Shown: positions 1 through 64,000 of the stretch, piece after piece
Layout: the number at the start of each line of letters is the position of its first letter
Numbering within the stretch: position 1 is the first letter of the stretch
Source of the DNA: a virus
Strand: one strand, 5' to 3'
Length of the DNA stretch: 64,000 nucleotides
Virus record (IMG/VR): IMGVR_UViG_3300043395_002432
Location: 32,001 to 96,000 of that record
Notes under the pieces: model-generated
What the model was told of the DNA's origin: nothing
What the model saw: the letters and a program-made list of their open reading frames with translations, nothing else
Databases searched by the model: none
Program-made: the position numbers and the translations under genes

Positions 1-410
1 GCGACCGTGAGGTAGCCCCCAATGGCGTTCACACTCCGCACCAACGTGCGCCGAATGCCCACGACGACGTCACCAGGGCTGATCGTGACGAGCTGATCCG
101 GCTCCGAGACGAACAGCTCGAGGTACGCCTCTCCGGTCTCTGACTCTTCCGCAGTGACGCTGTTGGTGCTTGTGACGACGAGCGAGATCGGGGTCTGGCT
201 CGACACCGAGAGCGCATGCCGCAAGGACGCCAGCTCGCTCGCACGCTCTCGAAGGTTCAGGGTGCTTTCCGCCATCGCTTCAATGAAGAGGCGAAACCAC
301 CCACCGTTCTCCGGGTCGCGCTCGCGGTAGACCATTGGAATGGTTCGCCAGATCGTATCCGTCCAGCTCGGCTGGCCTACCGTTCCAGAGGAGCCAAAGG
401 GACTCGCCAT
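1..410 (-). CDS. Baseplate/tail protein I (P2 gpI-like), 3' end beyond window
   Basis: Not in the ORF track. ATG at 410 opens a frame running off the window start: MASPFGSS...IWRTIPMVYRERDPENGGWFRLFIEAM. The W..[IL]P.VYR..D pattern is typical of gpI-like proteins, and it lies downstream of baseplate J. Confidence 0.55.
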   Translation of the reverse strand, partial: MASPFGSSGTVGQPSWTDTIWRTIPMVYRERDPENGGWFRLFIEAMAESTLNLRERASELASLRHALSVSSQTPISLVVTSTNSVTAEESETGEAYLELFVSEPDQLVTISPGDVVVGIRRTLVRSVNAIGGYLTV

Positions 411-414
411 GACC

Positions 415-1101
415 TCACCTCCAGTAAGAGACCACCAAGACCCAATCCGTCGTATCTACCCAGGGGTCATACTCGTCGAGCGTGATCGTGTCCCCGCTGA
501 TCTCGTAGCCCGAGGTCAGCTCCAATCCGTTCAGTGTCACCCTCGGAACGCAGTTCGCATGCGGGGTCTCGCTTAGCTCCCACTCCCATGTCTCGTTGTC
601 GAGCGTGAATGAATCCTGCTGATCTTGTCGATAAGTACCGGCACTTTCAAACGTGACCGTATCGCCATCCCGAACCACGACCCCGTTGCGAAAGTAGACC
701 GCATCCCCCGAACGATACGCCACCAAGACGTTCCCCGTCGTTGGTGCGACCTGCCGAACGACCGTAGGGGTCACGTCCCTTGCTCCAGAGGAGGAGCGAG
801 TCACGCTCATGACCCACATGGCCCCACTTGGCCGCAACGTCACCGGGGAATGATCCGTCGTGATTCGCTGCTGCGCCCCCGTCGACGGCGTCACCAAGAA
901 GAGGTCGTCCGTGAAGGTCAGCTCCCCCGTAGAGGCTGTAAACGAGATCGATCCCCCACCGTAAAGGAAGAGATTACGATCCTCCACAGAAGCATTGAGC
1001 CAAGCATCGATCTGCTCCACCATCGAGCGAAAAATCGGATGCCATTGCTGATCCGCTGACGACGGATACTGGATCGAGAGCCGGGGGCTGGATGCGGGCA
1101 T
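415..1101 (-). CDS. Putative virion structural protein (baseplate module)
   Basis: 228 aa, beta-rich, tightly packed between baseplate genes, GGAGG RBS upstream. Confidence 0.55.
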   Translation of the reverse strand: MPASSPRLSIQYPSSADQQWHPIFRSMVEQIDAWLNASVEDRNLFLYGGGSISFTASTGELTFTDDLFLVTPSTGAQQRITTDHSPVTLRPSGAMWVMSVTRSSSGARDVTPTVVRQVAPTTGNVLVAYRSGDAVYFRNGVVVRDGDTVTFESAGTYRQDQQDSFTLDNETWEWELSETPHANCVPRVTLNGLELTSGYEISGDTITLDEYDPWVDTTDWVLVVSYWR

Positions 1102-1110
1102 GAAGCCTCC

Positions 1111-3204
1111 TTAGAGGGACTGGATCAGGATCGTACCGGGGACGATCACCTGCTCTTGCGAAATGATCAGGTTTTGGTGTCCGTCGACGGAGACTTCCTC
1201 GCAAGCAATCGTGACATTGCACACGTCGACGCCAGGAACGGACTGAACCTCCTCGTAGACCTGCGAGATGTAAAGGTCGTCACCAAAGGCCCGCCGCTTG
1301 AGGAGTGTCCGAATGCGGGCATCGATCTGCCCTTGCACCTGAGAGAAGATGAAGCCGGTGAGCGCCCGGAACTCCACCGTAATGTCAGCCGAGACAAGGG
1401 CATCCGCCCCAGAGGAAACTCGCACGACATGGGCTACGTCACAACGCTCTTGAAGATACGTCTCGAGCGACCGGATCAGCCCGTTCGAAGGGGCGGTGTA
1501 GTCGTCGTTCTGATCGACGGACAAGATCGAAACCGAGATCACGTTGCTAAAGCCGTCCCCATCCAAGACCTCGTCCAGATGCGACCGAAGAAAGAAGAAT
1601 GCGTTCGTCACCGTCTCTCGAGCGGTTTCACCAAGAGAGGAGAGCGCGTCGGCACGCGTCTTCGAGGCTGCAGCCTCGGTGTCAATGGAGGTCATGGCCC
1701 CCTCAATGGAGGCGCGGTGCGTTCCCACCTCTGTGGTCGAGGTCTCCACCAAGGAGATCGTAGAGGTGACGCTCGAGAGCGTAGTCGTCATCTCCGAGAT
1801 CGCCGCGTCCAGGGTCTCGAGGGCGGATTCGAGATCGTCTTGCAAATCCTGTAGGTGCGTGGCGTCAGCCACGATGGAGACGTCGCTCGAAGCCTCCATT
1901 GCCGCAATGACCTGCGGGATCGTCATGTCGTAGCTTTCGCTCTCGGAGGCGGTGGCCCCGGTAAGGGTCGTCGAGACCGAGGACAAGCCCGTCACCCGCC
2001 CCTTCAGACGGTGGGTCTGCTCTCGGAGCGAGGCGATCCGAGCGGTGAGGTTGACTCCTGCCGTCTCCAGCCCGTCACACGCCGTGCCAATCGTGGTGCA
2101 ATGCCCGTCCACGTCGTCCATGCTGGCGGAGATCGTGTCCCCTGCTGAAGCGACCGCGTCGACGTAGTCTTGGTGGCCAGCCGAGGCGAGCGTGATGTAC
2201 GAATTCGCTCGAAGATCCCCACTGGTGCTGCGAGCTACGAAGGCTTTCGCTTGCGATACAGCCCCGTAATCCGCCGAGGAATACGCCGAGGCGACCGCCG
2301 TGTAGTCCTCCGTCGTAATGCAGATGTCGCGGGCTGCAGCATACGAAGGTGCCTTCGCCTTCGCCTCGTCGATCCCCTCGGGATCAGCGCCCCCCGTGCA
2401 ACGCTCGGTCTGAGAGATCGTGAAGTTGATCGCAGAAGCCCCATACGAGAACGGGGAGACGACCGCGTTGACTCCGTTGATGTTGCCCTGAAGCCCCGAG
2501 GTCACGACATAAGCGATCTTCACCTCCAGCCCGGAAGCTGGAATGGCAGCACTCTGCCCGTTGCCGAATCGCACCAAGGGAGGATTCTGGTGATACCAGA
2601 CCTCGAACTCGTTCCCCTCCTCGAAGGTGAGGTTGGTGACCTCCTCCCACTCTACGCCGTCGACCCAGACCCGCACCGAATCCTTTGCGACGTACTTGCC
2701 CACGGGGACGGGAAGCGCGAACTCCTGATCGGGAACGCCAGCCCCTGTCAAGGTGATCGAAGTCGAGTAGCCCTCTCGCACCGAAATCGAATTCGCTTCC
2801 GTAGAGGAGGCTGCGAAGCTGCTCTCCGCCAGCGTCTCCACGATGAAGCCACTCGCGTTCCTGAATTGAAAGCCAGCAGGGAGCGTGAAGGCGAAGTCAT
2901 ACGTCTGAGAGGGGGCGACCGAGATCGTACCGGCACCAGAAACCGCTGGGCGCATTCTGTAGCCAATCTGCCGACACAGGCGCTCCACGTTCGCCCGCTC
3001 CCTCGCCGTCGCAAGGTACGACTCGAGCGCCCGCCGGTCTATGTAGAAGCTCAAGGACTCGCCCACGAACGCGATCAAGTCCACCAGCATCATGCCCATG
3101 CTCGATGCCGCGAAGTCGTTGTAAGTATCCCCGTACTTCGTCTCAATTCGCTTGAGCAGTTCGTTGACGATGGTATCAAAGTCACGCGCAAGGTAGTGCT
3201 GCAT
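1111..3204 (-). CDS. Baseplate wedge protein (gpJ / T4 gp6-like) with long helical insertion
   Basis: N-terminal RDFDTI...DF..SS.GMMLVDLIAFVGESLSFYIDR...E.YL.TARER; VRFGNG; GGADPE; ITTEDY motifs; follows gp25-like gene. Confidence 0.9.
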   Translation of the reverse strand: MQHYLARDFDTIVNELLKRIETKYGDTYNDFAASSMGMMLVDLIAFVGESLSFYIDRRALESYLATARERANVERLCRQIGYRMRPAVSGAGTISVAPSQTYDFAFTLPAGFQFRNASGFIVETLAESSFAASSTEANSISVREGYSTSITLTGAGVPDQEFALPVPVGKYVAKDSVRVWVDGVEWEEVTNLTFEEGNEFEVWYHQNPPLVRFGNGQSAAIPASGLEVKIAYVVTSGLQGNINGVNAVVSPFSYGASAINFTISQTERCTGGADPEGIDEAKAKAPSYAAARDICITTEDYTAVASAYSSADYGAVSQAKAFVARSTSGDLRANSYITLASAGHQDYVDAVASAGDTISASMDDVDGHCTTIGTACDGLETAGVNLTARIASLREQTHRLKGRVTGLSSVSTTLTGATASESESYDMTIPQVIAAMEASSDVSIVADATHLQDLQDDLESALETLDAAISEMTTTLSSVTSTISLVETSTTEVGTHRASIEGAMTSIDTEAAASKTRADALSSLGETARETVTNAFFFLRSHLDEVLDGDGFSNVISVSILSVDQNDDYTAPSNGLIRSLETYLQERCDVAHVVRVSSGADALVSADITVEFRALTGFIFSQVQGQIDARIRTLLKRRAFGDDLYISQVYEEVQSVPGVDVCNVTIACEEVSVDGHQNLIISQEQVIVPGTILIQSL

Positions 3205-3211
3205 TTTCCCC

Positions 3212-3571
3212 TCACAGCATCGGTACGCGCATGGACAAGGTCTGTTGAACCCCCGTCCTCGCGTAGATCAGGGTGACGTTTGCTTCGTTCCCCACGAAGC
3301 GAACCTGAATGTCTCGAATCTGAATCCGACGCTCTTGCGCCCGCAAGCTCTGCCGAATCTCCTCTCGAATGAGGTTCGCCACCACCGGGGTGGCCCCCTC
3401 GAAGAGGAATCGCTTGAGCGCGCTCCCCACGGAGGGACGGTACACACGCTCTCCACGCTGCACCAAGAGGATCTGGTGGATCGACTGCCGAATCGCCTCC
3501 TCATCCGAAGGAGGTGCTGCCGGAAGCTGATCCCCAGATGCCCACGGAAAGGAAAGTGTCTGGATCGCCAT
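3212..3571 (-). CDS. GPW/gp25-family baseplate protein
   Basis: IRQSIHQILLVQRGERVYRPSVGS.L..FLFE...E.RI signature of gp25/GPW. Confidence 0.92.
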   Translation of the reverse strand: MAIQTLSFPWASGDQLPAAPPSDEEAIRQSIHQILLVQRGERVYRPSVGSALKRFLFEGATPVVANLIREEIRQSLRAQERRIQIRDIQVRFVGNEANVTLIYARTGVQQTLSMRVPML

Positions 3572-3595
3572 GTCCTCTGCTTACCGCTTCGCCCC

Positions 3596-3943
3596 TCAGT
3601 AGTCGAGCGGACAGAGCGGAAAGGAGGGCAGCGTTGGAAGCTGAAGCGAGGGCAAGTCCAGATCAATGTCGATGGAAAGCGTCGGAAGCGACGGAAGCGG
3701 GAAAGAGATCGAGAAGCGAAGATCCAAGTCTGGAAGGGTCGGCAGGTTGAGGGTCGGCAAATCCAGATCGATGTCAATGCTCAGGATCGGAAGAGTCGGG
3801 AGCGGAAGAGTCGGGAGACGAGGCAGGCGAACACTGAGTCGCGGAATCTCCGGCAACGTGAGCTTCGGCAAGTCGAGATCCAAGTCGAAGCTCAACGTCG
3901 GAAGCATTGGGAGCGGGGGGATCGGAAAGCGACACCGGCTCAG
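3596..3943 (-). CDS. Pro/Leu-rich internally repeated small protein
   Basis: Three LP[TI]LS[FI]D[LI]DLDLP repeats. Start uncertain: CTG at 3943 overlapping the upstream TGA, or ATG at 3907. Confidence 0.6.
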   Translation of the reverse strand: MSRCRFPIPPLPMLPTLSFDLDLDLPKLTLPEIPRLSVRLPRLPTLPLPTLPILSIDIDLDLPTLNLPTLPDLDLRFSISFPLPSLPTLSIDIDLDLPSLQLPTLPSFPLCPLDY

Positions 3944-4644
3944 GGGATCACCTTCTGGCTCTTCGAGAAGAGGATCGTGAGGGGCTTGGTGAGCTTCAGG
4001 TTCTTCTCCGCGAGGAGCTTCTGGAAGGTCTTGGGGCGATAGCCGGTCTGGTTGGCCAGTGAATCCAAGCTCTCGAGCCACGCGAGGCGCACCTTGAGGT
4101 ACTGCTCGAGCCATACCAGCTCACGCCCGCCGTCACTTGGTGGAGACTCGGGGAAGCGATTCCGCAGCTTCTGCCAATCGACCCCCTGGACGTAGCTGTC
4201 CAGCACCACGGCGAAGGAGAGCGGCTCCACAAGGCCGAGCTTGGTGGCGTAGTTGTACGCGGGAAGCGCGTAGAGCTGGTGAAAGATCGTGTCCTGCGCC
4301 GCTTGCATGACCGGGTCAGAGCCAGCCGCCTCGAGCAGGGCTTTCAGGGCGGTGTTCCCCGAACCCTGATCCTGCTTCAAGATCACGACGTAGCTCTTGA
4401 GCTTCGCCGCGAGGGAACCCCCTCGCGTGATGTACTCCTCCACGATCCGATCCAGGGTGTCGGGTTTATCCGCCGCCTGGAACCAGCCATAGCTCAGCCC
4501 CCCCTTGTCCTTGGGGTGATCCGCAATTCGAGAGAAGCCCCCGGTCGGAGAGCCAGTCTCGAAGCTGCGAATGATCTGAAGGGCAGCAGCGTACCCTGGC
4601 GTCCCAATTGCGTACTGCGAGGGCGCTTGAGATGTCTCAGCCAT
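3940..4644 (-). CDS. Lysozyme-fold glycoside hydrolase (GH46 chitosanase-like / VgrG3-C-like), probable peptidoglycan hydrolase
   Basis: FETG...D.GGLSYG.FQ catalytic region and QD..F...Y..PA...A..LGL....S.AVVLDS.VQG. Confidence 0.75.
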   Translation of the reverse strand: MAETSQAPSQYAIGTPGYAAALQIIRSFETGSPTGGFSRIADHPKDKGGLSYGWFQAADKPDTLDRIVEEYITRGGSLAAKLKSYVVILKQDQGSGNTALKALLEAAGSDPVMQAAQDTIFHQLYALPAYNYATKLGLVEPLSFAVVLDSYVQGVDWQKLRNRFPESPPSDGGRELVWLEQYLKVRLAWLESLDSLANQTGYRPKTFQKLLAEKNLKLTKPLTILFSKSQKVIP

Positions 4645-4677
4645 GTCGTTTCTCCGTCATGAGTCCCTTAGCCACGA

Positions 4678-4983
4678 TCAACGAGATTCGCCCATTGGGT
4701 AGAGCATGACGTCCACCCACGCCGAGAGATGGTGCCGATCCTCGTCGCTGTAGTCGACCGCGCTCACCAAGAAGATCACCACGTCGCTCGCATGCGCCTC
4801 GATCAGATCGCACAAGTAGTCCTCGGAAGGAATCACCCGCCCCACGGATTCCTCCCACCGCTGTAGCACCAAGTAGATCCCCGGACGCCTGATCCCAAGC
4901 AGCCGAAGGGCGACCTCACCCTCGCGCTGCTGCACCTCCCGAACCTCCTCCCCCCATTCGCCCTGAAAGACCCTCATGGCCAC
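4678..4983 (-). CDS. Hypothetical protein
   Basis: Fills the gap in a co-oriented gene string. Confidence 0.6.
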   Translation of the reverse strand: MAMRVFQGEWGEEVREVQQREGEVALRLLGIRRPGIYLVLQRWEESVGRVIPSEDYLCDLIEAHASDVVIFLVSAVDYSDEDRHHLSAWVDVMLYPMGESR

Positions 4984-4984
4984 C

Positions 4985-5494
4985 TCACTTGGTGCCGAGC
5001 TTGGAGAGACCTTCGTTCACCTCGGCGTCCAAGCGTAGCAGCGTACTGACCAAGTCGTCAAATTCACCAAAGGACTGAAGGGTCTCCAGCAAATTCGCAT
5101 GCCCCTCAGCTCCAGCAGCGGCAGCCATTCCCGTGTGCGAGCGATTCGACGGCTTGATCGTAGGATCAGCCATGATCCCCTTCAAGACCCGATTCCGAAT
5201 CCCCCCACCACGCGTCCGAGCCTCATTCGCGTCGAGGAGCGCCTCCTGCGAGATCGAATTCGCTTCGGCGGGCTGAAGGTACATCAGCCGCTCCGCACCA
5301 AGTATCTTCTCTACGCGCTCAGCCTGGATCTGCACCCGCGAGAGCATCCCCTGAAGGCTCGAAGCCAACGCCTCAAGCTGCCCCCGAGCGACCTCTCGCT
5401 CCATCGGGGAAGATTCGCGCCACAACCGCTGACGAGCGGCGTTCGCGTCCTCGGAATCCCCGTAGATCGATAGCAATGCAAGAAAGAGCCTCAT
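4985..5494 (-). CDS. Hypothetical protein
   Basis: ORF with GGAGG RBS before ATG 5494; helical. Confidence 0.6.
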   Translation of the reverse strand: MRLFLALLSIYGDSEDANAARQRLWRESSPMEREVARGQLEALASSLQGMLSRVQIQAERVEKILGAERLMYLQPAEANSISQEALLDANEARTRGGGIRNRVLKGIMADPTIKPSNRSHTGMAAAAGAEGHANLLETLQSFGEFDDLVSTLLRLDAEVNEGLSKLGTK

Positions 5495-5539
5495 TGATCC
5501 CTCCGCTCTAAGCGTATACACCAAGACCCGCCGAACGTG

Positions 5540-6145
5540 TCAAGAAGCAGCCTTGATCCCGAGGGCGTCCCGAGCCTCTCGCGCATGCTCGATCCGCTGA
5601 TTCGTCCCCTCGATCTCCAACGGCGTCACACAGTCACGCAGCGCCTCCAGCGTCGACTTCATCAGGAAGTCGGGAAGCCGCGCCTTCACCACGTTGGTGC
5701 TGATCAGGGTCACACGCCGGTGGAGCATCCGGTGCCGAAGCAGCTCGTCGAAGACTTGCTCGTTGAACCCCTTACCGTCCGCCCGCTCCTTCCCAAGATC
5801 GTCCAGCCCAAGCACCTGAACCGAACGCATGCGCTCGATCATGCTCTCCTGCGCGTCGAACATGGTGCGCTGAAAGATGAAGTCCTTGATCGCCGCACTC
5901 TCCACGAAGAGGGCAGTATGCCGGTGACGACGCGCCTCCTGCAAGGCAGCGCAGACGAACGTCGTCTTGCCGATTCCGTTGTTCCCGCAAAGGAGCAGCC
6001 CGCGCCCCGCCATGACGTGCGACTCGATCTCCCTGAGGTACGCCTGAAGGATCTCAGGAAAGCGCGTCGGATCGATCTCTTTGGGGTAGTATCGGGGCGG
6101 GATCTGCATCCGCTCCATGTCGGACAAGGTGAGGGGGCGTTTCAT
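5540..6145 (-). CDS. DnaC/IstB-like ATPase (helicase loader)
   Basis: Walker A GNNGIGKT, Walker B LGLDDLGKE, LLRHR...TLISTN. Confidence 0.88.
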   Translation of the reverse strand: MKRPLTLSDMERMQIPPRYYPKEIDPTRFPEILQAYLREIESHVMAGRGLLLCGNNGIGKTTFVCAALQEARRHRHTALFVESAAIKDFIFQRTMFDAQESMIERMRSVQVLGLDDLGKERADGKGFNEQVFDELLRHRMLHRRVTLISTNVVKARLPDFLMKSTLEALRDCVTPLEIEGTNQRIEHAREARDALGIKAAS

Positions 6146-6216
6146 GGAACCTCCAAGCACCAATATAGGCTCACCCCACAGATAGACAGCCCCCAGCGCA
6201 CCTCTTGACGGAGGCT

Positions 6217-6630
6217 TTACTGCACCACCGCCATGAGATCCAACACCGCCTCGGCCTGCGCGAGACTCGGCAACTTCGCACCAAAGTCCAGCTCAAGCCC
6301 CGTCGTGACGTAGACCGGCTGCATCCCAGGACGCTTGCACACCAAGAGGTACTTCTTCGACCCGGCAGCACGGCTCCAGCCGGTGGGATATCCCCGATTC
6401 GGATACGATCCGGGCGCGGGCGTCCCGTCCCAATCCTGATCCTTCAGGTAGGCCGAGATCGTCGGGTTGAACGCCCGAAGGAAGTCCCCCGGCTTCTCAA
6501 GCTCCTTCGCAGAGAAGAGGGTCATGGCCTCGTTCTGGGCGTAGAGGTTGAAGGCATCCTCTGCCCAGAACGGCACCTCCATCGGCTCGGACTCACTTCC
6601 CTCGTTGAGCGCGTCAATCAGTGTTCGCAT
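6217..6630 (-). CDS. Hypothetical protein with LxE-type N-terminal leader
   Basis: MRTLIDALNEG start; strong RBS. Confidence 0.65.
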   Translation of the reverse strand: MRTLIDALNEGSESEPMEVPFWAEDAFNLYAQNEAMTLFSAKELEKPGDFLRAFNPTISAYLKDQDWDGTPAPGSYPNRGYPTGWSRAAGSKKYLLVCKRPGMQPVYVTTGLELDFGAKLPSLAQAEAVLDLMAVVQ

Positions 6631-6671
6631 GGGGTCTCCCTCTCCTGGGGTAACCCCTACGAAGGCTTAGA

Positions 6672-7262
6672 TCAAAAATCATCCATGTTGAATTTGCCCG
6701 AATCGAACTCCCGCTCCTTCAGGTGCTTCTTTCCGGCGGGGACTTGGGCGTCCGCTTGCTGCGAGAGCATCTTGGTGAACCGCTCGGCAGGATTCGTCTT
6801 GTCGAGGAAGTCCTGAAGCAGCGTCGTCCGCTCCCGCACCAAGACCGGGAGCCTCGGCAGCCCCATTGGGAACTGCGCCCGAAGCTGGAGCGCGTAGACC
6901 TCGTACAGCTCAATGGCTCGAGCCATGACCGGGCCGCTGTTGTGGGCGCAAGTCAGAACGAAGCTCCGCAACACTCCCCAATCCAGAGGCTGCGCCACGA
7001 ACTTGCCTTCGGGGAGGAGGTGTCCGTACTTGCGTTCCACCCCGTCCTTGTAGGCTTGGTACGCCTCGATCCGCCACTGCTTGCGTAGCGCCTCAATGTC
7101 CGTCACCCGCTCCTTGGTGCGCTCCTTGGGCGGAGGGACACGATCCTCGAACAATGCCTGAGCCTTCCGCTCTGCTCGCTTCTCCTCCGTCCTCCGCTTA
7201 GACTCCTCCCCTCGCTCAATAGCACTCTCTACGCGAAACCGAAGCAGCTTCATGTCGCTCAC
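6672..7262 (-). CDS. Hypothetical protein
   Basis: 196 aa ORF with GGAGG RBS. Confidence 0.6.
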   Translation of the reverse strand: MSDMKLLRFRVESAIERGEESKRRTEEKRAERKAQALFEDRVPPPKERTKERVTDIEALRKQWRIEAYQAYKDGVERKYGHLLPEGKFVAQPLDWGVLRSFVLTCAHNSGPVMARAIELYEVYALQLRAQFPMGLPRLPVLVRERTTLLQDFLDKTNPAERFTKMLSQQADAQVPAGKKHLKEREFDSGKFNMDDF

Positions 7263-7292
7263 CCGTTCCTCCGCATTCGAATTCGTCTTAGC

Positions 7293-7838
7293 CTACCGGG
7301 CCGTCTTGAGCGTAGGACGACCGCCACTCGGCGTCGTCGAGATCAGCTTGGTCTGAATGAAGAGATCGAACTCCGCCCTAAGGTCGACCTCCGAGATCAG
7401 GATGTCTCCGCCCATGTACGCTGGGCAGATCCACGCCCCCACCTCGGCATTCCAGACCCACTCCTGCCCCTGGAGGAGCTTGCGCGCTGCCGTCATGAGG
7501 AGCGCCATTCGCTTCGCCTTCGCGTCCGTCCCCCGGTGGGCCTCTACGTCCCCCGTGAATTGCAGGACGAACATGGAATTGAGCCGCAACCGCTCGATCA
7601 GATCCGGGTAGATCTGCTCGCAGGTTCGCACCAAGGCGATGAAGATCGCCATGCCGCTGACTTGCGACACCACGCTCAGCGAAGGCTTGTACGCCTCCAC
7701 CACCAAGCCACAGCCCAGGTCGACCCGTGTGACCTGCTGCGCGTGGGCATTGATCGTGTCCGCCAACGAGACCAATCCCCCACCGAACGTATCCATGAAC
7801 GACATCAGAAGCCCTCGTCCACAAGGATACCCACCCAC
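7293..7838 (-). CDS. Hypothetical protein
   Basis: ORF in gene string; start may be near 7805. Confidence 0.55.
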   Translation of the reverse strand: MGGYPCGRGLLMSFMDTFGGGLVSLADTINAHAQQVTRVDLGCGLVVEAYKPSLSVVSQVSGMAIFIALVRTCEQIYPDLIERLRLNSMFVLQFTGDVEAHRGTDAKAKRMALLMTAARKLLQGQEWVWNAEVGAWICPAYMGGDILISEVDLRAEFDLFIQTKLISTTPSGGRPTLKTAR

Positions 7839-7894
7839 CCCGAATGGATCGCTAAGAACCTGCTAAGGCGGAGGCGACGACGAATTCGAATTCG

Positions 7895-8272
7895 TCAGAT
7901 CCCGAAGGGAGACTTCGTCGGCAACGCCCCTCGCGCCTCCTCCTCGGCTCGCTTCCGCTCCTCGCGCTTCCGCTCCTGCCGCACCTGACTGATCCGAATC
8001 GCCAGCTCGTTCTCCTTCCGCTTCAGCCCCCGCTCCTCCAAGAAGATCGTCGTGCGCGCCTTCTCCCGCATGCGGTAAAGCTCCTGCACCAAGTCTGACT
8101 TCGCTTGGTGCATCTTTCGCAGCTTGATCATCTCCTCCGTCGTCAGCTCGCGCCCTTTGCGAGCGTCAGACATCTCCTTGACGAACGCTCGCTGCTTGGC
8201 CGAGAGCTTGACCGCCAGCAAGTCACTGATCACGACGAGCATGCTCAGATCGTTATCGTCGAATGCGAACAT
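7895..8272 (-). CDS. Hypothetical coiled-coil protein
   Basis: Charged helical ORF directly after the 8275 stop. Confidence 0.6.
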   Translation of the reverse strand: MFAFDDNDLSMLVVISDLLAVKLSAKQRAFVKEMSDARKGRELTTEEMIKLRKMHQAKSDLVQELYRMREKARTTIFLEERGLKRKENELAIRISQVRQERKREERKRAEEEARGALPTKSPFGI

Positions 8273-8274
8273 GG

Positions 8275-8526
8275 CTACTCCAGAAAGGGGACGAAGGGGG
8301 CGGCATGCAAAGCCTCGATCCGCATGTCGTCTATCGACATTTCCGTCGTGACCGGACTCGCCAGATCCTGTATCTCCCAATCCCCCGAAGCCTCTACTGC
8401 CCTGGCTCCGTTCAGGAAGGCATCTGGATCGAGCATGCCGATCTGCTTCAGCACCGCTGGGACGTCAGCCGGATCGCATTCAAGCACATGCACGGCGACG
8501 AATTTCAGCCTCACCTCTGTGGGCAT
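8275..8526 (-). CDS. Hypothetical protein
   Basis: 83 aa; GAGGAGG RBS. Confidence 0.6.
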   Translation of the reverse strand: MPTEVRLKFVAVHVLECDPADVPAVLKQIGMLDPDAFLNGARAVEASGDWEIQDLASPVTTEMSIDDMRIEALHAAPFVPFLE

Positions 8527-8528
8527 AG

Positions 8529-8567
8529 AAAACCCTCCTCTTGGGAGAGTAACCCCAAGAGGAGGGT
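8529..8567 (-). terminator. Intrinsic terminator after thyX
   Basis: 14-bp stem ACCCTCCTCTTGGG/CCCAAGAGGAGGGT followed by TTTT on the minus strand. Confidence 0.65.
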
Positions 8568-8575
8568 GGCGTTGC

Positions 8576-9475
8576 TTAGAGAAGGTCGGCCAGGGCCGAC
8601 TCCAGCCCCAAGACCTCCAAGAGATGCCGCCGTTCCGTCACTGAAGCCCCCGCCTCCGTGTCGAGGTTCCGCATGATCGACTTCCGCACGGCGTCGAGCG
8701 CGGCAGGATCGCGCCGCAGGAGGTGCGCCATGTCCTTCAGCACCTCATGCTCCATGCGAGAGAGACGAACCGCCTGCCGAATGTAGTCCTCGAACGCCTC
8801 CGCCAGGATCGGGAAAAGCACCTTGAAGTGCTTGTACATCTCCTCGGCAAGCTCGCGGATCTCTACCTGCGCGTCGTGAGCGAGACGCAAGCGAAGGAAG
8901 TTCATGAGGTTCCAAGTGTCCATCGTGAAGTGGTACACCGTAGAGGAATCGAGCGAGAGCGCCTGCCGTGCCTGCTCCCGAGCCGCTCCCGCGTCGACCA
9001 TGTCGTGGTAGAGTTCCAGCCCGTTGGTGGAATGCTCGAGGAGACGACGGAGGAATTCGTTGCTCACCTCGGCGTCCACCAAGCCCTCGCTCATCTGGCG
9101 GTTCAGGGCGCTCTGCTTGCGGAGGGGGTACGACTTGATCCGCACAGGGAAGCCGTCAGCCGACGCCTCCCCCTTAGGCCGCTTGGTGTACCGGTCGCTA
9201 CGCACGGAGAGGCTCTGCGTCCGGTGCCGCACATGCTGCCGCTCTACCATGACGCTCGTCACGACCTGAAAGTGCATCTGGCCGAACTCGAGCGGCGACG
9301 TGTGCATGTCGCGCACCAAGCGCCGAAGGAGCGCCCGATCCGACGATGCCTTCTTCACTGAAGCCAAGCCCCCTACGGAGTTACGCGCCACTTCCGCCAG
9401 AAGGGCGTCCGTCCCGTAGTGTCCCACCAAGCGAATGGAGCTTCCGTTGGGAAGCGTTACCCAGGTCTCATTCAT
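8576..9475 (-). CDS. thyX: FAD-dependent thymidylate synthase
   Basis: HTSPLEF, RQHVRHRTQSLSVRSDRY (RHRx7S), AREQAR..L, NFLRLR...AQ.EIR. Confidence 0.96.
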   Translation of the reverse strand: MNETWVTLPNGSSIRLVGHYGTDALLAEVARNSVGGLASVKKASSDRALLRRLVRDMHTSPLEFGQMHFQVVTSVMVERQHVRHRTQSLSVRSDRYTKRPKGEASADGFPVRIKSYPLRKQSALNRQMSEGLVDAEVSNEFLRRLLEHSTNGLELYHDMVDAGAAREQARQALSLDSSTVYHFTMDTWNLMNFLRLRLAHDAQVEIRELAEEMYKHFKVLFPILAEAFEDYIRQAVRLSRMEHEVLKDMAHLLRRDPAALDAVRKSIMRNLDTEAGASVTERRHLLEVLGLESALADLL

Positions 9476-10007
9476 GCTGTCTCCTTGCCTCTTCGAATTG
9501 ATCCCACTTGAAGCGACTCCTCGCCGGAACGAGAAGACCGATCTCGCGTGAGGAGATCGGAATTCGAATTCGTTCATTCACCAAGAGCCACTCGTCCTCT
9601 CTAACCAAGGTGCCTCTGACCTCGAAGGAGTCCATCACACGGTATTCCTCTCCCACCAAGAGGAAGCCTCCGAGCGGCCCCTGCATGTCAAGGACTCTCG
9701 CCGCCGAGATGCCGACGTCGAGGTGTGCGCTCACCAAGAATGCCCGGTGGAGTGCCTCCTCCGCTCGCTCGAGCGTGATCCGGGTCGACACCGGGATCGG
9801 CTCAGGTATCCCGTCCGAGAGTCGCCACACGTCCCGCCGCTCCCCCTCTCCACCAAAGGCCGGAAGGATGGAGATCGTCTCCATCCCCTCCCGCAAGAGG
9901 CGCGGATACACCAAGACCTCTACCTCCCCAAGAGAAGCCGAGATCCGATACCACCAGCCCCGCTGAATACTGCAATGCCAAGAGGCGCGACGCACGAAAG
10001 CCCCCAT
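9468..10007 (-). CDS. Hypothetical protein
   Basis: Only long ORF spanning the gap; boundaries uncertain. Confidence 0.4.
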   Translation of the reverse strand: MGAFVRRASWHCSIQRGWWYRISASLGEVEVLVYPRLLREGMETISILPAFGGEGERRDVWRLSDGIPEPIPVSTRITLERAEEALHRAFLVSAHLDVGISAARVLDMQGPLGGFLLVGEEYRVMDSFEVRGTLVREDEWLLVNERIRIPISSREIGLLVPARSRFKWDQFEEARRQHE

Positions 10008-10020
10008 TCCTGGGGGCTTC
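9996..10020 (-). terminator. Intrinsic terminator after DUF1257 gene
   Basis: AAGCCCCCA-GGAA-TGGGGGCTTT hairpin. Confidence 0.55.
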
Positions 10021-10038
10021 TAACACGCCGAGGGCGGG

Positions 10039-10482
10039 CTACGAGTAGCGAGAGCAGACGAGCTGGATGCGACCGTCAGGCAGCACGGTCTTCTCGACCC
10101 CGTACCCCTCCGCAATCGCGGACTCCATCGTCAGCTCCTCGGCGTAGGTCGCGAGGGTCTGACGAAGCCAGTCCGTGTTATGGAACGCCCCGTCATGGTC
10201 GGGGACGTGCGGCACCCAGTGGGTGACCCCGTCCGTCACGACCCGCTCGAAGCCGACGTCGTTGTAGCCCCCAGGCGACGTCACCACGACACCCCTCCCA
10301 TGCTGCGACCCAGCCAGCACCAAGTGGGCGCGCTGCGTCTCATGGCGGTAGCCCTTGAGGTTCGTGCCGTTCTCAAAATAGAGCAGATCCTGCTCGCGGA
10401 TCTTGAGCGTTGCGGCGAGCGCCTTCTTCAGCAGGCGCAGGTTCGTGATCTGGGGACACTTGATAGGGGTGTAGGCTGACAT
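10039..10482 (-). CDS. DUF1257 (Ycf35-like) protein
   Basis: MS.YT.I...I.NL..L.KAL...NDVGFER...YA.......A...GY.V.....DGRIQLV; sits in Ycf46 cluster. Confidence 0.8.
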   Translation of the reverse strand: MSAYTPIKCPQITNLRLLKKALAATLKIREQDLLYFENGTNLKGYRHETQRAHLVLAGSQHGRGVVVTSPGGYNDVGFERVVTDGVTHWVPHVPDHDGAFHNTDWLRQTLATYAEELTMESAIAEGYGVEKTVLPDGRIQLVCSRYS

Positions 10483-10510
10483 TTGAACTCCTGAGGTGAG
10501 GTTGGGAAGA

Positions 10511-10762
10511 TCAGCGACCCGCGCCGACCATGCCGAGGATGATCGACTCCTGCTCGTCGTCCTTCTGCTCGACGGCGACGCCTCGGGGCAGAAGCCCACC
10601 AATGACGCCCTCGACGAGCGCCACGCAGCCAGCACCACCGGGGCCACCAGCGGTGACCTCGGCGCTCACAGCGATCTTCTGCGGGCCACCCTTGAGGTCG
10701 TTCTTGTAGCGGCTCCCGATCTCGAAAGCCGAGGGATCGATGATCACGGTCACTTGTTGCAT
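10511..10762 (-). CDS. DUF2997-like small protein
   Basis: MQQVTVIIDP...EV...G.G.GC.ALVE pattern; canonical position between Ycf46 AAA and DUF1257. Confidence 0.55.
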   Translation of the reverse strand: MQQVTVIIDPSAFEIGSRYKNDLKGGPQKIAVSAEVTAGGPGGAGCVALVEGVIGGLLPRGVAVEQKDDEQESIILGMVGAGR

Positions 10763-10763
10763 T

Positions 10764-11396
10764 TTACACTCCTTGTCGTGAGAACATATTCAGCATTCTC
10801 TGGGAAGGGAACCCCAGAAATGTCACGGAACCGTCCGGGGCGATCTGGATCTCCGTCCCCCGCTGAGCGAAGTCGAATTCGCTGAAGCGGTTAGTGAGGT
10901 GGTGAAATTGCTGGTTGGCGGAACCAGCCATGCGGACGGTCTCTGGCTGACGCAGGTCGAACGGCCCGTCGATCAGCGTGTCCACCAAGCCCTCCCCCTC
11001 GATCTGGCACCAAAGGGGGCGCTTGAGGAGGAAGGATCGCGTGCGGCCCGAGTAGAGAATGACGCTCTCCACTCGGGGGCGAGCCACGCGCAGGAACTCG
11101 AGCAGCTCAGGGAGCTGATCTGTGGGTTCCCCCCCCGAGATCGTGAGGTGCGTGCTGACGCTCAGCACCTCACGAACGAGCGCCTCAGGGGTGAAGTGTC
11201 GCACCAACACCCCAGCGGGGCTGTGGGTGTGGGGATTGAAGCACCCTGGGCAGCCAATGCTGCACCCCGCCGTGTGCAGGACAGCTCGCAGCCCAGGGCC
11301 GTCGACTCTCGACGGTACGATCTCTCCGTAGATCCTCACCCTACCTCCAGCCCCTCTAAGATAGGCACCGACGCGGGTTTGTCCGCGCCTTGACAC
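10764..11396 (-). CDS. Radical SAM protein, NrdG (anaerobic RNR activase)-like
   Basis: SRVDGPGLR...GCSIGCPGCFNP (CxxxCxxC), TISGGEP, LIDGPF, GSANQ. Start uncertain. Confidence 0.9.
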   Translation of the reverse strand: MSRRGQTRVGAYLRGAGGRVRIYGEIVPSRVDGPGLRAVLHTAGCSIGCPGCFNPHTHSPAGVLVRHFTPEALVREVLSVSTHLTISGGEPTDQLPELLEFLRVARPRVESVILYSGRTRSFLLKRPLWCQIEGEGLVDTLIDGPFDLRQPETVRMAGSANQQFHHLTNRFSEFDFAQRGTEIQIAPDGSVTFLGFPSQRMLNMFSRQGV

Positions 11397-11408
11397 GATC
11401 CTGACAAT

Positions 11409-13211
11409 TCAGGCGTCGAAGTCGTCGCTCTGATACGAGATCAGGGGAGAGAGCGGCGCGGGCGAAGGCTTCACAACCTCCAGCGAGCGAGCCAGACGCG
11501 CCCGATCCCGACCGAACGCCTGCATTGCCTTGATCTGATCGCCCATAGTCTTCGAGAGCGGGCGTGTCGCGTTGGCCGCTTGTGTTAGATCCGCCACCGT
11601 CAGATCCCGCATGCCGTCGTCAAAGGCGATCAGCACGGCTTCCTGCACCACGCCCTCGATCTCAGCACCAGAGAAGCCCTCGGTCGCCTCGAGGATCTGC
11701 CCCACCGAATTCGAATTCGTGATCGCGTCAGGATTGCGTCCCGTCTTCCGAATGTGAATCCCGAGGATCTCCTTTCGCTCGTCCGCGTTAGGGAGGTCGA
11801 CGAAGAAGATCTCGTCGAAGCGCCCCTTTCGCAGCAGCTCAGGCGGGAGCTTGCTGATATCGTTCGCCGTCGCCATGACGAACACAGGATCGCGCTTGTC
11901 ATTCATCCATGACAGGATCGTCCCCATTACACGCGACATCGTCCCGCCGTCCGACGACCCGCTGGAGGCGGCACCGCTCAGCCCCTTCTCGATCTCGTCG
12001 AGCCAGAGAACGCAAGGGGAAAGCTTCTCAGCGAGAGCCAGGGTCTTGCGGGTGTTTTCCTCGGAAGCCCCCACAAGCCCAGCGAAAAGCTGGCCCATGT
12101 CGAGGCGGAGACACGGCACCTCGAGGAGCGACGCGACGGCTGCGACGGAGGCGCTCTTGCCCGTTCCCGGTACACCAAGCATCAGCACCCCCTTCGGAGC
12201 CTTTACGCCGAACTTGAGCGCCTCGGGCGAGAACGCACGCTTTCTGATCCCGATCCACCGCTTGAATTCCCCCATGCCCCCGATCTCGGCCATCGGCTTC
12301 GGCGGGTAGAATGTGAGCATTCCGCCCTTCGAGATGGACTCGACCTTCGCCTTCGTGACCTCCGCGATCAGCTCCTTTGAGGGGTCTTCCGTCGCATTGC
12401 GGATCGCAATGCTGACGAAGTTCCGCATCTCCACAAGGGAGAGACCCTTGCATGCCGTCACCAATGCCGCGAGCTTGTCGGGTGCCTCGTAGGGAATGAC
12501 GACCGGGGACGTCGCCTTCGACTGGCGAAGGAGGCTGCTAAGCTGCTTGCGAAGCTCATCTGCCCCCGGCGTCCCAGGCTGAATGCGGAGCGCGTCAATG
12601 TCCAGCCCAGGGATTGACGCCTGCGTCTTAGCGTCGAGGAAGATCAGCGTCAGCCCCTGCGCCCGAAGCCGGAAGGTGAGGTCGCGCAATGCCCGCGCCT
12701 CTACCGCATGCTCCGCGACGTATCGCCAAGCGTCGAGAAACACGATCCATGGCATGCTGTTCTTGCCATAGCCCCGGAAGTCGAAAACGTCCCCGCTGGG
12801 CGACTCCTTCTCCTTGAGCGGCCCCTTGCTGATCAGGTTCGTCAGCGCGACGTCAATGTGGCCGAGGGCAGCCGCCAACTGGCGGATCGGCGCGTTGTTG
12901 AACAGCGCCGGGTTTTTGTACTGAACGACACGCTTGGTGGCGTCCGATTCCGAGATGCTCTCGGCCTTCATGATCGAGTGAGCCTCCACGGCGATCTCCG
13001 CATAGCTCCTCGCCTGCTGGAAGCCTTTGGTGGCAGTCCAGATCCAGAAGTCACGCCCCGTACCGAGGGCGGCGAGGCGGAGATCGCTGAGGTAGCGCAC
13101 CTCCTCTCGGGTCTCGACGCACACCATGCCGACGCGTGAGGCGAGGACAGCCTCGAGGTCGGCGGGAAGGAATCGAACCGGCGCATTAGGCTCGGCTTGC
13201 TGAATGCTCAT
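11409..13211 (-). CDS. Ycf46-like AAA+ ATPase
   Basis: Degenerate N-terminal ATPase (ETREE.R, WT...G); PKGVLMLGVPGTGKS; LWLDEIEKG; LPPELLRKGRFDEIFFVDLP. Confidence 0.92.
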   Translation of the reverse strand: MSIQQAEPNAPVRFLPADLEAVLASRVGMVCVETREEVRYLSDLRLAALGTGRDFWIWTATKGFQQARSYAEIAVEAHSIMKAESISESDATKRVVQYKNPALFNNAPIRQLAAALGHIDVALTNLISKGPLKEKESPSGDVFDFRGYGKNSMPWIVFLDAWRYVAEHAVEARALRDLTFRLRAQGLTLIFLDAKTQASIPGLDIDALRIQPGTPGADELRKQLSSLLRQSKATSPVVIPYEAPDKLAALVTACKGLSLVEMRNFVSIAIRNATEDPSKELIAEVTKAKVESISKGGMLTFYPPKPMAEIGGMGEFKRWIGIRKRAFSPEALKFGVKAPKGVLMLGVPGTGKSASVAAVASLLEVPCLRLDMGQLFAGLVGASEENTRKTLALAEKLSPCVLWLDEIEKGLSGAASSGSSDGGTMSRVMGTILSWMNDKRDPVFVMATANDISKLPPELLRKGRFDEIFFVDLPNADERKEILGIHIRKTGRNPDAITNSNSVGQILEATEGFSGAEIEGVVQEAVLIAFDDGMRDLTVADLTQAANATRPLSKTMGDQIKAMQAFGRDRARLARSLEVVKPSPAPLSPLISYQSDDFDA

Positions 13212-13289
13212 TTGAATGCTCCGTCGCTGAAGTTAGGATCAGCCCCGACCATTCGTCGCTAAGAACGTGTCAAGGCGAAGTCGAATTCG

Positions 13290-13835
13290 TCAGATCTCTC
13301 CCAGGGGACGCTCCCCCGAGATTGGCTGCCAGTCACCAAGATCGAGGGTCTCCTCCGTGAGCGCGGGAAGGACGACCTGGGGGCGTGCCTCCTCGACCAC
13401 CAAGACCTCGTCGTCCCCGGACTCCACTTGGTGCGGTATCGCGGCGTCGAAGCCGATCTGCTCCTCTTGGGGGGTGCGCGCTCGAGCGATCCGCAGCTTG
13501 GTGGCTTGGTTCTCATTCCGCTGCGCGACTCGCTCCCGCTCCCGCAACGCGAGCAGCTTGGGGATCGCCAGTGAAGCCCCTGGAGCGATCTGGTAGCCAC
13601 ACGCGCACCGGTACGACGCACGAAGCGCCTTCAGGACGCTCCGCTCAGCCTCCGTTAGATCCACGCGGGCCAGGGCGACCTTGCAACGAGGACACGAGGG
13701 GGCGTCCCGACGCGGCTCGAGGGCAGGGATCTGCATTAGGCCCGACATGGGCCGCAGCGGCTGCTCTGCCACACCAGCCCGAGAAGGCGCAGTGGTCGCA
13801 GGAAGCGGATCGTCTTTAGCTACCCTGAACGCCAT
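13290..13835 (-). CDS. Hypothetical Zn-ribbon protein
   Basis: CPRC...CACGY. Confidence 0.55.
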   Translation of the reverse strand: MAFRVAKDDPLPATTAPSRAGVAEQPLRPMSGLMQIPALEPRRDAPSCPRCKVALARVDLTEAERSVLKALRASYRCACGYQIAPGASLAIPKLLALRERERVAQRNENQATKLRIARARTPQEEQIGFDAAIPHQVESGDDEVLVVEEARPQVVLPALTEETLDLGDWQPISGERPLGEI

Positions 13836-14184
13836 TCGGCACCTCCGCAGCCGCCGCCGAGACCTCGACCTCGGCTGGGCCGACGTACCGCTGGAGGACA
13901 GCGGCCACGTGCTTGCACGGGCCAGACGTCTGCCCATGATCGGCGCAGGTACACTGGAAGAACGGCACCTTGAGGTCGATCAAGACCTCGTAGTGAGAGA
14001 CGTCCCACTTCGAGTGAGACTCGACTCGCGCCTGAATGACGCGGCACTTCCGCGCCGTCGCCCTCATGACGTTGAGCTTCTTGGCCCGGTTCAGCCGAGC
14101 CTGATCCGCCTGCCCGAGCAGGTTCCTCGCGCTGACCTTGGACTCCTCCAGGGTCAGCCCCTTCTCCTCGATGTCCGTGTTCAT
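13816..14184 (-). CDS. SWIM zinc-finger protein
   Basis: Y.V.I......QCTCAD......PCKHVAAV (CxC...CxH). Confidence 0.8.
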   Translation of the reverse strand: MNTDIEEKGLTLEESKVSARNLLGQADQARLNRAKKLNVMRATARKCRVIQARVESHSKWDVSHYEVLIDLKVPFFQCTCADHGQTSGPCKHVAAVLQRYVGPAEVEVSAAAAEVPNGVQGS

Positions 14185-14254
14185 GCCCCCAAGATAGGGA
14201 CGAGCGCCGAGAGGAGGAGGGGGTCTCGGGGGGCTTAGCATGTTCTTGACACAA

Positions 14255-14920
14255 TCATGTAGCTGGCTTGAGCGGGGCCAGCGCAAGAAGCTCGACGTCG
14301 AACCAGCCTCGTACTTGGTGCGGAATGGAGCCGATCAGGAGCGTTCCCGATCCGTCGCCCTCCAGGGTGAGGATCGTCTTCTTGCCGAAGAGATCCCGCT
14401 GGAGGGGCTGCTGGAGCTTCACCCGCTGCTTGTACTGCATGGTGACCTCCACCTCCCCCTTTGCCTGAATGAATCCGTAGAGGTGCGCCTCCTCGGCCCA
14501 CATGAAGCCATGAAAGGGAGCAATGGGCCGACCGGCACGAAAGGAGACGTACCGCCAGACACGATACGAGTAGACGCGGGCCTTCCGCAGAAGGGTCGCC
14601 ACCAAGAAGCCCCACCAATGCTCAGCACTCGGACGGAGCGTCGGAGGTCTTGGTGGCGACGTCCAGCCATTCGGAAAGAAGGAGGAGACGATCCCCCATG
14701 CCTCGGGATCGTCCTCCCAAGCCGGATCTCGACCCAGGCTGTTCACCACTGCGGCGATCTCGCGCTCGATCTCCTCCGCCTCGGCAGGAGAGAATTGCGC
14801 CTGCTGCACCAATGCGGCCAGAAGATCCGCGTCAGGAGCAAACTTCGACGGCTGAGGAGGGGACTGGCTCATGCATGCATTATGCCCCCTCTGCACCAAA
14901 GGGGCGAGCGAGAGCTTCAT
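14255..14920 (-). CDS. Hypothetical protein
   Basis: ORF in gene string; start probably near 14873. Confidence 0.5.
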   Translation of the reverse strand: MKLSLAPLVQRGHNACMSQSPPQPSKFAPDADLLAALVQQAQFSPAEAEEIEREIAAVVNSLGRDPAWEDDPEAWGIVSSFFPNGWTSPPRPPTLRPSAEHWWGFLVATLLRKARVYSYRVWRYVSFRAGRPIAPFHGFMWAEEAHLYGFIQAKGEVEVTMQYKQRVKLQQPLQRDLFGKKTILTLEGDGSGTLLIGSIPHQVRGWFDVELLALAPLKPAT

Positions 14921-15308
14921 GCGCTTGGTGCAGCAAGTCCGCGATCTTGGACGTGTCCAACCACGGGGAAGGCTTCTCCGTCAAGATCTGCCACGGCTGA
15001 TCGTCGGACTCAGACGTCGCACCAAACTCGATCACGCTGCTCCCGTCAGAAATTCGCAGCAGACTCGAATCAATCCAAAGCCCCACGCCGTCCGAAAGAA
15101 CGAAGTCGATCTCGTTCTCCGAACGAATCTCCACCAAGCCAAGCGGTAGCTCAAGGTGCTTCGGGTATGAAGCTCTGCGCTGTGTTCGAGCGTAGAGCCG
15201 CGCCACGGTAAGGCCAGCAGTGCGAAGACCTCGGAGATTCTTCATCATCTCCGCAAAGACCCTTCGCACCTGATTTTCAGGGATCAGACACAGCGACATC
15301 GTAGACAT
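14880..15308 (-). CDS. Hypothetical protein
   Basis: GAGGAG RBS; 142 aa. Confidence 0.6.
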   Translation of the reverse strand: MSTMSLCLIPENQVRRVFAEMMKNLRGLRTAGLTVARLYARTQRRASYPKHLELPLGLVEIRSENEIDFVLSDGVGLWIDSSLLRISDGSSVIEFGATSESDDQPWQILTEKPSPWLDTSKIADLLHQAHEALARPFGAEGA

Positions 15309-15385
15309 GCACTCCTCGGTTCACCAAGAAGTACACACCAAGCGCACGCGACCTCACTCGAACCCTGTAAAGAATGTGCTAAGAG

Positions 15386-16054
15386 CTATCCGAGCCGTTG
15401 ACCGCTCTGGTACACCAGACGGTACGCATGCTGGAGCCGAGAGAAGGCGAAGGCGGTCGCCTCAGCGTTCGGGATGTACGCGAAGCCACGCTCAATGCCA
15501 AGCTCTACCCCGTCCTCCGCCAGCCAGAAGACCTCAGGGGGGAACTTCGCCGTCCACGGCTCACTGCAGCCCCGAGGGAAGAACTCCGTGCTGAAGTCCA
15601 CCAAGAAGGGATCAGCACCGACAGGAATGACCGCATTCCAGATATGGATCTCGGGAAGATCCGTGTCCGCCACAACGCTCCGATTCAGCGCGTCCTTTTG
15701 CCAATCAGGATTCCATTCGTACCCGAACGCGTTGATCTTGGCTTCAGCGTCGTCATTGATCCGCCAACAGACCGTGCCAGCCTGCGAAAGAACGCGAACC
15801 CCAAGCTCCTGACCCGCACGAATCGCAGCCAACGCATGCCAGAGACAGCGGCCAGGGGCGTCAGGAGCGAACCCCCGCATCTCCGCAATGCGCCTTAGGT
15901 GCTTCCGCTGCCGATCCTTCAGCAGCATTCGCTGCTCCCGAGAGAAGGAAACCGACCCGACGACGGAGGGGTGCCGCGTAGATCCCTCGGGAGGATAGAG
16001 GTTGTTCTGATTCTGCCAGCCCTGAGGGGTGACGCTCCGAATGAAGTCCTGCAA
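15386..16054 (-). CDS. Hypothetical protein
   Basis: 222 aa with GRC..H..A / H.W / D pattern, possibly a papain/transglutaminase-like triad. Confidence 0.55.
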   Translation of the reverse strand: MQDFIRSVTPQGWQNQNNLYPPEGSTRHPSVVGSVSFSREQRMLLKDRQRKHLRRIAEMRGFAPDAPGRCLWHALAAIRAGQELGVRVLSQAGTVCWRINDDAEAKINAFGYEWNPDWQKDALNRSVVADTDLPEIHIWNAVIPVGADPFLVDFSTEFFPRGCSEPWTAKFPPEVFWLAEDGVELGIERGFAYIPNAEATAFAFSRLQHAYRLVYQSGQRLG

Positions 16055-16082
16055 ACGCTCTCCTGAGCGAAGTCGAATTCGC

Positions 16083-16652
16083 TCAAAACGAGCGTATCAC
16101 CCCTTCGGAGGCATGTGCTGGCCACTCTGGTAAAATCTCTGCAAGCTGCGAATTCGTCAGATCCTCGAACTGCTTGCCGAAGCGCACCTCGTACCAGTCG
16201 TCCTTCCCCTGGGTAGCCCGAGGGAGCGACGCGAGCCGAAGGAGGTTCGCCCGGTGAGAACGAATCATCCCCTCCGTACACCAAGAGGGGAACTCCTTCT
16301 GATACCGCTCCTCCTTTCCGAACTGCTTGATCAGACGCTCCCGAAAATCGGGATACGTCGTCTTGCGCTTGTTGGTGCCTGCCAGGAAGTCGTTCCGACC
16401 GTACAGCTCCCCAGCGTACATGATCGCCACCGTCACCAAGACCCCGCGAAAGACCCCAGCCCGCCAGCAGTTCCGCAAACGCGGAACGTCGCAGTCCCCC
16501 TCGAGGATGCGAATCGCCGTCTCCACCGAATCACGCAGATCCTCCGCATGAAGGAGACTGGCACTCCTGCTAATGCTCTCGTCGACAATCCAGAGCCGTT
16601 CGGCCCGCTCCTTGCTCGCCTTCTCCGCCTTCGCCTTCCCTGCTTTGCTCAT
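16083..16652 (-). CDS. Divergent pyrimidine-dimer DNA glycosylase (DenV / MSMEG_6728-like)
   Basis: SA.LL....L...VE.A..IL and PSW......SHRANLLR...Y...F......WP patterns. Confidence 0.55.
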   Translation of the reverse strand: MSKAGKAKAEKASKERAERLWIVDESISRSASLLHAEDLRDSVETAIRILEGDCDVPRLRNCWRAGVFRGVLVTVAIMYAGELYGRNDFLAGTNKRKTTYPDFRERLIKQFGKEERYQKEFPSWCTEGMIRSHRANLLRLASLPRATQGKDDWYEVRFGKQFEDLTNSQLAEILPEWPAHASEGVIRSF

Positions 16653-16727
16653 TGAGCCTCCAAGCTCGGAGCTATCACGCAGCGAATTCGAATGCACTGA
16701 GAATCTTGGTGCCTTGACAAATTCTCG

Positions 16728-16994
16728 TCATTCACCAAGAGGCTGGATCGCCTCAGGGGGGAGCGGGAGAGCGGCGTTGACCTCTGTCTTTGTCGCTTCA
16801 GGATGGATCAGGTAGAGGTATCGATCCAAGTACGCCTGCCCGCCAATGTAGGCTACAGCCACGAAGCCAAAGATGCTCAACGCCATGAGCTTCACCGTCA
16901 CGCTCTCCTCCCCAGACATGAGGTGCCACAGGATCATCAGCACCAAGACGGTCAGGAGGAACTTCTTCGACTCCAACGGAGAGCGCGGCTTCAT
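16728..16994 (-). CDS. Two-TM membrane protein, holin-like
   Basis: L.SKKFLL then hydrophobic helix; second helix ending AYIGGQAYLD. Confidence 0.6.
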   Translation of the reverse strand: MKPRSPLESKKFLLTVLVLMILWHLMSGEESVTVKLMALSIFGFVAVAYIGGQAYLDRYLYLIHPEATKTEVNAALPLPPEAIQPLGE

Positions 16995-17072
16995 CTGGAA
17001 GCCTTGAACCGAATTCAGAAGAACGAGCAAGGCCACCCGAAGGTGGCCTTGGTGGCGTGAGGGCGAGGGAAG

Positions 17073-17438
17073 TTACTCCAGAGCTGCGTCGAGGTAGCCC
17101 TTCAGCGTCGGCATCGCCTGCCGCATGACCCCGTCGAGGTTGAACTCGCGCAGCAGGTACTTGTCCATCCGGTCGATCAGGTTCGCCTGCGCCTTCCACC
17201 GGTTGGAATCCTCGTCAGGAGAGGCGAAGCTCCGCCCGTCGTCACCAACGCCGTCAAGCGCCTTGTCGATCAATGCCTGCCGAAGCTGCGACAGCGCGAA
17301 CCGGACACGCTCCTCGGGGGTGTGCTTCATGCTGTAGTGCGGCCCGACGTCGGAGGCGAAGCACTCTTCCAACCGACCTGAGGCACCAAGCGGGTGCGTC
17401 GAGAACTCATGAGCCTCTTCAATGCGCGGACGAATCAT
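17073..17438 (-). CDS. Hypothetical protein
   Basis: AGGAG RBS before ATG 17438. Confidence 0.55.
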   Translation of the reverse strand: MIRPRIEEAHEFSTHPLGASGRLEECFASDVGPHYSMKHTPEERVRFALSQLRQALIDKALDGVGDDGRSFASPDEDSNRWKAQANLIDRMDKYLLREFNLDGVMRQAMPTLKGYLDAALE

Positions 17439-17470
17439 AGGGCGTACTCCTGTCTTGGTGCTTAGCAGGA

Positions 17471-17854
17471 TTACGCAGAGCCAGCGAGGTAGAACCATAC
17501 GTCTGCGACGTAGCTCGATCCGTTGCTAATGCTGATCGAGCTTACCTCAGGCGGCGTGAGCAGCAGATACCCGTAGGTGAAGCCAGCCAAGGGCCGAACA
17601 GACAAAATCGTCCCGTCGTTCAGATTGACCGTGATATCCCGCGTCGTCCGCAAGAGAATGAAGCTCACCGTCGTCAGATCACCAAGATCCAACACCTGAT
17701 CCTCAGCACCAACCGCCAAGCGGAGCTTCCGCGCCGCACCAGCGTCGACCTCCTCGTCCACCTCGTGGTTCACCCCAGGATCGAGGTTGAACACGTCCTT
17801 CTCCTCAGCCGTCGTCGAGGAGAGCGAAGAAATGAGCTTGAGCTTCAGGCGCAT
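17471..17854 (-). CDS. Putative virion protein (beta-sandwich)
   Basis: Beta-rich 127 aa ending in a hydrophobic strand-AG. Confidence 0.5.
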   Translation of the reverse strand: MRLKLKLISSLSSTTAEEKDVFNLDPGVNHEVDEEVDAGAARKLRLAVGAEDQVLDLGDLTTVSFILLRTTRDITVNLNDGTILSVRPLAGFTYGYLLLTPPEVSSISISNGSSYVADVWFYLAGSA

Positions 17855-17917
17855 CCGAGACCTCTCTGGGAGAGATTCATCGGTTTCGCGCCCCAGCGCA
17901 AGCGAATTCGAATTCGC

Positions 17918-18112
17918 TCAGATCCAGAGGGTGGCGACCAGAGAGGCGAAGTTCGCCTCCGTCCACTCGGGGACGTCGGCCCCGATCTCACCGTTCTCGA
18001 GATCCTCAGCGAGGATCTCGTCGCGGTCGACGCTGGCCAGCATCTCGGCCCGCTCGGAGGCGGTGGTGGCGGTGAGGTCGTCGAGGCTGTCGTTGATGAG
18101 GCAGAAGAGCAT
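17918..18112 (-). CDS. Small acidic hypothetical protein
   Basis: GGAG RBS; 64 aa. Confidence 0.45.
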   Translation of the reverse strand: MLFCLINDSLDDLTATTASERAEMLASVDRDEILAEDLENGEIGADVPEWTEANFASLVATLWI

Positions 18113-18222
18113 CTTTTTCTCCAGGGTCGCTGCGAGGTTCGTTCCCCGCCCCCTGTATGTATCCCCCCCATGCCCCCGCGTCAGGCGCTCTCGGATGGCT
18201 TGACACGTTCTTTACAGGAATC

Positions 18223-18465
18223 TCATCTGCCCCGAACCGTCTCTTGGTGCGATTGAAGCCAGCCTTCTACCGCCTCGCTCGAAGCGAAGAGGTTGCGTAT
18301 CGTTGCGTTCCCTTTGTTCTCACTTACGACCTGAAGGATCAGAGAGACCCATTCCTCGGGCCTAAGTGGCTTCCCCGTTCGGGGATTCAGGGGGGTGTCT
18401 CTGAGTGCATTCAGGGTGTCCTCGGGGAGGACGAGAATGCTCAGGGCGCTTGGGGCTAAAGCCAC
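18223..18465 (-). CDS. Hypothetical protein
   Basis: GGAGG RBS; overlaps upstream stop. Confidence 0.5.
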   Translation of the reverse strand: MALAPSALSILVLPEDTLNALRDTPLNPRTGKPLRPEEWVSLILQVVSENKGNATIRNLFASSEAVEGWLQSHQETVRGR

Positions 18466-18926
18466 GAATCCTCCTCTGGCTCAGGCTCGTCGAAGTACAG
18501 GAAGGTGTCCCCCTCGACGTCGACGGGAGAGGGGTCAGCCGGGGCTGCCTGAATGTTCCCCTCAGGGGAATGGCCCTTGTAGAGAACCTGACTGCTGATC
18601 CGGTGAATCATGGAGATCGAAATCTCGTGCAAGAGCGCCCGAAGATCCGTGATTCGATTCGACCGAAGCTCGACCTCAGTCCCTCGCATGATCAGGATCT
18701 CCGCCACGCCAGGATCGGGCTGGACGATCCTCACCCCGTAGTCCAGATGAATCTCCATCCCGCTTGGTGCAGGAACGCACGAGGAGAAGACGTTGCGCCC
18801 CAGGATCTCCGCCAGCGTCGTGATCGTCCAGCCAAGATTGCCGTCGTGGATGAGGCTCTTGGGCGAATTCGACTTCGTTGGAACGGCAATCTGCGTGGGA
18901 GGCGGTGGAGGGGGGCGCTCGTGCAT
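18456..18926 (-). CDS. Hypothetical protein
   Basis: ORF in gene string; start uncertain. Confidence 0.5.
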   Translation of the reverse strand: MHERPPPPPPTQIAVPTKSNSPKSLIHDGNLGWTITTLAEILGRNVFSSCVPAPSGMEIHLDYGVRIVQPDPGVAEILIMRGTEVELRSNRITDLRALLHEISISMIHRISSQVLYKGHSPEGNIQAAPADPSPVDVEGDTFLYFDEPEPEEDSWL

Positions 18927-18967
18927 CTCCGCCCGCTCACGTTCGAGATCCCGAGGTGCGCGCCGTG

Positions 18968-19162
18968 TCAAGAGATCTCCTTGAAGCCAGGACAGCCCCC
19001 TGGGGTCTTGGTGGGGAAGCCCTCCTCGTCGAAACGACAGCTCAGCCTCCAGGCGTTGACCTCGGGCTTGCGGGCGATCTCGCACGTCAGGCTCTTCGTC
19101 CACGTCGCGTAGATACACTCGGTGCAATTCTTGGCGTGCAGGATCGGCTTCTCGTCAGGCAT
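18968..19162 (-). CDS. Small Cys-rich protein
   Basis: CTEC..C..C..CPGF; GGAGG RBS. Confidence 0.6.
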   Translation of the reverse strand: MPDEKPILHAKNCTECIYATWTKSLTCEIARKPEVNAWRLSCRFDEEGFPTKTPGGCPGFKEIS

Positions 19163-19181
19163 TGAACCTCCTCGAGATCCC

Positions 19182-20273
19182 TTAGTCGACTTCCTCTGCT
19201 CCTTCCCATGCCGACCACGGAAAGCCCTGCACCAAGGAGAGCCAACGACGCTGGGCCTGCGGCCCCTCCAGGGGAGCGTGCGGGAGGTAAGGGCGGCGGA
19301 GCGCGTTCGTCACGGAGGTCATGACGAACGTCTCCTCGGGCGTCCACGTCTCCTCGGGGAGGAACTTGTACCCTTGGTGCTGGAAGGCTTGCATCTCCAC
19401 ATGGAGCGCCATCCGGTCGATCCGAGCCATGCGATCAAAGTCCCACGGAGTAGGAACGCCGAGCGACTTCTTGATATGCCGATCCCACGCTTGGTGGACT
19501 TCCTTGAAGGGAACCACATGCACGATCCCCTGAACCACGCCCGCATGGATCATGGTGCGCGAATGCATCTTCCCAGGCAGATCCTTCAGGTACGCCTCGG
19601 GCGCGTCATGGAGCGCCGCCAGACGAATCTCATGCGCGCTCAGCCCCAAGAGCATCGCAATGTCCGCACAGAGGAGCGAATGCGCCCCAACGCTCCACGG
19701 AACCCCGCCCGCATACCGGGTCTCTCGAAAGAGGTGCTGCACCACGTCGGTGTAGATCCGAACCCACGTGCGCTCGGGGTGAAGGAGGTGAACCTCCACC
19801 CCAGAGCCGGTCGCCCAATCGAGCGAAGTCGACTTCGCTGGCTCGGGGATCTGGCTCACGAAGGTGGGGATCGGCATGAGATCCATCTCGGACGGACGAG
19901 GGTGCGCCGAGAGGAGTCGAAGGAGGTCGCTCTGCACCTCCTCCGAGAGACCGTCACGACGCGCATACACCAAAGCGTCCATCAGCTCCTCGCGGAAATC
20001 CTGCACGCCACGCCCGTCCCCATGCTGCACGGGACGACCGTACTTCAAGATCCCAAGCGCACGACGTGCCTCAAACTCTCGACGGAGCGCAGGGGGGATC
20101 TCAAGGCTCTCGAGGATCTCGAGCCAAACGTCACCAAAGCCCCCCTGTGGCGCAGGAGGGCCGAAGGGCAGGCAAGGTGAGGGGATCGCTGCCAGCGCGT
20201 CACGTTGGGCCGCTGACAGCCCCTGTGCAGCCTCTGGTGGGGCGAGGCGCGTGTAGAGGTCGAGTAGGGTCAT
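19182..20273 (-). CDS. Fusion: MazG-like all-alpha NTP pyrophosphatase + HD-domain (YfbR-like) deoxynucleotide phosphohydrolase
   Basis: N-terminal R..LG..KYG......GR...D.REEL.DA.VY; C-terminal RYAG....SVGAHS...ALHDAPEAY..D...D..AL..E. Confidence 0.75.
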   Translation of the reverse strand: MTLLDLYTRLAPPEAAQGLSAAQRDALAAIPSPCLPFGPPAPQGGFGDVWLEILESLEIPPALRREFEARRALGILKYGRPVQHGDGRGVQDFREELMDALVYARRDGLSEEVQSDLLRLLSAHPRPSEMDLMPIPTFVSQIPEPAKSTSLDWATGSGVEVHLLHPERTWVRIYTDVVQHLFRETRYAGGVPWSVGAHSLLCADIAMLLGLSAHEIRLAALHDAPEAYLKDLPGKMHSRTMIHAGVVQGIVHVVPFKEVHQAWDRHIKKSLGVPTPWDFDRMARIDRMALHVEMQAFQHQGYKFLPEETWTPEETFVMTSVTNALRRPYLPHAPLEGPQAQRRWLSLVQGFPWSAWEGAEEVD

Positions 20274-20290
20274 GGCATGGCTCCTTGAGG

Positions 20291-21184
20291 TCAGGTAGAC
20301 TTCGTCTTGCTCGTCACGGCTGGCGCTGAGATTGGGACGAGGGGAGGCGTCGTGGGTGAGCCAGCAGCGGCGGAGGTGTGCGTGTGGGTTGCGAAGAAGC
20401 TCAGAAAGCTCTCGTTCACCAAAGCGCGCATGATGCCCGTGTTGGGATCGCCCAGGTGAATGTTGCCGCTGATGATCGAGACCTTCCCGCTGCTCTGAAT
20501 GTTGACGGGGCCATGCGACATGATCGTTACGCCGTCGTCCACGGAGACCGAATTCGCCGCCCCTGAAGCTGACTTGCCGATCAGGTGGATCTTCCCGTCC
20601 TTCAGAAGGATCGTGCTGCCGTTCGCGTCCACGAGAGAGATCCCCTGCTCGCTGGCCTTGAGCTGAAGGTGCGACCCGTCAGAGGCACCAAGCAGGAACG
20701 TGCCATCCTGCTCTATCGTCAGGAACGCCCCCGAGGGATGCTCGATCAGAAGCTCGTTCGTGACCCCGTCGCTGAAGCGCAGCATGATCCCGCTCGGAGT
20801 GCGAATGCCACGATGCACTTGCGTCGCCGTCCGCGTCATGGAGGCGTGCGGCCCGGAAGCCTTCGGCCTTCCCCCGACGTAGATCGGTCGAGCTGCGTCC
20901 CCCTCCTCGAACTCGACGTAGATCACGTCGTCGATCTCGGGCAAGAAGTAGAAGCCATGCTCGTTTACGCCACCAAGCGAACCGGGACATACCCACGTCG
21001 GGTAGGGCTTGGTGCCAAACATGGGGAGAATGACTTGGACACGACCAAGCCCCTCAGGGTCGAGATTGTTGACGACCTTCGCCGGGTAGCGAGCGTAATA
21101 CCTGCCGAACTTCTCGACCCCGAACCGGCGAATCGTCTCCATGATGAAGTCAGCAGCCTCATTGGCCGTCTTCAGCAATCCCAT
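20291..21184 (-). CDS. Baseplate central spike (gpV / gp5 / Vgr OB-fold)
   Basis: DPEGLGRVQV..P, FLPEIDD..YVEFEEGD..RPIYVG, beta-helix repeats, C-terminal HTH metal-binding tip. Confidence 0.93.
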   Translation of the reverse strand: MGLLKTANEAADFIMETIRRFGVEKFGRYYARYPAKVVNNLDPEGLGRVQVILPMFGTKPYPTWVCPGSLGGVNEHGFYFLPEIDDVIYVEFEEGDAARPIYVGGRPKASGPHASMTRTATQVHRGIRTPSGIMLRFSDGVTNELLIEHPSGAFLTIEQDGTFLLGASDGSHLQLKASEQGISLVDANGSTILLKDGKIHLIGKSASGAANSVSVDDGVTIMSHGPVNIQSSGKVSIISGNIHLGDPNTGIMRALVNESFLSFFATHTHTSAAAGSPTTPPLVPISAPAVTSKTKST

Positions 21185-21212
21185 GCGCCCTCCGAATTCG
21201 ACTTCGTCGTCT

Positions 21213-22463
21213 CTATCCCGGCTTGGTGGGCAAGGTGTTCTGAGGTGCCGGTGCCTTCACCGGAGAAACCAGAATCGAATCGTAGTAGCGAGTGACCTCG
21301 AATTCCGACGTGTAGCCTGACTCCGAGACCTGATGCGTCACCTTCGTCACCGTGTACGCCCCGTCGAAGTACCGAGAGCAGCCCTTGATCTGCACCAACT
21401 CCCCTGGGAGCAGATTCGGGATGCCTATCGTAGAGCAGCTCGCCTGGAAGGACTCCGTGACCTTCGGGATCGAATTCTTGGCAAGCTGCTCCAGCGTCGA
21501 ATTCGGTACACCAAAGCCCGTCCCAGGAGGAGATACCTGCGTGGTCGCCCCCGTCTCGTCAGGCTGCATCGAGATCGAGATCTTGTTGCCCGTCTCAGGG
21601 TGGATCTGATCCTTTGGTGTGTCAGGTGCAGCGACAGCCTCTCCGTCCGCCAACGTCGACAGGGTCTCTCCTGACTTCGCCTCATACGACTGCACATTTC
21701 CGTCCATGTCCAGCCAAGCGCTGAGTGTACGATCCGACCCAGGCAAGATCATGACCTGCTGCGAGGTGCTGAAAGAGATCAGAGGATACTCGTTCAAGGC
21801 ACGATTGGGGACGCCCCACTTCACGAAGCTCCGAGAGGGCGGAAGGCTGAGCGAGTAAAGCTGCGGATAGACCGCCAGGACATTCCTGCCGTTGTCTTGA
21901 GAGTAGAAGTGAAAAGCCCGTTTGTACTTGTTGAGTAGATTGACAAGGCATGTCCAAAAACTCTCGCCATTCTGGTTCAACTCCAGAATCTCGACCTCTT
22001 CCGCACCAAGACTCGGCTTCCAGTCCACCTCCCAGCCCATGCGCTGACTCATCTCGAGGACGATGGATTGGAGCGTCCCCTTGTAGCTCTTGCTGGACGA
22101 ACGCCCCATTGCGAGCGCGCCTGCACCAAGACCGGTGAGGGAGATCTCGACCGTGTCCCCAAGCGTTACGTCGGGCTTCTGGATCAGACCTGCGTACCAT
22201 GCGGAGTAGAATCCCGACTCGGGGTATCCAAACTGCACCAAGAGGACGTTGTCCATCGCAAACAAGGTGCTTTCGAGGTACTCGATCCCGAGGTCGTAAG
22301 GCATTGCCAGCGAGATCTGGATCGTGTTGTTCTGCCCCTGCACGACCTCGACGCTGATCGACTGGAGGGCCACACCGCTGTTCGGCGTCCAGAGGTCATA
22401 GGTGCGATTGTCGATCCGGCTGTAGATCCGGGCCGACATGAAGATGCCGGTATGCGTGGGCAT
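21213..22463 (-). CDS. Baseplate hub protein (late control D / gp27-like)
   Basis: C-terminal IGIPNLLPGELVQIKG.S.YFDG.Y.VT.VTH......Y.S.F; precedes spike. Confidence 0.85.
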   Translation of the reverse strand: MPTHTGIFMSARIYSRIDNRTYDLWTPNSGVALQSISVEVVQGQNNTIQISLAMPYDLGIEYLESTLFAMDNVLLVQFGYPESGFYSAWYAGLIQKPDVTLGDTVEISLTGLGAGALAMGRSSSKSYKGTLQSIVLEMSQRMGWEVDWKPSLGAEEVEILELNQNGESFWTCLVNLLNKYKRAFHFYSQDNGRNVLAVYPQLYSLSLPPSRSFVKWGVPNRALNEYPLISFSTSQQVMILPGSDRTLSAWLDMDGNVQSYEAKSGETLSTLADGEAVAAPDTPKDQIHPETGNKISISMQPDETGATTQVSPPGTGFGVPNSTLEQLAKNSIPKVTESFQASCSTIGIPNLLPGELVQIKGCSRYFDGAYTVTKVTHQVSESGYTSEFEVTRYYDSILVSPVKAPAPQNTLPTKPG

Positions 22464-22472
22464 GGACGCTCC

Positions 22473-22994
22473 TCAGGAAACGAATTCGCCTGCACGGTGG
22501 ACGCTCCCCCCGCAGTCCAGGCGAAGACTGGCAGCCTGGATCGCTCGCTGCACGACCTGCATGCGGCGGGAGCCGTCCTCCTGCTCCCAGAGTCGCTTGG
22601 GCTGCGCCAAGAGGTAGCCCAGCGAGAGCTGTCCCCCGGTGCCAATGGCCCAGAAGGGCAGCGACACCTCGATCCACTGACGCCCCTCCAGCCGAAAGAT
22701 GCCTTCGCGGCGGGAGACGAGGACTTCCTCCCTCCCCGCGATCTCGAGGAGGAGGTCACGCAGCTTCTCAGGCGTCTCTACACGATCCCACGTCTGCCCC
22801 TTGACGGCTGCGAGGAAGGTCTCCTCTCGGGCCGCTTCCCTGGGATCGGTAGCACCAACGCAGAGCGTCGTCCCCTGATCCGTCAGCGCCACAATCCTCC
22901 GCAAGGGGTAGGTCAGCCCGCTCGGGCCAACCTGCTGAGAGTCGCTCGCCATTCCAAAACCATGCTTGGTGCGATACGCAACGACTACGGACAT
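22473..22994 (-). CDS. Ntn-hydrolase, proteasome/HslV-like protease subunit
   Basis: MS.VVA.......MASDSQ and WAIGTGG..SLG.L motifs. Confidence 0.75.
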   Translation of the reverse strand: MSVVVAYRTKHGFGMASDSQQVGPSGLTYPLRRIVALTDQGTTLCVGATDPREAAREETFLAAVKGQTWDRVETPEKLRDLLLEIAGREEVLVSRREGIFRLEGRQWIEVSLPFWAIGTGGQLSLGYLLAQPKRLWEQEDGSRRMQVVQRAIQAASLRLDCGGSVHRAGEFVS

Positions 22995-23043
22995 TCAACC
23001 CTCCAGGGGAGGAGCTTAGAGGGAACGAAGGAACGGAGCCAGA

Positions 23044-23634
23044 TCAGTTCACAAGCCCGCTGGCCACCTGATCAGAGCGAGTCTCTACCAAGCTCGCCTC
23101 CACCAAGAGCCACCCCATTGCAGAGGTCAGGCTGTTGATCCCAAGATCGTTCCGAACCGAGGGCAGATCTCCGTACTCACGCATGCAGTGCGGGAGGTAC
23201 TTCCGGCTGATCACCTCGATCCTCGTTTTGTCCGACGCCTCAGTCAGAACCGAGAGAACCGCAAGGACACCACCAAGATCCGGCTCCCTGAGCTTCAGCG
23301 AGAGGTACTTCAGCATCGTGTCCACACCAAGAGGGAAGCTCAGACGATACTCGGGGAACATTCCCTCCTCGTCCACCCAGGCGTGGGGAGCGTTCATGGG
23401 ACGCTGAGCAGAGTACTCGCTGGTGTGCCGAACGAGGACACGCCCCTTCACCCCCTGGCTCGAGTCCCCCTTGATCCGATGCTCCAGCCGCCCAAGATCC
23501 ACCTCCGTGAGCCGATACTCACACACCATGTCGGAGGAAGCGAAGAAGCTCTGCTTCGAGAGCCATTGGCGGAACGAGTCCCGCGTCATGGCGTAGAGCA
23601 GGTTGGCGTCGAGCGGGAACGTGAAGAGCTGCAT
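23044..23634 (-). CDS. Hypothetical protein
   Basis: GGAGG RBS before ATG 23634. Confidence 0.55.
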   Translation of the reverse strand: MQLFTFPLDANLLYAMTRDSFRQWLSKQSFFASSDMVCEYRLTEVDLGRLEHRIKGDSSQGVKGRVLVRHTSEYSAQRPMNAPHAWVDEEGMFPEYRLSFPLGVDTMLKYLSLKLREPDLGGVLAVLSVLTEASDKTRIEVISRKYLPHCMREYGDLPSVRNDLGINSLTSAMGWLLVEASLVETRSDQVASGLVN

Positions 23635-23659
23635 TGATCCTCCAATCGCCTCCTTGGTG

Positions 23660-23941
23660 CTACCGCAAGAGGCTCTCGCGCACATAACGCGGAGAGGGGA
23701 TGATGAGCGTCGTGCCATTGACGAGACCCGTGAGCGGATCGTCAATTCCATTCGCCACAAGGATCGGCCACCAAAGACGCGAGTTCTGGTAGTAGAGCGT
23801 TGCCAAGAGATCGATCCGATCCGTCGACCGCACTTGGTGCTGCAAGTCGTCCGCCTGAGGCTTGATCGAGCGATACGCAGGGATCGCGTAGTAGGCACGC
23901 CCGTCCTCGTCACGCTCCTGAATCGCGGGCTTCATCCACAT
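23660..23941 (-). CDS. LysM/Tail-X-like baseplate protein (gp53-like)
   Basis: DRIDLLA..YY....LWWPI..AN.I.DP......G..LIIP; follows tape measure. Confidence 0.88.
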   Translation of the reverse strand: MWMKPAIQERDEDGRAYYAIPAYRSIKPQADDLQHQVRSTDRIDLLATLYYQNSRLWWPILVANGIDDPLTGLVNGTTLIIPSPRYVRESLLR

Positions 23942-23944
23942 TCG

Positions 23945-26900
23945 TCACCTCCTCGGGGTCGCGGCGGCTGGCCCCTGCACGATGCCAGGGCGAGCAGAGG
24001 GGATCGCCTGAAGCTGCCCGCCTCGGATCGCGGAGAGAATGTCGCGCAAGACCGCCCGCGTCTGATCCCCCTCAGACTTGAGCTGAGCTATGATCCCCTG
24101 GGCATTCCCCTTAGCGAGGTTCGCGTCATAGGTCGCCTGAGCTGAAGCGTCCGACGAAGTCGAATTCGTTCCGGTGGTCTTGATCCCGAGAATGCTGCCA
24201 AGCGACAGGCTGCGGAACACGTCCGCAATCCCCTCAATCGTCGCCGTGACCTTCCCGAAGACGCCCACGAAGACGTCGAGGATCGACTCGAAGACCCCGT
24301 AGAGCGCGTCCGTCACGCTCCCAAAGTGATCCTGAACCAGCTCAGCGCCCTTCGAGAGGACAGCACCAATGGACTCCGCAATCCACTCGAAAGCAGACAC
24401 GACGGCAGCAGGGAAGCCTGTCACCAAGTCGTAGAAGACCTGAAAGCTCGTCTTCGCGTTGTTGACGAAGAGGCGGAACAGCGCAAGGAGCGGGGACTCC
24501 GCCGAGAAGAGCTTGTTGAACACCTCAATGAGCTTGTCCTTCAGCGACGTGACCGACTGAAAGATGGTGGCGAGAGAGATGAGGATCGTCTCCTTCGTTT
24601 GGGGCCAAGCTGCTACGAGCTTGTTGTAAAACGACGAGAAGGCGGTGACGGCTGCATCGATGTAAGAAGCGACGGTGGGCCAAATCTCCACCAAGTAGTC
24701 CCCGATCTCTTTGAGAGGATCGAAGGTGGCTGAGAGATTGCCCTGCGCTGTTGGTGCGAACACCCCACTCATCATGGCGTTGATGCTCATGAGCCAGCCG
24801 TAGAAGGGGTCGATGAGCGACGTCGCCTCGCTGATCGAGGAAGTGATCGAGTCCCACCAAGAGGTGCCTTGGGCTTCCTCGTCCCCACCCCAGAGCATCT
24901 TCAGCATGGCGAAGAGGGGAGAGACGAGCGGAAGGACGGTGCCGAGGCTGTCCTTGATGTTTCGAACGTAGAGGTCGAAATACTCCCCAGCCGTCTCCCC
25001 GAACGACTTGGCGAGGACGGAAGCCTCAGAGAGCCAATCCGTCAAGCTGGTGAGGTTCGGGATCGACGCCAGAACGAAGTCGAATGCGTCGCTCACCGCA
25101 CCAAAGAAGGTCTCGTCAAGGGATGCCCCAAGAGACTTCAGCCAGTCGTACACCTCACCAAAGGTCTGCTTGAAGGATGCCGCCTGCTCGAGCCACGCAT
25201 TCGATTCCTCCTCCCCGTAGAAGATCCTCGAGATCCAAGCGACGATCTCCACCCCCTTGTCGAAGAGGAACTCCGTGAGGTTCTCAATGGCGTAGGTCAG
25301 GACGTCCCGAATGCCAGAGATCACGGAGAACGTCATGGTGAACTGGCGCGTGATCCCATGCACCAAAGTCTCCATGAGGAACGACCCGAGCATGAGCCAA
25401 TTGTCCCCATTGGTGAAGGCGCTCCAGAGAGAGTCCTTCAGCCACGGAACCACGACCGAGAGAAGGCTCTTGGTGAGAGCGGCCCAAGGCACCTCGTCGA
25501 TCACACGCTCCACAATGTCCCGAACACGGAGGGCGAGATCCTTCGCCGTCCCGAGGAGGCCCATGAGAGCCGAGCCAAGCGGAGAGCTGGCGGACTCGCC
25601 GTTCAAGTAGGCACTCAGGGACGCCACGGCCAACGAGATCGAATTCGTGATCCGATCCGCGATCAGCTTGGGGTCGACCTCCATTGCCTTCTTGAGCTGC
25701 TCCGTGAGGAAGCCCTGAAGGAATTGGACACCTTCGAGAAGCGTGTCGCGGATCTTAGTGACAATGTTCTGCGCGATAGGGCCGAATGCCCCACTCATCG
25801 CCTCGTCCACCCCCCACATAGCAGCAGTCAGCGCACCAACTGCAACAACGACAGCACCGATCCCAATTCCCCACGGGCCAAGAGCGGCCAGCATGGGCGT
25901 CAGCATCCCGAACGGCCCACCCGCAAGAAGGAGGTTCTTCAGGTAGGTGAAGGGGACGAGCAAGTCGCTGACGTTGATCCCCACGGACGCAAGGAACTCG
26001 CTCAGGGGAGAGAACGCCTCCGAAGCTGCACCAATGGCAGAGATCGCCACGCTGAGCTTGCCCGTGTCACCGATGAAGGGCTGAAGGGCTGCAGCAAGCC
26101 CTCCTGACTGCATGAGCGAAGCCGCACGCGTGAGCTTCGAGAGCGTGTCGTTCACCCCAGCGATCTGCTCCTGTGAAGCACCAAGTGACTGAAGCTGCTT
26201 GGTGAAGAGATCCAGCCCCTTCCCAGCCGCCAGGGTCTTGACCGCTGCTCCGACCTCCGCATACGCCGCACGCTGGCTCTTCACGAATTCGCGTGCATCT
26301 GGGTACGCAATGCTCTTGAACGTATGCTCGAAATTCTCCTTGATTCGCGCAAGCTGATCGTCAAGCGTCAAGCCCGTGCGATAGCCCTCCTTCCCAAGCT
26401 CTCTGAGGCTCTTGATCCCGCCCTCAATGGGCTTCTGCATCGCCTCCAGGGCCGCGACCGCGTTGTCGCCCGCCTCGAAGAAGTACTCGAAGCCGGGGCC
26501 AAGCTCTTGCGTTACCGTGTCGGACAATTGTTGAAGGAGGACGTCGTTTCGCGGCCCACCTTTCTTGAGATCCGAGTAGAGCTTCGTCATGTTCTTTGCG
26601 AAAGTCAGCGGATCGTCTGTTCCCTTCTTGAGCGCGTCCATCGCCTCAGAGAAGCCTCCAGGGAGGCCAACAGCGAGCTTCTGCAAGAGTGGGCCGAACT
26701 CGCCATCAATGCCCGCCATCATCTTGGGCAGGACGTTCGCATTCTCGGAGAGATTCTTGAAGAGGTCTATGGCGTGGGTGAGGTTCTCCTGCTGCGTCCC
26801 ACCAATGGCCGTGGTCATGGCCGCACCAAGTCGGGTCGCGGACAGGATCATCTTCTGGACGGCTTCCGGCCCCTCCGCCTTCAGCGTCGTGGCGAATGCC

Positions 26901-27661
26901 TCGTCCATCGTCGTCATCATCCCAACCAAGCCACCAAAGGCTTCCGTGCCAATGCCGAGCGCGGTGACCTGCTTCGTGAAGGTGTCGAGGAAGCCGACCG
27001 CCCCCTCCTTGGTGAAGCCATACGAACGAGTGAGGTTCGTGAAGACGTTGCCAAGATCCTCACCTGAGAGACCCGTGACCTCGAGAACCCTTCCGAGATC
27101 CTGCAAGCCGTTCAGTCCGAGATCCTCTGGTGTGATCCCGACCTTCCGCAAGGCAAGGAAGTTCTTTCCAAGCTCGCCTGCGTCCATGTTGAGCGAGCGC
27201 GCCGCACTGGAGATCTGCCCCTCGGCGCGGCGCAGCTCCTTCCCGAAGAGGCCCGCATTCGCAGCCATTCCTGCGAAGCCCTTATCGAATTGGATCGCAG
27301 CCTGTGTGATGCTGGAGACGAATTGCCCCCGGCTCTCACTGAGCTTGTTGATCAGGTCTTGCGCCTTGTCGAACGGAGCGCGCACCAAGTCCGTGGGGTC
27401 GAGCGCGTCGAAGAGCTTGGCGAGCTTAGTGACCGCCGTCTCACCGTCGTTCGCCAGACGAGTCGCGTCGTCAGAAGCTCCCCTGAGGGCGCTGCTGGTG
27501 TTTTTGATCGCCCTGGTGCTTCCCTTCGAAGCAGAAGCAACGCCACTGAGCATGCTCTGGATCGAAGCGTTCAGATCGCTGATCGACGTGTTCAGCGCAG
27601 CGACGTTCTTGTTGAACGCCTTCGTGTTCGCTGAGAAGTTATAGCCGAGTCCGATCCGCAT
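23945..27661 (-). CDS. Tail tape measure protein
   Basis: 1238 aa, Ala/Gly/Leu-rich helical, central hydrophobic segment, periodic F/W; lies between chaperone and baseplate genes. Confidence 0.9.
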   Translation of the reverse strand: MRIGLGYNFSANTKAFNKNVAALNTSISDLNASIQSMLSGVASASKGSTRAIKNTSSALRGASDDATRLANDGETAVTKLAKLFDALDPTDLVRAPFDKAQDLINKLSESRGQFVSSITQAAIQFDKGFAGMAANAGLFGKELRRAEGQISSAARSLNMDAGELGKNFLALRKVGITPEDLGLNGLQDLGRVLEVTGLSGEDLGNVFTNLTRSYGFTKEGAVGFLDTFTKQVTALGIGTEAFGGLVGMMTTMDEAFATTLKAEGPEAVQKMILSATRLGAAMTTAIGGTQQENLTHAIDLFKNLSENANVLPKMMAGIDGEFGPLLQKLAVGLPGGFSEAMDALKKGTDDPLTFAKNMTKLYSDLKKGGPRNDVLLQQLSDTVTQELGPGFEYFFEAGDNAVAALEAMQKPIEGGIKSLRELGKEGYRTGLTLDDQLARIKENFEHTFKSIAYPDAREFVKSQRAAYAEVGAAVKTLAAGKGLDLFTKQLQSLGASQEQIAGVNDTLSKLTRAASLMQSGGLAAALQPFIGDTGKLSVAISAIGAASEAFSPLSEFLASVGINVSDLLVPFTYLKNLLLAGGPFGMLTPMLAALGPWGIGIGAVVVAVGALTAAMWGVDEAMSGAFGPIAQNIVTKIRDTLLEGVQFLQGFLTEQLKKAMEVDPKLIADRITNSISLAVASLSAYLNGESASSPLGSALMGLLGTAKDLALRVRDIVERVIDEVPWAALTKSLLSVVVPWLKDSLWSAFTNGDNWLMLGSFLMETLVHGITRQFTMTFSVISGIRDVLTYAIENLTEFLFDKGVEIVAWISRIFYGEEESNAWLEQAASFKQTFGEVYDWLKSLGASLDETFFGAVSDAFDFVLASIPNLTSLTDWLSEASVLAKSFGETAGEYFDLYVRNIKDSLGTVLPLVSPLFAMLKMLWGGDEEAQGTSWWDSITSSISEATSLIDPFYGWLMSINAMMSGVFAPTAQGNLSATFDPLKEIGDYLVEIWPTVASYIDAAVTAFSSFYNKLVAAWPQTKETILISLATIFQSVTSLKDKLIEVFNKLFSAESPLLALFRLFVNNAKTSFQVFYDLVTGFPAAVVSAFEWIAESIGAVLSKGAELVQDHFGSVTDALYGVFESILDVFVGVFGKVTATIEGIADVFRSLSLGSILGIKTTGTNSTSSDASAQATYDANLAKGNAQGIIAQLKSEGDQTRAVLRDILSAIRGGQLQAIPSARPGIVQGPAAATPRR

Positions 27662-27766
27662 ACGAGCCTATAGCCAACGAATTCGAATGCACCAAGCCAG
27701 TGTCAAGGATCTGTCAGGGTGGGAGAGAAGGAGGGGAAGGGGATCGGGGGGTGCTTAGCTTGAAGC

Positions 27767-28018
27767 ATGCTCAAGACCTACGTCGTGTTCCGTCTCCACG
27801 AGATGCCTCAAGAAGTGAAAGACGCCCTCCTTCGCATGTGGCGAGATCGCTGCTACACAAACGGGTGCTTCGTCGCGTACCGCGAGTGGTACGACGGGAA
27901 TCCAAAACCCGGATCAGATCGGAGTATTGTGGAGGCTTGGCTGCTGCAATCCCCGCATCTGGCGGGGATCATGGACGGCGTGGAGTGTCCTGACGTTCTG
28001 ATCCATTACTGTTGGTGA
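27767..28018 (+). CDS. Hypothetical protein (plus-strand island gene 1)
   Basis: First of three tightly coupled plus-strand ORFs filling the gap in minus-strand coding. Confidence 0.55.
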   Translation: MLKTYVVFRLHEMPQEVKDALLRMWRDRCYTNGCFVAYREWYDGNPKPGSDRSIVEAWLLQSPHLAGIMDGVECPDVLIHYCW

Positions 28019-28027
28019 GGTGAGAAA

Positions 28028-28492
28028 ATGAGGTGGTTTGAAGCAGATGGTGTCGCTACGGCGACAGCACCCATGAGCGATCATGTCGTGCTGCGTGCGA
28101 CGGTGACGAATTGGGTGGCGAGTCTCGCTGTTGAGGATCGGGGCGAAATCCGCTGTTTCCTCTGGAGCAAGGAGGGGCTTAGCATGGAGGAGGGGAAGCG
28201 GGCGATCTCGGAGGCGCTTGGTGACCTGGGACGAAAGCTGATCGACCGCGCAGATCCTCCGACCGTGCAGTGGGTTCAGGACGGAGGAATGACGAAGGGA
28301 AGGATCACGCACCAATGCTGCGGGGTAAGTGAGGACGTTGTGATCCATCTCATGCACGGAGAGGCGCTGGTGGCGCGAGTGGGGGGCTTGCTCCTCAAGG
28401 AGGAGGGAAAGCCCTGCATCTTCGATACCGTGGAAGAGGCGAAGATCGCCGCAGAGAAGGCAGTGGCGCGACTTCACCGGAGGAAGGAATGA
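28028..28492 (+). CDS. Hypothetical protein (plus-strand island gene 2)
   Basis: GAGGTG RBS; 154 aa. Confidence 0.65.
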   Translation: MRWFEADGVATATAPMSDHVVLRATVTNWVASLAVEDRGEIRCFLWSKEGLSMEEGKRAISEALGDLGRKLIDRADPPTVQWVQDGGMTKGRITHQCCGVSEDVVIHLMHGEALVARVGGLLLKEEGKPCIFDTVEEAKIAAEKAVARLHRRKE

Positions 28493-28692
28493 GAAAGCTC
28501 GAGGATCTCTCCCGCGAGGAGATGCATGCGCTCTTGCTCAAGGTGCGCGATCTCGTCGACGAGCTGCCGTCGTACACGCAGAAGTCTGACGACGGGAGCT
28601 TCATCTACGACCCCTACCTGTGCTGCTCGGGCCACGAAGGGGTGGGGCATGACGCTTGGTGCGTAGTGCGGAAGCTGAAGGAATTGCTTTAG
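28489..28692 (+). CDS. Hypothetical protein (plus-strand island gene 3)
   Basis: ATGA overlap with the previous gene; CC.GH....H..WC possible metal site. Confidence 0.65.
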   Translation: MRKLEDLSREEMHALLLKVRDLVDELPSYTQKSDDGSFIYDPYLCCSGHEGVGHDAWCVVRKLKELL

Positions 28693-28865
28693 AGCCGTTC
28701 CTGCCCTTTGCTGTGGGCGGCGAGCGATTCGATGATTCGCTCCCTACGCGAGATCGGCAGCTTCCAGAGTCCCTCGACGCTCATGTTGGAATACATGAGC
28801 GTCGCTTGGAGCTTCTCGATCCGCTCTACGGCGTCTTCACGACCGATACCCCGGTCATAAAAAAA
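28689..28865 (-). CDS. -1 frameshift extension of tail assembly chaperone (gpGT-like C-terminus)
   Basis: Open -1 frame after the T7 slip site: ...LWKLPISRRERII, resembling the '.LP..RR' motif of gpT-like tails. Confidence 0.75.
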   Translation of the reverse strand, partial: FFYDRGIGREDAVERIEKLQATLMYSNMSVEGLWKLPISRRERIIESLAAHSKGQERL

Positions 28866-29659
28866 GTGAGGACGTTGCCCACCAAGGGGATCTCTCCGTT
28901 CTCCCCGCAGGACGCGCAAGTGTACTTGCCCGAGGCGTCGAATTCGCCCCCGACCCCCTTCGCTGCCTTACGAATGGCAGCGATCTGGCGCACACTCAGC
29001 GCCCGGATGCGCTTCAGGATCTCTCCGATCTCCTCCTTCTTCTCGCCACGCACCACGGGGGTGCCTTGTAGCTCAGCGAGGTTGTGGGCGAGCGAGATCG
29101 ACGCATGGTGGTCGGGGAAGAAGGAATTGGCAGTTACCTCCCAGATCGCGTCCCGCACCACGGGAAGGCGGAGGCGAGCAAGCTGTGGTGCCTGGGGCGT
29201 GCTGACACACCAAGCAGGGTCTTCGTCAGCCTTCAGCGGGATCACCTCCAGCTCGGAGATGTCGAAGGAGTAGCGCCCATCGTTCTTGCACTTCGGACAA
29301 GTGATCGTGAAGTCCAGAACGTCCCCATGCGAAATGCGCGTCGCACCAAGAACGAGGTAGCTGAAGTCCTCCATCGGGAGGTTGAGGATCGCGTTCACCG
29401 AGAACGTCTGCGGAGGCTCCTCTCCGACGTCGTCGTCACAGCCAACGATCAGGCGACTGAGGACGAGCGCGATCCGCCGATACATCTCCTCGGTGGGGAT
29501 CTTCCCGTCCTTAGGCCGAATGGCGAGAATGTCCTGCTCCTCACCCGTCATCTCCCGCAGGCGGAACTTGCGAAGTCGAACATTGGTGCCGTCCTTCTTC
29601 GTCCAAAGGTAGCCGCAAGGCAGCTCGACCATGTCGTGTGAACTTAGCGTTGGTTCCAT
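28826..29659 (-). CDS. Tail assembly chaperone / T4 gp26-like hub assembly protein
   Basis: LREMTGEEQDIL, D..YL....RIS.G, CPKC and CASCG pairs, ending in FF; located between tube and tape measure. Confidence 0.8.
   Translation of the reverse strand: MEPTLSSHDMVELPCGYLWTKKDGTNVRLRKFRLREMTGEEQDILAIRPKDGKIPTEEMYRRIALVLSRLIVGCDDDVGEEPPQTFSVNAILNLPMEDFSYLVLGATRISHGDVLDFTITCPKCKNDGRYSFDISELEVIPLKADEDPAWCVSTPQAPQLARLRLPVVRDAIWEVTANSFFPDHHASISLAHNLAELQGTPVVRGEKKEEIGEILKRIRALSVRQIAAIRKAAKGVGGEFDASGKYTCASCGENGEIPLVGNVLTFFMTGVSVVKTP
28859..28865 (-). other. Programmed -1 ribosomal frameshift slippery site T TTT TTT
   Basis: ACT TTT TTT ATG (0 frame) versus CAC TTT TTT TAT (-1 frame); a 7-T run in a GC-rich gene. 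Confidence 0.78.
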
Positions 29660-29682
29660 GAATGCTCCCTCCTCAGATCCTA

Positions 29683-29721
29683 ACAAGAAGGGGGGACAGC
29701 ACCAAGCCATCCCCCCCCCTC
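29683..29721 (-). terminator. Terminator-like hairpin with CTTGGTG across its loop
   Basis: G-run/GATGGC-TTGGT-GCTGTC/C-run stem followed by TTCTTGTT. Confidence 0.55.
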
Positions 29722-29741
29722 GACGAATTCGAATTCGCTGC

Positions 29742-30644
29742 TTAGTGCGGAGTCAAGATCACCGTGTAGGTGCCAGCACCGGGCTGGTGCTTCCAGCCGT
29801 AAGCCGTGTTCGCCGTGGAGTTCTTCTGGATCAGCGACTTGTACGCCGCCGAGATCTTCTTGCTGACCTCCTCCTTCGAAGCTCCGGTCACCACCACGTT
29901 GTTCCCCTCGACCTTCGCACCAAGGATCGCCGCAAGCTCCTTGCTGAAGAACTGACGCGCCTCCTCTACAGGCTCCTCCACGCTCTCCTGCACCTTAGAA
30001 GCCTTCGCACGAAGGATCTTCGCAGAGGCAAGCGCGTCCTGCGCGAGGGCGTTGAGACGATCACGCGCCTCCTCGAACGGGTCGACGATGTTGGTGATGG
30101 CAAGGAGCAGACGCTTCTTGGTGAAGGCCGCGTCAATGACGGGCTTCTTCTTGTCCACGGCAGCAGCCAGAGCGGCGTCGCTGGACACCGACCTCGGCTT
30201 CCCTGGCGCATCTTGGAGCATGAGCGCCTCAGGGCTGAGCGCGTAGATCGGCTTCATGGCCGAAGCGAAGCTCCCCTGCGTCTTCGTCTTGATCTCCCTG
30301 GCTGCCGCCTCCAGCCCCTCCGCGAAGGCGATCAGTTGCTTGCGGCTCAGATCCTCCAGCGGGATTCCCATGAAGTCAGTCGGAAGCCCAGACCCCTTGT
30401 TCTTCGCAACCACCGCCTCAGTGTCCTTGTGCCGCTCGTTCTCGCGCTTGGCAGCCGCCTCCGGGGCGTCAGGATCGAAGGAACCGGGCGGATCGTCAGC
30501 CTGCTTGAACGCCTCCTCGACCTCCTCCTCCTCGTCCTCCTCGCCACCAACGTCGTCCAGATCCACCTCCTCGCTCTCAGGATCTTCCCCGCATGTGCCG
30601 TCGCACATAGCGCATTCTGCCAGATTCAGTACGCGATTCGACAT
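29742..30644 (-). CDS. Hypothetical protein, possible internal head protein
   Basis: MSNRVLNLAEC leader, CxxCxxxC, acidic tract, Ala/Lys-rich helices. Confidence 0.6.
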   Translation of the reverse strand: MSNRVLNLAECAMCDGTCGEDPESEEVDLDDVGGEEDEEEEVEEAFKQADDPPGSFDPDAPEAAAKRENERHKDTEAVVAKNKGSGLPTDFMGIPLEDLSRKQLIAFAEGLEAAAREIKTKTQGSFASAMKPIYALSPEALMLQDAPGKPRSVSSDAALAAAVDKKKPVIDAAFTKKRLLLAITNIVDPFEEARDRLNALAQDALASAKILRAKASKVQESVEEPVEEARQFFSKELAAILGAKVEGNNVVVTGASKEEVSKKISAAYKSLIQKNSTANTAYGWKHQPGAGTYTVILTPH

Positions 30645-30689
30645 GACCGTATCCTCCTGAAGGAGCATAGACAGGAATGGGGCTTTTCG

Positions 30690-31238
30690 TCAAACCAACG
30701 CACCAGCAGCCACCTCCGTAAAGGCATGCGGCTGCACCGTGAGCGAAAGCATCGTAATATCCCCAGAAGAAGCGTCCAAATCCCCTGGAGTGTAATTCGT
30801 CGGAATACAGTCCCACAAGATCCATGAACGCGCAGGCAGCTTGGTGACCCCTGGGATCGGAACACCAACAGAGAGGCTCCCGCCCAAGCCAAACGGAAGC
30901 TGGTTCCCAGGCATGAGCTGGATCACCAAGAGGTTCCTGCGAAATTGATCGATCCCATTGATCGAACGCTCGACCCAACGGTAAAAGTCCGTGTCGTCCG
31001 CACGCGCTCCGCGCTCGAACGTCACAGGATTGACTTGCGCCCCCGTGACGTAAGGGGTGGAGTAGTGACTGTTCAGGGGGCGATTCTGCTCGGTCTCGAC
31101 CTCCAGTCCGATCCCCGAGACGCGAGCGCAGCCGATGGAGGGCATCAGCACGAAGAAGGGGGGATTGAGGTTCGGGCTGATATCGCAGACCACGAAGCGA
31201 AATCCACCAATGTGATCCCGCCAACGCTCTCTTGGCAT
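30690..31238 (-). CDS. Tail tube protein paralogue (T4 gp19-like)
   Basis: FRFVV, VTFERG....D.DFY.W, W.L.DC.PT.Y..GDLDASS..I.ML.LT. Confidence 0.88.
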   Translation of the reverse strand: MPRERWRDHIGGFRFVVCDISPNLNPPFFVLMPSIGCARVSGIGLEVETEQNRPLNSHYSTPYVTGAQVNPVTFERGARADDTDFYRWVERSINGIDQFRRNLLVIQLMPGNQLPFGLGGSLSVGVPIPGVTKLPARSWILWDCIPTNYTPGDLDASSGDITMLSLTVQPHAFTEVAAGALV

Positions 31239-31263
31239 TCGCTCCTCCGCGAATTCGAATTCG

Positions 31264-31719
31264 TTAGGCCGGGGTCGTCACCCACGAGTCGCCGTCCCGT
31301 GCCACGGGAATCCCCGCGAGCCGCAGCGCCCTCCGAACCTCCTCCGTCGACACCAAGTCCGAAACGACGACCGAGATCTGCATGCGCTTCTCGCCCGCGT
31401 CGGAGTCCTCGATGGAGAGGTCAGCCTCCTTCCCGATGCGGATTCCGTCCGTCTGGTAGAAACGCACCGTAGCCGAAAGATCCCGCACGACCTTCTCGAT
31501 CTTCAGCGCGCTGCCCCAGAGTGAATCCATCTGGTGCGAGAGCGAACGAACTGTCACAGGAAGGAGCATCCGGGCGCGAAGGATGATCTCCGTCCCAGGC
31601 ATGGAGGAATGCCTGCTCGTCTCGCTCCAGGGACGCACCAAGTACTCCCGAACTACACGCCCAGGGGTCACGTCCTCGTCGAGGGAAATCTCTTGCAGCC
31701 GAAGGAGAAGGTCGCGCAT
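31264..31719 (-). CDS. Hypothetical protein with LxE-type leader
   Basis: MRDLLLRLQEISLDED start; GAGG RBS. Confidence 0.6.
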   Translation of the reverse strand: MRDLLLRLQEISLDEDVTPGRVVREYLVRPWSETSRHSSMPGTEIILRARMLLPVTVRSLSHQMDSLWGSALKIEKVVRDLSATVRFYQTDGIRIGKEADLSIEDSDAGEKRMQISVVVSDLVSTEEVRRALRLAGIPVARDGDSWVTTPA

Positions 31720-31772
31720 CAGGGTTCCTCTTGAGAGGGGAATTACACCAAAAGCAACTCCTGCCAAGATTC

Positions 31773-32363
31773 CTACACCAAGTCCTCACGACTCGCCTGA
31801 TCGATGGAGACGTGATTCACGACCAATGAGACGTTGCGGATCGGGATTGTGCGGTTCAATGGCGGAAGGTTTCGGATCTTTCCCTTCACGTCGTCATTCA
31901 ATGCGCCCGAGGGAAGGTAGCCAAGCGTCAGGTGCGGCCTGTACCGCAAGTACTGCTTCGAGACGTTTAGCGGATTGAACGCATGCACAAGCGCCATGTG
32001 GAGCGCATGCAGGTACGCAGAGGACACCGTGAGGATGATCGGGTTCGGCTTGCCCGCAGGCGCGTCGAACCACGAAATCGAATGCACCAAGAGGTCTCGC
32101 GGCTCAAGAAGGAGCGCAGGACGAAGGCTCTGGATCGCCTCTCGAAAGGCTTTGGTGTACGCCTCGACGTCCACACCCATGAGCGAATCCTTCGCGTAGT
32201 AGAGCGTCACATGCGCCCGCTCCCCGTCACTCTCGAGCGCAGGAAGGTTCCGCCACAACGAAAGCGCCTCCGAACGAAACCGCTCGTCGACGTATGACCC
32301 CACGAAGACGCTGTCCTCGGGCGTCAGGCTCGCCTCAAGCAGCTCGCGGAGAAGGCGCATCAC
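31773..32363 (-). CDS. 2H phosphoesterase (2'-5' RNA ligase/LigT family; Acb1-like candidate)
   Basis: Two HxT motifs: AHVTLYY and YRPHLTLGY. Confidence 0.85.
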   Translation of the reverse strand: MMRLLRELLEASLTPEDSVFVGSYVDERFRSEALSLWRNLPALESDGERAHVTLYYAKDSLMGVDVEAYTKAFREAIQSLRPALLLEPRDLLVHSISWFDAPAGKPNPIILTVSSAYLHALHMALVHAFNPLNVSKQYLRYRPHLTLGYLPSGALNDDVKGKIRNLPPLNRTIPIRNVSLVVNHVSIDQASREDLV

Positions 32364-32854
32364 TCACTCGGAAGGAATTGCTCAATGCTCTCGCAAGCAA
32401 TCGTCAACTCCGCCACGGAGACGTCCGCCGAAGTCGCGTCCAGATCCCCACCCGGCTTCATCTCGGTCGGAAACGCCTCGTAGCACACATAGCGACGGGC
32501 CTTGTTCCGATCCCACACCCCATTGGTCTTTCCGTCGCGGGGGAACTGGTAGATCGTCACGTCCGCACGATACTCGTCCCCATTCACCACGCGCATCATC
32601 CAGTCGTAGAACGCCGAAGAACGCTTGGCGATCCCCTTGTTCAGCGTCACGTCCCCGACCGTGGGCGCACCTGGGTACTTCTTGGTGTACGTGTCCGTAC
32701 CCTCCTTGTACTCCACGGGGTCAATCGAGATGTTCGGAATCGAGCAATTCTGAAAGCCCCCCTGAGGCTCAGTCGGCTCCATCCCATAGCCGTTATTGGT
32801 GACGACCTGAAACCGATGCCCCTGCATGAGGTCGGTGGCTTGCGCTCGCGGCAT
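32360..32854 (-). CDS. Tail tube protein (T4 gp19-like)
   Basis: GFQNCS......VEYKEG......KYPG.....DVTL.KG...FYDW...EAFP...DLDATS.DV.V.EL.IA.E. Confidence 0.95.
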   Translation of the reverse strand: MPRAQATDLMQGHRFQVVTNNGYGMEPTEPQGGFQNCSIPNISIDPVEYKEGTDTYTKKYPGAPTVGDVTLNKGIAKRSSAFYDWMMRVVNGDEYRADVTIYQFPRDGKTNGVWDRNKARRYVCYEAFPTEMKPGGDLDATSADVSVAELTIACESIEQFLPSE

Positions 32855-32901
32855 GCGTTTCCCCTTCTCTTAGGGTTGCTTACTCGGGTACGCCAGGAAA
32901 A

Positions 32902-33492
32902 TCACGAACTCACGACAGGGCTTACCGAAATCTCAAGAACGCCAGCACCCGTGAGCGCCACCGCAGTTGCGCCGTCCGAAGCCACCACCTTGAGCTTCCA
33001 GCCAGAAGGAACGTGCATCTCATCCTGATTGTCGAAGATCAGGATCTGATCACTCTCAACCTCCCGAAGAAGGATCTCGACCCCAGATCCCCCCCACTCC
33101 GTCTGCTCGGCGGAAGGGGACACCTCCTTCGAGACGAATCCAGGCGTGGCGTTGGTGCTGTAGAACGGGTCAGTGAAGTCCACCGCATACACACGAATCC
33201 ACGTCGCCCCAGGAAACCTCCCCATGAGGCTCGTAATCTTCCAGTGCGGCCACTTCGTGAGAGGCCAATCCGGTAGGACGTCCTTAGGCTTCACCCCCTC
33301 AAGAAAGCCGTAATTCAAGTCGACCAGCCCCCCGGTGATCGCCCCAGACCCAGCGGCAGGCCGACTCCAGAGTTTCCCACCAACAAGCGTCTGAACCACG
33401 TCGTCAGCCGCTGGGCCATACTCCGTGCCGTCCACCGTGTCGTCGACGCGGAAGCTGTAGCGAAACATGTGCGGAATCTTGCTCAACGCCAT
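32902..33492 (-). CDS. Putative virion protein
   Basis: 196 aa between sheath and tube; strong RBS. Confidence 0.55.
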   Translation of the reverse strand: MALSKIPHMFRYSFRVDDTVDGTEYGPAADDVVQTLVGGKLWSRPAAGSGAITGGLVDLNYGFLEGVKPKDVLPDWPLTKWPHWKITSLMGRFPGATWIRVYAVDFTDPFYSTNATPGFVSKEVSPSAEQTEWGGSGVEILLREVESDQILIFDNQDEMHVPSGWKLKVVASDGATAVALTGAGVLEISVSPVVSS

Positions 33493-33558
33493 GTGTACCT
33501 CTCGCTCCTCATAGCCGCCTTCGCAGACGAAGCAAAGAAGGCAGGGTCTGCCCTGCCT

Positions 33559-33612
33559 CCTTCGTGCCTTCGTGGCGTGCCTTCGTGGCGTGCCTTCGTG
33601 GCGTGCTTGGTG
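33559..33612. repeat. Tandem 13-bp repeat CCTTCGTGGCGTG x3 plus partial copies
   Basis: Units at 33567, 33580 and 33593, preceded by CCTTCGTG and followed by CTTGGTG; adjacent hairpin GGCAGGG-TCTG-CCCTGCC. Confidence 0.9.
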
Positions 33613-33804
33613 CTACTTCTTCAGGCTGTTGATCAGCTCAATCGAGCTGGGATGCAGCAAGTAGAGCGGATCGTTCACCCCGTCGAAACGGGCGTCAATG
33701 TGCCGCGAAAGCTCACCGACCGCAATGGTCGCCGCCTGAATCGCAGCGAGCTGCTCCCGCTTGTGGGCGTCCTGAGCTGCCTTGAGTGCGTCATTGTCTG
33801 CCAT
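33613..33804 (-). CDS. Small hypothetical protein
   Basis: GAGGAG RBS; 63 aa. Confidence 0.6.
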   Translation of the reverse strand: MADNDALKAAQDAHKREQLAAIQAATIAVGELSRHIDARFDGVNDPLYLLHPSSIELINSLKK

Positions 33805-33873
33805 TTGATTCTCCTCGATGCTCCTGTGGGTAACTCAGGCACCAAGATCGAGCCAACGACGAAGTCGAATTCG

Positions 33874-36252
33874 TCAGCTCGTCGAGCTGCCCGCTCCCTG
33901 CAGCCCGACGCGAGCCACGATGAACTCAGCCGCCGCATTCGGACGGAACCGAACGTCAGCCGTCAACCGACCCTGCGCCACCTCCGCTGCCGGGTTGTTG
34001 CTGTCGTTGCAGATCACCGAGTAGCCCTCCGCAGCCGACGCCCCGTAGAACCAGCCCAGGTTCCGCAGCCGCTCCATGTACGAGGTGATCTCCAACGTGA
34101 TCTGCGAGCGCAGCGCAGGAGTGTTCGGCTCAAACACCTTCGGCAGCAGGATCTGCCGCATGTTCAGCTTCACCACCGCAAGCATGCGCGCCACATGGAT
34201 CATGCCGTAGTCCCCGTTCCGCTCCATCGTGTTCGCACCAAAGACCACAGGATCTTGGTACTGCGCCAGATACCGAATCACGTTGATCTGGTGCGACCGA
34301 AGCTGCCCAGCCTCCGCGTCCGAGACCTCATACGCAAGCTGCACCACCAAGGACAACCGCCCGTCCGCCACACCGGCAGGAGCCTTCATCGCACCACGCG
34401 CAGAATCCGTCCGCGAGATCACACCAGCCGCATGGAATACCGGAGGGAGCAGCCGAGAGCGATTCGTCGCCGGATCAATCACGTACTTCCAGGGCCAGTA
34501 CATATGGCCCTCAAGCGCCTCAGGGCGGTTCACCTGACGCTTGTACGCAATCGCTTGCGTCGGCGTATACCCCGAAGGCGGGCAGATCACCGCAAACCGA
34601 TCCGTGTTCTCCCGAGCGTGACAGTAGTCCAGCAACGCCTGATCCACCGCCTTCACCCCGGTGAAGTCAGGGAAGATCACCATCAGCACCTCATTCAACC
34701 GCTCCGTCGCGTAGATGCCCTTCCGATCCGCCTGGATCGCCGTCCCGATCACCTCCGCACTGGTGATCGCGCTCCCGTCGTCCCCACCAGAGAGCCGCAA
34801 CGTCCAGGGGCTGGAGGCGTCGTTCACGGGAGCAGCGAAGTAGACCGCGCTGATCGCCCCCCCGTCCTTCACCTCCGCCTCGAACGTCAACGAGAACTCC
34901 CCCGTCGTGTAGTCAATCGTCCCCGTGCCGTCGCCAGTGAACCCACCAAAGCCGTCGTCCGTCAACGTCATGGTGCTGTCGTCCGACTCCTTCAACGCCG
35001 TGAACACCAAGGAGCCAGAGTAGACCGCATTCGAGAGCGTCCCCGCAAACTCCAGCGTCGCCCCGTCTCCAGCCAACGCCGTCCCCGCGTCGCCTGCAGC
35101 ATCCTCCTCCACCGAGACCCCTGAAAGCTCCGAAGGAACCCCAGCGTGGATCTCCGTCACCGAGAAGTACTCAGAGCCGTTCGTGGCGTCATTCAGGACG
35201 TTCACGATGTAGTTCTCGCTGTCCGTGTTGTCGGTCAGCGACACCAAGAACGTCTCCGCCACCGCCCACGAGCCGTTCGCGTCCAACACCTCCACCACCA
35301 AGTTCCACCGCGTGAACGACGCCGAATCCGCATCCTCGTAGCCCTCCAACCCAGAGAGCTTGATCCGGCAGTCATTCCCATACGCACCAACGTGATCCAT
35401 CGTCAGAAGGAAGAGCTTCTTGCGGTACACCACAGAGACCACGTAGTCGTCCGCAGGCGCATTCGAGAACGTCACCGCAAGCGCCCCGGTCGTGTAGTTG
35501 ATCGACCCCGTCGCCCCACTCTGGAGCGCGCCTTCACCGTCGTCCGTCACCGTGATCTCAGGCCCGTAGTACCGATACGTCGCCGTGATCGCCGTCGACG
35601 CCCCAGGAAGATCGCCAGTCAGGTCAATGTAGATCTCACCCGTCGTCCGGTTCAAGGTGGTGTTCTCAGGCGTCCCGTCCCCCTCAACAGAGCCGTCCGC
35701 CGCAATCGTCTGAGACTTCGCAACGCCACCAGACGTCCACTCGATCAGGACGTCCCCCGTCGTCACCCCAGGGTGCGCCAAGGTGCCAGAGAACGCCGCA
35801 TCCCCACCAGCGTCCGAATCCAGAACCTCGTCTGTCACCAAGAGCGCACGCTGGTACACGATCTCAAGACTCCCAGGGAGGATCGGCACGCCAGCCAACG
35901 TCTTGCTCCCCGTCGTGTCCGAACCATCCCCCGTCATGAGCGTCTCCGTCACCTCCGTCGAGATGTACGCAGTCGCCGCCACAGCGTCGTCAGACGCCAC
36001 CCGCACCACCACCAAGCGCGAGCCACCGTTCTGGAAGAAGACATACGCAGCCAGCGGAGCCGTCAACGTGGTGCTGAAGGTGCCAAAGACCCGCTGAAAC
36101 TCCTCCCACGAAGTGATCACCGTAGGAGTATTCAGCGGCCCCTTCGGCGTCGCCCCAATCAAGGCCAACCCCGAAGTCGAAACCGCCGTCGAGACCGCCT
36201 GGGCCAACGGTACTGTCAAGGTGCGAACGCCCGGTGTGTTCGAAGCAGGCAT
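33874..36252 (-). CDS. Contractile tail sheath protein
   Basis: TPGV, IG.T.KGPLNTPT.ITSWEEF...FG, FFQNGG; C-terminal YWPW, AG.I.RTD..RG..KAPAG, VFEPN, PAEF-like end. Confidence 0.97.
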   Translation of the reverse strand: MPASNTPGVRTLTVPLAQAVSTAVSTSGLALIGATPKGPLNTPTVITSWEEFQRVFGTFSTTLTAPLAAYVFFQNGGSRLVVVRVASDDAVAATAYISTEVTETLMTGDGSDTTGSKTLAGVPILPGSLEIVYQRALLVTDEVLDSDAGGDAAFSGTLAHPGVTTGDVLIEWTSGGVAKSQTIAADGSVEGDGTPENTTLNRTTGEIYIDLTGDLPGASTAITATYRYYGPEITVTDDGEGALQSGATGSINYTTGALAVTFSNAPADDYVVSVVYRKKLFLLTMDHVGAYGNDCRIKLSGLEGYEDADSASFTRWNLVVEVLDANGSWAVAETFLVSLTDNTDSENYIVNVLNDATNGSEYFSVTEIHAGVPSELSGVSVEEDAAGDAGTALAGDGATLEFAGTLSNAVYSGSLVFTALKESDDSTMTLTDDGFGGFTGDGTGTIDYTTGEFSLTFEAEVKDGGAISAVYFAAPVNDASSPWTLRLSGGDDGSAITSAEVIGTAIQADRKGIYATERLNEVLMVIFPDFTGVKAVDQALLDYCHARENTDRFAVICPPSGYTPTQAIAYKRQVNRPEALEGHMYWPWKYVIDPATNRSRLLPPVFHAAGVISRTDSARGAMKAPAGVADGRLSLVVQLAYEVSDAEAGQLRSHQINVIRYLAQYQDPVVFGANTMERNGDYGMIHVARMLAVVKLNMRQILLPKVFEPNTPALRSQITLEITSYMERLRNLGWFYGASAAEGYSVICNDSNNPAAEVAQGRLTADVRFRPNAAAEFIVARVGLQGAGSSTS

Positions 36253-36435
36253 GCTCTTAGATCCTCACGCTAAGATCGCCTTTACCCGACGAGAGCCAAA
36301 AAGCAAACCCAGCCGACGAAGTCGAATTCGCTGCCGCAGGAAATTTTCGAAGAGCTTCGAATGCGGTCTGCACCAAGACCTCGAATGCGGCTGTGGGAGG
36401 GGTTGGGGAGGGTGAGGAGACCACCGCCGCTATAA

Positions 36436-36626
36436 GAGTGTCTTAGTTCGGGAAAACTTTGACCGCGATCAACGCCAGTTTTCAGATCGTACTTTCGGAC
36501 GACACGCACGGCGAGGAGAGCCGACCGACGCGAGCGGGAGGAGCGGCCCGCCGAAGCCCCGACAGCCCGAGTAAGGAGTGTCTTAGTTCGGGAAGACGAA
36601 ACCTGGGAACAAGGCCAGATTTCAGA
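36436..36626. repeat. Duplicated bipartite element GAGTGTCTTAGTTCGGGAA-N19-GCCAG[T/A]TTTCAGA, 140-bp period
   Basis: Exact 19-mers at 36436 and 36576; near-exact 13-mers at 36474 and 36614; unrelated 19-nt spacers. Confidence 0.85.
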
Positions 36627-37314
36627 GCCTACCGATTCCCGAGGACGGAGGGGACGACACAGCTCGATGCACTAAGGTCGGAGAGATGTCGTACTCCCCA
36701 CGAATCGAGACCGAGATGCTCCTCTTCACCTCTCGCACGGAGAGGTCTGGGTACTGAAGCTCAATCGGCACCTCATCCACCGACCCGTCATAGGTGCGCT
36801 CCTCGTCCTCCGCGTCGTACACCTTGAGCGAGAAGCCATCGAGCAGGAATCGCTGGAGGAGGTACACCCACAGGAGCTTCGCCTCCCGACGAGCCGACGA
36901 ACCTCGGGCGACGACGTCGATCCGATACGAAAACTTCCTCGGGTGCGAGAGCGGCTGAACCTCCAAGAAGTCCGCCCCAGTCCGCGTGGTGCCGTCAGCG
37001 AATTCGACTTCGGTGAAGCTCGTCTGCGGCGCGGGCCGAATGTCCTGCACCGCTAAGCCCACGAAGCGCTGCTCATCTGGCTCGTCCGAAGTCAGCGTTA
37101 CCGCGACATGCGGGTAGAACTTCGCACCAAAGCTCTGCTCCCCCCCCGAGAAGTAGACAGGGACGTGGCCCTTGTACTCCGCCACACCGCGAACGCCCTC
37201 CACCACGAGCGCGTACTCCTCTCGCGCCTGATCGCCCTCACCAAGCAAAATCAGCACAGGCTCCATATGCTCAATGATGGCCCGATCAAAATGCTCGATC
37301 TCGATTCGACTCAT
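36622..37314 (-). CDS. Putative tail terminator/completion protein
   Basis: Directly upstream of sheath; YP.VAV...F.Y.IDV..R pattern. Confidence 0.55.
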   Translation of the reverse strand: MSRIEIEHFDRAIIEHMEPVLILLGEGDQAREEYALVVEGVRGVAEYKGHVPVYFSGGEQSFGAKFYPHVAVTLTSDEPDEQRFVGLAVQDIRPAPQTSFTEVEFADGTTRTGADFLEVQPLSHPRKFSYRIDVVARGSSARREAKLLWVYLLQRFLLDGFSLKVYDAEDEERTYDGSVDEVPIELQYPDLSVREVKRSISVSIRGEYDISPTLVHRAVSSPPSSGIGRL

Positions 37315-37317
37315 GGC

Positions 37318-38103
37318 TCACCTCTTGCGAAATGCCTTTCGCTCGATCCCCTCCGTGAATCCCTCCATCGTCTCTGGGTTCTCAATGTCGCCCCGAGGAG
37401 GCTTCACAGATCGAATCTTGCTCCCGGTCAGGATCGCTTTTCGCTGCGCTTTCATCTCCTGCACGATGTACGCCTTCATCTCTTTCAGCGCACTTGACCA
37501 GACGTCGACCGCCTTCCCTCCGACGCCGTACTCCTCCCGAAGGGCTTCGAAGGCTAAGTCCGTTGGGGCGTCGACCAGCGCGTATCGCTGAGCAGGCATG
37601 AAGCGAATGGCCCGATCCAGCCTCTTGGGATCAAGCTCATCCGCCTCCGTGATCCAGCCCGCTTGCACCAAGAGGTGCGCTTGCTTCTTCAGCGCCTTCA
37701 CCGCCCCCTCGTACTCGTCAGGAGTGACCCGACGAAGGACGCCCTTCCCAGAGGCGAGGAGCGGGGCCGGGATCGCCTCAAGGGGAATTGGCCCAAGCAC
37801 AGAGAGATCCCGCACCAAGCCTGACGGCCCTTCCAAGAGCATTACCCACATGCCCCGATCCTGATCCGAGAGGACGCGCTTCTCCTCAGGCAGGACGACT
37901 GCATACCAGTCCCTCGTCCAGATCAGCTCAAGCCGGTCGTAGTCCAGGCTGGAGCGCGCTCCAGCAGCCTTCAGCCGCCGAACGAGCCGCCAGAGCGCAT
38001 TCTGCACAATGGAGGCGACCTGCTTCTGAACGAACGCCTCGTCTGCTTGCGCGAGCCGCTTCAGCACCTTCTTGGTGGCCCCAGATGGCTTCGCCCCGAT
38101 CAC
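37318..38103 (-). CDS. Hypothetical neck-region protein
   Basis: 261 aa in head-tail module. Confidence 0.55.
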   Translation of the reverse strand: MIGAKPSGATKKVLKRLAQADEAFVQKQVASIVQNALWRLVRRLKAAGARSSLDYDRLELIWTRDWYAVVLPEEKRVLSDQDRGMWVMLLEGPSGLVRDLSVLGPIPLEAIPAPLLASGKGVLRRVTPDEYEGAVKALKKQAHLLVQAGWITEADELDPKRLDRAIRFMPAQRYALVDAPTDLAFEALREEYGVGGKAVDVWSSALKEMKAYIVQEMKAQRKAILTGSKIRSVKPPRGDIENPETMEGFTEGIERKAFRKR

Positions 38104-38384
38104 TTCTTGACCAAGAAGGTCTCAGGACGATCCAGCCGTTCGGCACCAAGCGACTGAATCCACTCAAGGTGCTTCGCACAGACCCCGAAGAGGGCGGACG
38201 AGGGGGCTTGCGCTTGGAGCATGGCCACAGGCGGATCGCCGCAGACGAAGCAATGCCGGTGGAGGTCAATGTCGCTCACCCGACATGGGAACGATCCCCC
38301 CCGGACGGGGCCACTACAGGGACGCCCGCAAGGCTTCCCTTCCTCTTGGTGCCAACGACAGGTCTGGCAGGCGAATGCCAACAT
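38100..38384 (-). CDS. Cys-rich Zn-binding protein
   Basis: CQTC..C..C.GP..G..FP...CFVCG...C..H. Confidence 0.6.
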   Translation of the reverse strand: MLAFACQTCRWHQEEGKPCGRPCSGPVRGGSFPCRVSDIDLHRHCFVCGDPPVAMLQAQAPSSALFGVCAKHLEWIQSLGAERLDRPETFLVKK

Positions 38385-39115
38385 CAGGCAACCTTCCCGA
38401 GCGCCTCTACCTGCTCCTTGGTGAAGAAGGTCTGCCCATGCTTCTTCGACCACATGGCCACAGCCTCTCCCAAGCCCCAGGAGCGAATGTCTCCCCACAG
38501 GATCGCCGCCTGATACGGCGTGAGCGACGGCTTGATCTTCAAGATCCGATCCGTCTCGGGGGCGTTGAGCGGACGAATGACCGGGTGAAGCTCGCTCTCC
38601 TGATCCTCAGGACTCCAACGGTCGTCCCCCTCCTCCAGCACGACGCGGGTAGAGATGTCCTCCAGCACGAAGAAGGTCTGGGCATCGTAGGAATACGCCG
38701 TCTCCGTGCGCTCCGTAGCCGTCCTCCGCATGCTCCCACGAACCTCTCGCTCCGTGGGCGAATTCGAATGCACCACACCCTCCGCAAGCACCTTGCCCAT
38801 GAGCGAGCAGACCACGAAGCGATCCCCACTCGCCAGAAGCTCTGGAGCGACCAGCCACGCCCTCGAAGGGTGCGACGCCGCCACCATCTCCAAGAGCGAG
38901 AGCAGCTCCGCGCTCACCTCCGCCTCCGAGACCTCCTTCACTGGCCACCGCTCGTCCCCATGCACCGTTCGCATGCTCTTGTAGACCGTCGTCACCAAGG
39001 CATAGAAGCCGTCCGGGTCAGACTTCTCCTTGTCCGGGTACTCCTGTTGAATGATCTCCTTCGACTGAATCCAATCCTTCTCTTCCTCAGGGGTACGCAC
39101 CAATGCTGAAGGCAT
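38384..39115 (-). CDS. Hypothetical protein, possible internal head protein
   Basis: GGAG RBS; several LxE sites. Confidence 0.6.
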   Translation of the reverse strand: MPSALVRTPEEEKDWIQSKEIIQQEYPDKEKSDPDGFYALVTTVYKSMRTVHGDERWPVKEVSEAEVSAELLSLLEMVAASHPSRAWLVAPELLASGDRFVVCSLMGKVLAEGVVHSNSPTEREVRGSMRRTATERTETAYSYDAQTFFVLEDISTRVVLEEGDDRWSPEDQESELHPVIRPLNAPETDRILKIKPSLTPYQAAILWGDIRSWGLGEAVAMWSKKHGQTFFTKEQVEALGKVA

Positions 39116-39128
39116 CGCTTTTCTCCTC

Positions 39129-39683
39129 CTACTTCTTTAGCCTGGGAATGGAATCTCGGGGAGCGATGAAGCCCTCCGAGGGAGTAGAGGGACGCAAAGG
39201 AATCGCCTCAGCGGGCTGAACCTCCTCCGTCAGTCCCGACCGAGATTTCAACGCAATCTTCCACTCCGTAAATCCGGGGCCATTCCGAACGATCCCGAAC
39301 TCGTCCACCTTGACGATCCGAAACCAACGCGGACGCTCCGACAGCGGATGCTGACAAATCACGTCCCCGATCTTTGGTGCTTTTGGCCCCTCCGTCAGCT
39401 CCGCCCAGAGCGAATACGGGATCGCAGCCTCAGCGTCGAACTCAGACTCCACCAAGCCCCCCTCGTCCGCGTCAACATTCTGACTCTCCGCCTCCTCGAA
39501 GAGAAAGCTCACGCTCAGCGCGAACGGAGCCATGTACGAAGGCTTCTCGCTCTCCCGATGAACAGGATTCCATTTTCCCGGCTTCAGGACGTAGTAATGC
39601 AGGAAGGTCTCGCCCTGCTCGTCGTCTCCAACAAAGCGTGCGTAGTCCCGGCTCACCTTCTGAAAGAAGTCCCGATCCCTCAT
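39129..39683 (-). CDS. Putative neck/head-closure protein (gp14-like)
   Basis: PKIGDVI......WF.IVKV pattern; position after gp13-like gene. Confidence 0.55.
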   Translation of the reverse strand: MRDRDFFQKVSRDYARFVGDDEQGETFLHYYVLKPGKWNPVHRESEKPSYMAPFALSVSFLFEEAESQNVDADEGGLVESEFDAEAAIPYSLWAELTEGPKAPKIGDVICQHPLSERPRWFRIVKVDEFGIVRNGPGFTEWKIALKSRSGLTEEVQPAEAIPLRPSTPSEGFIAPRDSIPRLKK

Positions 39684-39704
39684 ACGCCCTCCGTGAAGCC
39701 ACAG

Positions 39705-39740
39705 AAAAGGGGAGAACGAATTCGACTTCGTTCCCCCCCT
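39705..39740 (-). terminator. Terminator hairpin built on the 14-bp palindrome
   Basis: GGGGGGAACGAAGTCGAATTCGTTCTCCCC then TTTT. Confidence 0.65.
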
Positions 39741-39761
39741 CTTCACCCCCCCCAGACCCGA

Positions 39762-40538
39762 TCAGCCCACCGAGAGAATGCGCTCAAGGTGCGAGGTCAG
39801 CGACACGCCGTTCTGGATCTCCTCCATGACCTCAGGGTCGGCCACGAAGCCGTGAGAAGCCAGGGCAGCCAGGGCAGCCTTCCCGGCCAGCTCCTTCGCC
39901 GCCGCCAGCGTGTCAGCCTCACCCTCGGCAGAGGGATCGTCGCCCTCGTCCGTGTAGATCGCCCAATACGCCCCACCCTCGTCATCGACGGCCAGCAAGG
40001 TCACCAGACCGTCCTCCGTCTCCGCCATCCACTCACCCTCGTCGCCCTCGATCCACGCCAGGGCGTCCACTGCCGACTGCTCGAGCATCGGGCGGTAGTA
40101 CATGTTCTCGAAGACCTGAAGGCTCTCGTTCTGGTTCGAAGCCTGCTTCCCTGCCCAGTCCATCGCGCCAGCCTTAGCCGCACCAGCGACCGGAGCGAAC
40201 TTGTTCCCCCGTGCCTCGGCAGAGCTGACGCCACCCCCTGAGCGAGACAGCACCTCGCCGTCGTAGCAGCGGACGTTGTCACCCTTCATGCGAGCAAGCC
40301 GACCGCAGACAGGGACGCCCTTCTGGATCGACAAGGTGCCACGCTCCGGGCGATACCGCACGGGAGCGGGCTTCTCGATCTTACGAAAGAGCGGCTTGCC
40401 GTTCTTCCCCTTCCCCACAACCACGTCCTTGGGAGAAGAGAAGTTGAAGGACACCGTCTTCGCCCGCCGCTGCGTGCTGAACTTCCCCTCCGCGTCATGG
40501 TGGGGATTCGGGTTGCCACGCTCTTCGATGTTCGCCAT
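39762..40538 (-). CDS. Hypothetical head-associated protein
   Basis: NPHHDAEGKFS motif; basic N-half and acidic C-half. Confidence 0.6.
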   Translation of the reverse strand: MANIEERGNPNPHHDAEGKFSTQRRAKTVSFNFSSPKDVVVGKGKNGKPLFRKIEKPAPVRYRPERGTLSIQKGVPVCGRLARMKGDNVRCYDGEVLSRSGGGVSSAEARGNKFAPVAGAAKAGAMDWAGKQASNQNESLQVFENMYYRPMLEQSAVDALAWIEGDEGEWMAETEDGLVTLLAVDDEGGAYWAIYTDEGDDPSAEGEADTLAAAKELAGKAALAALASHGFVADPEVMEEIQNGVSLTSHLERILSVG

Positions 40539-40604
40539 TTTGATCTCCTACTGAAGAAGCGATAGCGTATTGACGAGAATCGGGCAACGCGAATTCGAAT
40601 TCGT

Positions 40605-41351
40605 TCAGCCAATCACAAACAACACCCCAGGCGAGGCTGCAAGCGCCTCCTCCTGAAGGATCTGAAGCTCAGCCTCCGACTCCGACATGAGGTCGCCGCC
40701 GTCCATCGACGTCTTCGACCCACCCATTGGAACCTCACTGTACTTGCGCCGAACTTGCCCCAACGTGCGCTTACACGTCGCAAGCAAGTAGCGCCGAAAC
40801 CACTGAAGCTCTTGGCTGTCCAGATTCTCGACGTCCACGACGTACTTCACGAACTCTACGAAAGCGGGGCCACTCAAGGTGTCAGGTCGTACCGTCAGCA
40901 CCTTGCTGCGTGGCTCGTACTGCCATGTGGGATCGTTCCCAAATTGCCGCTCTAATCCGCGATTGGCAAGGTACTGAAGAAGATGCGTTGTCCGCGTGAG
41001 GTTGCCAGGGTTCCGAATGAATCCCGTCAAGTCCTCCATAAAGTAGCTGCGGTACTCAGAAGAGACATTCGCTATATCAGGAAGGATTACGTCGACGACC
41101 TCTCGGACGTTCGACGGAAGCCTGTAGTCCGATTGGCCCGCCACCAAGGTGAGCGGGAGACGGCACCGCTCACCTACGGTGGAGGAGAGCCAGAGCTTGG
41201 TGTTCTCGATCCCGTCCGCAATGTCGTCGAGCGTTAGCTCAATGCCGACGTTGTTCCCACCAAGCTGGCGAATGACACGATAGCCCTCCGCCTGCTCCCG
41301 CTCGGTGAGCGCACGAAAGAGAAGCTCATGCTTGGTGGTGTCGCGGGCCAT
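40605..41351 (-). CDS. Neck / head-tail adaptor (T4 gp13-like)
   Basis: RQLGG..V.IELT; Y.LA.CK..LG.VRRKY..VP.......MDG..L..E. Confidence 0.85.
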   Translation of the reverse strand: MARDTTKHELLFRALTEREQAEGYRVIRQLGGNNVGIELTLDDIADGIENTKLWLSSTVGERCRLPLTLVAGQSDYRLPSNVREVVDVILPDIANVSSEYRSYFMEDLTGFIRNPGNLTRTTHLLQYLANRGLERQFGNDPTWQYEPRSKVLTVRPDTLSGPAFVEFVKYVVDVENLDSQELQWFRRYLLATCKRTLGQVRRKYSEVPMGGSKTSMDGGDLMSESEAELQILQEEALAASPGVLFVIG

Positions 41352-41354
41352 TGT

Positions 41355-41813
41355 TCAGCGGACGAGGGAGCGGCGAGGACGAGGGGCAGGCTCGGGCTTG
41401 ACCTCAGTCACCTCGGGAGCGACCTCGGGAACCTCAGCGATCTCGCGGACTTCGGGCTTCGGCTCGGAAGGCTCCTCGACCTTCGGCTCGGGCTGCACCT
41501 CGGGCGGGGCAGACTGCTCGGGCTGCGGATCGGGCTGCTCCTCGAGCTTGACCGGCTCCACCAAGGAGAGGTCGACCAGCGACGGGGTGATCTCGACCGA
41601 CGCCGTCTCCGCCGTCTCGACACGAACCTCCACTACAGGAGCGACGGGAGCGGGAAGCTCCACCAAGTGGGTCTTCAGCCACATGCGCCATTCGACCGAC
41701 CCCTCGAAGACCTCGCCAGCCGCAAGGTGCCTGGACTCAGTGGGGCTGACCTCCAGACGGATCTTCTTGACCCCGGAAGGAACTGCCGAATGCTTCAGAC
41801 GATACAAGGGCAT
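41355..41813 (-). CDS. Pro/Glu/Val-rich low-complexity protein
   Basis: Follows MCP; PEV/EP-rich disordered tail. Confidence 0.6.
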   Translation of the reverse strand: MPLYRLKHSAVPSGVKKIRLEVSPTESRHLAAGEVFEGSVEWRMWLKTHLVELPAPVAPVVEVRVETAETASVEITPSLVDLSLVEPVKLEEQPDPQPEQSAPPEVQPEPKVEEPSEPKPEVREIAEVPEVAPEVTEVKPEPAPRPRRSLVR

Positions 41814-41871
41814 CTCTTATCTCCTCTTCCAGAGGTAACTCGACTATAAAGACCGGTCGAGCGCGGTGGGG

Positions 41872-41910
41872 AAAAAGGAAAAGGCGGAACGCATTCGAAT
41901 GCGTCCCGCC
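41872..41910 (-). terminator. Intrinsic terminator after major capsid gene, built on a palindrome variant
   Basis: GGCGGGACGCATTCGAATGCGTTCCGCC followed by TTTTCCTTTTT. Confidence 0.8.
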
Positions 41911-41938
41911 CCCGCTCACCTCACGGTGAGGTCACCGA

Positions 41939-43396
41939 TCAGGCCAGGGTCGACAAGCCAGTGATCGAGAGCTTCCCGTAGAACTCGGGACGATGCACCT
42001 TGAGCGCGTTCCGGGTGATCACGCCGAACTTCTTCGTCATGGTCACGGGATCGACCTGCGTCACGACGCGGATCGGCATGTAGGGCGCGAAGATCGTGCC
42101 AGCCTCCTCCCAGGTCGAGCCACGGTAGCCGAGCAGAATGCGCTTGGTGGACGAACCCTCGTCCATGAACAGATCCTCGTAGACGACGTACTTGTTGTTG
42201 TACGTCCCCCACCGCTTGATCTGCGGGTTCTTCGACGCCACCGGCTCGACCCCGTCCGCCATCCCCGCGCCCTCGCGCTTCAGCGTCGCACGGTAGTTCT
42301 CATGCCCAGAGAGCTGGTCGATCAGGGCGATGATCTCCGGCCCAACCACAATGTAGTTGGGCGTGAAGCCGCGAGTGCGCTGCCGCACGCGAGCCGAGAT
42401 CTGATCCAGCTTCTTCAGGATGTTCAGGATGTTGTCCAGCTCCGTCACCGCCGTGGCAGAGTAGGCCAGCGTGTCCGTGGTCGAAGCCGCCGAGAGCTGG
42501 GCGTCGATGATCTGGCGATCCAGCTCGGTGGCGATCTGGATCGTCATCTCGTCGACGATCTCCTGCTCCGCGTCCGCACCAGTGTGCGAGCGGATCTCGT
42601 CCATCGCCTCGAAGGTGAGGCTGGCGCGCAGGCGGCGAGTCTGGGCCGTCATGGTCACAGCCTCGAACGCCAGGGTCGTCTCACCAACAGCGGACGAACC
42701 CTCCATGTTCTGGTAGTAGCTCGCCACGATGGCGTCGCCGTTGGTGGGCGCGGTGTTGAAGGTGACCCGGAAGGCACCCGTGCTGTAGTTGATCGTGCCG
42801 GTGCCGCCGTCGTCACCCACCAAGAGGCCAGAGCCGTCGTCGGTGAAGACCTCGGTGCCGTCCGTGATCACCACAGAGACGCCCGTGGTCGAGTTGTACG
42901 GACGAACCGGGAGCTGGAGCAGGCTGCCCGAGAAGATCTTGGTGGCCCCGTTACCCGTGCCAGCCGCCTCCTCCTCGACGTACTCGCTCGAGTAGTGGCG
43001 GGCGAAGGTCTGGTTCAGCGAGGTCGCCGCCGCGATGTTGCCACGAGCCGAGCCGGTCTTGTACGACCGAATGAAGACCTGAGCGGTCGGCTTGTTGATC
43101 GGTGACACCAAAGCCAGATCGAACGCGATCAGCTGACCCATCGTCTTGCGGATCAGCGGCAGCGTCATGGCCTGCCCGTTGCTGATCACCGAGGTCGTGG
43201 TGTCCTCGTTCAGCGAGTCGCCAGGGTTGTTCCTGAAGTTCTCCATCATGACGGCGAGCGCCTCGTCGCGCTTGGCATTCCAGCCCGCACGCCGATCCCC
43301 ACGCTCGTCCTTGAAGGGGCGATCCAGCGAACGAAGCTCGCCGTTCTTGCCCTCGATCAGGCTCTTCCACTCTTCCACCAAGTTGTTCCGCGCCAT
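41939..43396 (-). CDS. Major capsid protein (T4 gp23-like)
   Basis: LPLIRK....LIA.DL..V.P...PT..VF; TA.TRRL.A..T.EA..E; E.DR.II; LLGYRG....EAG..FAPY.P; PEFYG. Confidence 0.95.
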   Translation of the reverse strand: MARNNLVEEWKSLIEGKNGELRSLDRPFKDERGDRRAGWNAKRDEALAVMMENFRNNPGDSLNEDTTTSVISNGQAMTLPLIRKTMGQLIAFDLALVSPINKPTAQVFIRSYKTGSARGNIAAATSLNQTFARHYSSEYVEEEAAGTGNGATKIFSGSLLQLPVRPYNSTTGVSVVITDGTEVFTDDGSGLLVGDDGGTGTINYSTGAFRVTFNTAPTNGDAIVASYYQNMEGSSAVGETTLAFEAVTMTAQTRRLRASLTFEAMDEIRSHTGADAEQEIVDEMTIQIATELDRQIIDAQLSAASTTDTLAYSATAVTELDNILNILKKLDQISARVRQRTRGFTPNYIVVGPEIIALIDQLSGHENYRATLKREGAGMADGVEPVASKNPQIKRWGTYNNKYVVYEDLFMDEGSSTKRILLGYRGSTWEEAGTIFAPYMPIRVVTQVDPVTMTKKFGVITRNALKVHRPEFYGKLSITGLSTLA

Positions 43397-43556
43397 TGTT
43401 CGTTCTCCTCTGTTCGCTGTAGAATCGGTCTGCTAAAAACGTGCAAGCCTCAGAAGCGAGCTTTTTCAGTCGGGAACGAATTCGAATTCGACGCACCAAC
43501 GAGATGAGGAGAGGGGATCTCCCTCTCCTCAGCGTACTCTGGCTGCTCTTGGTGCC

Positions 43557-45860
43557 TTACTGCTTGGGCGCGACCATGCGTGCGAGGAGATCCTGAGCGT
43601 AGTTCAGGTCAGCCTTGCTCAGCGGCTGCTCTTGCGCGGGGCGAGAGACCTCCTCCTCAATGCGCTCGGCAGGAGCGACTCCCTTGAAGGAAGGCTCGGG
43701 GCTTGGTGCGTTCTGCAACCGAGCCTCCACGCTCTCCTCGAGCCTGCTCTCGCGGGCTGGGGCAAGGCTTTCCATGAGGTGCTTCACCCCCTCAGGCGTG
43801 TCGAGCTTCTGGATTCGAGCCTGGAGCGCGAAGCGATCCGGGCGAGTAGCGACGCTCAGGATCGCGCTCTTCTGCTCCTCCAAGAGCTGGCTCCGCGACT
43901 CCGCTGCCTCGATCCGCTTGGTGGCAGCAGCCTCCACCAACTGGAGCCGCTCCGCATGCGTGGTGCGCGCCTCCTCCATCTGCCGCTTCATCGCGGAGAC
44001 CTCAGCCTGGAAGCGATCCCGATCCGACTTCACCTCGGCAAGCTCGGTCTCGAGCTTCGAGAATGACTCAATCGTCTCGGAGATAGCTCCCCGCATCCGA
44101 GCGAGATCGTCCTGAAGTGTCTTGCGGGCCGCTTCCACAGATGCCTTCTCGACGTTGGCAATGGCGAGGTTCTCGCGGTGCCGCTGGATCTCCTCTCGGG
44201 CCGTGGCCAGATCCGCCTCGACCGCCTCAAGGCGAGCCTGCCAACGCTCGCCAGCACGCGCCTCGATGTCGACCCGCTCTCCAGAGAGGCGCTCCAGCAC
44301 CAGCTTCTTCAGCGCCTCCTCGGGGGTGCCGATCTCGGGAGTGGCGAAGATCTGCTCCAGCCGATCCTTCACCACGGCCTCGGTGAGCTTCGGCCCCATG
44401 AGCGTGCGGATCAGATCCGTCTTCGGGTGCGCCCCCGTCTGGCGCAGCATGAGGTTCTCCGCCCGGAGAGACTCGATCTGCTCCACCAAGCGCCGGTTCC
44501 GATCCTGTGCCTGGAGGTTCTTGAACTCCTCCCGCACCAACGCGTCCGTCAAGGACTCCACCCGATCCCGACTCTCGAGGAGCGCAGCCGCCTGAGGGCT
44601 GTTGACCAGCGGCTCAAGGTGCGGACGAATCGCCTCCACGATCCGAAGGGCAGCCATGACGCGAGGATCTTGGCTCGAGACCTGCGAGAGCGCCTGCTTG
44701 CGCCCAAGCGCATGCGCTTCTGCCGTCGCCTCCTCCATGCGCGTCCGCATCTCCGCGATCACCAGCTCCCGAGCCGACGAGATCGAATTCGCCAACGCGT
44801 CCCGCTCAGCGGTGACCTGCTCCAGGGTCAGCCGCCCCTCCGCCAGCAAGGTGGCCGACTCGTTCTTGGTGGTGGCATTCTCCTCAGTCAGCGTGCGAAT
44901 CCGCTCCTCACGCCCTTGCAGTTCCGTCTCCATCTCAGCGATCTTGGCGACCTTCGCGTCAAGGTCAGCCTGAGCCTCCTCCAAGCGAGCGCGCACCAAA
45001 CGATCCCGCTCCACGTCCCGCTCGTTGAGCTTGGCGATCTCCTCCTGAAGCGCACGAAGCTCTGCCCCCGCGTCCTCCTTCACGTCCTCCCTCACGTCCT
45101 CCTTCGTCTCTCCCAGCGTCTCCTGCGCCTCAGCCTGCGCCTCCGAGACCACTTCAGCGGCCTCAGGCTTAGCTTCGACCGCCTCCGCTACCTCCTCAGC
45201 GTCCTTGGTGCCAATGAGCTTGCGAACCACGTCGTCCGCCTCAAGCAAATCCCCCGCGATCATGTCCTTGGCCGCTTCGAGCAGAAACGGATTGTCGGAG
45301 AGAATTTGCCGCATCTTGACCTCGTCCGCCTCGACTTCGCGGATCGACTCGTTGAGCGACTCCGCAAGCGGATACGCGGTCTTCACCGAAGGGTCGACCA
45401 CGAAGTCGAAGGTCTTGAGGCGCAGATCCTCATTGACGTAGTCGGCGTCCCCCCTGCGCGTCACGCTCCCCGAGGCGCGAGAGGAGATCCCCACGGCAGC
45501 GTTCGCCTCGATCAGCGCCTGCATGATCTTGCCGCCAGGGGTGTTCAGGATCACGCAGGAACCCTCGATCACCCCGTCCTCGCGGATCTTCAGATCCTCG
45601 ATGAGGTGGCTCACGCGCCAGAGCGAGGTCTTCCCCTCGGCAGGATGATCCAGCTCACCAAGCATGCGCCTCTTGGTGAGATCCTCGGAGGCGAGCTTGA
45701 GCGCATTCTCCATGATGCGCCGCTCGTAGATCCGCCCGTTCTGGTTCTTCGCGTCGACCCGACCAAACTCCCCCTTGACGCGAATCAAGCCAGCCGGGGT
45801 GCGCGCCTCCACAATGCTCAGAACCTGATCCGCCACCCGCTCGTAGAGTGTCTCCATCAT
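43557..45860 (-). CDS. Prohead protease (T4 gp21-like) fused to coiled-coil scaffold
   Basis: KNQNGRIY, GELDHP, SH.I, LNTP.GKI, GISSR.SGS, TFDFV.DPS; about 550 aa coiled-coil C-terminus. Confidence 0.93.
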   Translation of the reverse strand: MMETLYERVADQVLSIVEARTPAGLIRVKGEFGRVDAKNQNGRIYERRIMENALKLASEDLTKRRMLGELDHPAEGKTSLWRVSHLIEDLKIREDGVIEGSCVILNTPGGKIMQALIEANAAVGISSRASGSVTRRGDADYVNEDLRLKTFDFVVDPSVKTAYPLAESLNESIREVEADEVKMRQILSDNPFLLEAAKDMIAGDLLEADDVVRKLIGTKDAEEVAEAVEAKPEAAEVVSEAQAEAQETLGETKEDVREDVKEDAGAELRALQEEIAKLNERDVERDRLVRARLEEAQADLDAKVAKIAEMETELQGREERIRTLTEENATTKNESATLLAEGRLTLEQVTAERDALANSISSARELVIAEMRTRMEEATAEAHALGRKQALSQVSSQDPRVMAALRIVEAIRPHLEPLVNSPQAAALLESRDRVESLTDALVREEFKNLQAQDRNRRLVEQIESLRAENLMLRQTGAHPKTDLIRTLMGPKLTEAVVKDRLEQIFATPEIGTPEEALKKLVLERLSGERVDIEARAGERWQARLEAVEADLATAREEIQRHRENLAIANVEKASVEAARKTLQDDLARMRGAISETIESFSKLETELAEVKSDRDRFQAEVSAMKRQMEEARTTHAERLQLVEAAATKRIEAAESRSQLLEEQKSAILSVATRPDRFALQARIQKLDTPEGVKHLMESLAPARESRLEESVEARLQNAPSPEPSFKGVAPAERIEEEVSRPAQEQPLSKADLNYAQDLLARMVAPKQ

Positions 45861-45904
45861 TCGTTTCCTCTCTCTTGAGCTTAGCTGCTCGAACGTGATC
45901 TGCC

Positions 45905-45956
45905 AAAAGAAGGTAGGGCTGGCGACGAATTCGACTTCGCCACCAGCCCCGCCTTC
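45905..45956 (-). terminator. Long hairpin with the 14-bp palindrome at its apex
   Basis: GAAGGCGGGGCTGGTGGCGAAGTCGAATTCGTCGCCAGCCCTACCTTC followed by TTTT. Confidence 0.65.
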
Positions 45957-46161
45957 CCTTCCCTTTCCCCCCTTCCCTTGCTCTTCCCTTGTCACCGCTT
46001 CTTGCGCCGGAAGGGCAGCCTCCAGAGGAGGCTCCGTCGTCTCTTGGATTCTGGGCTTTCTCTCCGATCCGAGATCCGTTCCTGATCGGGCCTTACCTGC
46101 GCTCTGAGATCCAGAGGGGTGTACCCGATCTTCCGCCGCACCTCAGACCGAGAGAACTCGC

Positions 46162-47145
46162 TCAGTTTCCCTCAGGCAGCTCCACCGCCGCCAAGAACGC
46201 AGGCCGGAGCGGCACCACCGTGTCGATCTCCTTCGCCAGCGCCTGAAGCACCGAGAGGCGGTTCAGGATCGGCGCAAGGTGCGCTGCCTTGTTCCACTCG
46301 CCCAGCACCGACTCCTCGAGGGTCTTGTCGCAGCCCGCCACCAAGGACTCCGCGATCTGCCCGTGGCCCTGAAGCTCGGAGAGGTTCGAGGTCTCGATGA
46401 TCGCCTGGATCTTGTCGGCACACTCCGCAATGGCGAGGTTCAAGGTGCCAGCCGCCTCGAACAGCGCGAAGTCGAGAGGGTCGACCGGGGTCGTGGCGGG
46501 AGCCGCAGACTCGTTCAGGAGCGCCCGCAGGGCCGCGACTGACTCGTTCTTCGGAGCAGGAGCCGCAGCCTTCTTGAGGTGCAGCTTCGCCCGCAGCTTC
46601 GCCACCTTCTTCATGTGGCGCTTGGTGGAAGCCTTGCGGCGGTATACCTTCGCATACCGCTTGCGATCCGAGCGGTGCCGACGCCGCAGGAGCTTCGCCT
46701 TCATCTTCTCGGCACCCTTCAGGATGCGCTGCTTCACCTTCTTCAGCGAGCCACCCACCAAGCGCCGGATGAGCTTGAACGCCTCATCGAGGGACGCACC
46801 AGAGGCGACCGCCTGGGCGACCTTCTCGGTGATGTTCGCCTTCACGGCGTTGCGATCCTTGTCCTCGACCGCCTGCTCGGAGAGGATCACGTCGCTGGCA
46901 TACGCGGCGTCCACCATCTCCATGAGCGCGTCCACGACCTCGGCGGAGGTCTTGAAGCGAGACTCGGGCAGGACAATCGGGTCGTCCTGCTTGGTGGCCG
47001 CAGGCTCGGTCGAAGCGGTGGCGGCGGCTGGGGCGTCCGTGGTCTGCCGCTCCTCGGTCAGGGGCTTGGTGGCCACAGGCTCAGCCTGCTTGATCCCCAT
47101 GAAGCGCATGGCGCTCGCGGTCAGCTTGTCCTTGTCGATGCTCAT
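46162..47145 (-). CDS. Putative prohead core protein with basic central segment
   Basis: Between portal and protease; many [LI]xE sites; K/R-rich tract. Confidence 0.65.
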   Translation of the reverse strand: MSIDKDKLTASAMRFMGIKQAEPVATKPLTEERQTTDAPAAATASTEPAATKQDDPIVLPESRFKTSAEVVDALMEMVDAAYASDVILSEQAVEDKDRNAVKANITEKVAQAVASGASLDEAFKLIRRLVGGSLKKVKQRILKGAEKMKAKLLRRRHRSDRKRYAKVYRRKASTKRHMKKVAKLRAKLHLKKAAAPAPKNESVAALRALLNESAAPATTPVDPLDFALFEAAGTLNLAIAECADKIQAIIETSNLSELQGHGQIAESLVAGCDKTLEESVLGEWNKAAHLAPILNRLSVLQALAKEIDTVVPLRPAFLAAVELPEGN

Positions 47146-47155
47146 CTCAACTCCC

Positions 47156-47896
47156 TCATCTAAGGAGATGCTTACCGATATACACAAAATCGGCAAGGCG
47201 AGCGCCCAGGAGATCGTGGATCGCCACCTGCTCGTAGAGACTCAAGGCTCGAATCTCCTCTCGGGATGGCAAGGCGTCGAGCGTGCGGTGCATCGACGCC
47301 ACCAAGCGGTCGAGCGCGGGTCGAAGGGCTGGAGGAGCTTGAGGAGAGATCGGAGGGGAAGATGCTTGATACCGCTCGATCAGCCCCAGGATCTTCGACT
47401 CGACGATCTTCTGGAATCGAGCGGGATTTCGATCCTTCAGAACGAATTCGGCGCTCTCGAATTCCTCACTCTGGAGGTTGATCTCTCCCCAGGCGCTCTT
47501 GGTGAGGACTTCCTCCACACGCTCGAAGCAAGAGGGGATCGGGGTCTTCAGTCCTTCCTCCACAGCCTTCTTGGTGAAGTACCTCAAGGCTTCTTGAACC
47601 CAAGCCGACGCAGCCTCTCCACCCCAAAGCGCGAACGACACCCGAGCCGGATTCGGATAGCCCTCCTCTCCCTCGTGGAATCCCTTCGTCGTCTTCCACC
47701 CCTTGGTGCGAGCCAAGAAGCGATACATCCGATTCGCCTTCTCCTCGGAGAGCGGATCGCCCTTCAGAAGCGCACGCGCCTCGCGGACAGTCTGATCCTC
47801 CAAGCCGTCCCCACTCAGCCCCGCCTCATGCCACCGAAGCCCCTGCTCCAACTCGGCCAGCACCTCCTTTGGTGCAAGCAAGATCGAATCGCTCAT
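47156..47896 (-). CDS. Hypothetical head-module protein
   Basis: RMYRFLAR...GYP...RVS.ALWGGEA...W motif. Confidence 0.65.
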   Translation of the reverse strand: MSDSILLAPKEVLAELEQGLRWHEAGLSGDGLEDQTVREARALLKGDPLSEEKANRMYRFLARTKGWKTTKGFHEGEEGYPNPARVSFALWGGEAASAWVQEALRYFTKKAVEEGLKTPIPSCFERVEEVLTKSAWGEINLQSEEFESAEFVLKDRNPARFQKIVESKILGLIERYQASSPPISPQAPPALRPALDRLVASMHRTLDALPSREEIRALSLYEQVAIHDLLGARLADFVYIGKHLLR

Positions 47897-47923
47897 GTTC
47901 TCCTCCAACGAATTCGAATTCGT

Positions 47924-49780
47924 TCACTCCTCGCGCCGACGCGATCTCCGATCCTGCTCATTGCGAATCCCGGTGAGGATCTTGGTGCGCCGGATCTCCT
48001 TTCGAAGCTGGATCAGCTCTCGCTCGAGCTTGAGCAACCGCGCCCGCTCCTGATCTCGACGAAGGCGCTCCGCCTTCTCGTCCGCACCAAGACGCCGAAT
48101 CTCTCGAAGGAGCGTAGAGGACGTCGAAGCGTCGAGCGGATCGCGCTCAGTGAGGATCTTCTTGATCATCGGGTCAAGCACTGACTCTTGCGGTTCCTCG
48201 GGCATAGCTGCCTGCTGTGCCGCCATGATCTGCCCTTGTGCGCTTGCCTCGAGTTCCGCTTGCATGGCAGCAGCAGCACGATCCGCCTTCTCCTTCGCCT
48301 TGGTGACCTCACGCGCCTCCTGTTCAGAGAGACCGAACGCACGACGCAGAATGTCGTCCTTGGGAAAGAAGTCCACCATGCGGCTCGCAAGATCCGCCTT
48401 CGCGCTTAGCGCCTCGATCTGCGCCAGCTCGTTGATCTGCGACGGGGGCGTCATGTGAATGCTCCACTTCACCGCATCCGGGTCAATGCCCTTGGCAGTC
48501 AGGTGGTAGCGGCAGATCATGGACACGCCCGCGAGGATCTCGTTCTGAATTCGCTCCACGGTCGAAGCAAAGCGTGAGTCAAGCTGCGCGAGTGAAGCGC
48601 GAGTGTCGCCCTCTTCGAGCGAAAGATACGCCCGAGGAATCTTGAGCTTCGCCAAGACGTGCTTCAGGAAGTACTCAAGATCCTCGGTGTTCTGCCAATC
48701 CGCACCAGAGAGCATCTCGATCTCGGTGCTACGCTTCCCGTTCGAGGTCGCCACGAAGAAGTTCTCTTCTTGCCCAAGCGGGGAGGCGCGAAAGTCGATC
48801 TTCCCGTCAGGAGTCACAAACCGCTTCTTGGTGAGCATCGTCTTGGCGTTCTGAATGTGCGCCTGCGCCTGCTGCGTCGTCTTGCTGGTGGTGTCGATGT
48901 AAAAGACGAAGCGAGCGGGTGAGCGCGTGAGCTTGTAGACAATGGCCGAGTCCTCGAGCAGGGTCAGCCGACGCCACGCCCAGATCGCGTCATGCAGGAT
49001 TCCGTACCCGTAGACCGAGCTGCTCTCCCGAAGCCTCCAGTGAATGACCTCCCACGGCTCAAATGGCACCAAGCCCGTCGCACGAAGCTGCTCTTGGAGC
49101 TTCTGGTGGAAGAGCAACATGCTCCGAATGTCCTTGCTGTTTGGCTCAGGGATCGGCTTCTTCTTGATCTCCTGATACAGCACGGACGCCTGAACGTAAG
49201 CCTCCAACGAAAGCGTCCGCGAGGACAGTAGCTGTGCGAATCCAAGGTGCTTCCCGAGATCCGTCTCTACGCGGCGCATGCTGGAGGTCGGAAGGGGGCG
49301 AAAGCCCGCCACTCCCTCCTGCGAGTACGCGATCTCCGAGAAGCGATTTCCGTACAGGCAGAGCAGGCGAGCCGTCGAACGGAGGTCGTCCCCGATCTTG
49401 AGCCGATCCAAAAGGTCGTTCAGCTCCTTCTGAATTCCCTCATGCTCAGAGACGCACCAGACCTTGCGGTTCTGGAGGTGATCCTTCTTGGTGCTGTCGT
49501 CAGCGTAAATATCCAACGCCGTCGACAGCACGGGGTACTCGGACATGGCCTCGTAGTCCGCATACCGATTCTGCAGGTCGATCTGCTGGCCAAAGGCGGA
49601 AGACAGGCCACCAAAGGGAGAGGCGGTCTGAAAGGGATGCTCCAGACCGTAAAAGCGGGGGGCGGGTTCCTCAGCACCAAGACCAGCCCCCTTAGGAAGC
49701 TCCTTGGTGGTTTCCTTGACGGAAGCCTTAGGAGCCTCCAGAAGGAGGCTCTGTCCCACGATCTTGCTGAACCAGCTCAT
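47924..49780 (-). CDS. Portal protein (T4 gp20-like)
   Basis: RY.DYE.M...P..S.ALDIYADD; WRRL.LLEDS..VY.L.R.P.R.VFYID; EDLEYF......LKIP..YL. Confidence 0.95.
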   Translation of the reverse strand: MSWFSKIVGQSLLLEAPKASVKETTKELPKGAGLGAEEPAPRFYGLEHPFQTASPFGGLSSAFGQQIDLQNRYADYEAMSEYPVLSTALDIYADDSTKKDHLQNRKVWCVSEHEGIQKELNDLLDRLKIGDDLRSTARLLCLYGNRFSEIAYSQEGVAGFRPLPTSSMRRVETDLGKHLGFAQLLSSRTLSLEAYVQASVLYQEIKKKPIPEPNSKDIRSMLLFHQKLQEQLRATGLVPFEPWEVIHWRLRESSSVYGYGILHDAIWAWRRLTLLEDSAIVYKLTRSPARFVFYIDTTSKTTQQAQAHIQNAKTMLTKKRFVTPDGKIDFRASPLGQEENFFVATSNGKRSTEIEMLSGADWQNTEDLEYFLKHVLAKLKIPRAYLSLEEGDTRASLAQLDSRFASTVERIQNEILAGVSMICRYHLTAKGIDPDAVKWSIHMTPPSQINELAQIEALSAKADLASRMVDFFPKDDILRRAFGLSEQEAREVTKAKEKADRAAAAMQAELEASAQGQIMAAQQAAMPEEPQESVLDPMIKKILTERDPLDASTSSTLLREIRRLGADEKAERLRRDQERARLLKLERELIQLRKEIRRTKILTGIRNEQDRRSRRREE

Positions 49781-49820
49781 GCCCTGAGCTTACCCCACAC
49801 GGGGCAGTCGAGCGACTACT

Positions 49821-50294
49821 TCAGCTCCCCTGGAAGGGCTGGAGATCCTCGGGGACGTCGAAGAACTCCAGAGACTCATAGGCACGATCCTCGTCCTCAA
49901 GGCGGGTGAGGTCGTCCCGGTCGTCCTCAGCGTCGTCGTCGCCACGCCAGCCGTCGATCCCCATTTGGATCTGGTCGACCGCCTCTTGCAGCGTCGCTGC
50001 GCTGGCGACCGGGCAGGTGAACACCCAGCGATCCGTCGACACCGGATTGACGCGGATCGTGACCGCCTCAATCCAGTGGTCGGGGGAAGACCAGGGGAGA
50101 ATGCCGACCGCGATCACGCCGAGGTCGAATTCGGCGCGCAGGCCGAGCTGGTCGGCGCGCATGAAGTGCCACACGCGCTCACGCTGAGCGCGCTCATGGA
50201 GCGCCTCAGTGGTGAGGTGGATCGGGGCCGCGCTCGTCAGCGCGAGGGTGGCGGGGATCGAGGCGAGGGGGTTGGCGGTCGTCATGCCCCTCAT
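49821..50294 (-). CDS. Hypothetical protein
   Basis: 157 aa, acidic C-terminus. Confidence 0.55.
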   Translation of the reverse strand: MRGMTTANPLASIPATLALTSAAPIHLTTEALHERAQRERVWHFMRADQLGLRAEFDLGVIAVGILPWSSPDHWIEAVTIRVNPVSTDRWVFTCPVASAATLQEAVDQIQMGIDGWRGDDDAEDDRDDLTRLEDEDRAYESLEFFDVPEDLQPFQGS

Positions 50295-50325
50295 GTATCC
50301 CCAGCCTCATGGCTTGCCAGACCCC

Positions 50326-51249
50326 TTAGGCCGTCTTGACTTCTTCTTGACAGGATTCGTCCGCAGGAGGCGGGGGCGGATCTTCTGGTGCCGTATCCTG
50401 CATGAGCGCAGCCGAAGGAACGTACCCATTCAAGAGATCGAGAAGGACGTCCGCAGGCTCGATCCCATTCTCCTTGAATCCCCGCAGCTTCTCATGTAAG
50501 AAGGCGAATCGCTCCTCGGAAGCCACGTTGACGTAAATATGATCCTTGCCCCCGTAGGAGAACACCAAGAAGTGCGAGCCAAGCTCATTGCCGTCCGTCG
50601 TGAACACCTTCGAGATGATGTTGCTCAGATCCTCGGGGGTCTTGGCCCCTGAAGCGGCTTTGTCGAACTCTTGGAGCTTCTTGCTTCGAGTCTGCTTGTC
50701 TACGCTGTCCAGGGCTTGCTTTACGGAGAGCCGAGCAGACGACAGGAGCTTTTCATACGACTTGTCGTCGGTGATGCCCATTGCCTCCTGAAGAAGCTCC
50801 GCCGGGTGGCGAAGGATCAGATCCATGTAGAGCTTCGAGAATTTCTCGGGACTCACCCTGCCGTGGATGAGGTTGAGCCTCATGGTGATCAGGTTGCGAA
50901 GATCCTTGCAGGCTTGGTCGTTGCCCGCGATCTTGGGATCGTGAATGATCATGGCGGGTATGGTCGTGTGGCCAAGCGAAGCGCACGCACGCATGCGATG
51001 CTCGCCACCAATGAGCTGGAACGTCCCATGTGGGGTCGGCCATACCTGAATAGGGGCGATCATCCCAACCTCTTGAATCTCCTTCACCAAGCGAGCGAAC
51101 TCACGCTCGTTCATCGTGTTCGGATTCAGGGGATTCTTCTCGATCTTGGCGATCTCAAGAGCAGGATTGAAGTCGAGCGTATGGTGCGACGAAGTCGACT
51201 TCGCTGCCGTCGTTGCCAGAGCTTCTTGCGGATACATGACGTCGGACAT
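50326..51249 (-). CDS. ParB/Srx N-terminal domain protein
   Basis: NP.NPN.M....F..L...I...G...PI.V; IGGEHR.RA...LG...IP. Confidence 0.88.
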   Translation of the reverse strand: MSDVMYPQEALATTAAKSTSSHHTLDFNPALEIAKIEKNPLNPNTMNEREFARLVKEIQEVGMIAPIQVWPTPHGTFQLIGGEHRMRACASLGHTTIPAMIIHDPKIAGNDQACKDLRNLITMRLNLIHGRVSPEKFSKLYMDLILRHPAELLQEAMGITDDKSYEKLLSSARLSVKQALDSVDKQTRSKKLQEFDKAASGAKTPEDLSNIISKVFTTDGNELGSHFLVFSYGGKDHIYVNVASEERFAFLHEKLRGFKENGIEPADVLLDLLNGYVPSAALMQDTAPEDPPPPPADESCQEEVKTA

Positions 51250-51258
51250 GCCTGCTCC

Positions 51259-51615
51259 TTAGCGTTTCTTTCCCTGGTTCTCTTCAAGCCAGAGACGACC
51301 CCGCTCAGTCAGGATCGCCCACTCGATCTTGCGCGGGCCAGAAGACGAAGGACGCTCTTCGATCCGCACCAAGCCACGACGCTCGAGAGAGAAGTACGTC
51401 GACCGATCATTGAACCCGTCGTTGTAGCCAGCCGAGATCAGCGCAACCTCTCCCCGTGAAGCCACGCGCTGAAGCGCCGTCCGCTGATTGTACCCAAGTG
51501 GTTTGGTGGTGACATCCACAAGCCCCCCACGAGCCATGTCGTCAAACAGCGGATCGGTCTCGGAAGAAGCCATGCCATAGTCTAACCGAAGACTTTGCAG
51601 GCTGTTTGCAATCAC
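51259..51615 (-). CDS. Small basic protein, possible winged helix
   Basis: SLERRGLV......LTERG pattern. Confidence 0.5.
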   Translation of the reverse strand: MIANSLQSLRLDYGMASSETDPLFDDMARGGLVDVTTKPLGYNQRTALQRVASRGEVALISAGYNDGFNDRSTYFSLERRGLVRIEERPSSSGPRKIEWAILTERGRLWLEENQGKKR

Positions 51616-53048
51616 TCACCAAAGAGTCCGACCTGCGCTTGACGAGGCTTCGGCTTCGTGGCTTCGTCGTAGCGGGGCCGCTGCGGAAGCCCCTGAACCT
51701 CACGGGAGGCGTAGTCGCACCGACCGTAAATGACGGACTCCATCGCGGGATCTCGCTCAATGAGGGTGATCGACTGGCGATTCAGGACGGCAGCCACGCC
51801 CGTGGTGCCAGAGCCTGCAAACGGATCGAGGATCTCGCCACCGGGGGCCGTGATGAGGTTCAGGCACCAACGCATCAGCTCCACAGGCTTCACAGAGACA
51901 TGCGGATTCCAACGCTCGGTCTTGGTGCCGTCCGAATTGTCGAAGACCTTGAGCGGGGGCAGATGCTGCAAACCCAGATCCTTCTCCTCCAGGGTCGGCT
52001 TCGGGCAGTAGACGAAGCCGTCGTGATCCGTCCATTGGTGGTTGTTGAAGCGCATGCTCTCCGCCGAGAGCGGATCAGCGAACGGGTCGACCTGCCCATG
52101 CATCGCAAGCACAGGACAGCCCACGACGCACTTGGTGGAGGTGCATTCGAATGCGTGCGTCATGACCACGTTCGCCGGAAACCGCCCCATGTCGTAGCTC
52201 TGAGCAGGAAGCGAGCGATACTCCCCATGCGCGTTCGAATCGAGCAGCTTGCGCTTCCCTGAAGCCGTCACTCGCGCCCCCTCGGAGCCGATCCGGCAGG
52301 ACTTGATGTTGAAGCCCCCCGTCCCCCACTTCAGCATGTTCTCCGCAATGGTCGCCTCACTGATCGGCTTCTGCACCACTGAGATCGGCTCGGTCGCAGG
52401 CTTCAGCCCTGAATGCCAATCCTCGAAACGCTTGCCCTCCTCAGAAGCGGGGTGAAGGCGACGGAAGACGCGACTCTCCCCGTCCCCGTATCCTACGCTC
52501 GCCGTAGGATTGAGCAGCTTGGTGTGATCCCTTCCAGCCCCCCGATTCGACAGCTCCCCCTCACGGGAGCTGACACCAAGGTGGTCGTCGATGGCAAGCC
52601 CTATATTGAGACCCCGAGGCATCCCGGTCGCGTAGTGCCAAGTGATCATGCCGCGCTGCTGGAATCCCGCAAGACGAAGCGCCATCCCCATGAGGTCGAA
52701 CGTGCGCGTCCCAGAGAAGGTCAGCAGGTAGCCCCCAGGACGAAGGACGCGAAAGCACTCGTACCAGAAATCTGGCCCAGGCACCCAGGCATCCCACTCC
52801 TTCCCCCCGATCCCGCTCTTAGGCTTGGTGCGCGTCGCTGGCCCCGTGTACCGCTCCCCTCGAGCCTCCGCCTCCAGCACCAAGCGAAGCCACTCGCTCC
52901 ACTCCAGAAGCACCTGACGCTGCATCCGCTCCTGCTCCTCCGCAGAGGAGAGACCATACGGAGCATCCGTCACAATGGCGTGGTAGTAGTTGTCGGGGAT
53001 TTGGCGAAGGTACGCGAGGGAATCACCAATGTGTATCCTGGGAATCAT
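51612..53048 (-). CDS. N6-adenine/N4-cytosine DNA methyltransferase (beta class)
   Basis: TDAPYG (motif IV variant), RVLRPGG, LKPA.EPI, GRFPAN, H..VKP..LM, LDPFAGSGTTG. Confidence 0.92.
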   Translation of the reverse strand: MIPRIHIGDSLAYLRQIPDNYYHAIVTDAPYGLSSAEEQERMQRQVLLEWSEWLRLVLEAEARGERYTGPATRTKPKSGIGGKEWDAWVPGPDFWYECFRVLRPGGYLLTFSGTRTFDLMGMALRLAGFQQRGMITWHYATGMPRGLNIGLAIDDHLGVSSREGELSNRGAGRDHTKLLNPTASVGYGDGESRVFRRLHPASEEGKRFEDWHSGLKPATEPISVVQKPISEATIAENMLKWGTGGFNIKSCRIGSEGARVTASGKRKLLDSNAHGEYRSLPAQSYDMGRFPANVVMTHAFECTSTKCVVGCPVLAMHGQVDPFADPLSAESMRFNNHQWTDHDGFVYCPKPTLEEKDLGLQHLPPLKVFDNSDGTKTERWNPHVSVKPVELMRWCLNLITAPGGEILDPFAGSGTTGVAAVLNRQSITLIERDPAMESVIYGRCDYASREVQGLPQRPRYDEATKPKPRQAQVGLFGE

Positions 53049-53086
53049 GAACGCTCCGTGATAGGGCGATCTATCACAGGATCGGG

Positions 53087-53581
53087 TCATGTGCCTTCGG
53101 AGGGAGCCACCAAGCCGCGATCCCGAGCGTTCGAGAGCGCGATCCGAATCGCGGAGAGCAGCGTCTTCGGCATCGGATCGTCCGGGGCGAGCGTTAGCCA
53201 CGGGAGGGGGACGTAGCGCGTGTCGAGCGGGTCTTGGTGGATTACCAATTGCCACCCCGCGCACTCGGGGTCGTAGTCCTCGTCCTCGGGAATGAGCGTG
53301 TAGTACTCCAAGCTCAACGAGGTCTCCGCCTCGATCTCGTCGATGTCCGTCTCGCAAAGGATCAACGCGAGAATCCACAAGCCAAGCTGGTAGCCTGCAG
53401 GACGATGCAGGGGAATCCTCCGCTCTTGCTCCCCCGTCTCCTTCGACTTCCAATTCCAGTCAGGAATGAAGTCGGAATTGTTCTGCCAGGGGTGAAAGCC
53501 AAGCACCATGCGCGTGATCGGCGCAAGGACGGTGCGGACGGAGCCAGGAAGGCGGTTGACGCGAATGAAGTAGCTGTCCAT
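53087..53581 (-). CDS. Hypothetical protein
   Basis: GAGG RBS; 164 aa. Confidence 0.55.
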   Translation of the reverse strand: MDSYFIRVNRLPGSVRTVLAPITRMVLGFHPWQNNSDFIPDWNWKSKETGEQERRIPLHRPAGYQLGLWILALILCETDIDEIEAETSLSLEYYTLIPEDEDYDPECAGWQLVIHQDPLDTRYVPLPWLTLAPDDPMPKTLLSAIRIALSNARDRGLVAPSEGT

Positions 53582-53644
53582 CGGGTTCCCTCTCGCTCCC
53601 TTGTTCGATTCCTCCTTGGTGGGCAAACGAATTCGAATTCGTCT

Positions 53645-55930
53645 TCAGCCCATGATGAAGGGAGGGGCGGGGACGTCCGGGTTCGCGTCGCTCGTCCCCT
53701 TCTTCGTCTCAAGCCCCGCGTCGTTGAGCCGCTCTACAGGGGCGTACTCGCGCCGATCCAGCTCCGTCATGCCGCCCCCGTCCCACTCTCGCCAGTTCTC
53801 GGGGGTCTTCGAAGGGGAAACCCACTCCAACCCGTCCTCCTCTGTGGTGCCATTCGGATACTCCCGAGCAGCCTCAATCGCCTTCTGCGTTAGGATCGGA
53901 TCAGGCTCAGGGGCAGCACCACGAAGGTGACGTAGCTCCACGTTTTGGTGCCGGAACGGCGCTCGAGGATTGATCGAGTCCTGCGTGACCCAATGCGTGT
54001 CCTCGAGATCCGCCCCCCCATGCACCAAGTCCGAATCAATGTACGACGCCTGCCGAAGGGCCATCAATTCAAGGTTCGTCACCACGCCAGCCACAGCGTC
54101 AGACGTGTCCTTCGATCCACCAAGCGGGTGATCCACCTTCCGCGACAGCGGGTCGTACTCGAGCTGCTTCATCTCGGTCAGGAAGGGTTCGTACTCGTAC
54201 ATCCGAACACGCCCCTCCATGAGCGCGTTTCGAAGCGCCTCATACGCCTCCGTCCCGTCGTCCACCGAGAGGAGGTTCGCCGGTATCCCATTGTCACGAA
54301 GGATCTGGATTCCGTCCGCTGACTGATACTTGTCCAACGTCGTCAACGCTATCTCGAAGCCATGATCCCGAAGCGCGTAAATCAACGCCCGAATCTCTTG
54401 AAGCAGGATGTACTCTCCGCTCGGAGGCTTCACCCTCAAGACGAAGTCGATCTCGATCTCAGGCGCTGACTCGAAGTAGGTCTCCGCAAAGTCAGGCGAA
54501 CGCCGCTCGACCTGCACCAAGCGCGTCGTATGCCCCATGCTGATCCCAAGCCCGTCTCGCGCCAACGACTGATCGACATGGATCACACGAACCGAGTCAG
54601 GGTGACGACGCGGAACCCAACGATACTCATGATGCCCCATGCCAACCTTGATCTTCTTTCGCTCACACAAGACGTCCCAAAGCGGGAGTAGCTTGCTCTG
54701 AAGAATCCAAGTCTCGCTCGAGAAGGGATGCTTCAGCTCTGGACGGATCGTAGGACGGTACAAGCACGCTTGAATCGTCAAGAAGGACGCCACAGCGTCC
54801 GTAGCCATGCCAGCAACGTCCTGAATGCTCGACACGAGGTTGATCTGAAACTCCTTGACGTACTCAAACGGGACGTTGATGATCGTACTCCCGTCCCGAA
54901 GTGCCGATGGATGCACCTCCTCCTTCGGGGCCAGAATGCGAGAGCGTGTCGACCCCTGCCCCACCAAGACTCGGAAGTACTTGCCACTGAAGCTCTCGGC
55001 AGGCTTGACGTCCCACGTCGCCTTGTCAACCACGTAGGTGGTCGGATCGTTCTTTCGCTCGTTCACGCGACGCGCCGAGAACGAATTCGAAGTCGTCTTC
55101 GAGGACATCAGTACCGTCTTCATCGGCACCTTGCCCCCAGAGAGGAAACGGCTCTTGATACGATTCGTGAGCGTGACATACACACGCTCCGCAAGATCGA
55201 AATTCGCCGCCGTCATCGTCTGCCCAGGGGACTGAATGACAGGCTTCTTCCGGCGTCCCATGAAGTTCGTCTCGTCCATGAGGAAGCCAACGACGTCAAG
55301 ACCCAGCGCACGCTCAGAGTTGACGGAGCCAATCTCTACAATAATGCTCTTCGGAAAGCGAATCCCGTCCGCCCTCTCCGTCCAGGGAAACTCCTTCTTG
55401 AAGTAGGGCGAGCTGCTGATCTTCTCCATCACCTTGCCAAGCACGACGCTCTTTGCAAGGTGCAAGCTCTTCGACATGCAGAAGAGGTATATGTTGGAAG
55501 TAGGCGCAATCCCAAGCGCAGACTGCGGGGAACGCATACACGAAAGCTCGTAGAGCTGCCGACAGAAGATGATCGACCCAAGGAAGGTCTTTCCCCAACC
55601 CGTCGACCCTGTCAGGATAATGTCAATGTACCGATCCGCCTCGAAGATTCGATCCAGCTCGTCCTTCAGCGGCTCGTAAAGCGACTCGCACGATTTCCCG
55701 AGAAAGTATGGATCTTGCACGAAGGTTCGTATATCTACCGGCTCCCGATCAAAGACCGCACGCGAGATCGCTTGGTAGGTGCTGTTCGAGCCTATCGCCG
55801 CCTCTTGGATCATTCGAAGGAAGAGCCTCCGCTGCTCGGGCTTGAGTGAGGCTATGGAGTCCTCGATGAGCGCAGCCTCCTCCTCCTTGGTGCGAATGTG
55901 ATGCGAACGCCCACCGCGATTCCGTATCAC
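53645..55930 (-). CDS. Terminase large subunit
   Basis: Walker A TGSTGWGKT, Walker B FLMDE, nuclease HVD.S...D and KVDHP..GSKD.SDAVAG. Confidence 0.93.
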   Translation of the reverse strand: MIRNRGGRSHHIRTKEEEAALIEDSIASLKPEQRRLFLRMIQEAAIGSNSTYQAISRAVFDREPVDIRTFVQDPYFLGKSCESLYEPLKDELDRIFEADRYIDIILTGSTGWGKTFLGSIIFCRQLYELSCMRSPQSALGIAPTSNIYLFCMSKSLHLAKSVVLGKVMEKISSSPYFKKEFPWTERADGIRFPKSIIVEIGSVNSERALGLDVVGFLMDETNFMGRRKKPVIQSPGQTMTAANFDLAERVYVTLTNRIKSRFLSGGKVPMKTVLMSSKTTSNSFSARRVNERKNDPTTYVVDKATWDVKPAESFSGKYFRVLVGQGSTRSRILAPKEEVHPSALRDGSTIINVPFEYVKEFQINLVSSIQDVAGMATDAVASFLTIQACLYRPTIRPELKHPFSSETWILQSKLLPLWDVLCERKKIKVGMGHHEYRWVPRRHPDSVRVIHVDQSLARDGLGISMGHTTRLVQVERRSPDFAETYFESAPEIEIDFVLRVKPPSGEYILLQEIRALIYALRDHGFEIALTTLDKYQSADGIQILRDNGIPANLLSVDDGTEAYEALRNALMEGRVRMYEYEPFLTEMKQLEYDPLSRKVDHPLGGSKDTSDAVAGVVTNLELMALRQASYIDSDLVHGGADLEDTHWVTQDSINPRAPFRHQNVELRHLRGAAPEPDPILTQKAIEAAREYPNGTTEEDGLEWVSPSKTPENWREWDGGGMTELDRREYAPVERLNDAGLETKKGTSDANPDVPAPPFIMG

Positions 55931-56583
55931 TTGCCCTCCTTCGGCTCTTCCTCTCCCGTCTTCTTGGTGGTCGCAGCCACCACAGCATTGAACGCACGAA
56001 GGACTTGCGAGAGCTGCTGCTGCGAGAGCTGCTTCGTCGTAGGAGGCGGACGGAGAGGAGCGCCCGCACTTGGTGCTGTCGGCTCCGCCACCGTCGACGG
56101 AACGATCTTCTTCGTCATCTCAAAATACGTCGAGATCAACTCCTTCTGAATTCGAAGCTCCATCCCCGTGTAGCGATTCGTCACCGGGAGACGCTCCTCG
56201 AACTCAATCCCCTTCTGAATTCGCTTCTTCTGAATCCGAATTAGCTCCGCCATCTCCTCAATCGCATCGATGCGATTCTCAACGACCTTGGCAGCAGCCT
56301 CCACATGCCCAGGAAGAAATGGCTCCACAATGTCGATCTTCGCAAGCTCCGCACGAAGCGAAGTCACACGCCGAATCACCTCTTGCGGAGGGACGTCCAG
56401 CCAGATCCGATGATCGTCCTGAATGAACGACCGAACGCTATTGATCGCGTAGCCCCCCTTGATCCGGGCAAGGATCTGCTCGTAGCAAGGAAGCCGCTGA
56501 AAAAGCTGGTGATTCATCGAGATCGGATGAATCTCTGGCACCTCTACGGGGACGGGAAGCTCTGTTGGTGCCTTCCTGGGCAT
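55927..56583 (-). CDS. Hypothetical protein, candidate terminase small subunit
   Basis: Helical; GTGA overlap with terL start. Confidence 0.5.
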   Translation of the reverse strand: MPRKAPTELPVPVEVPEIHPISMNHQLFQRLPCYEQILARIKGGYAINSVRSFIQDDHRIWLDVPPQEVIRRVTSLRAELAKIDIVEPFLPGHVEAAAKVVENRIDAIEEMAELIRIQKKRIQKGIEFEERLPVTNRYTGMELRIQKELISTYFEMTKKIVPSTVAEPTAPSAGAPLRPPPTTKQLSQQQLSQVLRAFNAVVAATTKKTGEEEPKEGK

Positions 56584-56587
56584 GGCC

Positions 56588-56842
56588 TCACTTCCTGTCG
56601 AGGATTTCGTAGTGCGCGATAAATTGAATGTCGCTCAAGCGAGCCTCATACGAAGAAACCGCCGTGCCGTTGATACAGAAGGGCGACCCGTCGTCATTCG
56701 CCACCCCGTTGATCCGAATCCAACCCCGCCGAATGTGAATGAGCTGCCCATGCACAATGTGGTGGTCGTACACCCGGTCGTTCACCCGCTTCGCCGCCTG
56801 CTCCGGTCGCTCCACACGGAGCGCCACCAAGGACGCCTTCAT
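56588..56842 (-). CDS. Hypothetical protein
   Basis: ATGA-coupled small ORF. Confidence 0.55.
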   Translation of the reverse strand: MKASLVALRVERPEQAAKRVNDRVYDHHIVHGQLIHIRRGWIRINGVANDDGSPFCINGTAVSSYEARLSDIQFIAHYEILDRK

Positions 56843-57093
56843 GCCGCCTCAACGAATTCGACTTCGTTGGCACATGCGGTGAAGACGACGTCCGCCATTC
56901 GAAGGGTGATGCTGGTCATGGGCAACCCCTCGACAATGATAGGCTCTCCGCTCTTGGTGCGAGGAGAAGAGATCGTCAGCCAGGAGACCCCCTCGTCGAG
57001 GAAGTGCGTGCAGCCTCCACCAAGCATGCACGAACGCCCCGTGATGTTGGCACTCTCGCCCGTGATCCCGACCACCACCAGCTTCTTGCTCAT
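56839..57093 (-). CDS. Hypothetical protein
   Basis: GGAG RBS; 84 aa. Confidence 0.55.
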   Translation of the reverse strand: MSKKLVVVGITGESANITGRSCMLGGGCTHFLDEGVSWLTISSPRTKSGEPIIVEGLPMTSITLRMADVVFTACANEVEFVEAA

Positions 57094-57131
57094 GATTCGC
57101 TCCCGTGAGCGAAGTTCTTAGCCCAGGAACG

Positions 57132-57161
57132 AAAAAAGGGCCACCCCCGCAGGGGTAGCCC
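57132..57161 (-). terminator. Intrinsic terminator
   Basis: GGGCTACCCC-TGCG-GGGGTGGCCC followed by TTTTTT. Confidence 0.85.
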
Positions 57162-57177
57162 TCACCCTCTCAGCCGA

Positions 57178-58254
57178 TCAGGCGTTGTCCACCGGATGCG
57201 CGATGAACAGGTGCGTGTTCGCAGGCGCGGTCGACCAGTCGCCGTAGATCTTCAGAGAAGACCCCGTGAGCTGGAACTCACCAGCCGCCGCAGGCGTGAT
57301 CGCCACCTGCTTGAAGGCCACGCCATTGAAGTCCGCACGAAGCCCGTCCGTCATGATCTGCACCAAGGAGCCATGACGCTGCATCGCAGCGGAGTTGATC
57401 GAGGTGTTCAGCGTGAAGGTAGAGACACCGCCAGAGACGGAGGCAGAAGCCGCCGCGTCCGTAAACTCCTTCTCCGCCCACTTCCACGACAGCTTCGCCG
57501 GGGTCGTCCCGAGATCCTTCAGCGCGAGCTGGTCGCTCCCGTTGGTGTAGATCGTCGAGTTGTCCACCTTCGCAGAGAACTCACCCCCCGAGAGGGTGAT
57601 ACCCACGCCAGCGGTGTACGACACCCCACCAAAGGCTGAGTAGCTCAGCGAGGTCGTCCCAAGCGTTGAGACTGTTGTTGCCAGATACCACGTCGTGTCC
57701 GCATTGGTGCTGCCAAGCGCCACAGAGATCAGCATCGAGGAGAGATCCGACGCAGAGTCCGCATCCACCGCACGAGTCAGCACGAAGGGGTTCGACCCGT
57801 CCCCAACCGTCGTCACCACGTAGACGCCATTCTGCGCCCCTGTCGTCTGGTTCTTCACCAGAATACGATCCCCCACGGTCGGAGAACCACCGTCCACGGA
57901 GATCGCCCCGTTGCTCGAACCCGTCAACGTCGCACCAACGCCAGAGGAGCCGTTGCTGTAGGTCGCCGCAAGGTTCGCCGTCGTCGCATACAACGCGTCG
58001 TCCTTCTGCGCCAAGCCAGCAATCATGGCCTGGGTCGTGGCAATCAAGCCGTCGACGTAGGTCTTGGTGGCCGCATCGTTGTTCGACGAAGGCGCTCCCA
58101 AGCCCGTCACCTTGAACCCACCAGCCGCAAGATCCGCACCAAGCGTGCCACGCAGATCGCTAAACTCCCAGGTCTGCGTCAGATCGACGTCCAACGCCCC
58201 ACTCGTCGATGTCAGCTTCGCCGTCTTGCGAAGCATGCCCGCATTCACACCCAT
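57178..58254 (-). CDS. Virion fibre / head decoration protein
   Basis: DAATKTYVD; GDRILVKNQT..AQNGVYVV......LTRA.D; YTAG.GI. Confidence 0.8.
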   Translation of the reverse strand: MGVNAGMLRKTAKLTSTSGALDVDLTQTWEFSDLRGTLGADLAAGGFKVTGLGAPSSNNDAATKTYVDGLIATTQAMIAGLAQKDDALYATTANLAATYSNGSSGVGATLTGSSNGAISVDGGSPTVGDRILVKNQTTGAQNGVYVVTTVGDGSNPFVLTRAVDADSASDLSSMLISVALGSTNADTTWYLATTVSTLGTTSLSYSAFGGVSYTAGVGITLSGGEFSAKVDNSTIYTNGSDQLALKDLGTTPAKLSWKWAEKEFTDAAASASVSGGVSTFTLNTSINSAAMQRHGSLVQIMTDGLRADFNGVAFKQVAITPAAAGEFQLTGSSLKIYGDWSTAPANTHLFIAHPVDNA

Positions 58255-58350
58255 GAAACACCTCCTGCCCTTCTGATAGGAGATCTCTCTCTTTCTGACA
58301 AGAGGAATTTACCCGACCTCGATAGGCTTCACGAATCTAAAATCAACGCA

Positions 58351-59244
58351 TTAATACGGAAAGTGTACGGACACGAAGTGGTCTCCGTCAGCGAAGTTTC
58401 CAGCGATGGAAATCTCACTTTCCTGAATCCGATACTCGCGAAACGTAGTAGCGTCACTGTCTGGTGTATCGTAAACACGCTTCGTGTCTACGACCCCGTC
58501 CACGAAGACGAGCATGCCGCCTCGAAAGGAAGCAGCCTCGGGAGGGGTAACACCAAGGTCGGCGGTACTCAGGCCAGATGCAGCGTCATAGGTGAAGTCG
58601 TCCTGGGTGAGGTGAACGACGCGCCATGAGATCCCAACCTGCTGAAGCCTCGGGTCTTGCGTAGAGTCTATGAAATTGTTGTCGAGCGGAAAGCGCGCCT
58701 CAAGCGCATGGATCGTGACCTCCCCCTCATGCGTGAACGCCACGTCCCCGTCCGTGTAGAGCGTTACCGTCCAGTCCCCTCGCTTGGCAGCAGAAGCCGA
58801 CGCAAGAAAACGCGCCCCACTCTGAAGCGTCAGCGAAGTGTCCGACGAAATCGAATGCACCCGCGCCCATTGATGCTCCGAGCCAGAGGAGATCCGAATC
58901 AAGCAGCCAACCTCAAGCTCTGTGAGGAATGCCGTGCCTGTACCAGTTACCGTCGTGCCACGAAGCGCAACAGAGATCGTCCCCGTCAACGTAGTCTGCT
59001 CTACCGTCAGACGTCCATACACAATGGTGTCGCCGTAAATCCGATTCCCGTCGCTGTCGTAGGGATACACAAAGTTATACGACCCTGATGTCACCATGCC
59101 AGGAATGAGACTCGTCCCACCAGCGTGACGACCCGACATGAGGTCGTTCACCACTACGCTCTCCTGCGTTGAGAACTCCGCCGCACCAAGAGAGACATAC
59201 CGCGCAATCGTCGTCCCACCTACCTGATCTGGAGCCAGCGGCAT
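58351..59244 (-). CDS. Virion fibre-like protein
   Basis: GTISV....TTVTGTGTAFLTEL.VG motif of phage fibre N-terminal domains. Confidence 0.65.
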   Translation of the reverse strand: MPLAPDQVGGTTIARYVSLGAAEFSTQESVVVNDLMSGRHAGGTSLIPGMVTSGSYNFVYPYDSDGNRIYGDTIVYGRLTVEQTTLTGTISVALRGTTVTGTGTAFLTELEVGCLIRISSGSEHQWARVHSISSDTSLTLQSGARFLASASAAKRGDWTVTLYTDGDVAFTHEGEVTIHALEARFPLDNNFIDSTQDPRLQQVGISWRVVHLTQDDFTYDAASGLSTADLGVTPPEAASFRGGMLVFVDGVVDTKRVYDTPDSDATTFREYRIQESEISIAGNFADGDHFVSVHFPY

Positions 59245-59283
59245 GCGAAATCCCTCGTTGGTGCTTCTATCGTAAGAAGCAAG

Positions 59284-59311
59284 AAAAGGGGAGGAGCCGA
59301 AGCCCCTCCCC
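59284..59311 (-). terminator. Intrinsic terminator with UUCG loop
   Basis: GGGGAGGGGC-TTCG-GCTCCTCCCC followed by TTTT. Confidence 0.75.
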
Positions 59312-59330
59312 TCCCCTCCCCCCCCTCAGA

Positions 59331-60344
59331 TCAGATCTCGTCGGCAGGCTCGTCGTCCTGGCGGGAGGGCAGCTCCTCGCTCGCCTCCTCGCTCGCCTCC
59401 TCGAGGAGCGCGTTCGAGGCGCGGAAGGGCGTCCGATCCGTGACCGGCTTGCCCTCCGAATCCTCGTAGGTGCGCGGATTGCCCCGATCATCGCCCTCCT
59501 GCACGAGGTAGGCCCGACCGCTGGCCTTCCCAATGTCCCCGTTCGTCAGCACGATGAGGGCGCGGATACCGTGCTGCCGCAGACCAGCGACGAGCTGCTC
59601 CTCAGAGAGCTTCGCCACCAGGGCGAGCGCAGCCGCGATCTGCTCAGACGTCGTGCCGTTCAGAGCCGTGTACGAGCGCGCCACCTCAGCGAGCGCCTCC
59701 CCAGGGGAGACCGCCCCGTTGGCCTGCGCCGACGCAATGGCAGCCGTCATGGCCCGACCCTGCGCCTCGTTGTCCAGCGGGACGCGGAAGGCGGGCTTCT
59801 TGCTCCCCTTCTCCTCGCTGGAGGAAAGGTCGCGCCCGTTGCCCTCAGCGAGGTACTCCTTCATCTCCTGAAGGCTCATCTCCCCACCACGACGCCCCCC
59901 GGTCGTGATCGCACGCACCAAGCCCTCCGCCTCCTCAGCCTTGTCGAGGCGACCCACGAGGAGCCGCGCCTTGGTCGGCCCGAGCCGCTGCGCCAGCTCG
60001 CGGTAGGCCGGTGGGAGGCTACCGAAGTAGTTCCCCACCAAAGCGATCTGCTGCGCCTGCCGAATCTGCACGTCCAGCTCGTTCTGGACGTACTGATCGA
60101 AGCTCTCATACCCCCACAGGCGGTAGAGGCTCTCCTTCTGCACCCGCCCCAGCGTAAGGGCGAACTCGAACGCCACCGACTCGCCCTGCCGGTGGAGCTG
60201 CATCAGCCGCAGCCGCGTGCCGTCCTCCACGCTGTTGGTGGAGACGGGGAGATCCCTCGCCTCGATCAAGGCAGGAAGGTCGTCCCCCACGCCCACGACG
60301 TTCATCTCCATCTCGCTCTCGTCCAGCACGATCTCGCTCGGCAT
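59331..60344 (-). CDS. Hypothetical protein, probable DNA binding
   Basis: LY..WGYESFDQYV..EL....RQA helix pattern; AGGAG RBS. Confidence 0.6.
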   Translation of the reverse strand: MPSEIVLDESEMEMNVVGVGDDLPALIEARDLPVSTNSVEDGTRLRLMQLHRQGESVAFEFALTLGRVQKESLYRLWGYESFDQYVQNELDVQIRQAQQIALVGNYFGSLPPAYRELAQRLGPTKARLLVGRLDKAEEAEGLVRAITTGGRRGGEMSLQEMKEYLAEGNGRDLSSSEEKGSKKPAFRVPLDNEAQGRAMTAAIASAQANGAVSPGEALAEVARSYTALNGTTSEQIAAALALVAKLSEEQLVAGLRQHGIRALIVLTNGDIGKASGRAYLVQEGDDRGNPRTYEDSEGKPVTDRTPFRASNALLEEASEEASEELPSRQDDEPADEI

Positions 60345-60495
60345 TGTTGCTCTCCTGAGGTAGCCCCGGAAGGGGTCGGTTTGACGCCCCCTATATAAGC
60401 CCAACGAGGGGTCGAGGCGAGAACGAATTCGACTTCGTTGGGGCGGTTTGCTCGTTCTTGACAACGAGGCGAAGAAGATGCCTTCGAGCGTGCAG

Positions 60496-61161
60496 TCACG
60501 CTCGCGGCTTCGATCTTGGTGCCTTCTTCTTGATCTCCCCCATGAGCTGCGCCTGGATCGACTCTGGGGGCGGTAACGCAGGAAGCCGAAGGTTCGCCTC
60601 CACCGCACCAGCAAGCGCCGTGATCAACGCGTCAGCCTCATGGTCGTTCGCCGTCGCCGGGATCGGAAGCTGAATCTGACGCAAGCGCCCTAAAACCCAC
60701 GCCTTGACCTGCGCCTGCTTGATCTCCCGAGGAGGAGCGCGCCCCAAGACCAGCTTGCGCGCACGCGGGCTGGCAATCTCCCGAATGCCAGGAAAGGGAA
60801 GCGAAGTCTTGGTGCGCCACGCCTGCGCCACAGCAAGCTGGCACGCCCAATGCGCCCCACCGAGCTGCCCCATGCGCCCACCAGCCATTCCAAACGCCAT
60901 GCCCTCTATCGAGATCGCCACAACCTGCTCAGGCGCGTACTCCTCCAGAAGCACATGCACCAAGTGAGACAACGCGTCGCTTAGGTGCAACAGCCGACGA
61001 AGGTCGTCATTCTCTCCATCCCCCTTCTCGCTCTTGATCGTCAGGAGCCGAACCAACGCCCCCTCGGGCGTGCAGACCGCAACCCCCGTGTTCGAGAGCG
61101 AAGCGTCGATCCCCATCACCAAGCGCGATCTTCTCTCCCCGAGCTTCTCCACCTTGAACAT
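60496..61161 (-). CDS. RuvC-like Holliday junction resolvase
   Basis: MGIDASLSNTGVAV, IEG..FG, ND.EADA. Confidence 0.85.
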   Translation of the reverse strand: MFKVEKLGERRSRLVMGIDASLSNTGVAVCTPEGALVRLLTIKSEKGDGENDDLRRLLHLSDALSHLVHVLLEEYAPEQVVAISIEGMAFGMAGGRMGQLGGAHWACQLAVAQAWRTKTSLPFPGIREIASPRARKLVLGRAPPREIKQAQVKAWVLGRLRQIQLPIPATANDHEADALITALAGAVEANLRLPALPPPESIQAQLMGEIKKKAPRSKPRA

Positions 61162-61214
61162 GCCGCCCCCCAATGGAAAAGCCCCAGAAGGGGCCACCGC
61201 TCTTGGTGTAGAGA

Positions 61215-61634
61215 TCAGCCCATCTGCCGAATCAGATCCGTCACCTCAGTGACCGTCTTGGGCGACAGCGAGATCAGGTACACCACCGAATCCTCCCGAT
61301 TCGCCTGAGGACGATTCCCGTACATGTCCCGCCAATTCCGCCGAAACTTGTCCAGATCAGGCGTCGCAGAACACTCCGACGCACGCTGCTCCGTGAGCTT
61401 CCCGAGCTTCACCTTCTGAACGTGACGAACCGTCCAAGCAGCGGGCGGCGCACCTTGCTCGTCAGACTCGAGGATCACCGAATTGTCGTGCCGACGAAGC
61501 GATACAGGCTTCAGCTCCGTAGGAGCCATTGCCTCCGTCATGTAGTGACGCGCCAGCACCAACGCCGGTCGATTGCCAGCGGACTTCCGCTGCTCGTAGT
61601 AGCTGTCCTCAATCGCACTGAGCTTGATCGACAT
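61215..61634 (-). CDS. Hypothetical protein (ASCH/PUA-like possible)
   Basis: V..V....L..LTE..A........F...W..MY........V..I pattern. Confidence 0.5.
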   Translation of the reverse strand: MSIKLSAIEDSYYEQRKSAGNRPALVLARHYMTEAMAPTELKPVSLRRHDNSVILESDEQGAPPAAWTVRHVQKVKLGKLTEQRASECSATPDLDKFRRNWRDMYGNRPQANREDSVVYLISLSPKTVTEVTDLIRQMG

Positions 61635-61687
61635 TCATCCCCTCTTGGTGAACGACGCATTCGAATGCGTCTCAGCTCGAGAGTAAC

Positions 61688-62182
61688 CTACTTCGCCAAG
61701 CCACGCTGCTGACATTCCCAGCGATACCGACGCATTGCCAGATCCGCATTCGTGAGTTCGCACTCGATCTCGAAAGCGTAGAGCGGGTACTTCCGATCCA
61801 CCGTCCGTCGCCCCTCAGGCGAAACAAGCGTCATGGTGCGCGGAATCGGCTTCTGCTGGTGGAACCGATGCTGCTCCAGAAGGAAGTCGCTCTCCTTTAC
61901 CCGGTAGACGAGAAGGGAGATGGCGTAGTGCGACTCAAGCCACCAGTCCTTCTCTCCCTTCGGATCAAACCAATCCGTAAGGTGATTCGCAAAAAGACCC
62001 AGAACCCCAGGAATCGCTTTCGCCTGCGGCCTCATCACCGTCAGAAGCGCCTGATCGATCTTCTTCAGATGCTCCTCCTCCCGAAGGAGCGAAAGCGCGA
62101 AGGGCTTGCGATACGAATCCCACCACTGCAAGATCTGCTCCCTCATCCGCACCAACGTCGCCTCGTGCGGAGCAGGGGTCAC
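61688..62182 (-). CDS. Hypothetical protein
   Basis: GTGA-coupled to the upstream nuclease. Confidence 0.55.
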   Translation of the reverse strand: MTPAPHEATLVRMREQILQWWDSYRKPFALSLLREEEHLKKIDQALLTVMRPQAKAIPGVLGLFANHLTDWFDPKGEKDWWLESHYAISLLVYRVKESDFLLEQHRFHQQKPIPRTMTLVSPEGRRTVDRKYPLYAFEIECELTNADLAMRRYRWECQQRGLAK

Positions 62183-62658
62183 CGTGAAAGCTCCTCGTTG
62201 AACTCAGCAAAGACCGAAGAAGGCACCAAGACCCACTCAGACTCGCACAGCGGATCGCTCACCTTCAACTTGATCTCCAACGCAGGAAGACGCCCCTCCC
62301 CACGCGCCTCATTCGTGATCTTCTCAAGCCACTCGCCCTTCACACTGATCGAGCCGTGGATCGTTTGCTTCATCTCGATCAGGAAGGCACGCGTTTGCAC
62401 GTCCCCCTTCGATAACGCGCTGCTCCCACTCCCAGGCTTCACACGCCCACCATACCGAGACGCCGAAACCTTCTCCTGAAGCGACGCCCGATCCCGATTC
62501 GAACGCTCCACAGGCGTCGACCGAATCGCCTTCCGCTCCTCGTACCGCGAACGCGCCTCTCGCCTCAATGCCTCTCGCTCCTCAGCCTCAGCACGAAGAC
62601 GAGCCTCGCCCTCCTCCTCTGACTCGAACCGACTCCGAACCCGAAATCCCTTGATCAT
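62179..62658 (-). CDS. PD-(D/E)XK nuclease, Hjc-like resolvase
   Basis: QE...A...GG...PGSG.....KGDV.....LIEMK.T. Confidence 0.82.
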   Translation of the reverse strand: MIKGFRVRSRFESEEEGEARLRAEAEEREALRREARSRYEERKAIRSTPVERSNRDRASLQEKVSASRYGGRVKPGSGSSALSKGDVQTRAFLIEMKQTIHGSISVKGEWLEKITNEARGEGRLPALEIKLKVSDPLCESEWVLVPSSVFAEFNEELSR

Positions 62659-62695
62659 GTCTCACCCCGATGAACGAATTCGAATTCGCCACACC

Positions 62696-62729
62696 AAGAA
62701 GGGGGAGCGAAGTCTCCCTCGCTCCCCCC
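62696..62729 (-). terminator. Terminator-like hairpin after recA
   Basis: GGGGGAGCGA...TCGCTCCCCC then TTCTTGGTG. Confidence 0.55.
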
Positions 62730-62750
62730 TCGCGCCCCCTCAGTGAGAGG

Positions 62751-64000
62751 TCACTTCTTCTTCGCCGCCTTCGCAGCAGCACGCGACTCAGCCTCCGTAC
62801 TCACCAAGTCCATGCCCGCAAAGCGAACCTTGAACGCACGCTCCGCCAACTTGCGATTCGAAGGATCAGCACGAAGCCATACCTTCGCCTCGTCCTGATT
62901 GCGGAACGTCACGTCCTCCATGCCAATCCCGTCAAGATGCAGAACCAACTTGCCAGGAAGGGACTCCATCACCGCACACGACGACTTCAAGATCAACTTG
63001 AAGAAATTGTCGAAGTCCTCAATCTCCCCAGCACGCCACCCATCCATGTCCACCAACCGCTGAGCGTACCGTGCCTTCCGATTCGCAGGAGCGAACTTGT
63101 TCTTGGTGACCGTTACCCCAACCTCAATACGATACGCAATCTCCGCCACGTCCGCATCCCTGATCCCAGATCCAGCCCACCTCGGATCTTCCATCCGCTC
63201 CACCTTCGAAGCAGACAAATCCACAATCAACGCAGCCGCGAACAACTGCCCCTTCCCCCCACTCATCGTCCGAGGATCGCCAAACGCAATCCCAATCTTG
63301 TCACGCCACTGCTGAATCCAGATCGACGTCACAGGACGACCACGAAGCGATGCCATGTTGGTGCATTGCCCAACCACACGGAACATGCGGTTGAGGAGAC
63401 GCGCATGCACGCCCATCATCGACTTGTCCGCAGACTCCTGAACCTCAATGTCAGGCGACATGGCAGCAAGCGAATCCACAATCACCATGTCCACCAAGCC
63501 ACTGTTGATCAGCTCAGTGTAGATGTTCGTCACTTGCTCAGCCGAAGGCGGAATCACACGGTACATCGTCCTCGCATACGCAAAACGATTCACCCACGCC
63601 GCGTCGAACGTCCCCTCCACGTCGATCACCGCCACATTGAACGGACGATACGAATTCGCCAGCAGCTCCTCATGCAGCGCCTGCCACTCCGCAAAGCCCT
63701 TCGCCTTCGGATCAGGACGAGGCCCAAGCGGATGCCGAATCACCTTCTGCGCGTAACAGTCGCACGACCCCACCAACGCCCACGTCGCCTCCTCCTCAGG
63801 ATCGTCCGCAGGAATGTCCACCTCCTGCACGTCCACAGCAGGCCGATAGCACCGCGAACACAGAAGCTGACCCTGCCCAGCAGTCCGCCAAGCCGTCAAC
63901 GACTTGCCACTCGACTGCGTCCCCACCAAGATCGTCCCATGCCCAACAGGGATGCCAGCCGTCCCATCCCCATTCACACCAACCGCCAGATCCAGCTCGA
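62751..64000 (-). CDS. RecA/UvsX-like recombinase, 5' end beyond window
   Basis: LDLAVG...GIP.G, Walker A GTQSSGKS, IDVEG, IVDSLAA, QWR.KIG..FGDP.T..GG, KNK..P. Confidence 0.93.
   Translation of the reverse strand, partial: ELDLAVGVNGDGTAGIPVGHGTILVGTQSSGKSLTAWRTAGQGQLLCSRCYRPAVDVQEVDIPADDPEEEATWALVGSCDCYAQKVIRHPLGPRPDPKAKGFAEWQALHEELLANSYRPFNVAVIDVEGTFDAAWVNRFAYARTMYRVIPPSAEQVTNIYTELINSGLVDMVIVDSLAAMSPDIEVQESADKSMMGVHARLLNRMFRVVGQCTNMASLRGRPVTSIWIQQWRDKIGIAFGDPRTMSGGKGQLFAAALIVDLSASKVERMEDPRWAGSGIRDADVAEIAYRIEVGVTVTKNKFAPANRKARYAQRLVDMDGWRAGEIEDFDNFFKLILKSSCAVMESLPGKLVLHLDGIGMEDVTFRNQDEAKVWLRADPSNRKLAERAFKVRFAGMDLVSTEAESRAAAKAAKKK

Follow-up and report, generated by a model that had tools for sequence, protein, structure and literature searches.

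A hyper-abundant asymmetric heptamer with a one-sided exclusion zone in an uncultured freshwater T4-like phage

Introduction

Why does a phage chromosome carry the same short, asymmetric word at hundreds of positions, inside genes and between them? This question was raised by a window of 64,000 nucleotides (the whole stretch of DNA that was analysed), which forms part of a 139,496 bp contig from an uncultured freshwater phage of the virulent type, which is T4-like and has portal, Gp23 capsid, sheath, and TerL genes. A preliminary description of the window had reported an extreme over-representation of CACCAAG/CTTGGTG and had interpreted it as a selected signal, either a Chi-like recombination motif, a methylation or self mark, or a site for a genome-coating protein.

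Results

Abundance and shape of the word

The over-representation is as extreme as had been described: the window holds 194 sites, compared with 6.43 ± 2.52 in dinucleotide-preserving shuffles (n = 100; largest 12; 194 reached in 0/100), separated by gaps of 329 bp on average and 1692 bp at most. The earlier estimates by eye were likewise accurate, as 63 sites have their start within the first 20,000 bases (about 60 had been counted), the shuffles give about 2 per 20 kb (2-3 had been predicted), and all 19 coordinates listed are real sites, the one given as 9733 lying at 9732. Over the whole contig, 413 sites stand against 14.3 expected from an order-1 Markov model (29x), corresponding to 2.96/kb or roughly one per 340 bp. 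Density is alike in genes, spacers, and the tRNA region (2.95/kb in coding vs 2.7/kb in intergenic DNA), and each 12-kb block of the contig has a best 7-mer z of 26-36. The best 7-mer z does not exceed 20.2 in 94 control viral contigs; once palindromic words are excluded, its ceiling is 18.8 among 67 controls and 16.5 among 43 lineage contigs.

The variants that had been called common are indeed enriched on the contig (CACCAAA, 73 vs 8.3 expected; CACCAAC, 95 vs 10.7; CACCAAT, 38 vs 8.3), and the core is therefore the 6-mer CACCAA with G favoured at position 7. Six positions of the word are strict, while its context is weak (G/C-CACCAAG-A/C); neither a consensus longer than the 7-base non-palindrome nor a sequence signature in the 50 bp flanking the sites was found.

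Selection acts on the DNA

On the sense strand of genes, CACCAAG occurs 144 times, against 26.3 ± 5.0 (maximum 40) in 200 synonymous shuffles that kept the protein and the per-gene codon usage, and CTTGGTG 223 times against 19.9 ± 4.0 (maximum 29). Hence the enrichment does not vanish when amino-acid sequence and codon usage are preserved, and all six frame and orientation classes exceed the maximum of the 200 shuffles. Sites were found in all three reading frames, in both orientations, and in intergenic DNA, as previously stated, with frame 2 dominant among those in coding regions. C is the last base of the codon preceding in-frame TTG-GTG in 149 of 191 cases, and of that preceding in-frame ACC-AAG in 109 of 113 (genome-wide, 41.5%), so that the constraint extends past any codon pair. 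The proteome itself bears the mark of the word: Thr-Lys is its top over-represented dipeptide (166 vs 95.7), and His-Gln is also in excess. DNA-level selection is thus evident, and the view of CACCAAG as a selected non-palindromic signal was borne out in every test run.

Half-filled and evenly spread

Among the 696 permissive positions, at which the protein sequence tolerates the word, 367 are filled, with nearly equal occupancy in the two orientations. Occupancy does not differ from gene to gene (chi2 166.9, df 168, p 0.51), each site brings only a small advantage (an odds ratio of about 16), and the largest gap on the contig, 1698 bp, is shorter than the 2512 ± 424 bp obtained under a permissive-site null. 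Neither orientation bias nor end clustering of the sites was found on the contig. The word is therefore symmetric in orientation and at equilibrium genome-wide.

A one-sided exclusion zone

A feature new to this analysis, and spotted post hoc, is a sharp exclusion zone on one side of the sites. Against a null that is built on our simple gene caller and conditioned on present-day protein sequences, themselves shaped by the word, heptamer pairs within 50 bp are strongly depleted in tandem (4 vs 20.5 expected) and in divergent, back-to-back arrangement (1 vs 8.1, P 0.0005), whereas convergent, face-to-face pairs are at expectation (13 vs 13.4). Viewed from the heptamer, its 5' side has 6 neighbours within 50 bp where 36.5 ± 6.1 were expected. 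The core 6-mer set of 553 sites, which is larger but overlaps the heptamer set, gave the same picture (tandem 20 vs 57.0; divergent 7 vs 20.9; convergent 27 vs 27.1), and its convergent/divergent ratio of 3.67 was equalled in 0/1000 permutations; beyond 50 bp, no effect on pair spacing was seen among these 553 sites. In short, tandem and divergent pairs within 50 bp are some 3-5 times scarcer than expected. Among the very few tandem pairs less than 50 bp apart is the one at 15322 and 15336, whose first site is abolished by an A>G change at 15323 in the ~96-97% variant from run X6.

The same side of the word makes an oriented contact with a second element, a family of 14-bp palindromes (CGAATTCGAATTCG family) with 69 members on the contig. 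At ten of the 69, a heptamer lies at a distance of 0-10 bp and turns its 5' side to the palindrome (2.25 expected); at none of them is one found in the opposite orientation. The spacer upstream of the 179-aa ORF holds one such composite (Table 1), and further similar composites begin at window positions 61656 and 62675.

Genes of the packaging block and DNA handling

Table 1. Positions of the word, a composite element, and DNA-handling genes in the window
Feature	Position	Strand	Basis
CACCAAG/CTTGGTG population, 194 sites	433..63930	both (117 on +, 77 on -)	exact matches
Closest same-orientation pair in the window, sites 15322 and 15336	15322..15342	+	exact matches
ParB/Noc-like protein, 307 aa, candidate site-specific DNA binder	50326..51249	-	Pfam ParB_N 9e-12; phrog_26387 2e-39
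N6/N4 DNA methyltransferase, 478 aa	51612..53048	-	one of the contig's four methyltransferases
179-aa ORF, small-terminase candidate by position only	53087..53626	-	directly upstream of TerL
Composite: 14-bp palindrome (CGAATTCGAATTCG family), 6-bp gap, CACCAAG with 5' side toward palindrome	53628..53654	-	palindrome/heptamer proximity count
Large terminase TerL, 761 aa	53645..55930	-	HK97 TerL 6z6d E 1.6e-13; T4 gp17 3cpe E 6.3e-11
RuvC-like Holliday-junction resolvase	60496..61197	-	Pfam RuvC weak, 0.003; phrog_159 1.7e-18
RecA/UvsX-like recombinase	62751..64000, on to contig position 96196	-	PF00154, 1.5e-27 and 1.3e-23

The ParB/Noc-like protein, whose PHROGs family is annotated as "ParB-like partition nuclease", matches the structures of Noc (7ng0) and ParB (6t1f); only its N-terminal CTP-binding-type domain is recognisable, in which GEHRMRA replaces GERRxRA. 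No family match for the 179-aa ORF was obtained with Pfam or PHROGs profiles. TerL has Walker A/B and nuclease motifs, a predicted structure with pLDDT 79.9, and a family of 3886 homologues, some with inteins, for which there is no Pfam or PHROGs model. Of the RecA and two resolvases named earlier, RecA and one RuvC-like resolvase were confirmed through PF00154 and phrog_159 matches. For replication, the phage encodes a DnaG-type primase, a DnaB-like helicase, and a beta-clamp; an AEP prim-pol was not found with PF09250. Its four methyltransferases comprise three of the N6_N4 class and one Dam-like enzyme. The phage is under extreme restriction pressure; restriction sites have been purged wholesale from the genome, and the palindromes GATC, GAATTC, GTAC, and CATG are not avoided.

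Relatives and bacterial genomes

In distant relatives of the phage, neither enrichment of CACCAAG nor an equivalent word was found. One relative, G002, has a homologue of the ParB-like protein at 45% identity and only 6 CACCAAG in 28.8 kb, and hence the word and this gene do not co-occur across relatives. None of 406 bacterial genomes (401 of one class and 5 other MAGs), a sample that may not include the host, is hyper-enriched, the maximum being ~0.39 sites/kb vs 2.96/kb in the phage.

Discussion

A proposed docking site for an oriented protein

The exclusion zone, together with palindromes abutting the 5' side of the word, is more readily reconciled with an oriented protein complex on duplex DNA than with strand-independent Chi or primase sites. 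As our leading but still tentative reading, CACCAAG would be a "self" word under positive selection, at which a sequence-specific protein or complex docks in a fixed orientation and in monomer-like fashion. Such a protein would sit on the word and cover about 35-50 bp of DNA on its 5' side; a second site within an existing footprint would bring no benefit and be lost, and the footprint would thus produce the exclusion zone. By filling about half of the protein-tolerated positions, in either orientation, selection would keep the chromosome decorated approximately every 340 bp, with no gap above 1.7 kb. Of the three options first put forward, a DNA-bound, genome-coating protein best fits this spacing evidence, and the preliminary interpretation as a whole is in part supported.

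What might the decoration be for? Our leading guess is that DNA-handling proteins encoded by the phage itself, chiefly those of the packaging block, recognise phage DNA by its sequence; the word would then be a packaging counterpart of a DNA uptake sequence. The gene neighbourhood suggests the block of ParB-like nuclease, methyltransferase, small-terminase candidate, and TerL as the candidate reader. Against the ParB-like protein speaks the homologue kept by G002, a genome without the word; moreover, ParB/Noc proteins classically recognise palindromes, and it is the 14-bp palindrome family, not a 7-base non-palindromic word, that has the form of a ParB/Noc site (14-16-bp palindrome). The specific version in which self-recognition needs no modification, the heptamer being a tag read by packaging-associated proteins (ParB-like nuclease, small terminase, TerL) that would let headful packaging, or another phage DNA transaction, choose phage over host DNA, we regard as unlikely. 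We know of no phage with a dispersed packaging tag; if true, such a "packaging uptake sequence" would be a kind of signal undescribed for any virus.

Chi-like sites

Rather unlikely, too, is that a host helicase-nuclease of the RecBCD/AddAB type reads CTTGGTG on single-stranded DNA and then switches from degradation to RecA loading. This would protect the DNA ends, which are numerous in a phage that packages by headful and replicates by recombination; as those ends are permuted, the word would be needed in both orientations. Chi is a short asymmetric, usually G/T-rich oligomer, and CTTGGTG, with no A and a single C, has this form, sharing TGGTG with E. coli Chi GCTGGTGG. The extreme restriction pressure, the RecA and RuvC-like proteins, and the lineage specificity of the word, as expected of a signal set by the host, agree with it as well. 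The shared TGGTG, already pointed out in the preliminary description, stands, yet the option is weakened by the orientation symmetry, the even spread, and the interaction between opposite strands: Chi sites on opposite strands should not affect each other, but divergent pairs are 3- to 8-fold depleted within 50 bp and convergent pairs are not. If Chi is recognised probabilistically, as it is by E. coli RecBCD, close tandem sites should still help, yet they are strongly avoided. Known 7-8-base Chi words are less dense in bacterial genomes than CACCAAG is here, and the low densities in the bacteria sampled also argue, weakly given that the host may not be among them, against a host-set word. Chi-rich lambdoid phages do exist and have similarly built up a short, asymmetric, GT-rich word to numbers far beyond expectation, and the passages of the source drawn on here give 23 Chi sites in LLS (1 per 1.86 kb) and 32 Pseudomonas Chi sites in MD8 (PMC12315714). 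However, 20/23 sites in LLS, clustered at one end, and 32/32 in MD8 share one orientation (PMC12315714, same passages), whereas our phage, at one site per 0.34 kb, is about 5x denser than LLS and fills both orientations equally and evenly along the contig. In addition, the Chi-rich lambdoids reported, LLS included, lack recombination genes of their own, which our phage possesses. In favour of a Chi-like reading, the Chi sequence of most bacteria is still unidentified according to the part of the literature used here (bioRxiv 10.1101/2020.08.13.249359).

Drive, priming, and modification

We give very little credence to molecular drive without a cellular function per site, in which a biased process copies the word through the population, as has been proposed for DNA uptake sequences. 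Such a process could be sequence-specific mismatch correction, or recombination or packaging that prefers DNA carrying the word when infections are mixed. The small per-site advantage and the uniform occupancy across genes are in line with it, and the pattern matches that given for uptake sequences in the sections of the sources considered (PMC1939737, PMC2817400). Pure mutational or repair bias, however, predicts neither the sharp one-sided 50-bp exclusion nor the shortened maximum gap, and a Vsr-type depletion of transition neighbours beyond general patterns was not found. Since drive still requires a sequence-specific reader, it overlaps with the docking site favoured above.

It is also highly improbable that 5'-CTTGGTG-3' is the template on which the phage DnaG-type primase, working with the DnaB-like helicase, initiates its primers (primer ACCAAG, the 3' G being cryptic), with sites on both strands serving lagging-strand synthesis at forks moving either way. 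The genes are present along with the beta-clamp, strands are served equally, coverage is even, and same-strand neighbours would be redundant; T7 and T4 primers begin with pppAC, the T7 template is TGGTC, and an archaeal plasmid prim-pol requires GTG. Yet about 3 specified bases suffice for known primases, compared with six strict positions here, sites on opposite strands should be independent although divergent pairs are excluded, redundancy should extend over hundreds of bases but ends sharply at 50 bp, relatives have no equivalent word, and the PF09250 search found no AEP prim-pol.

Finally, marking of CACCAAG by one of the four methyltransferases or by an unrecognised modifying enzyme, protecting or labelling phage DNA, can be given hardly any weight: a bound enzyme could leave a one-sided footprint, and Type IIS, Type III, and BREX-type methyltransferases typically target asymmetric 5-7-bp words with adenines, but none of the four is Type III Mod-like or assignable to the word by sequence, the non-avoided GATC, GAATTC, GTAC, and CATG suffice to account for them, the restriction-site purge speaks against a dependence of the phage on general protective modification, and to our knowledge no modification target enriched 29-fold has a precedent.

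Likeness to known systems

In its sequence pattern, the word resembles the uptake sequences USS of Pasteurellaceae and DUS of Neisseriaceae, which in the portions of PMC1939737 and PMC2817400 used here are asymmetric short words, orientation-unbiased and evenly spaced at about one per kb, with preferred coding frames, roughly doubled frequencies of the encoded peptides, and weak per-site pressure, and which serve as self-recognition tags for a DNA-translocating machine. The phage word shows the same pattern (2.96/kb, 54%/52% occupancy by orientation, frame 2, TK 1.73x, HQ 1.83x), but it is shorter (7 vs 9-12 bases), about 3 times denser, and located on a T4-like phage contig with no uptake machinery involved, not in a naturally competent bacterium. 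A one-sided 50-bp exclusion or an oriented link to palindromes is not mentioned in those portions of the two sources.

Short specific sites scattered over a genome are also typical of Noc and ParB, members of a family that reads dozens of dispersed sites and then spreads, and a protein of this kind is encoded here. Known NBS and parS sites are palindromes of 14-16 bp that occur in tens of copies, a size and copy number that suit the phage's 69 palindromes and not its 413 asymmetric heptamers. The stoperators of Cluster A mycobacteriophages are likewise many dispersed copies of a short asymmetric protein-binding word in a phage genome, but these 13-bp sites number about 20-35, are mostly intergenic, and keep one orientation relative to transcription, whereas our 413 copies also lie inside genes and in both orientations. 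HIP1 (GCGATCGC) of cyanobacteria is similarly hyper-abundant in genes and spacers; it is, however, a palindrome in a cellular genome, and CACCAAG, a phage word, is not its own reverse complement. A second abundant word of this phage, CGAATTCG, is the better HIP-like analogue.

Abundance of the heptamer and selection at the DNA level

On both strands of the window CACCAAG occurs 194 times, a count that none of 100 shuffles preserving dinucleotides attained (6.43 +/- 2.52), and the whole contig holds 413 sites (246 + 167), which is 29x the order-1 Markov expectation of 14.3, with some in every 10-kb bin. The preliminary description had estimated about 60 copies in bases 1-20,000, where we count 63, and every site coordinate it listed is a real occurrence of the heptamer. 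Enrichment was scored with order-1/2 Markov models and shuffles instead of maximal-order Markov z-scores, which mask the heptamer because its sub-words are also enriched. The heptamer attains z = 26-36 in every 12-kb block of the phage, whereas no 7-mer of a control contig goes beyond z = 20.2; in 94 unrelated viral contigs (1.0 Mb) its median density is 0.074/kb and its maximum 0.56/kb, compared with 2.96/kb in the phage. Among the 21 single-base variants, only changes at position 7 were strongly enriched (4.6- to 8.9-fold; the rest 0 to 3.3-fold), which defines CACCAA (619 copies) as the core, with G preferred next. Beyond the word itself, information resides solely in the base before (G 42%) and the base after (A 44%), and no longer consensus was found among intergenic copies. 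A longer element or repeat family was therefore rejected, as the flanks are diverse and compositionally flat. Furthermore, no replication-linked switch in heptamer orientation was seen along the contig.

The heptamer is selected at the DNA level. In 200 shuffles that kept the protein and per-gene codon usage, the enrichment persisted, although the preliminary description had named its disappearance under such a test as the outcome that would refute a selected signal: the sense strand carries 144 CACCAAG versus 26.3 +/- 5.0 and 223 CTTGGTG versus 19.9 +/- 4.0. Each of the six frame-by-orientation classes lies above the maximum of its shuffles, and intergenic DNA has 42 sites in 15.5 kb (2.7/kb), close to the coding (2.95/kb) and tRNA cluster (2.3/kb) densities; together with the synonymous shuffles, these results uphold the selected, non-palindromic signal proposed in that description. 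TTG-GTG is used for 202 of 347 Leu-Val pairs and ACC-AAG for 115 of 166 Thr-Lys pairs, and the preceding codon, where a choice exists, ends in C in 149/191 and 109/113 cases (41.5% genome-wide). A constraint reaching over three codons rules out codon-pair usage as the cause, and a by-product of one codon pair was accordingly rejected. An RNA-level signal was likewise rejected: 173 of 178 genes share one strand, and yet enrichment is seen in both orientations. The pressure even bends protein sequences: Thr-Lys, the dipeptide furthest above expectation in the proteome, occurs 166 times versus 95.7, while His-Gln and Leu-Val are raised 1.83-fold and 1.17-fold.

Of all coding positions that permit the heptamer by synonymous change, 53% (367/696) carry it. 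Occupancy is nearly equal in the two orientations (144/267 and 223/429), so that the 60:40 strand split reflects opportunity and not preference. Compared with the ~46 sites expected from shuffles, this occupancy corresponds to an odds ratio of ~16, implying a modest advantage per site, spread across many redundant sites. Occupancy is also alike among genes (chi2 166.9, df 168, p 0.51), so that the genome as a whole is at equilibrium; by this per-gene measure, no recently acquired genes devoid of the heptamer were found.

Even spacing and a one-sided exclusion zone

Heptamer sites are spread more evenly than chance. The largest gap is 1698, versus 2512 +/- 424 (P 0.013) after random reassignment of occupancy over the permissive positions, and for the commoner orientation the coefficient of variation of gaps is 0.87 versus 1.03 (0/1000 permutations). 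Behind this evenness lies a short-range exclusion whose effect differs with the arrangement of the two sites of a pair.

Pairs of sites less than 50 bp apart, observed versus expected under permutation
Arrangement	Heptamer (2000 permutations)	Core 6-mer (553 coding sites, 1000 permutations)
Tandem	4 vs 20.5 +/- 3.8	20 vs 57.0
Divergent (CTTGGTG...CACCAAG, one strand)	1 vs 8.1 +/- 2.5, P 0.0005	7 vs 20.9
Convergent (CACCAAG...CTTGGTG)	13 vs 13.4	27 vs 27.1

Convergent pairs exist even at 7-20 bp (n=4), and the convergent/divergent ratio of the core 6-mer, 3.67, was reached in 0/1000 permutations. A single rule covers all three classes: a second site, in either orientation, is not kept within ~50 bp 5' of CACCAAG, where 6 other sites lie within 50 bp versus 36.5 +/- 6.1 expected. 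Core 6-mer pairs at 50-100 and 100-150 bp did not depart from expectation. The asymmetry was noticed post hoc and the heptamer and core 6-mer sets overlap, so that it needs confirmation in related genomes.

Palindromes and the restriction-site purge

The second abundant word is the palindrome CGAATTCG, found at 118 sites; intergenic DNA, 11% of the total, contains 56 of these. Of the 118, 69 copies belong to a 14-bp palindrome family, CG[AC]A[GT]TCGA[AC]T[GT]CG (the CGAATTCGAATTCG family). At ten of these 69 a heptamer lies at a distance of 0-10 bp and turns its 5' side towards the palindrome (2.25 expected), and at none is a heptamer turned the opposite way. The palindromes thus abut the same side of the heptamer as the exclusion zone. 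Noc reads 14-bp palindromes, and the phage's ParB/Noc-like protein is a natural candidate for reading these.

With regard to shorter palindromes, the phage genome is among the most thoroughly restriction-site-purged that we have met. CTAG is absent from the contig (246 expected), as it is from 27.1 kb of G001 and 28.8 kb of G002, two distant relatives, and 24 of 64 six-base palindromes are missing, among them (observed/expected) CGATCG (0/105), CGCGCG (0/120), GAGCTC (0/110), CCGCGG (0/94), CGGCCG (0/94) and GGATCC (0/73), with GGCGCC (1/85) and TCGCGA (2/97) nearly so. Others are enriched, namely GAATTC (157/40), GTAC (369/138) and GATC (1693/1007). One genome hence displays word avoidance and word accumulation together.

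Relatives, occurrence and host

In relatives at 33-43% portal identity the heptamer is rare, with 6 sites in 28.8 kb of G002, 2 in 16.9 kb of G003 and 0 in 10.1 kb of G004. Palindromes of their own are found in G001 (CGAATTCG), G003 (GCAATCGATTGC) and G004 (GCGCATGCGC). A search for kin by the 14-bp palindrome returned 107 single chance matches, locus L113 of G001 being the exception. Its kinship is attested by an orphan protein of 39% identity (E 6e-100), and it has 20 CGAATTCG sites in 27.1 kb and no CTAG, but 0 CACCAAG, so that of the two systems the heptamer's is the younger or narrower. More closely related is P0002, a phage whose capsid protein is 87% identical.

G003 (locus L140, 16.9 kb) has an asymmetric word of its own, TGGTGCAA, with 12 copies versus 0.8 expected (8 forward, 4 reverse, in three frames), which has TGGTG in common with the heptamer and E. 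coli Chi. Its enrichment is within the range of control contigs and may be coincidence. A lineage-wide TGGTG rule was rejected, as TGGTG/CACCA is part of the top 8-mer in 3/43 lineage contigs and 1/67 controls, and a word reaching z >= 12 turns up just as often in controls (7/67) as in the lineage (7/43).

Besides the possible source, three public runs contain near-identical contigs and a fourth (X6) contains a ~96-97% variant, which shows that assembly did not create the sequence. All four runs, assembled contigs from four studies, are freshwater or riverine metagenomes, and the habitat statement rests on these, runs X7-X19 (small shares) not being counted and uncovered stretches in X4 and X5 being given no weight. 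Within the covered parts of window 1-20000 the X6 variant has 464 differences (~96-97% identity), of which A>G at window 15323 abolishes a site in the most tightly spaced tandem pair.

Searches for a host by homology gave only distant or viral matches, both for the capsid protein, a methyltransferase (plasmids) and the endolysin (phages), and for the beta-clamp and ribonucleotide reductase (Atlas) and a capsid alignment (bacterial/archaeal assemblies). By word count, no enrichment of the heptamer was found in any of 401 genomes from a single class or of 5 MAGs; this sample of ~1% of that class is no evidence of absence. The result was unchanged after leaving out four records flagged as unpublished (G048, G305, G150, G317) and one flagged as limited (G257). 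In these 406 bacterial genomes the density is 0.1-0.4/kb, compared with 2.96/kb in the phage.

What may read the heptamer

The explanation that we rank first, if tentatively, is that the heptamer is a protein-docking "self" word. An oriented complex would sit on the duplex heptamer and cover ~35-50 bp on one side, so that tandem and back-to-back neighbours would fall under its footprint and bring no benefit, while face-to-face neighbours could both be occupied. The exclusion pattern is exactly what such a complex predicts, and for this reason docking is placed ahead of its rivals. A strand-independent reading, as by RecBCD at Chi or by a primase, would instead predict same-strand redundancy, no cross-strand interaction and equal convergent and divergent counts.

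Cross-strand exclusion hence weakens a Chi-like role, which we regard as unlikely, as do the density of the heptamer, its orientation symmetry and the phage's own recombinase; the TGGTG resemblance, the lineage specificity of the word, the heavy restriction pressure on the phage and the precedent of Chi-rich phages (PMC12315714) speak in its favor. Primer-initiation sites, a highly improbable reading, would fit the coverage of both strands and misfit both the six strict positions and the cross-strand effect. Just as little can be expected of the heptamer as a target of DNA modification, which offers no reason for enrichment where the genome rids itself of restriction sites instead. Pure molecular drive, an equally poor prospect, would still require a sequence-specific reader and would not on its own produce the exclusion zone.

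For a docking word, candidate readers are grouped between the portal and terminase genes: a ParB-like nuclease, a 118-aa ORF, a 478-aa methyltransferase, a 179-aa ORF, which is a candidate for the small terminase by position, and the large terminase TerL. The ParB-like protein as specific heptamer reader lacks support from co-occurrence, given that a 45% homologue is present in G002, counted here as lacking the word. As to function, our leading guess is a dispersed tag by which the phage machinery, perhaps that of packaging, might recognise phage DNA, since the heptamer has the same genomic footprint as DNA uptake sequences (according to PMC1939737 and PMC2817400). With its contrast in density, 2.96/kb versus 0.1-0.4/kb, the word would discriminate phage from bacterial DNA by a factor of about 8 to 30. 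If the reader is a phage protein, self and host DNA would be told apart without base modification; if the word were a host Chi-like signal, it would reveal the host together with its unknown Chi.

Chi, KOPS, uptake sequences and HIP1 are genome-wide selected words, some of the few examples of DNA sequence moulded by machines that read the chromosome, and to our knowledge almost all such cases are cellular. The heptamer is the strongest signal of this kind that we could find, here in a virus, and its carrier, its density and saturation, and its one-sided exclusion zone make it unusual among these words. The 50-bp zone acts as an internal ruler and yields a concrete, testable prediction about the reader, and if a phage protein reads the tag, it would also help to place related metagenomic fragments in this lineage. 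The papers searched contained no relevant mention of the heptamer, all matches being eukaryotic, and the only phages found with a comparable dispersed word were Chi-rich lambdoids.

Phage genome and gene content

The linear 139,496-bp contig (CheckV completeness 68%), of which the window is bases 32001-96000, was identified as a T4-type myovirus by Pfam, PHROGs and fold search, and a self-trained ORF caller placed 178 genes over 89% of it, 173 on the minus strand. It encodes a Gp20-type portal, a Gp23-type capsid protein, prohead protease, tail sheath, baseplate wedge, tape measure and tail tube. The capsid protein is ~25% identical at best to that of any cultured phage, and 18 of 20 further proteins tested lack a PHROGs family.

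Positions of features on the window and the contig
Feature	Position	Strand	Basis or remark
ParB-like nuclease	window 50326-51249		candidate reader
Four DNA methyltransferases	window 51612-53048; contig 8747-9832, 103192-103899, 131837-132799		three N6/N4, one Dam/DpnM-like
14-bp palindromes (examples)	window 53628, 61656, 62675		
TerL large terminase	window 53645-55930	-	fold search; missed by every family library
Class II ribonucleotide reductase	contig 113762-116671		969 aa; outside window
RNA-repair set and adjoining large tRNA cluster	contig 127330-129945, 1132-2271, ~10.5-17.4 kb		outside window

The predicted TerL fold (pLDDT 79.9) matches the HK97, T4, Sf6 and D6E large terminases (E 1.6e-13 to 1e-10). 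Its family, for which no Pfam or PHROGs model was found, comprises 3886 homologues at E <= 0.001 and 1426 at E <= 1e-30, many of them interrupted by inteins that contain a LAGLIDADG or HNH endonuclease. Among the genes for DNA handling are a RecA/UvsX-like recombinase, an SF2 helicase, a DnaG-type primase, a DnaB-like helicase, a bacterial-type beta-clamp, a RuvC-like resolvase, the ParB/Noc-like protein and a class II ribonucleotide reductase, whereas PF09250, the one family tried for an AEP primase-polymerase, gave no match. Three of the methyltransferases are beta-class N6/N4 enzymes, and one is Dam/DpnM-like (E 1e-22 to solved Dam structures), which fits with GATC not being avoided.

The RNA-repair set consists of an RNA ligase and, separate from it, one 871-aa protein in which Hen1 (N-terminal region and methyltransferase) is joined to a ligase domain of the Pnkp type. 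Structural look-alikes of the ribonucleotide reductase cover it with ~677 residues, and inteins or LAGLIDADG domains are present in Atlas clusters close to its own; the reductase possibly contains an intein.

What the first reader, a model, noticed from the sequence alone, without database searches (positions are those of the whole stretch)
7272..62688. Window-wide lattice of a 14-bp palindrome (CGAATTCGAATTCG family), about one per 2 kb
Seen: copies start at 7272, 7881, 9559, 10868, 11706, 13276, 16068, 16683, 17903, 18864, 19824, 21193, 24155, 25075, 27678, 29724, 31250, 33860, 36317, 36999, 38759, 39717, 40590, 41890, 43477, 45926, 47909, 51190, 52142, 53628, 55082, 56853, 60424, 61656 and 62675. 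Nearly all are built from interchangeable half-sites (CGAATTC, CGAAGTC, CGCATTC) around a central TCGA. Most fill short intergenic gaps, several abutting a stop codon (7881, 13276, 31250, 33860). Others are written into coding sequence (AAA ATPase TNSNS, tape measure TNSTS, ParB AKSTS). Inference: half-site symmetry plus fairly even spacing across replication and virion genes suggests sites for a dimeric DNA-binding protein acting on the whole genome rather than operon-specific operators. Known analogies are Noc/SlmA/MatP sites and mycobacteriophage stoperators. I do not recognise this motif from any described phage.
Basis: partly seen in the sequence, partly recalled or inferred. Interest (0 to 1): 0.85.

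Follow-up and report, generated by a model that had tools for sequence, protein, structure and literature searches.

The report
Evenly spaced palindrome lattice in phage
This phage DNA carries one 18-letter palindrome about every 1.5 kb, spaced far more evenly than chance, most likely as docking sites for a phage protein that must cover the whole chromosome; related palindromes turn up in several cultured phages, where the idea can be tested.

Summary
The window has 39 copies of CGAATTCGAATTCG at up to 2 mismatches, against 0.42 expected. The 139.5-kb contig has 91; CheckV rates it 68% complete.

The full site is 18 bp, RRCGAATTCGAATTCGYY. Its two halves vary independently and do not co-vary, which argues against a selected hairpin. 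Spacing is regular: CV 0.50 against 0.98 and 0.94 in two null models, 0 of 5000 each. Of the 91 copies, 54 lie in the roughly 22% of DNA that is non-coding. The 37 copies inside genes exceed a synonymous-codon shuffle (6.3). A sister contig 92-93% identical keeps 9 of 9 copies.

More distant kin carry their own related palindromes. So do seven cultured siphoviruses (DLP5, RcTiptonus, RcZahn, JP1, RHph_Y1_11, PG28, KarBoss), which share a ParB-fold protein and a terminase with this phage.

Best reading: docking or loading sites for a symmetric phage DNA-binding protein, selected for whole-chromosome coverage. The ParB-fold protein is the likeliest reader but is unproven. Some phages have an intact homologue and no lattice, and no HTH domain was found.

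This scan's notes list similar lattices in at least 61 other genomes. My literature searches found only the unexplained Cluster O repeat.

The parts
2782..2795 (.). lattice copy, 1 mismatch, intragenic (697-aa ORF)
5249..5262 (.). lattice copy, 2 mismatches, intragenic
7272..7285 (.). lattice copy, 1 mismatch, intergenic (7 nt after a stop, 9 nt before the next start)
7881..7894 (.). exact copy, intergenic, abuts the stop codon
9559..9572 (.). lattice copy, 1 mismatch, intergenic by refined start call
10868..10881 (.). lattice copy, 1 mismatch, intragenic
11706..11719 (.). exact copy inside the AAA ATPase gene (reads TNSNS)
13276..13289 (.). lattice copy, 1 mismatch, abuts a stop; followed by a TTGACA-type promoter-like element
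16068..16081 (.). lattice copy, 1 mismatch, intergenic (1 nt after a stop)
16683..16696 (.). lattice copy, 2 mismatches, intergenic by refined call
17903..17916 (.). exact copy; lies in a doubtful + strand ORF by my crude call
18864..18877 (.). lattice copy, 1 mismatch, intragenic
19824..19837 (.). lattice copy, 2 mismatches, intragenic (363-aa ORF, no Pfam family)
21193..21206 (.). lattice copy, 1 mismatch, intergenic, between a stop and the next ribosome-binding site
24155..24168 (.). lattice copy, 1 mismatch, inside the 1238-aa ORF (reads TNSTS)
25075..25088 (.). lattice copy, 2 mismatches, inside the 1238-aa ORF
25634..25647 (.). lattice copy, 2 mismatches, inside the 1238-aa ORF
27678..27691 (.). 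lattice copy, 2 mismatches, intergenic, between TTGACA-like and TATAGG-like hexamers
29724..29737 (.). exact copy, intergenic
31250..31263 (.). exact copy, abuts a TAA stop, 11 nt before the next start
33860..33873 (.). lattice copy, 1 mismatch, abuts the stop of the tail sheath gene
36317..36330 (.). lattice copy, 1 mismatch, intergenic upstream of the sheath gene; kept in the sister with a T/G change
36999..37012 (.). lattice copy, 1 mismatch, intragenic; identical in the sister
38759..38772 (.). lattice copy, 2 mismatches, intragenic; identical in the sister
39717..39730 (.). lattice copy at the tip of a terminator-like hairpin (-24.7 kcal/mol, U run)
40590..40603 (.). exact copy, intergenic, 1 nt after a stop
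41890..41903 (.). lattice copy at the tip of a terminator-like hairpin after the gp23-like capsid gene (-24.2 kcal/mol)
43477..43490 (.). exact copy, intergenic upstream of the capsid gene; T/G change in the sister
44778..44791 (.). lattice copy, 2 mismatches, inside the prohead-protease-domain gene; identical in the sister
45926..45939 (.). lattice copy, 1 mismatch, at the tip of an extended hairpin, intergenic by refined call
47909..47922 (.). exact copy between the portal gene's stop and the next ribosome-binding site
50120..50133 (.). lattice copy, 2 mismatches, intragenic (157-aa ORF)
51190..51203 (.). lattice copy, 2 mismatches, inside the ParB-like gene (reads AKSTS)
53628..53641 (.). 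exact copy, 3 nt after the stop of the terminase gene
55082..55095 (.). lattice copy, 1 mismatch, inside the large terminase gene
56853..56866 (.). lattice copy, 1 mismatch; lies in a doubtful + strand ORF by my crude call
60424..60437 (.). lattice copy, 1 mismatch, intergenic by refined call
61656..61669 (.). lattice copy, 2 mismatches (CGCATTC in both halves), intergenic
62675..62688 (.). exact copy, intergenic
50326..51249 (-). ParB/Srx-fold protein, 307 aa: the candidate reader of the lattice (inferred)
   Evidence: Pfam ParB_N 9.3e-12. Sequence matches to solved Noc and ParB structures; structural matches to Noc, ParB and KorB. Homologues in every lattice phage examined.
53645..55930 (-). 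Large terminase, 761 aa, of the DLP5-type family; co-inherited with the ParB-like gene
   Evidence: 28.5% identity over 578 aa to DLP5 TerL, E 1e-74. Found in 7 of 7 siphoviruses.
51612..53453 (-). DNA methylase-domain protein, 613 aa, between the terminase and ParB-like genes (a rival reader or writer of the site)
   Evidence: Pfam N6_N4_Mtase 7.8e-20

Best explanation
The palindromes are docking or loading sites on double-stranded DNA for a symmetric, probably dimeric, phage-encoded DNA-binding protein. Selection acts on coverage: no part of the chromosome may lie far from a site. So sites go into intergenic gaps where they cost nothing, often using the GA or AA of a stop codon as the purine flank. 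Where no gap is available, they are written into coding sequence through codon choice.

A coverage requirement is what one expects if the bound factor spreads or slides only a kilobase or two from where it lands.

The likeliest reader (my estimate about 0.35) is the 307-aa ParB/Srx-fold protein at 50326-51249. It lies in the packaging module, between the terminase and portal genes. Working like KorB or Noc, it would load at each site and coat or mark the whole viral chromosome, for packaging, compaction or protection.

Shown: the lattice, its symmetry, its regular spacing, purifying selection on it, and its co-occurrence with the ParB-fold gene.
For: - Enrichment: 39 copies against 0.42 expected in the window; 91 in the contig.
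- Shape of the site: 18 bp with purine-purine and pyrimidine-pyrimidine flanks. The left and right half-site spectra are equal (50/22/9 against 52/18/9).
- No compensatory changes: at positions 5-10, 44 Watson-Crick pairs were seen against 49.4 expected. Flank pairs give P of 0.14 to 0.80.
- Regular spacing: CV 0.50, largest gap 3810, smallest 235. Both the uniform null and the gene-gap-aware null give 0 of 5000.
- Placement: 54 of 91 copies lie in about 22% non-coding DNA, and exact copies split 17 to 3. Synonymous-codon choice is bent to make the sites: 37 against 6.3.
- Selection: the sister contig keeps 9 of 9 copies, with 2 changes in 126 motif positions against 9.2% elsewhere. Both changes swap allowed variants.
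- Kin carry related palindromes of their own:
  - L111: GAAATCAATTTC
  - G001: GAAATCGATTTC
  - G002: TGCAATCGATTGCA
  - G016: TCCAATCAATTGGA
- Seven cultured siphoviruses carry TGCAA-N4-TTGCA-type lattices. In the six whose spacing was tested, CV is 0.39-0.62 against about 0.96 (RcZahn).
- Shared proteins: six proteins of this phage have homologues in all seven siphoviruses: AAA ATPase, ParB-like, TerL, RecA-like, SF2 helicase and DnaB-like. Only the ParB-like one belongs to a fold with sequence-specific DNA-binding members.
- Corndog, whose 17-bp lattice is in print, also encodes a ParB_N protein, gp90.
- Positions turn over between distant kin while density persists.
Against: - No binding data exist.
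- Five phages with an intact ParB-like homologue show no lattice: G011, G012, Kitkat and nickie, and G008 has at most a weak one. One well-supported clade of 21 homologues is lattice-negative, with one doubtful row, and shows no domain loss.
- The model of the protein shows a clear ParB/Srx N-domain (Z 11-12) but no convincing HTH. Spo0J scores only Z 6.6, and pNOB8 ParB-N scores Z 11.4 but at rmsd 7.0. Pfam finds only ParB_N.
- The arginine box reads GGEHRMRA, not GERRxRA.
- I chose the phages to examine by their ParB homologue, so co-occurrence is biased. The ParB tree may simply follow the phage tree.
- Rhodobacter phage RcSimone-Hastad has a 10-bp palindrome in 20 copies without any ParB hit.
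- A fast-evolving small protein that tblastn cannot see could be the true reader.
Confidence: 0.5

Rival explanations
1. The sites are global transcription operators. A phage repressor or activator binds them to stop, insulate or time transcription between genes, as stoperators do in Cluster A mycobacteriophages.
For: 14 of 54 intergenic copies sit within 1 nt of the upstream stop codon, and 21 within 7 nt. Several precede a TTGACA-type promoter-like element, and one lies between -35-like and -10-like hexamers. Nearly all genes run on one strand.
Against: 37 of 91 copies are inside genes. In DLP5, 10 of 12 are. Many intergenic copies touch the next ribosome-binding site with no room for a promoter. 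Positions are not conserved with distant kin. The site is symmetric, whereas stoperators are asymmetric and oriented. Even spacing is not needed for operators.
Confidence: 0.15
2. The sites are targets of an enzyme and not of a structural binder. Candidates are the neighbouring 613-aa DNA methylase, a modification pathway, or a packaging-linked nuclease (terminase or a ParB-like nuclease) that cuts or nicks at palindromes to start or end headful packaging.
For: A methylase gene lies between the terminase and ParB-like genes. The site contains GAATTC twice and TCGA once (seen directly). The ParB-like and TerL families travel together, adjacent in the siphoviruses. DNA of DLP3, a relative of DLP5, resisted 15 restriction enzymes, so that group modifies its DNA (passages of PMC7326821).
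Against: Enzyme targets are not normally enriched about 200-fold nor evenly spaced. Methylase homologues were found in only 2 of the 9 IMG/VR contigs tested, and one of those has no lattice. RcTiptonus is reported with one defined packaging start, not many (passages of PMC8601537).
Confidence: 0.15
3. The palindromes act as hairpins in RNA or in extruded DNA, as terminators, RNA-stabilising 3' ends, processing sites or REP-like elements.
For: Copies at 39717 and 41890 cap strong hairpins followed by U runs (-24.7 and -24.2 kcal/mol, z -4.6 and -5.8). By eye, about five such cases exist in the contig. L111 has one right after its sheath gene. Many copies follow stop codons.
Against: The halves and flanks do not co-vary. 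One-sided variants (G at position 5, C at position 3) break pairs and are common. Typical copies fold weakly (-1.7 to -7.7 kcal/mol) and no better than shuffles. There is no strand bias. 37 copies lie inside genes. Separate terminator hairpins sit beside some copies.
Confidence: 0.1
4. The sites are replication or recombination signals, such as priming sites, recombination hot spots or topoisomerase sites, read by the shared RecA-like, helicase or primase machinery.
For: Kilobase-scale even spacing recalls Okazaki-fragment length (recalled from my own knowledge). The RecA-like, SF2 helicase and DnaB-like genes are shared by all seven lattice siphoviruses.
Against: The same genes are present in lattice-negative G011+G012. 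Known primase and Chi-type signals are short or asymmetric and oriented (recalled). None of these enzymes is known to read 14-18-bp palindromes.
Confidence: 0.07

Closest known systems
17-bp palindrome TGTTCGGNNNCCGAACA of Cluster O mycobacteriophages (Corndog; PMC4351075, section 8 read)
   Same: A phage-specific inverted repeat with more than 30 copies throughout a 70-kb genome. Copies lie between genes, near gene starts and inside genes. The authors suggest a dimeric binding protein and think transcription control unlikely. Corndog also encodes a ParB_N protein, gp90.
   Different: The sequence differs and has a 3-bp spacer. The host is an actinobacterium and the phage a siphovirus. Even spacing was not reported in the section I read, and the function is still unknown. 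The lattice here is denser (one per 1.5 kb), degenerate in defined positions, and belongs to a motif family shared with other phages.
KorB and its OB operators on plasmid RK2 (PMC11790492, search listing and abstract only)
   Same: A ParB-family protein binds a palindrome present at many places on one replicon and acts at a distance by sliding as a clamp. That mechanism would explain why coverage is selected. KorB is among the structural matches of the protein here.
   Different: RK2 has about a dozen sites (recalled), not about 90. KorB has a defined HTH and partners (KorA, IncC). No HTH, no ParA-type partner and no CTP binding have been shown here.
Noc and its binding sites on the Bacillus subtilis chromosome
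   Same: An orphan ParB paralogue binds a 14-bp palindrome scattered at tens of sites over a chromosome (recalled). Noc is the best sequence and Foldseek match of the protein here.
   Different: Noc sites avoid the terminus and serve division-site selection at the membrane (recalled). Here the sites tile a viral genome evenly.
Stoperators of Cluster A mycobacteriophages
   Same: Many copies of one short site lie in small intergenic gaps across a phage genome and are bound by one phage protein (recalled).
   Different: Stoperators are asymmetric, co-oriented with transcription and read by the immunity repressor of temperate phages (recalled). The site here is symmetric, shows no orientation, and 41% of copies are inside genes.

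Membership tests
ParB/Noc/KorB clamp with palindromic loading sites | N-terminal ParB/Srx (NTPase) fold in a phage-encoded protein | tested here: met
   Pfam ParB_N 9.3e-12, 45.3 bits against a cut-off of 26.3. VIA-align Z 11.0-12.1 to sulfiredoxin, PadC and KorB. It is the only such gene in the contig.
ParB/Noc/KorB clamp with palindromic loading sites | Nucleotide-binding arginine box (GERRxRA) and box III (ENLQR) | tested here: inconclusive
   The box reads GGEHRMRA. G81, G82, H84 and R85 are invariant in 35 homologues, as are N126 and G130 of the box III region. The first Arg and the box III Glu are replaced.
ParB/Noc/KorB clamp with palindromic loading sites | Central helix-turn-helix DNA-binding domain | tested here: inconclusive
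   No HTH family in Pfam. Residues 130-290 are helical plus a beta hairpin. Only weak or high-rmsd matches reach into this part (Spo0J Z 6.6; pNOB8 ParB-N Z 11.4 at rmsd 7.0).
ParB/Noc/KorB clamp with palindromic loading sites | 14-16-bp palindromic DNA site in multiple copies on the same replicon | tested here: met
   14-bp core and 18 bp with flanks; 91 copies.
ParB/Noc/KorB clamp with palindromic loading sites | The protein binds the site, then closes and slides in a nucleotide-dependent way | not testable with these tools
   Needs EMSA, ChIP-seq or single-molecule assays.
ParABS partition system | ParA-type ATPase partner | tested here: not met
   No match to PF13614 or PF01656 in the contig. 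Caveats: the contig is 68% complete and the search's first filter is loose.
Cluster A stoperators | Asymmetric site with one orientation relative to transcription | tested here: not met
   The site is a palindrome, and left and right variant spectra are equal.
Intrinsic terminators or structured RNA hairpins | Base pairing maintained by compensatory change; stable stem followed by a U run | tested here: not met
   No covariation. Four typical copies fold no better than shuffles. Only 2 of the 6 copies folded are strong hairpins with U runs.
Cluster O-type genome-wide phage palindromes (function unknown) | One inverted repeat, tens of copies throughout the genome, both between and within genes, conserved among close relatives | tested here: met
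   Compared with section 8 of PMC4351075.

The most novel reading that the evidence does not exclude
A partner-less ParB/Srx-fold nucleotide switch, encoded in the DNA-packaging module and inherited together with its terminase, loads at a self-written, evenly spaced palindrome code. From there it coats the entire viral chromosome. This gives the phage a protein mark of 'self' DNA that guides selective packaging, and perhaps compaction or shielding.
Probability: 0.25. Interest if true: 0.9.

Novelty: new variant of a known kind. Interest (0 to 1): 0.72.

Why it matters
Short palindromes that tile a whole phage genome have been noted once in print, for Cluster O mycobacteriophages, and were left unexplained.

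This report adds four things:
- The tiling is statistically regular, which points to a coverage requirement.
- The sites are under purifying selection.
- The motif drifts between lineages while the lattice persists.
- Related lattices exist in cultured, tractable phages of Stenotrophomonas, Rhodobacter, Agrobacterium, Rhizobium and Vibrio.

That last point turns an unexplained sequence pattern into something testable by ChIP-seq, EMSA and site scrambling.

If it is not, an unknown class of phage DNA-binding protein remains to be found.

Tried and rejected
Close relatives
- megablast of 10 kb against the 'phages' collection found nothing.
- The sheath protein found only distant kin in 'phages' and in IMG/VR.
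- The metagenome loci are not held as records, so I could not read the rest of the L110 and L111 contigs.

Expression
- No RNA holder was listed, so transcript ends could not be examined and read laying was not used.

Promoters
- A strict sigma-70 consensus scan found 2 sites on the coding strand and none near a copy.

Looking for a reader
- Pfam on 36 proteins of the phage named few of them and found no HTH protein.
- The roughly 200-aa protein that lies between the ParB-like gene and TerL in the siphoviruses has no detectable homologue here (best E 0.28).
- No protein of this phage is present in all lattice-positive genomes and absent from the negative ones.
- The AAA ATPase looked promising: it is in 7 of 7 siphoviruses and in Corndog, and in none of the 4 negative controls. 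It is absent from the complete lattice-positive contig G016, so I dropped it.
- A whole-record search for it in 26 IMG/VR records found 1 match. That tool's first filter missed known matches elsewhere (RcZahn), so I do not lean on it.

Positions
- Site positions at orthologous gene ends are not conserved with distant kin: table [[12,10],[4,5]], P = 0.70.

ParB and lattice
- The link is not one-to-one. Negative despite an intact homologue: Kitkat (50 of 58.6 kb read), nickie (100 of 112 kb read), G011 and G012. G008 is weak. Most of the roughly 20-kb IMG/VR loci also show nothing. Short loci can miss sparse lattices, as L219 and L252 did for G016 and G022.
- Tree: the careful search did not finish, so the quick IQ-TREE result is used. 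It holds 64 rows, each with a tblastn match of at least 150 residues. Left out: N-domain-only loci (L260-L263, L265-L282), G022, Corndog and nickie. I assigned POS, MAYBE and neg labels by eye. The tool's own group test compared POS with MAYBE only and says nothing.
- The Fisher test of 0 of 21 against 20 of 43 ignores relatedness.

Literature
- Phrase searches on phage palindromes and on ParB, six motif strings, phage names, ParB-like with small terminase and KorB found no description of such a lattice other than Cluster O.
- 'palindrom' and 'inverted repeat' occur 0 times in PMC8601537 and PMC7326821. 'terminase' and 'palindrom' occur 0 times in PMC12704722.
- Supplements were not opened and may hold motif analyses.

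Other ideas set aside
- A LexA or other host regulator box: position 5 is C in only 1 of 91 copies, whereas the Gram-positive SOS box as I recall it needs C there. Related motifs also occur in phages of unrelated hosts.
- A selfish mini-insert: no presence/absence difference appears in the 10.7-kb sister contig.

Full report
**What is there**

The window is bases 32001-96000 of a single 139,496-bp virus contig with 61% G+C. CheckV rates the contig 68% complete, so 'genome-wide' below means contig-wide.

By a crude caller of my own (longest ORFs, GC3 filter), 137 of 158 genes lie on the minus strand. Pfam finds several T4-type virion proteins:
- a gp23-type capsid protein
- a gp20-type portal
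- a prohead protease domain
- a baseplate spike domain

There is also a tail sheath.

The 761-aa protein at 53645-55930 has no Pfam family. It is 28.5% identical over 578 residues to the large terminase of Stenotrophomonas phage DLP5 (E 1e-74).

**The observation**

CGAATTCGAATTCG at up to 2 mismatches occurs 39 times in the window. The expectation is 0.42, and the largest of 100 shuffles gave 2. The contig holds 91 copies: 20 exact, 66 within one mismatch and 122 within three.

The position counts show an 18-bp site. The two bases before the core are purines in 81 and 83 of 91 copies. The two bases after it are pyrimidines in 80 and 75 of 91. Variation is confined to core positions 3 and 5 and their mirror positions.

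**Symmetric DNA site or hairpin?**

On the coding strand, the left halves read CGAATTC, CGAAGTC and CGCATTC in 50, 22 and 9 copies. The right halves read the same three in 52, 18 and 9 copies. So there is no strand bias.

The variants do not compensate for one another:
- At positions 5 and 10, 44 Watson-Crick pairs were seen against 49.4 expected if the halves are independent.
- At positions 3 and 12, 71 were seen against 68.4.
- For five flank pairs, permutation gives P from 0.14 to 0.80.

Four typical copies fold as RNA at -1.7 to -7.7 kcal/mol, no better than shuffles. Only the copies at 39717 and 41890 cap strong hairpins followed by U runs (-24.7 and -24.2 kcal/mol). By eye, about five such cases exist in the contig.

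I read these as terminators that accommodate the site in their tip. They are not the reason the site exists.

**Placement**

With start codons refined by a Shine-Dalgarno rule, 54 copies are intergenic and 37 are inside genes, while 21.7% of the DNA is non-coding.
- Exact copies split 17 intergenic to 3 intragenic; two-mismatch copies split 9 to 16.
- 14 of the 54 intergenic copies have at most 1 nt between the upstream stop codon and the core, and 21 have at most 7 nt. The GA or AA of the stop codon then serves as the purine flank.
- Several copies touch the next ribosome-binding site. Others precede a repeated TTGACA-type element.
- Inside genes, 23 of the 37 copies use the frame xCG-AAT-TCG-AAT-TCG.
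- A synonymous-codon shuffle that keeps every protein sequence gives 6.3 copies on average (maximum 12 of 200), against 37 observed.

**Spacing**

The mean gap is 1533 bp, CV 0.50, range 235-3810. Uniform placement gives a mean CV of 0.98. A null that keeps the intergenic/intragenic split and draws intergenic sites from real gene gaps gives 0.94. Neither null reached the observed value in 5000 trials.

**Selection and turnover**

A metagenome contig (L110) is 92.0-93.0% identical over 10.7 kb. It keeps all 9 copies in place. There are 2 differences in 126 motif positions, against 982 in 10,673 elsewhere. Both are T/G swaps at the variable position (binomial P = 5e-4).

A relative with a sheath 45% identical (L111) has no such motif. 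It has 8 copies of GAAATCAATTTC in 16.9 kb, in both orientations, after stop codons and inside genes. One caps a terminator-like hairpin right after the sheath gene.

At orthologous gene ends, sites are not shared with distant kin more than chance allows: table [[12,10],[4,5]], P = 0.70. So density is kept while positions are not.

**A wider family**

The 307-aa protein at 50326-51249 has a ParB_N domain (9.3e-12). Its best matches among solved structures are Noc and ParB by sequence and Noc, ParB and KorB by structure.

tblastn found full-length homologues (25-31% identity) in cultured siphoviruses. In five annotated records the gene order is glycosyltransferase, small ORF, ParB-like, a roughly 200-aa ORF, terminase. 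In RcZahn the same last three genes open the record.

All seven siphoviruses I read carry a 14-bp palindrome or near-palindrome of the form TGCAA-N4-TTGCA:

| Phage | Motif | Copies |
|---|---|---|
| DLP5 | TGCAATCAATTGCA | 36 places at up to 1 mismatch; reversed control 0 |
| RcTiptonus | TGCAATCGATTGCA | 52 |
| JP1 | TGCAAACGTTTGCA | 43 |
| PG28 | TGCAATTAACTGCA | 34 |
| KarBoss | same type | 32 |
| RHph_Y1_11 | TGCAACAAATTGCA | 28 |
| RcZahn | TGCAAT..ATTGCA | 9 with exact arms |

For the first six, spacing CV is 0.39-0.62 against about 0.96 (P from 0 to 0.002 at 2 mismatches). In the annotated 25 kb of DLP5, 10 of 12 sites lie inside genes and 2 directly follow stop codons.

An IMG/VR scan with a ParB alignment gave 80 loci. 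Nine whole contigs were read.

Six carry a lattice:
- G001, the closest kin (T4-type): GAAATCGATTTC.
- G002 (T4-type): TGCAATCGATTGCA.
- G016 (160 kb, terminal repeats, T4-type): TCCAATCAATTGGA, 23 copies with exact arms.
- G022: TGATCTTAAGATCA and TGAACTTAAGTTCA.
- G003 and G004: TGCAA-N4-TTGCA, 49 and 36 copies.

Three do not:
- G011 and G012 have none.
- G008 has at most a weak one.

By eye, all these motifs fit one 12-bp frame: G/C-N-A-(A/T)-T, then Y-R, then the mirror image. This is an inference.

**Who reads it?**

Six proteins of this phage have homologues in all seven siphoviruses: AAA ATPase, ParB-like, TerL, RecA-like, SF2 helicase and DnaB-like. Only the ParB fold has members that read palindromes.

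Corndog, whose 17-bp lattice is in print (PMC4351075, section 8 read), encodes a ParB_N protein, gp90.

Against this:
- A clade of 21 ParB-like homologues with 99% support is lattice-negative, with one doubtful row. Elsewhere on the tree, 20 of 43 rows are positive (quick tree).
- The negative clade keeps every conserved motif.
- Kitkat and nickie have homologues but no lattice.
- No other protein separates positive genomes from negative ones.
- The 35-sequence model (pLDDT 75) shows a firm ParB/Srx N-domain but no convincing HTH.
- No ParA-type gene was found in the contig.
- Because I chose these phages by their ParB homologue, the association is biased.

**Mechanism proposed**

A symmetric dimer binds each 18-bp site on double-stranded DNA. 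Regular spacing with a capped maximum gap suggests that what lands there acts only over a kilobase or two. That is how ParB-family clamps spread from their loading sites (KorB: PMC11790492, abstract only). The whole chromosome then has to be tiled.

The gene's place between terminase and portal, and its co-inheritance with one terminase family, suggest a link with packaging. That link is inference.

**Novelty**

My searches found no paper that describes these motifs or such a lattice, apart from Cluster O. This scan's own notes list similar lattices in at least 61 other genomes, with the same ParB reading. Those are unchecked AI notes. I read them after I had formed my own reading, and they are not independent evidence.

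Noticed in passing
whole contig; e.g. window 433-63930: The 7-mer CTTGGTG occurs 246 times on the coding strand and 167 times on the other strand of the 139.5-kb contig. That is far above any composition-based expectation. It sits both in genes and in gaps, and by eye it lies within about 10 nt upstream of some lattice copies (about six seen).
   Followed up: partly
window 13230-13275, 7840-7880; genome 107800-107852, 113700-113746, 120270-120314: A repeated bipartite element (TTGACAC, one base, TTCTTGAC(A/G) or TTCTTAGC, then about 20 nt, then TATCCT, TATGCT or TAACTT) follows several lattice copies and precedes genes. It is probably a phage promoter class with an unusually long spacer. A strict sigma-70 scan misses it.
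   Followed up: partly
window 53645-55930 (-): The large terminase is not of the T4 gp17 type. It belongs to the family of the DLP5/RcTiptonus-type siphoviruses. So do the RecA-like, SF2 helicase and DnaB-like genes. The phage therefore combines T4-type virion genes with another lineage's packaging and replication genes.
   Followed up: partly
window 51612-53453 (-): A 613-aa protein with an N6_N4 DNA methylase domain lies between the terminase and ParB-like genes. Its target is unknown. The lattice site contains GAATTC and TCGA.
   Followed up: no
Public phage records MG189906, MW677527, MW677529, PQ741606, MN988558, MT735630, PQ758715 (loci L148-L186): Seven cultured siphoviruses carry TGCAA-N4-TTGCA-type lattices of 28-52 copies (RcZahn fewer); spacing is regular in the six tested. 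Two papers on these phages do not mention palindromes (0 occurrences).
   Followed up: yes
Rhodobacter phage RcSimone-Hastad, loci L187-L189: The 10-bp palindrome GGCCATGGCC occurs 20 times in 60 kb. No ParB-like gene was detected, either by tblastn with eight homologues or by PF02195. Its spacing was not tested.
   Followed up: no
IMG/VR loci L265-L282 (SSU5-like; N-domain-only ParB matches): The near-palindrome GTAAGTACTTAC and close variants occur up to 8 times within about 20 kb around the parB-like gene. This is probably an ordinary clustered parS or iteron set of plasmid prophages, and not a lattice.
   Followed up: no
window 8576-9577 (-): A ThyX-type (Thy1) thymidylate synthase gene (Pfam 2.6e-36).
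   Followed up: no
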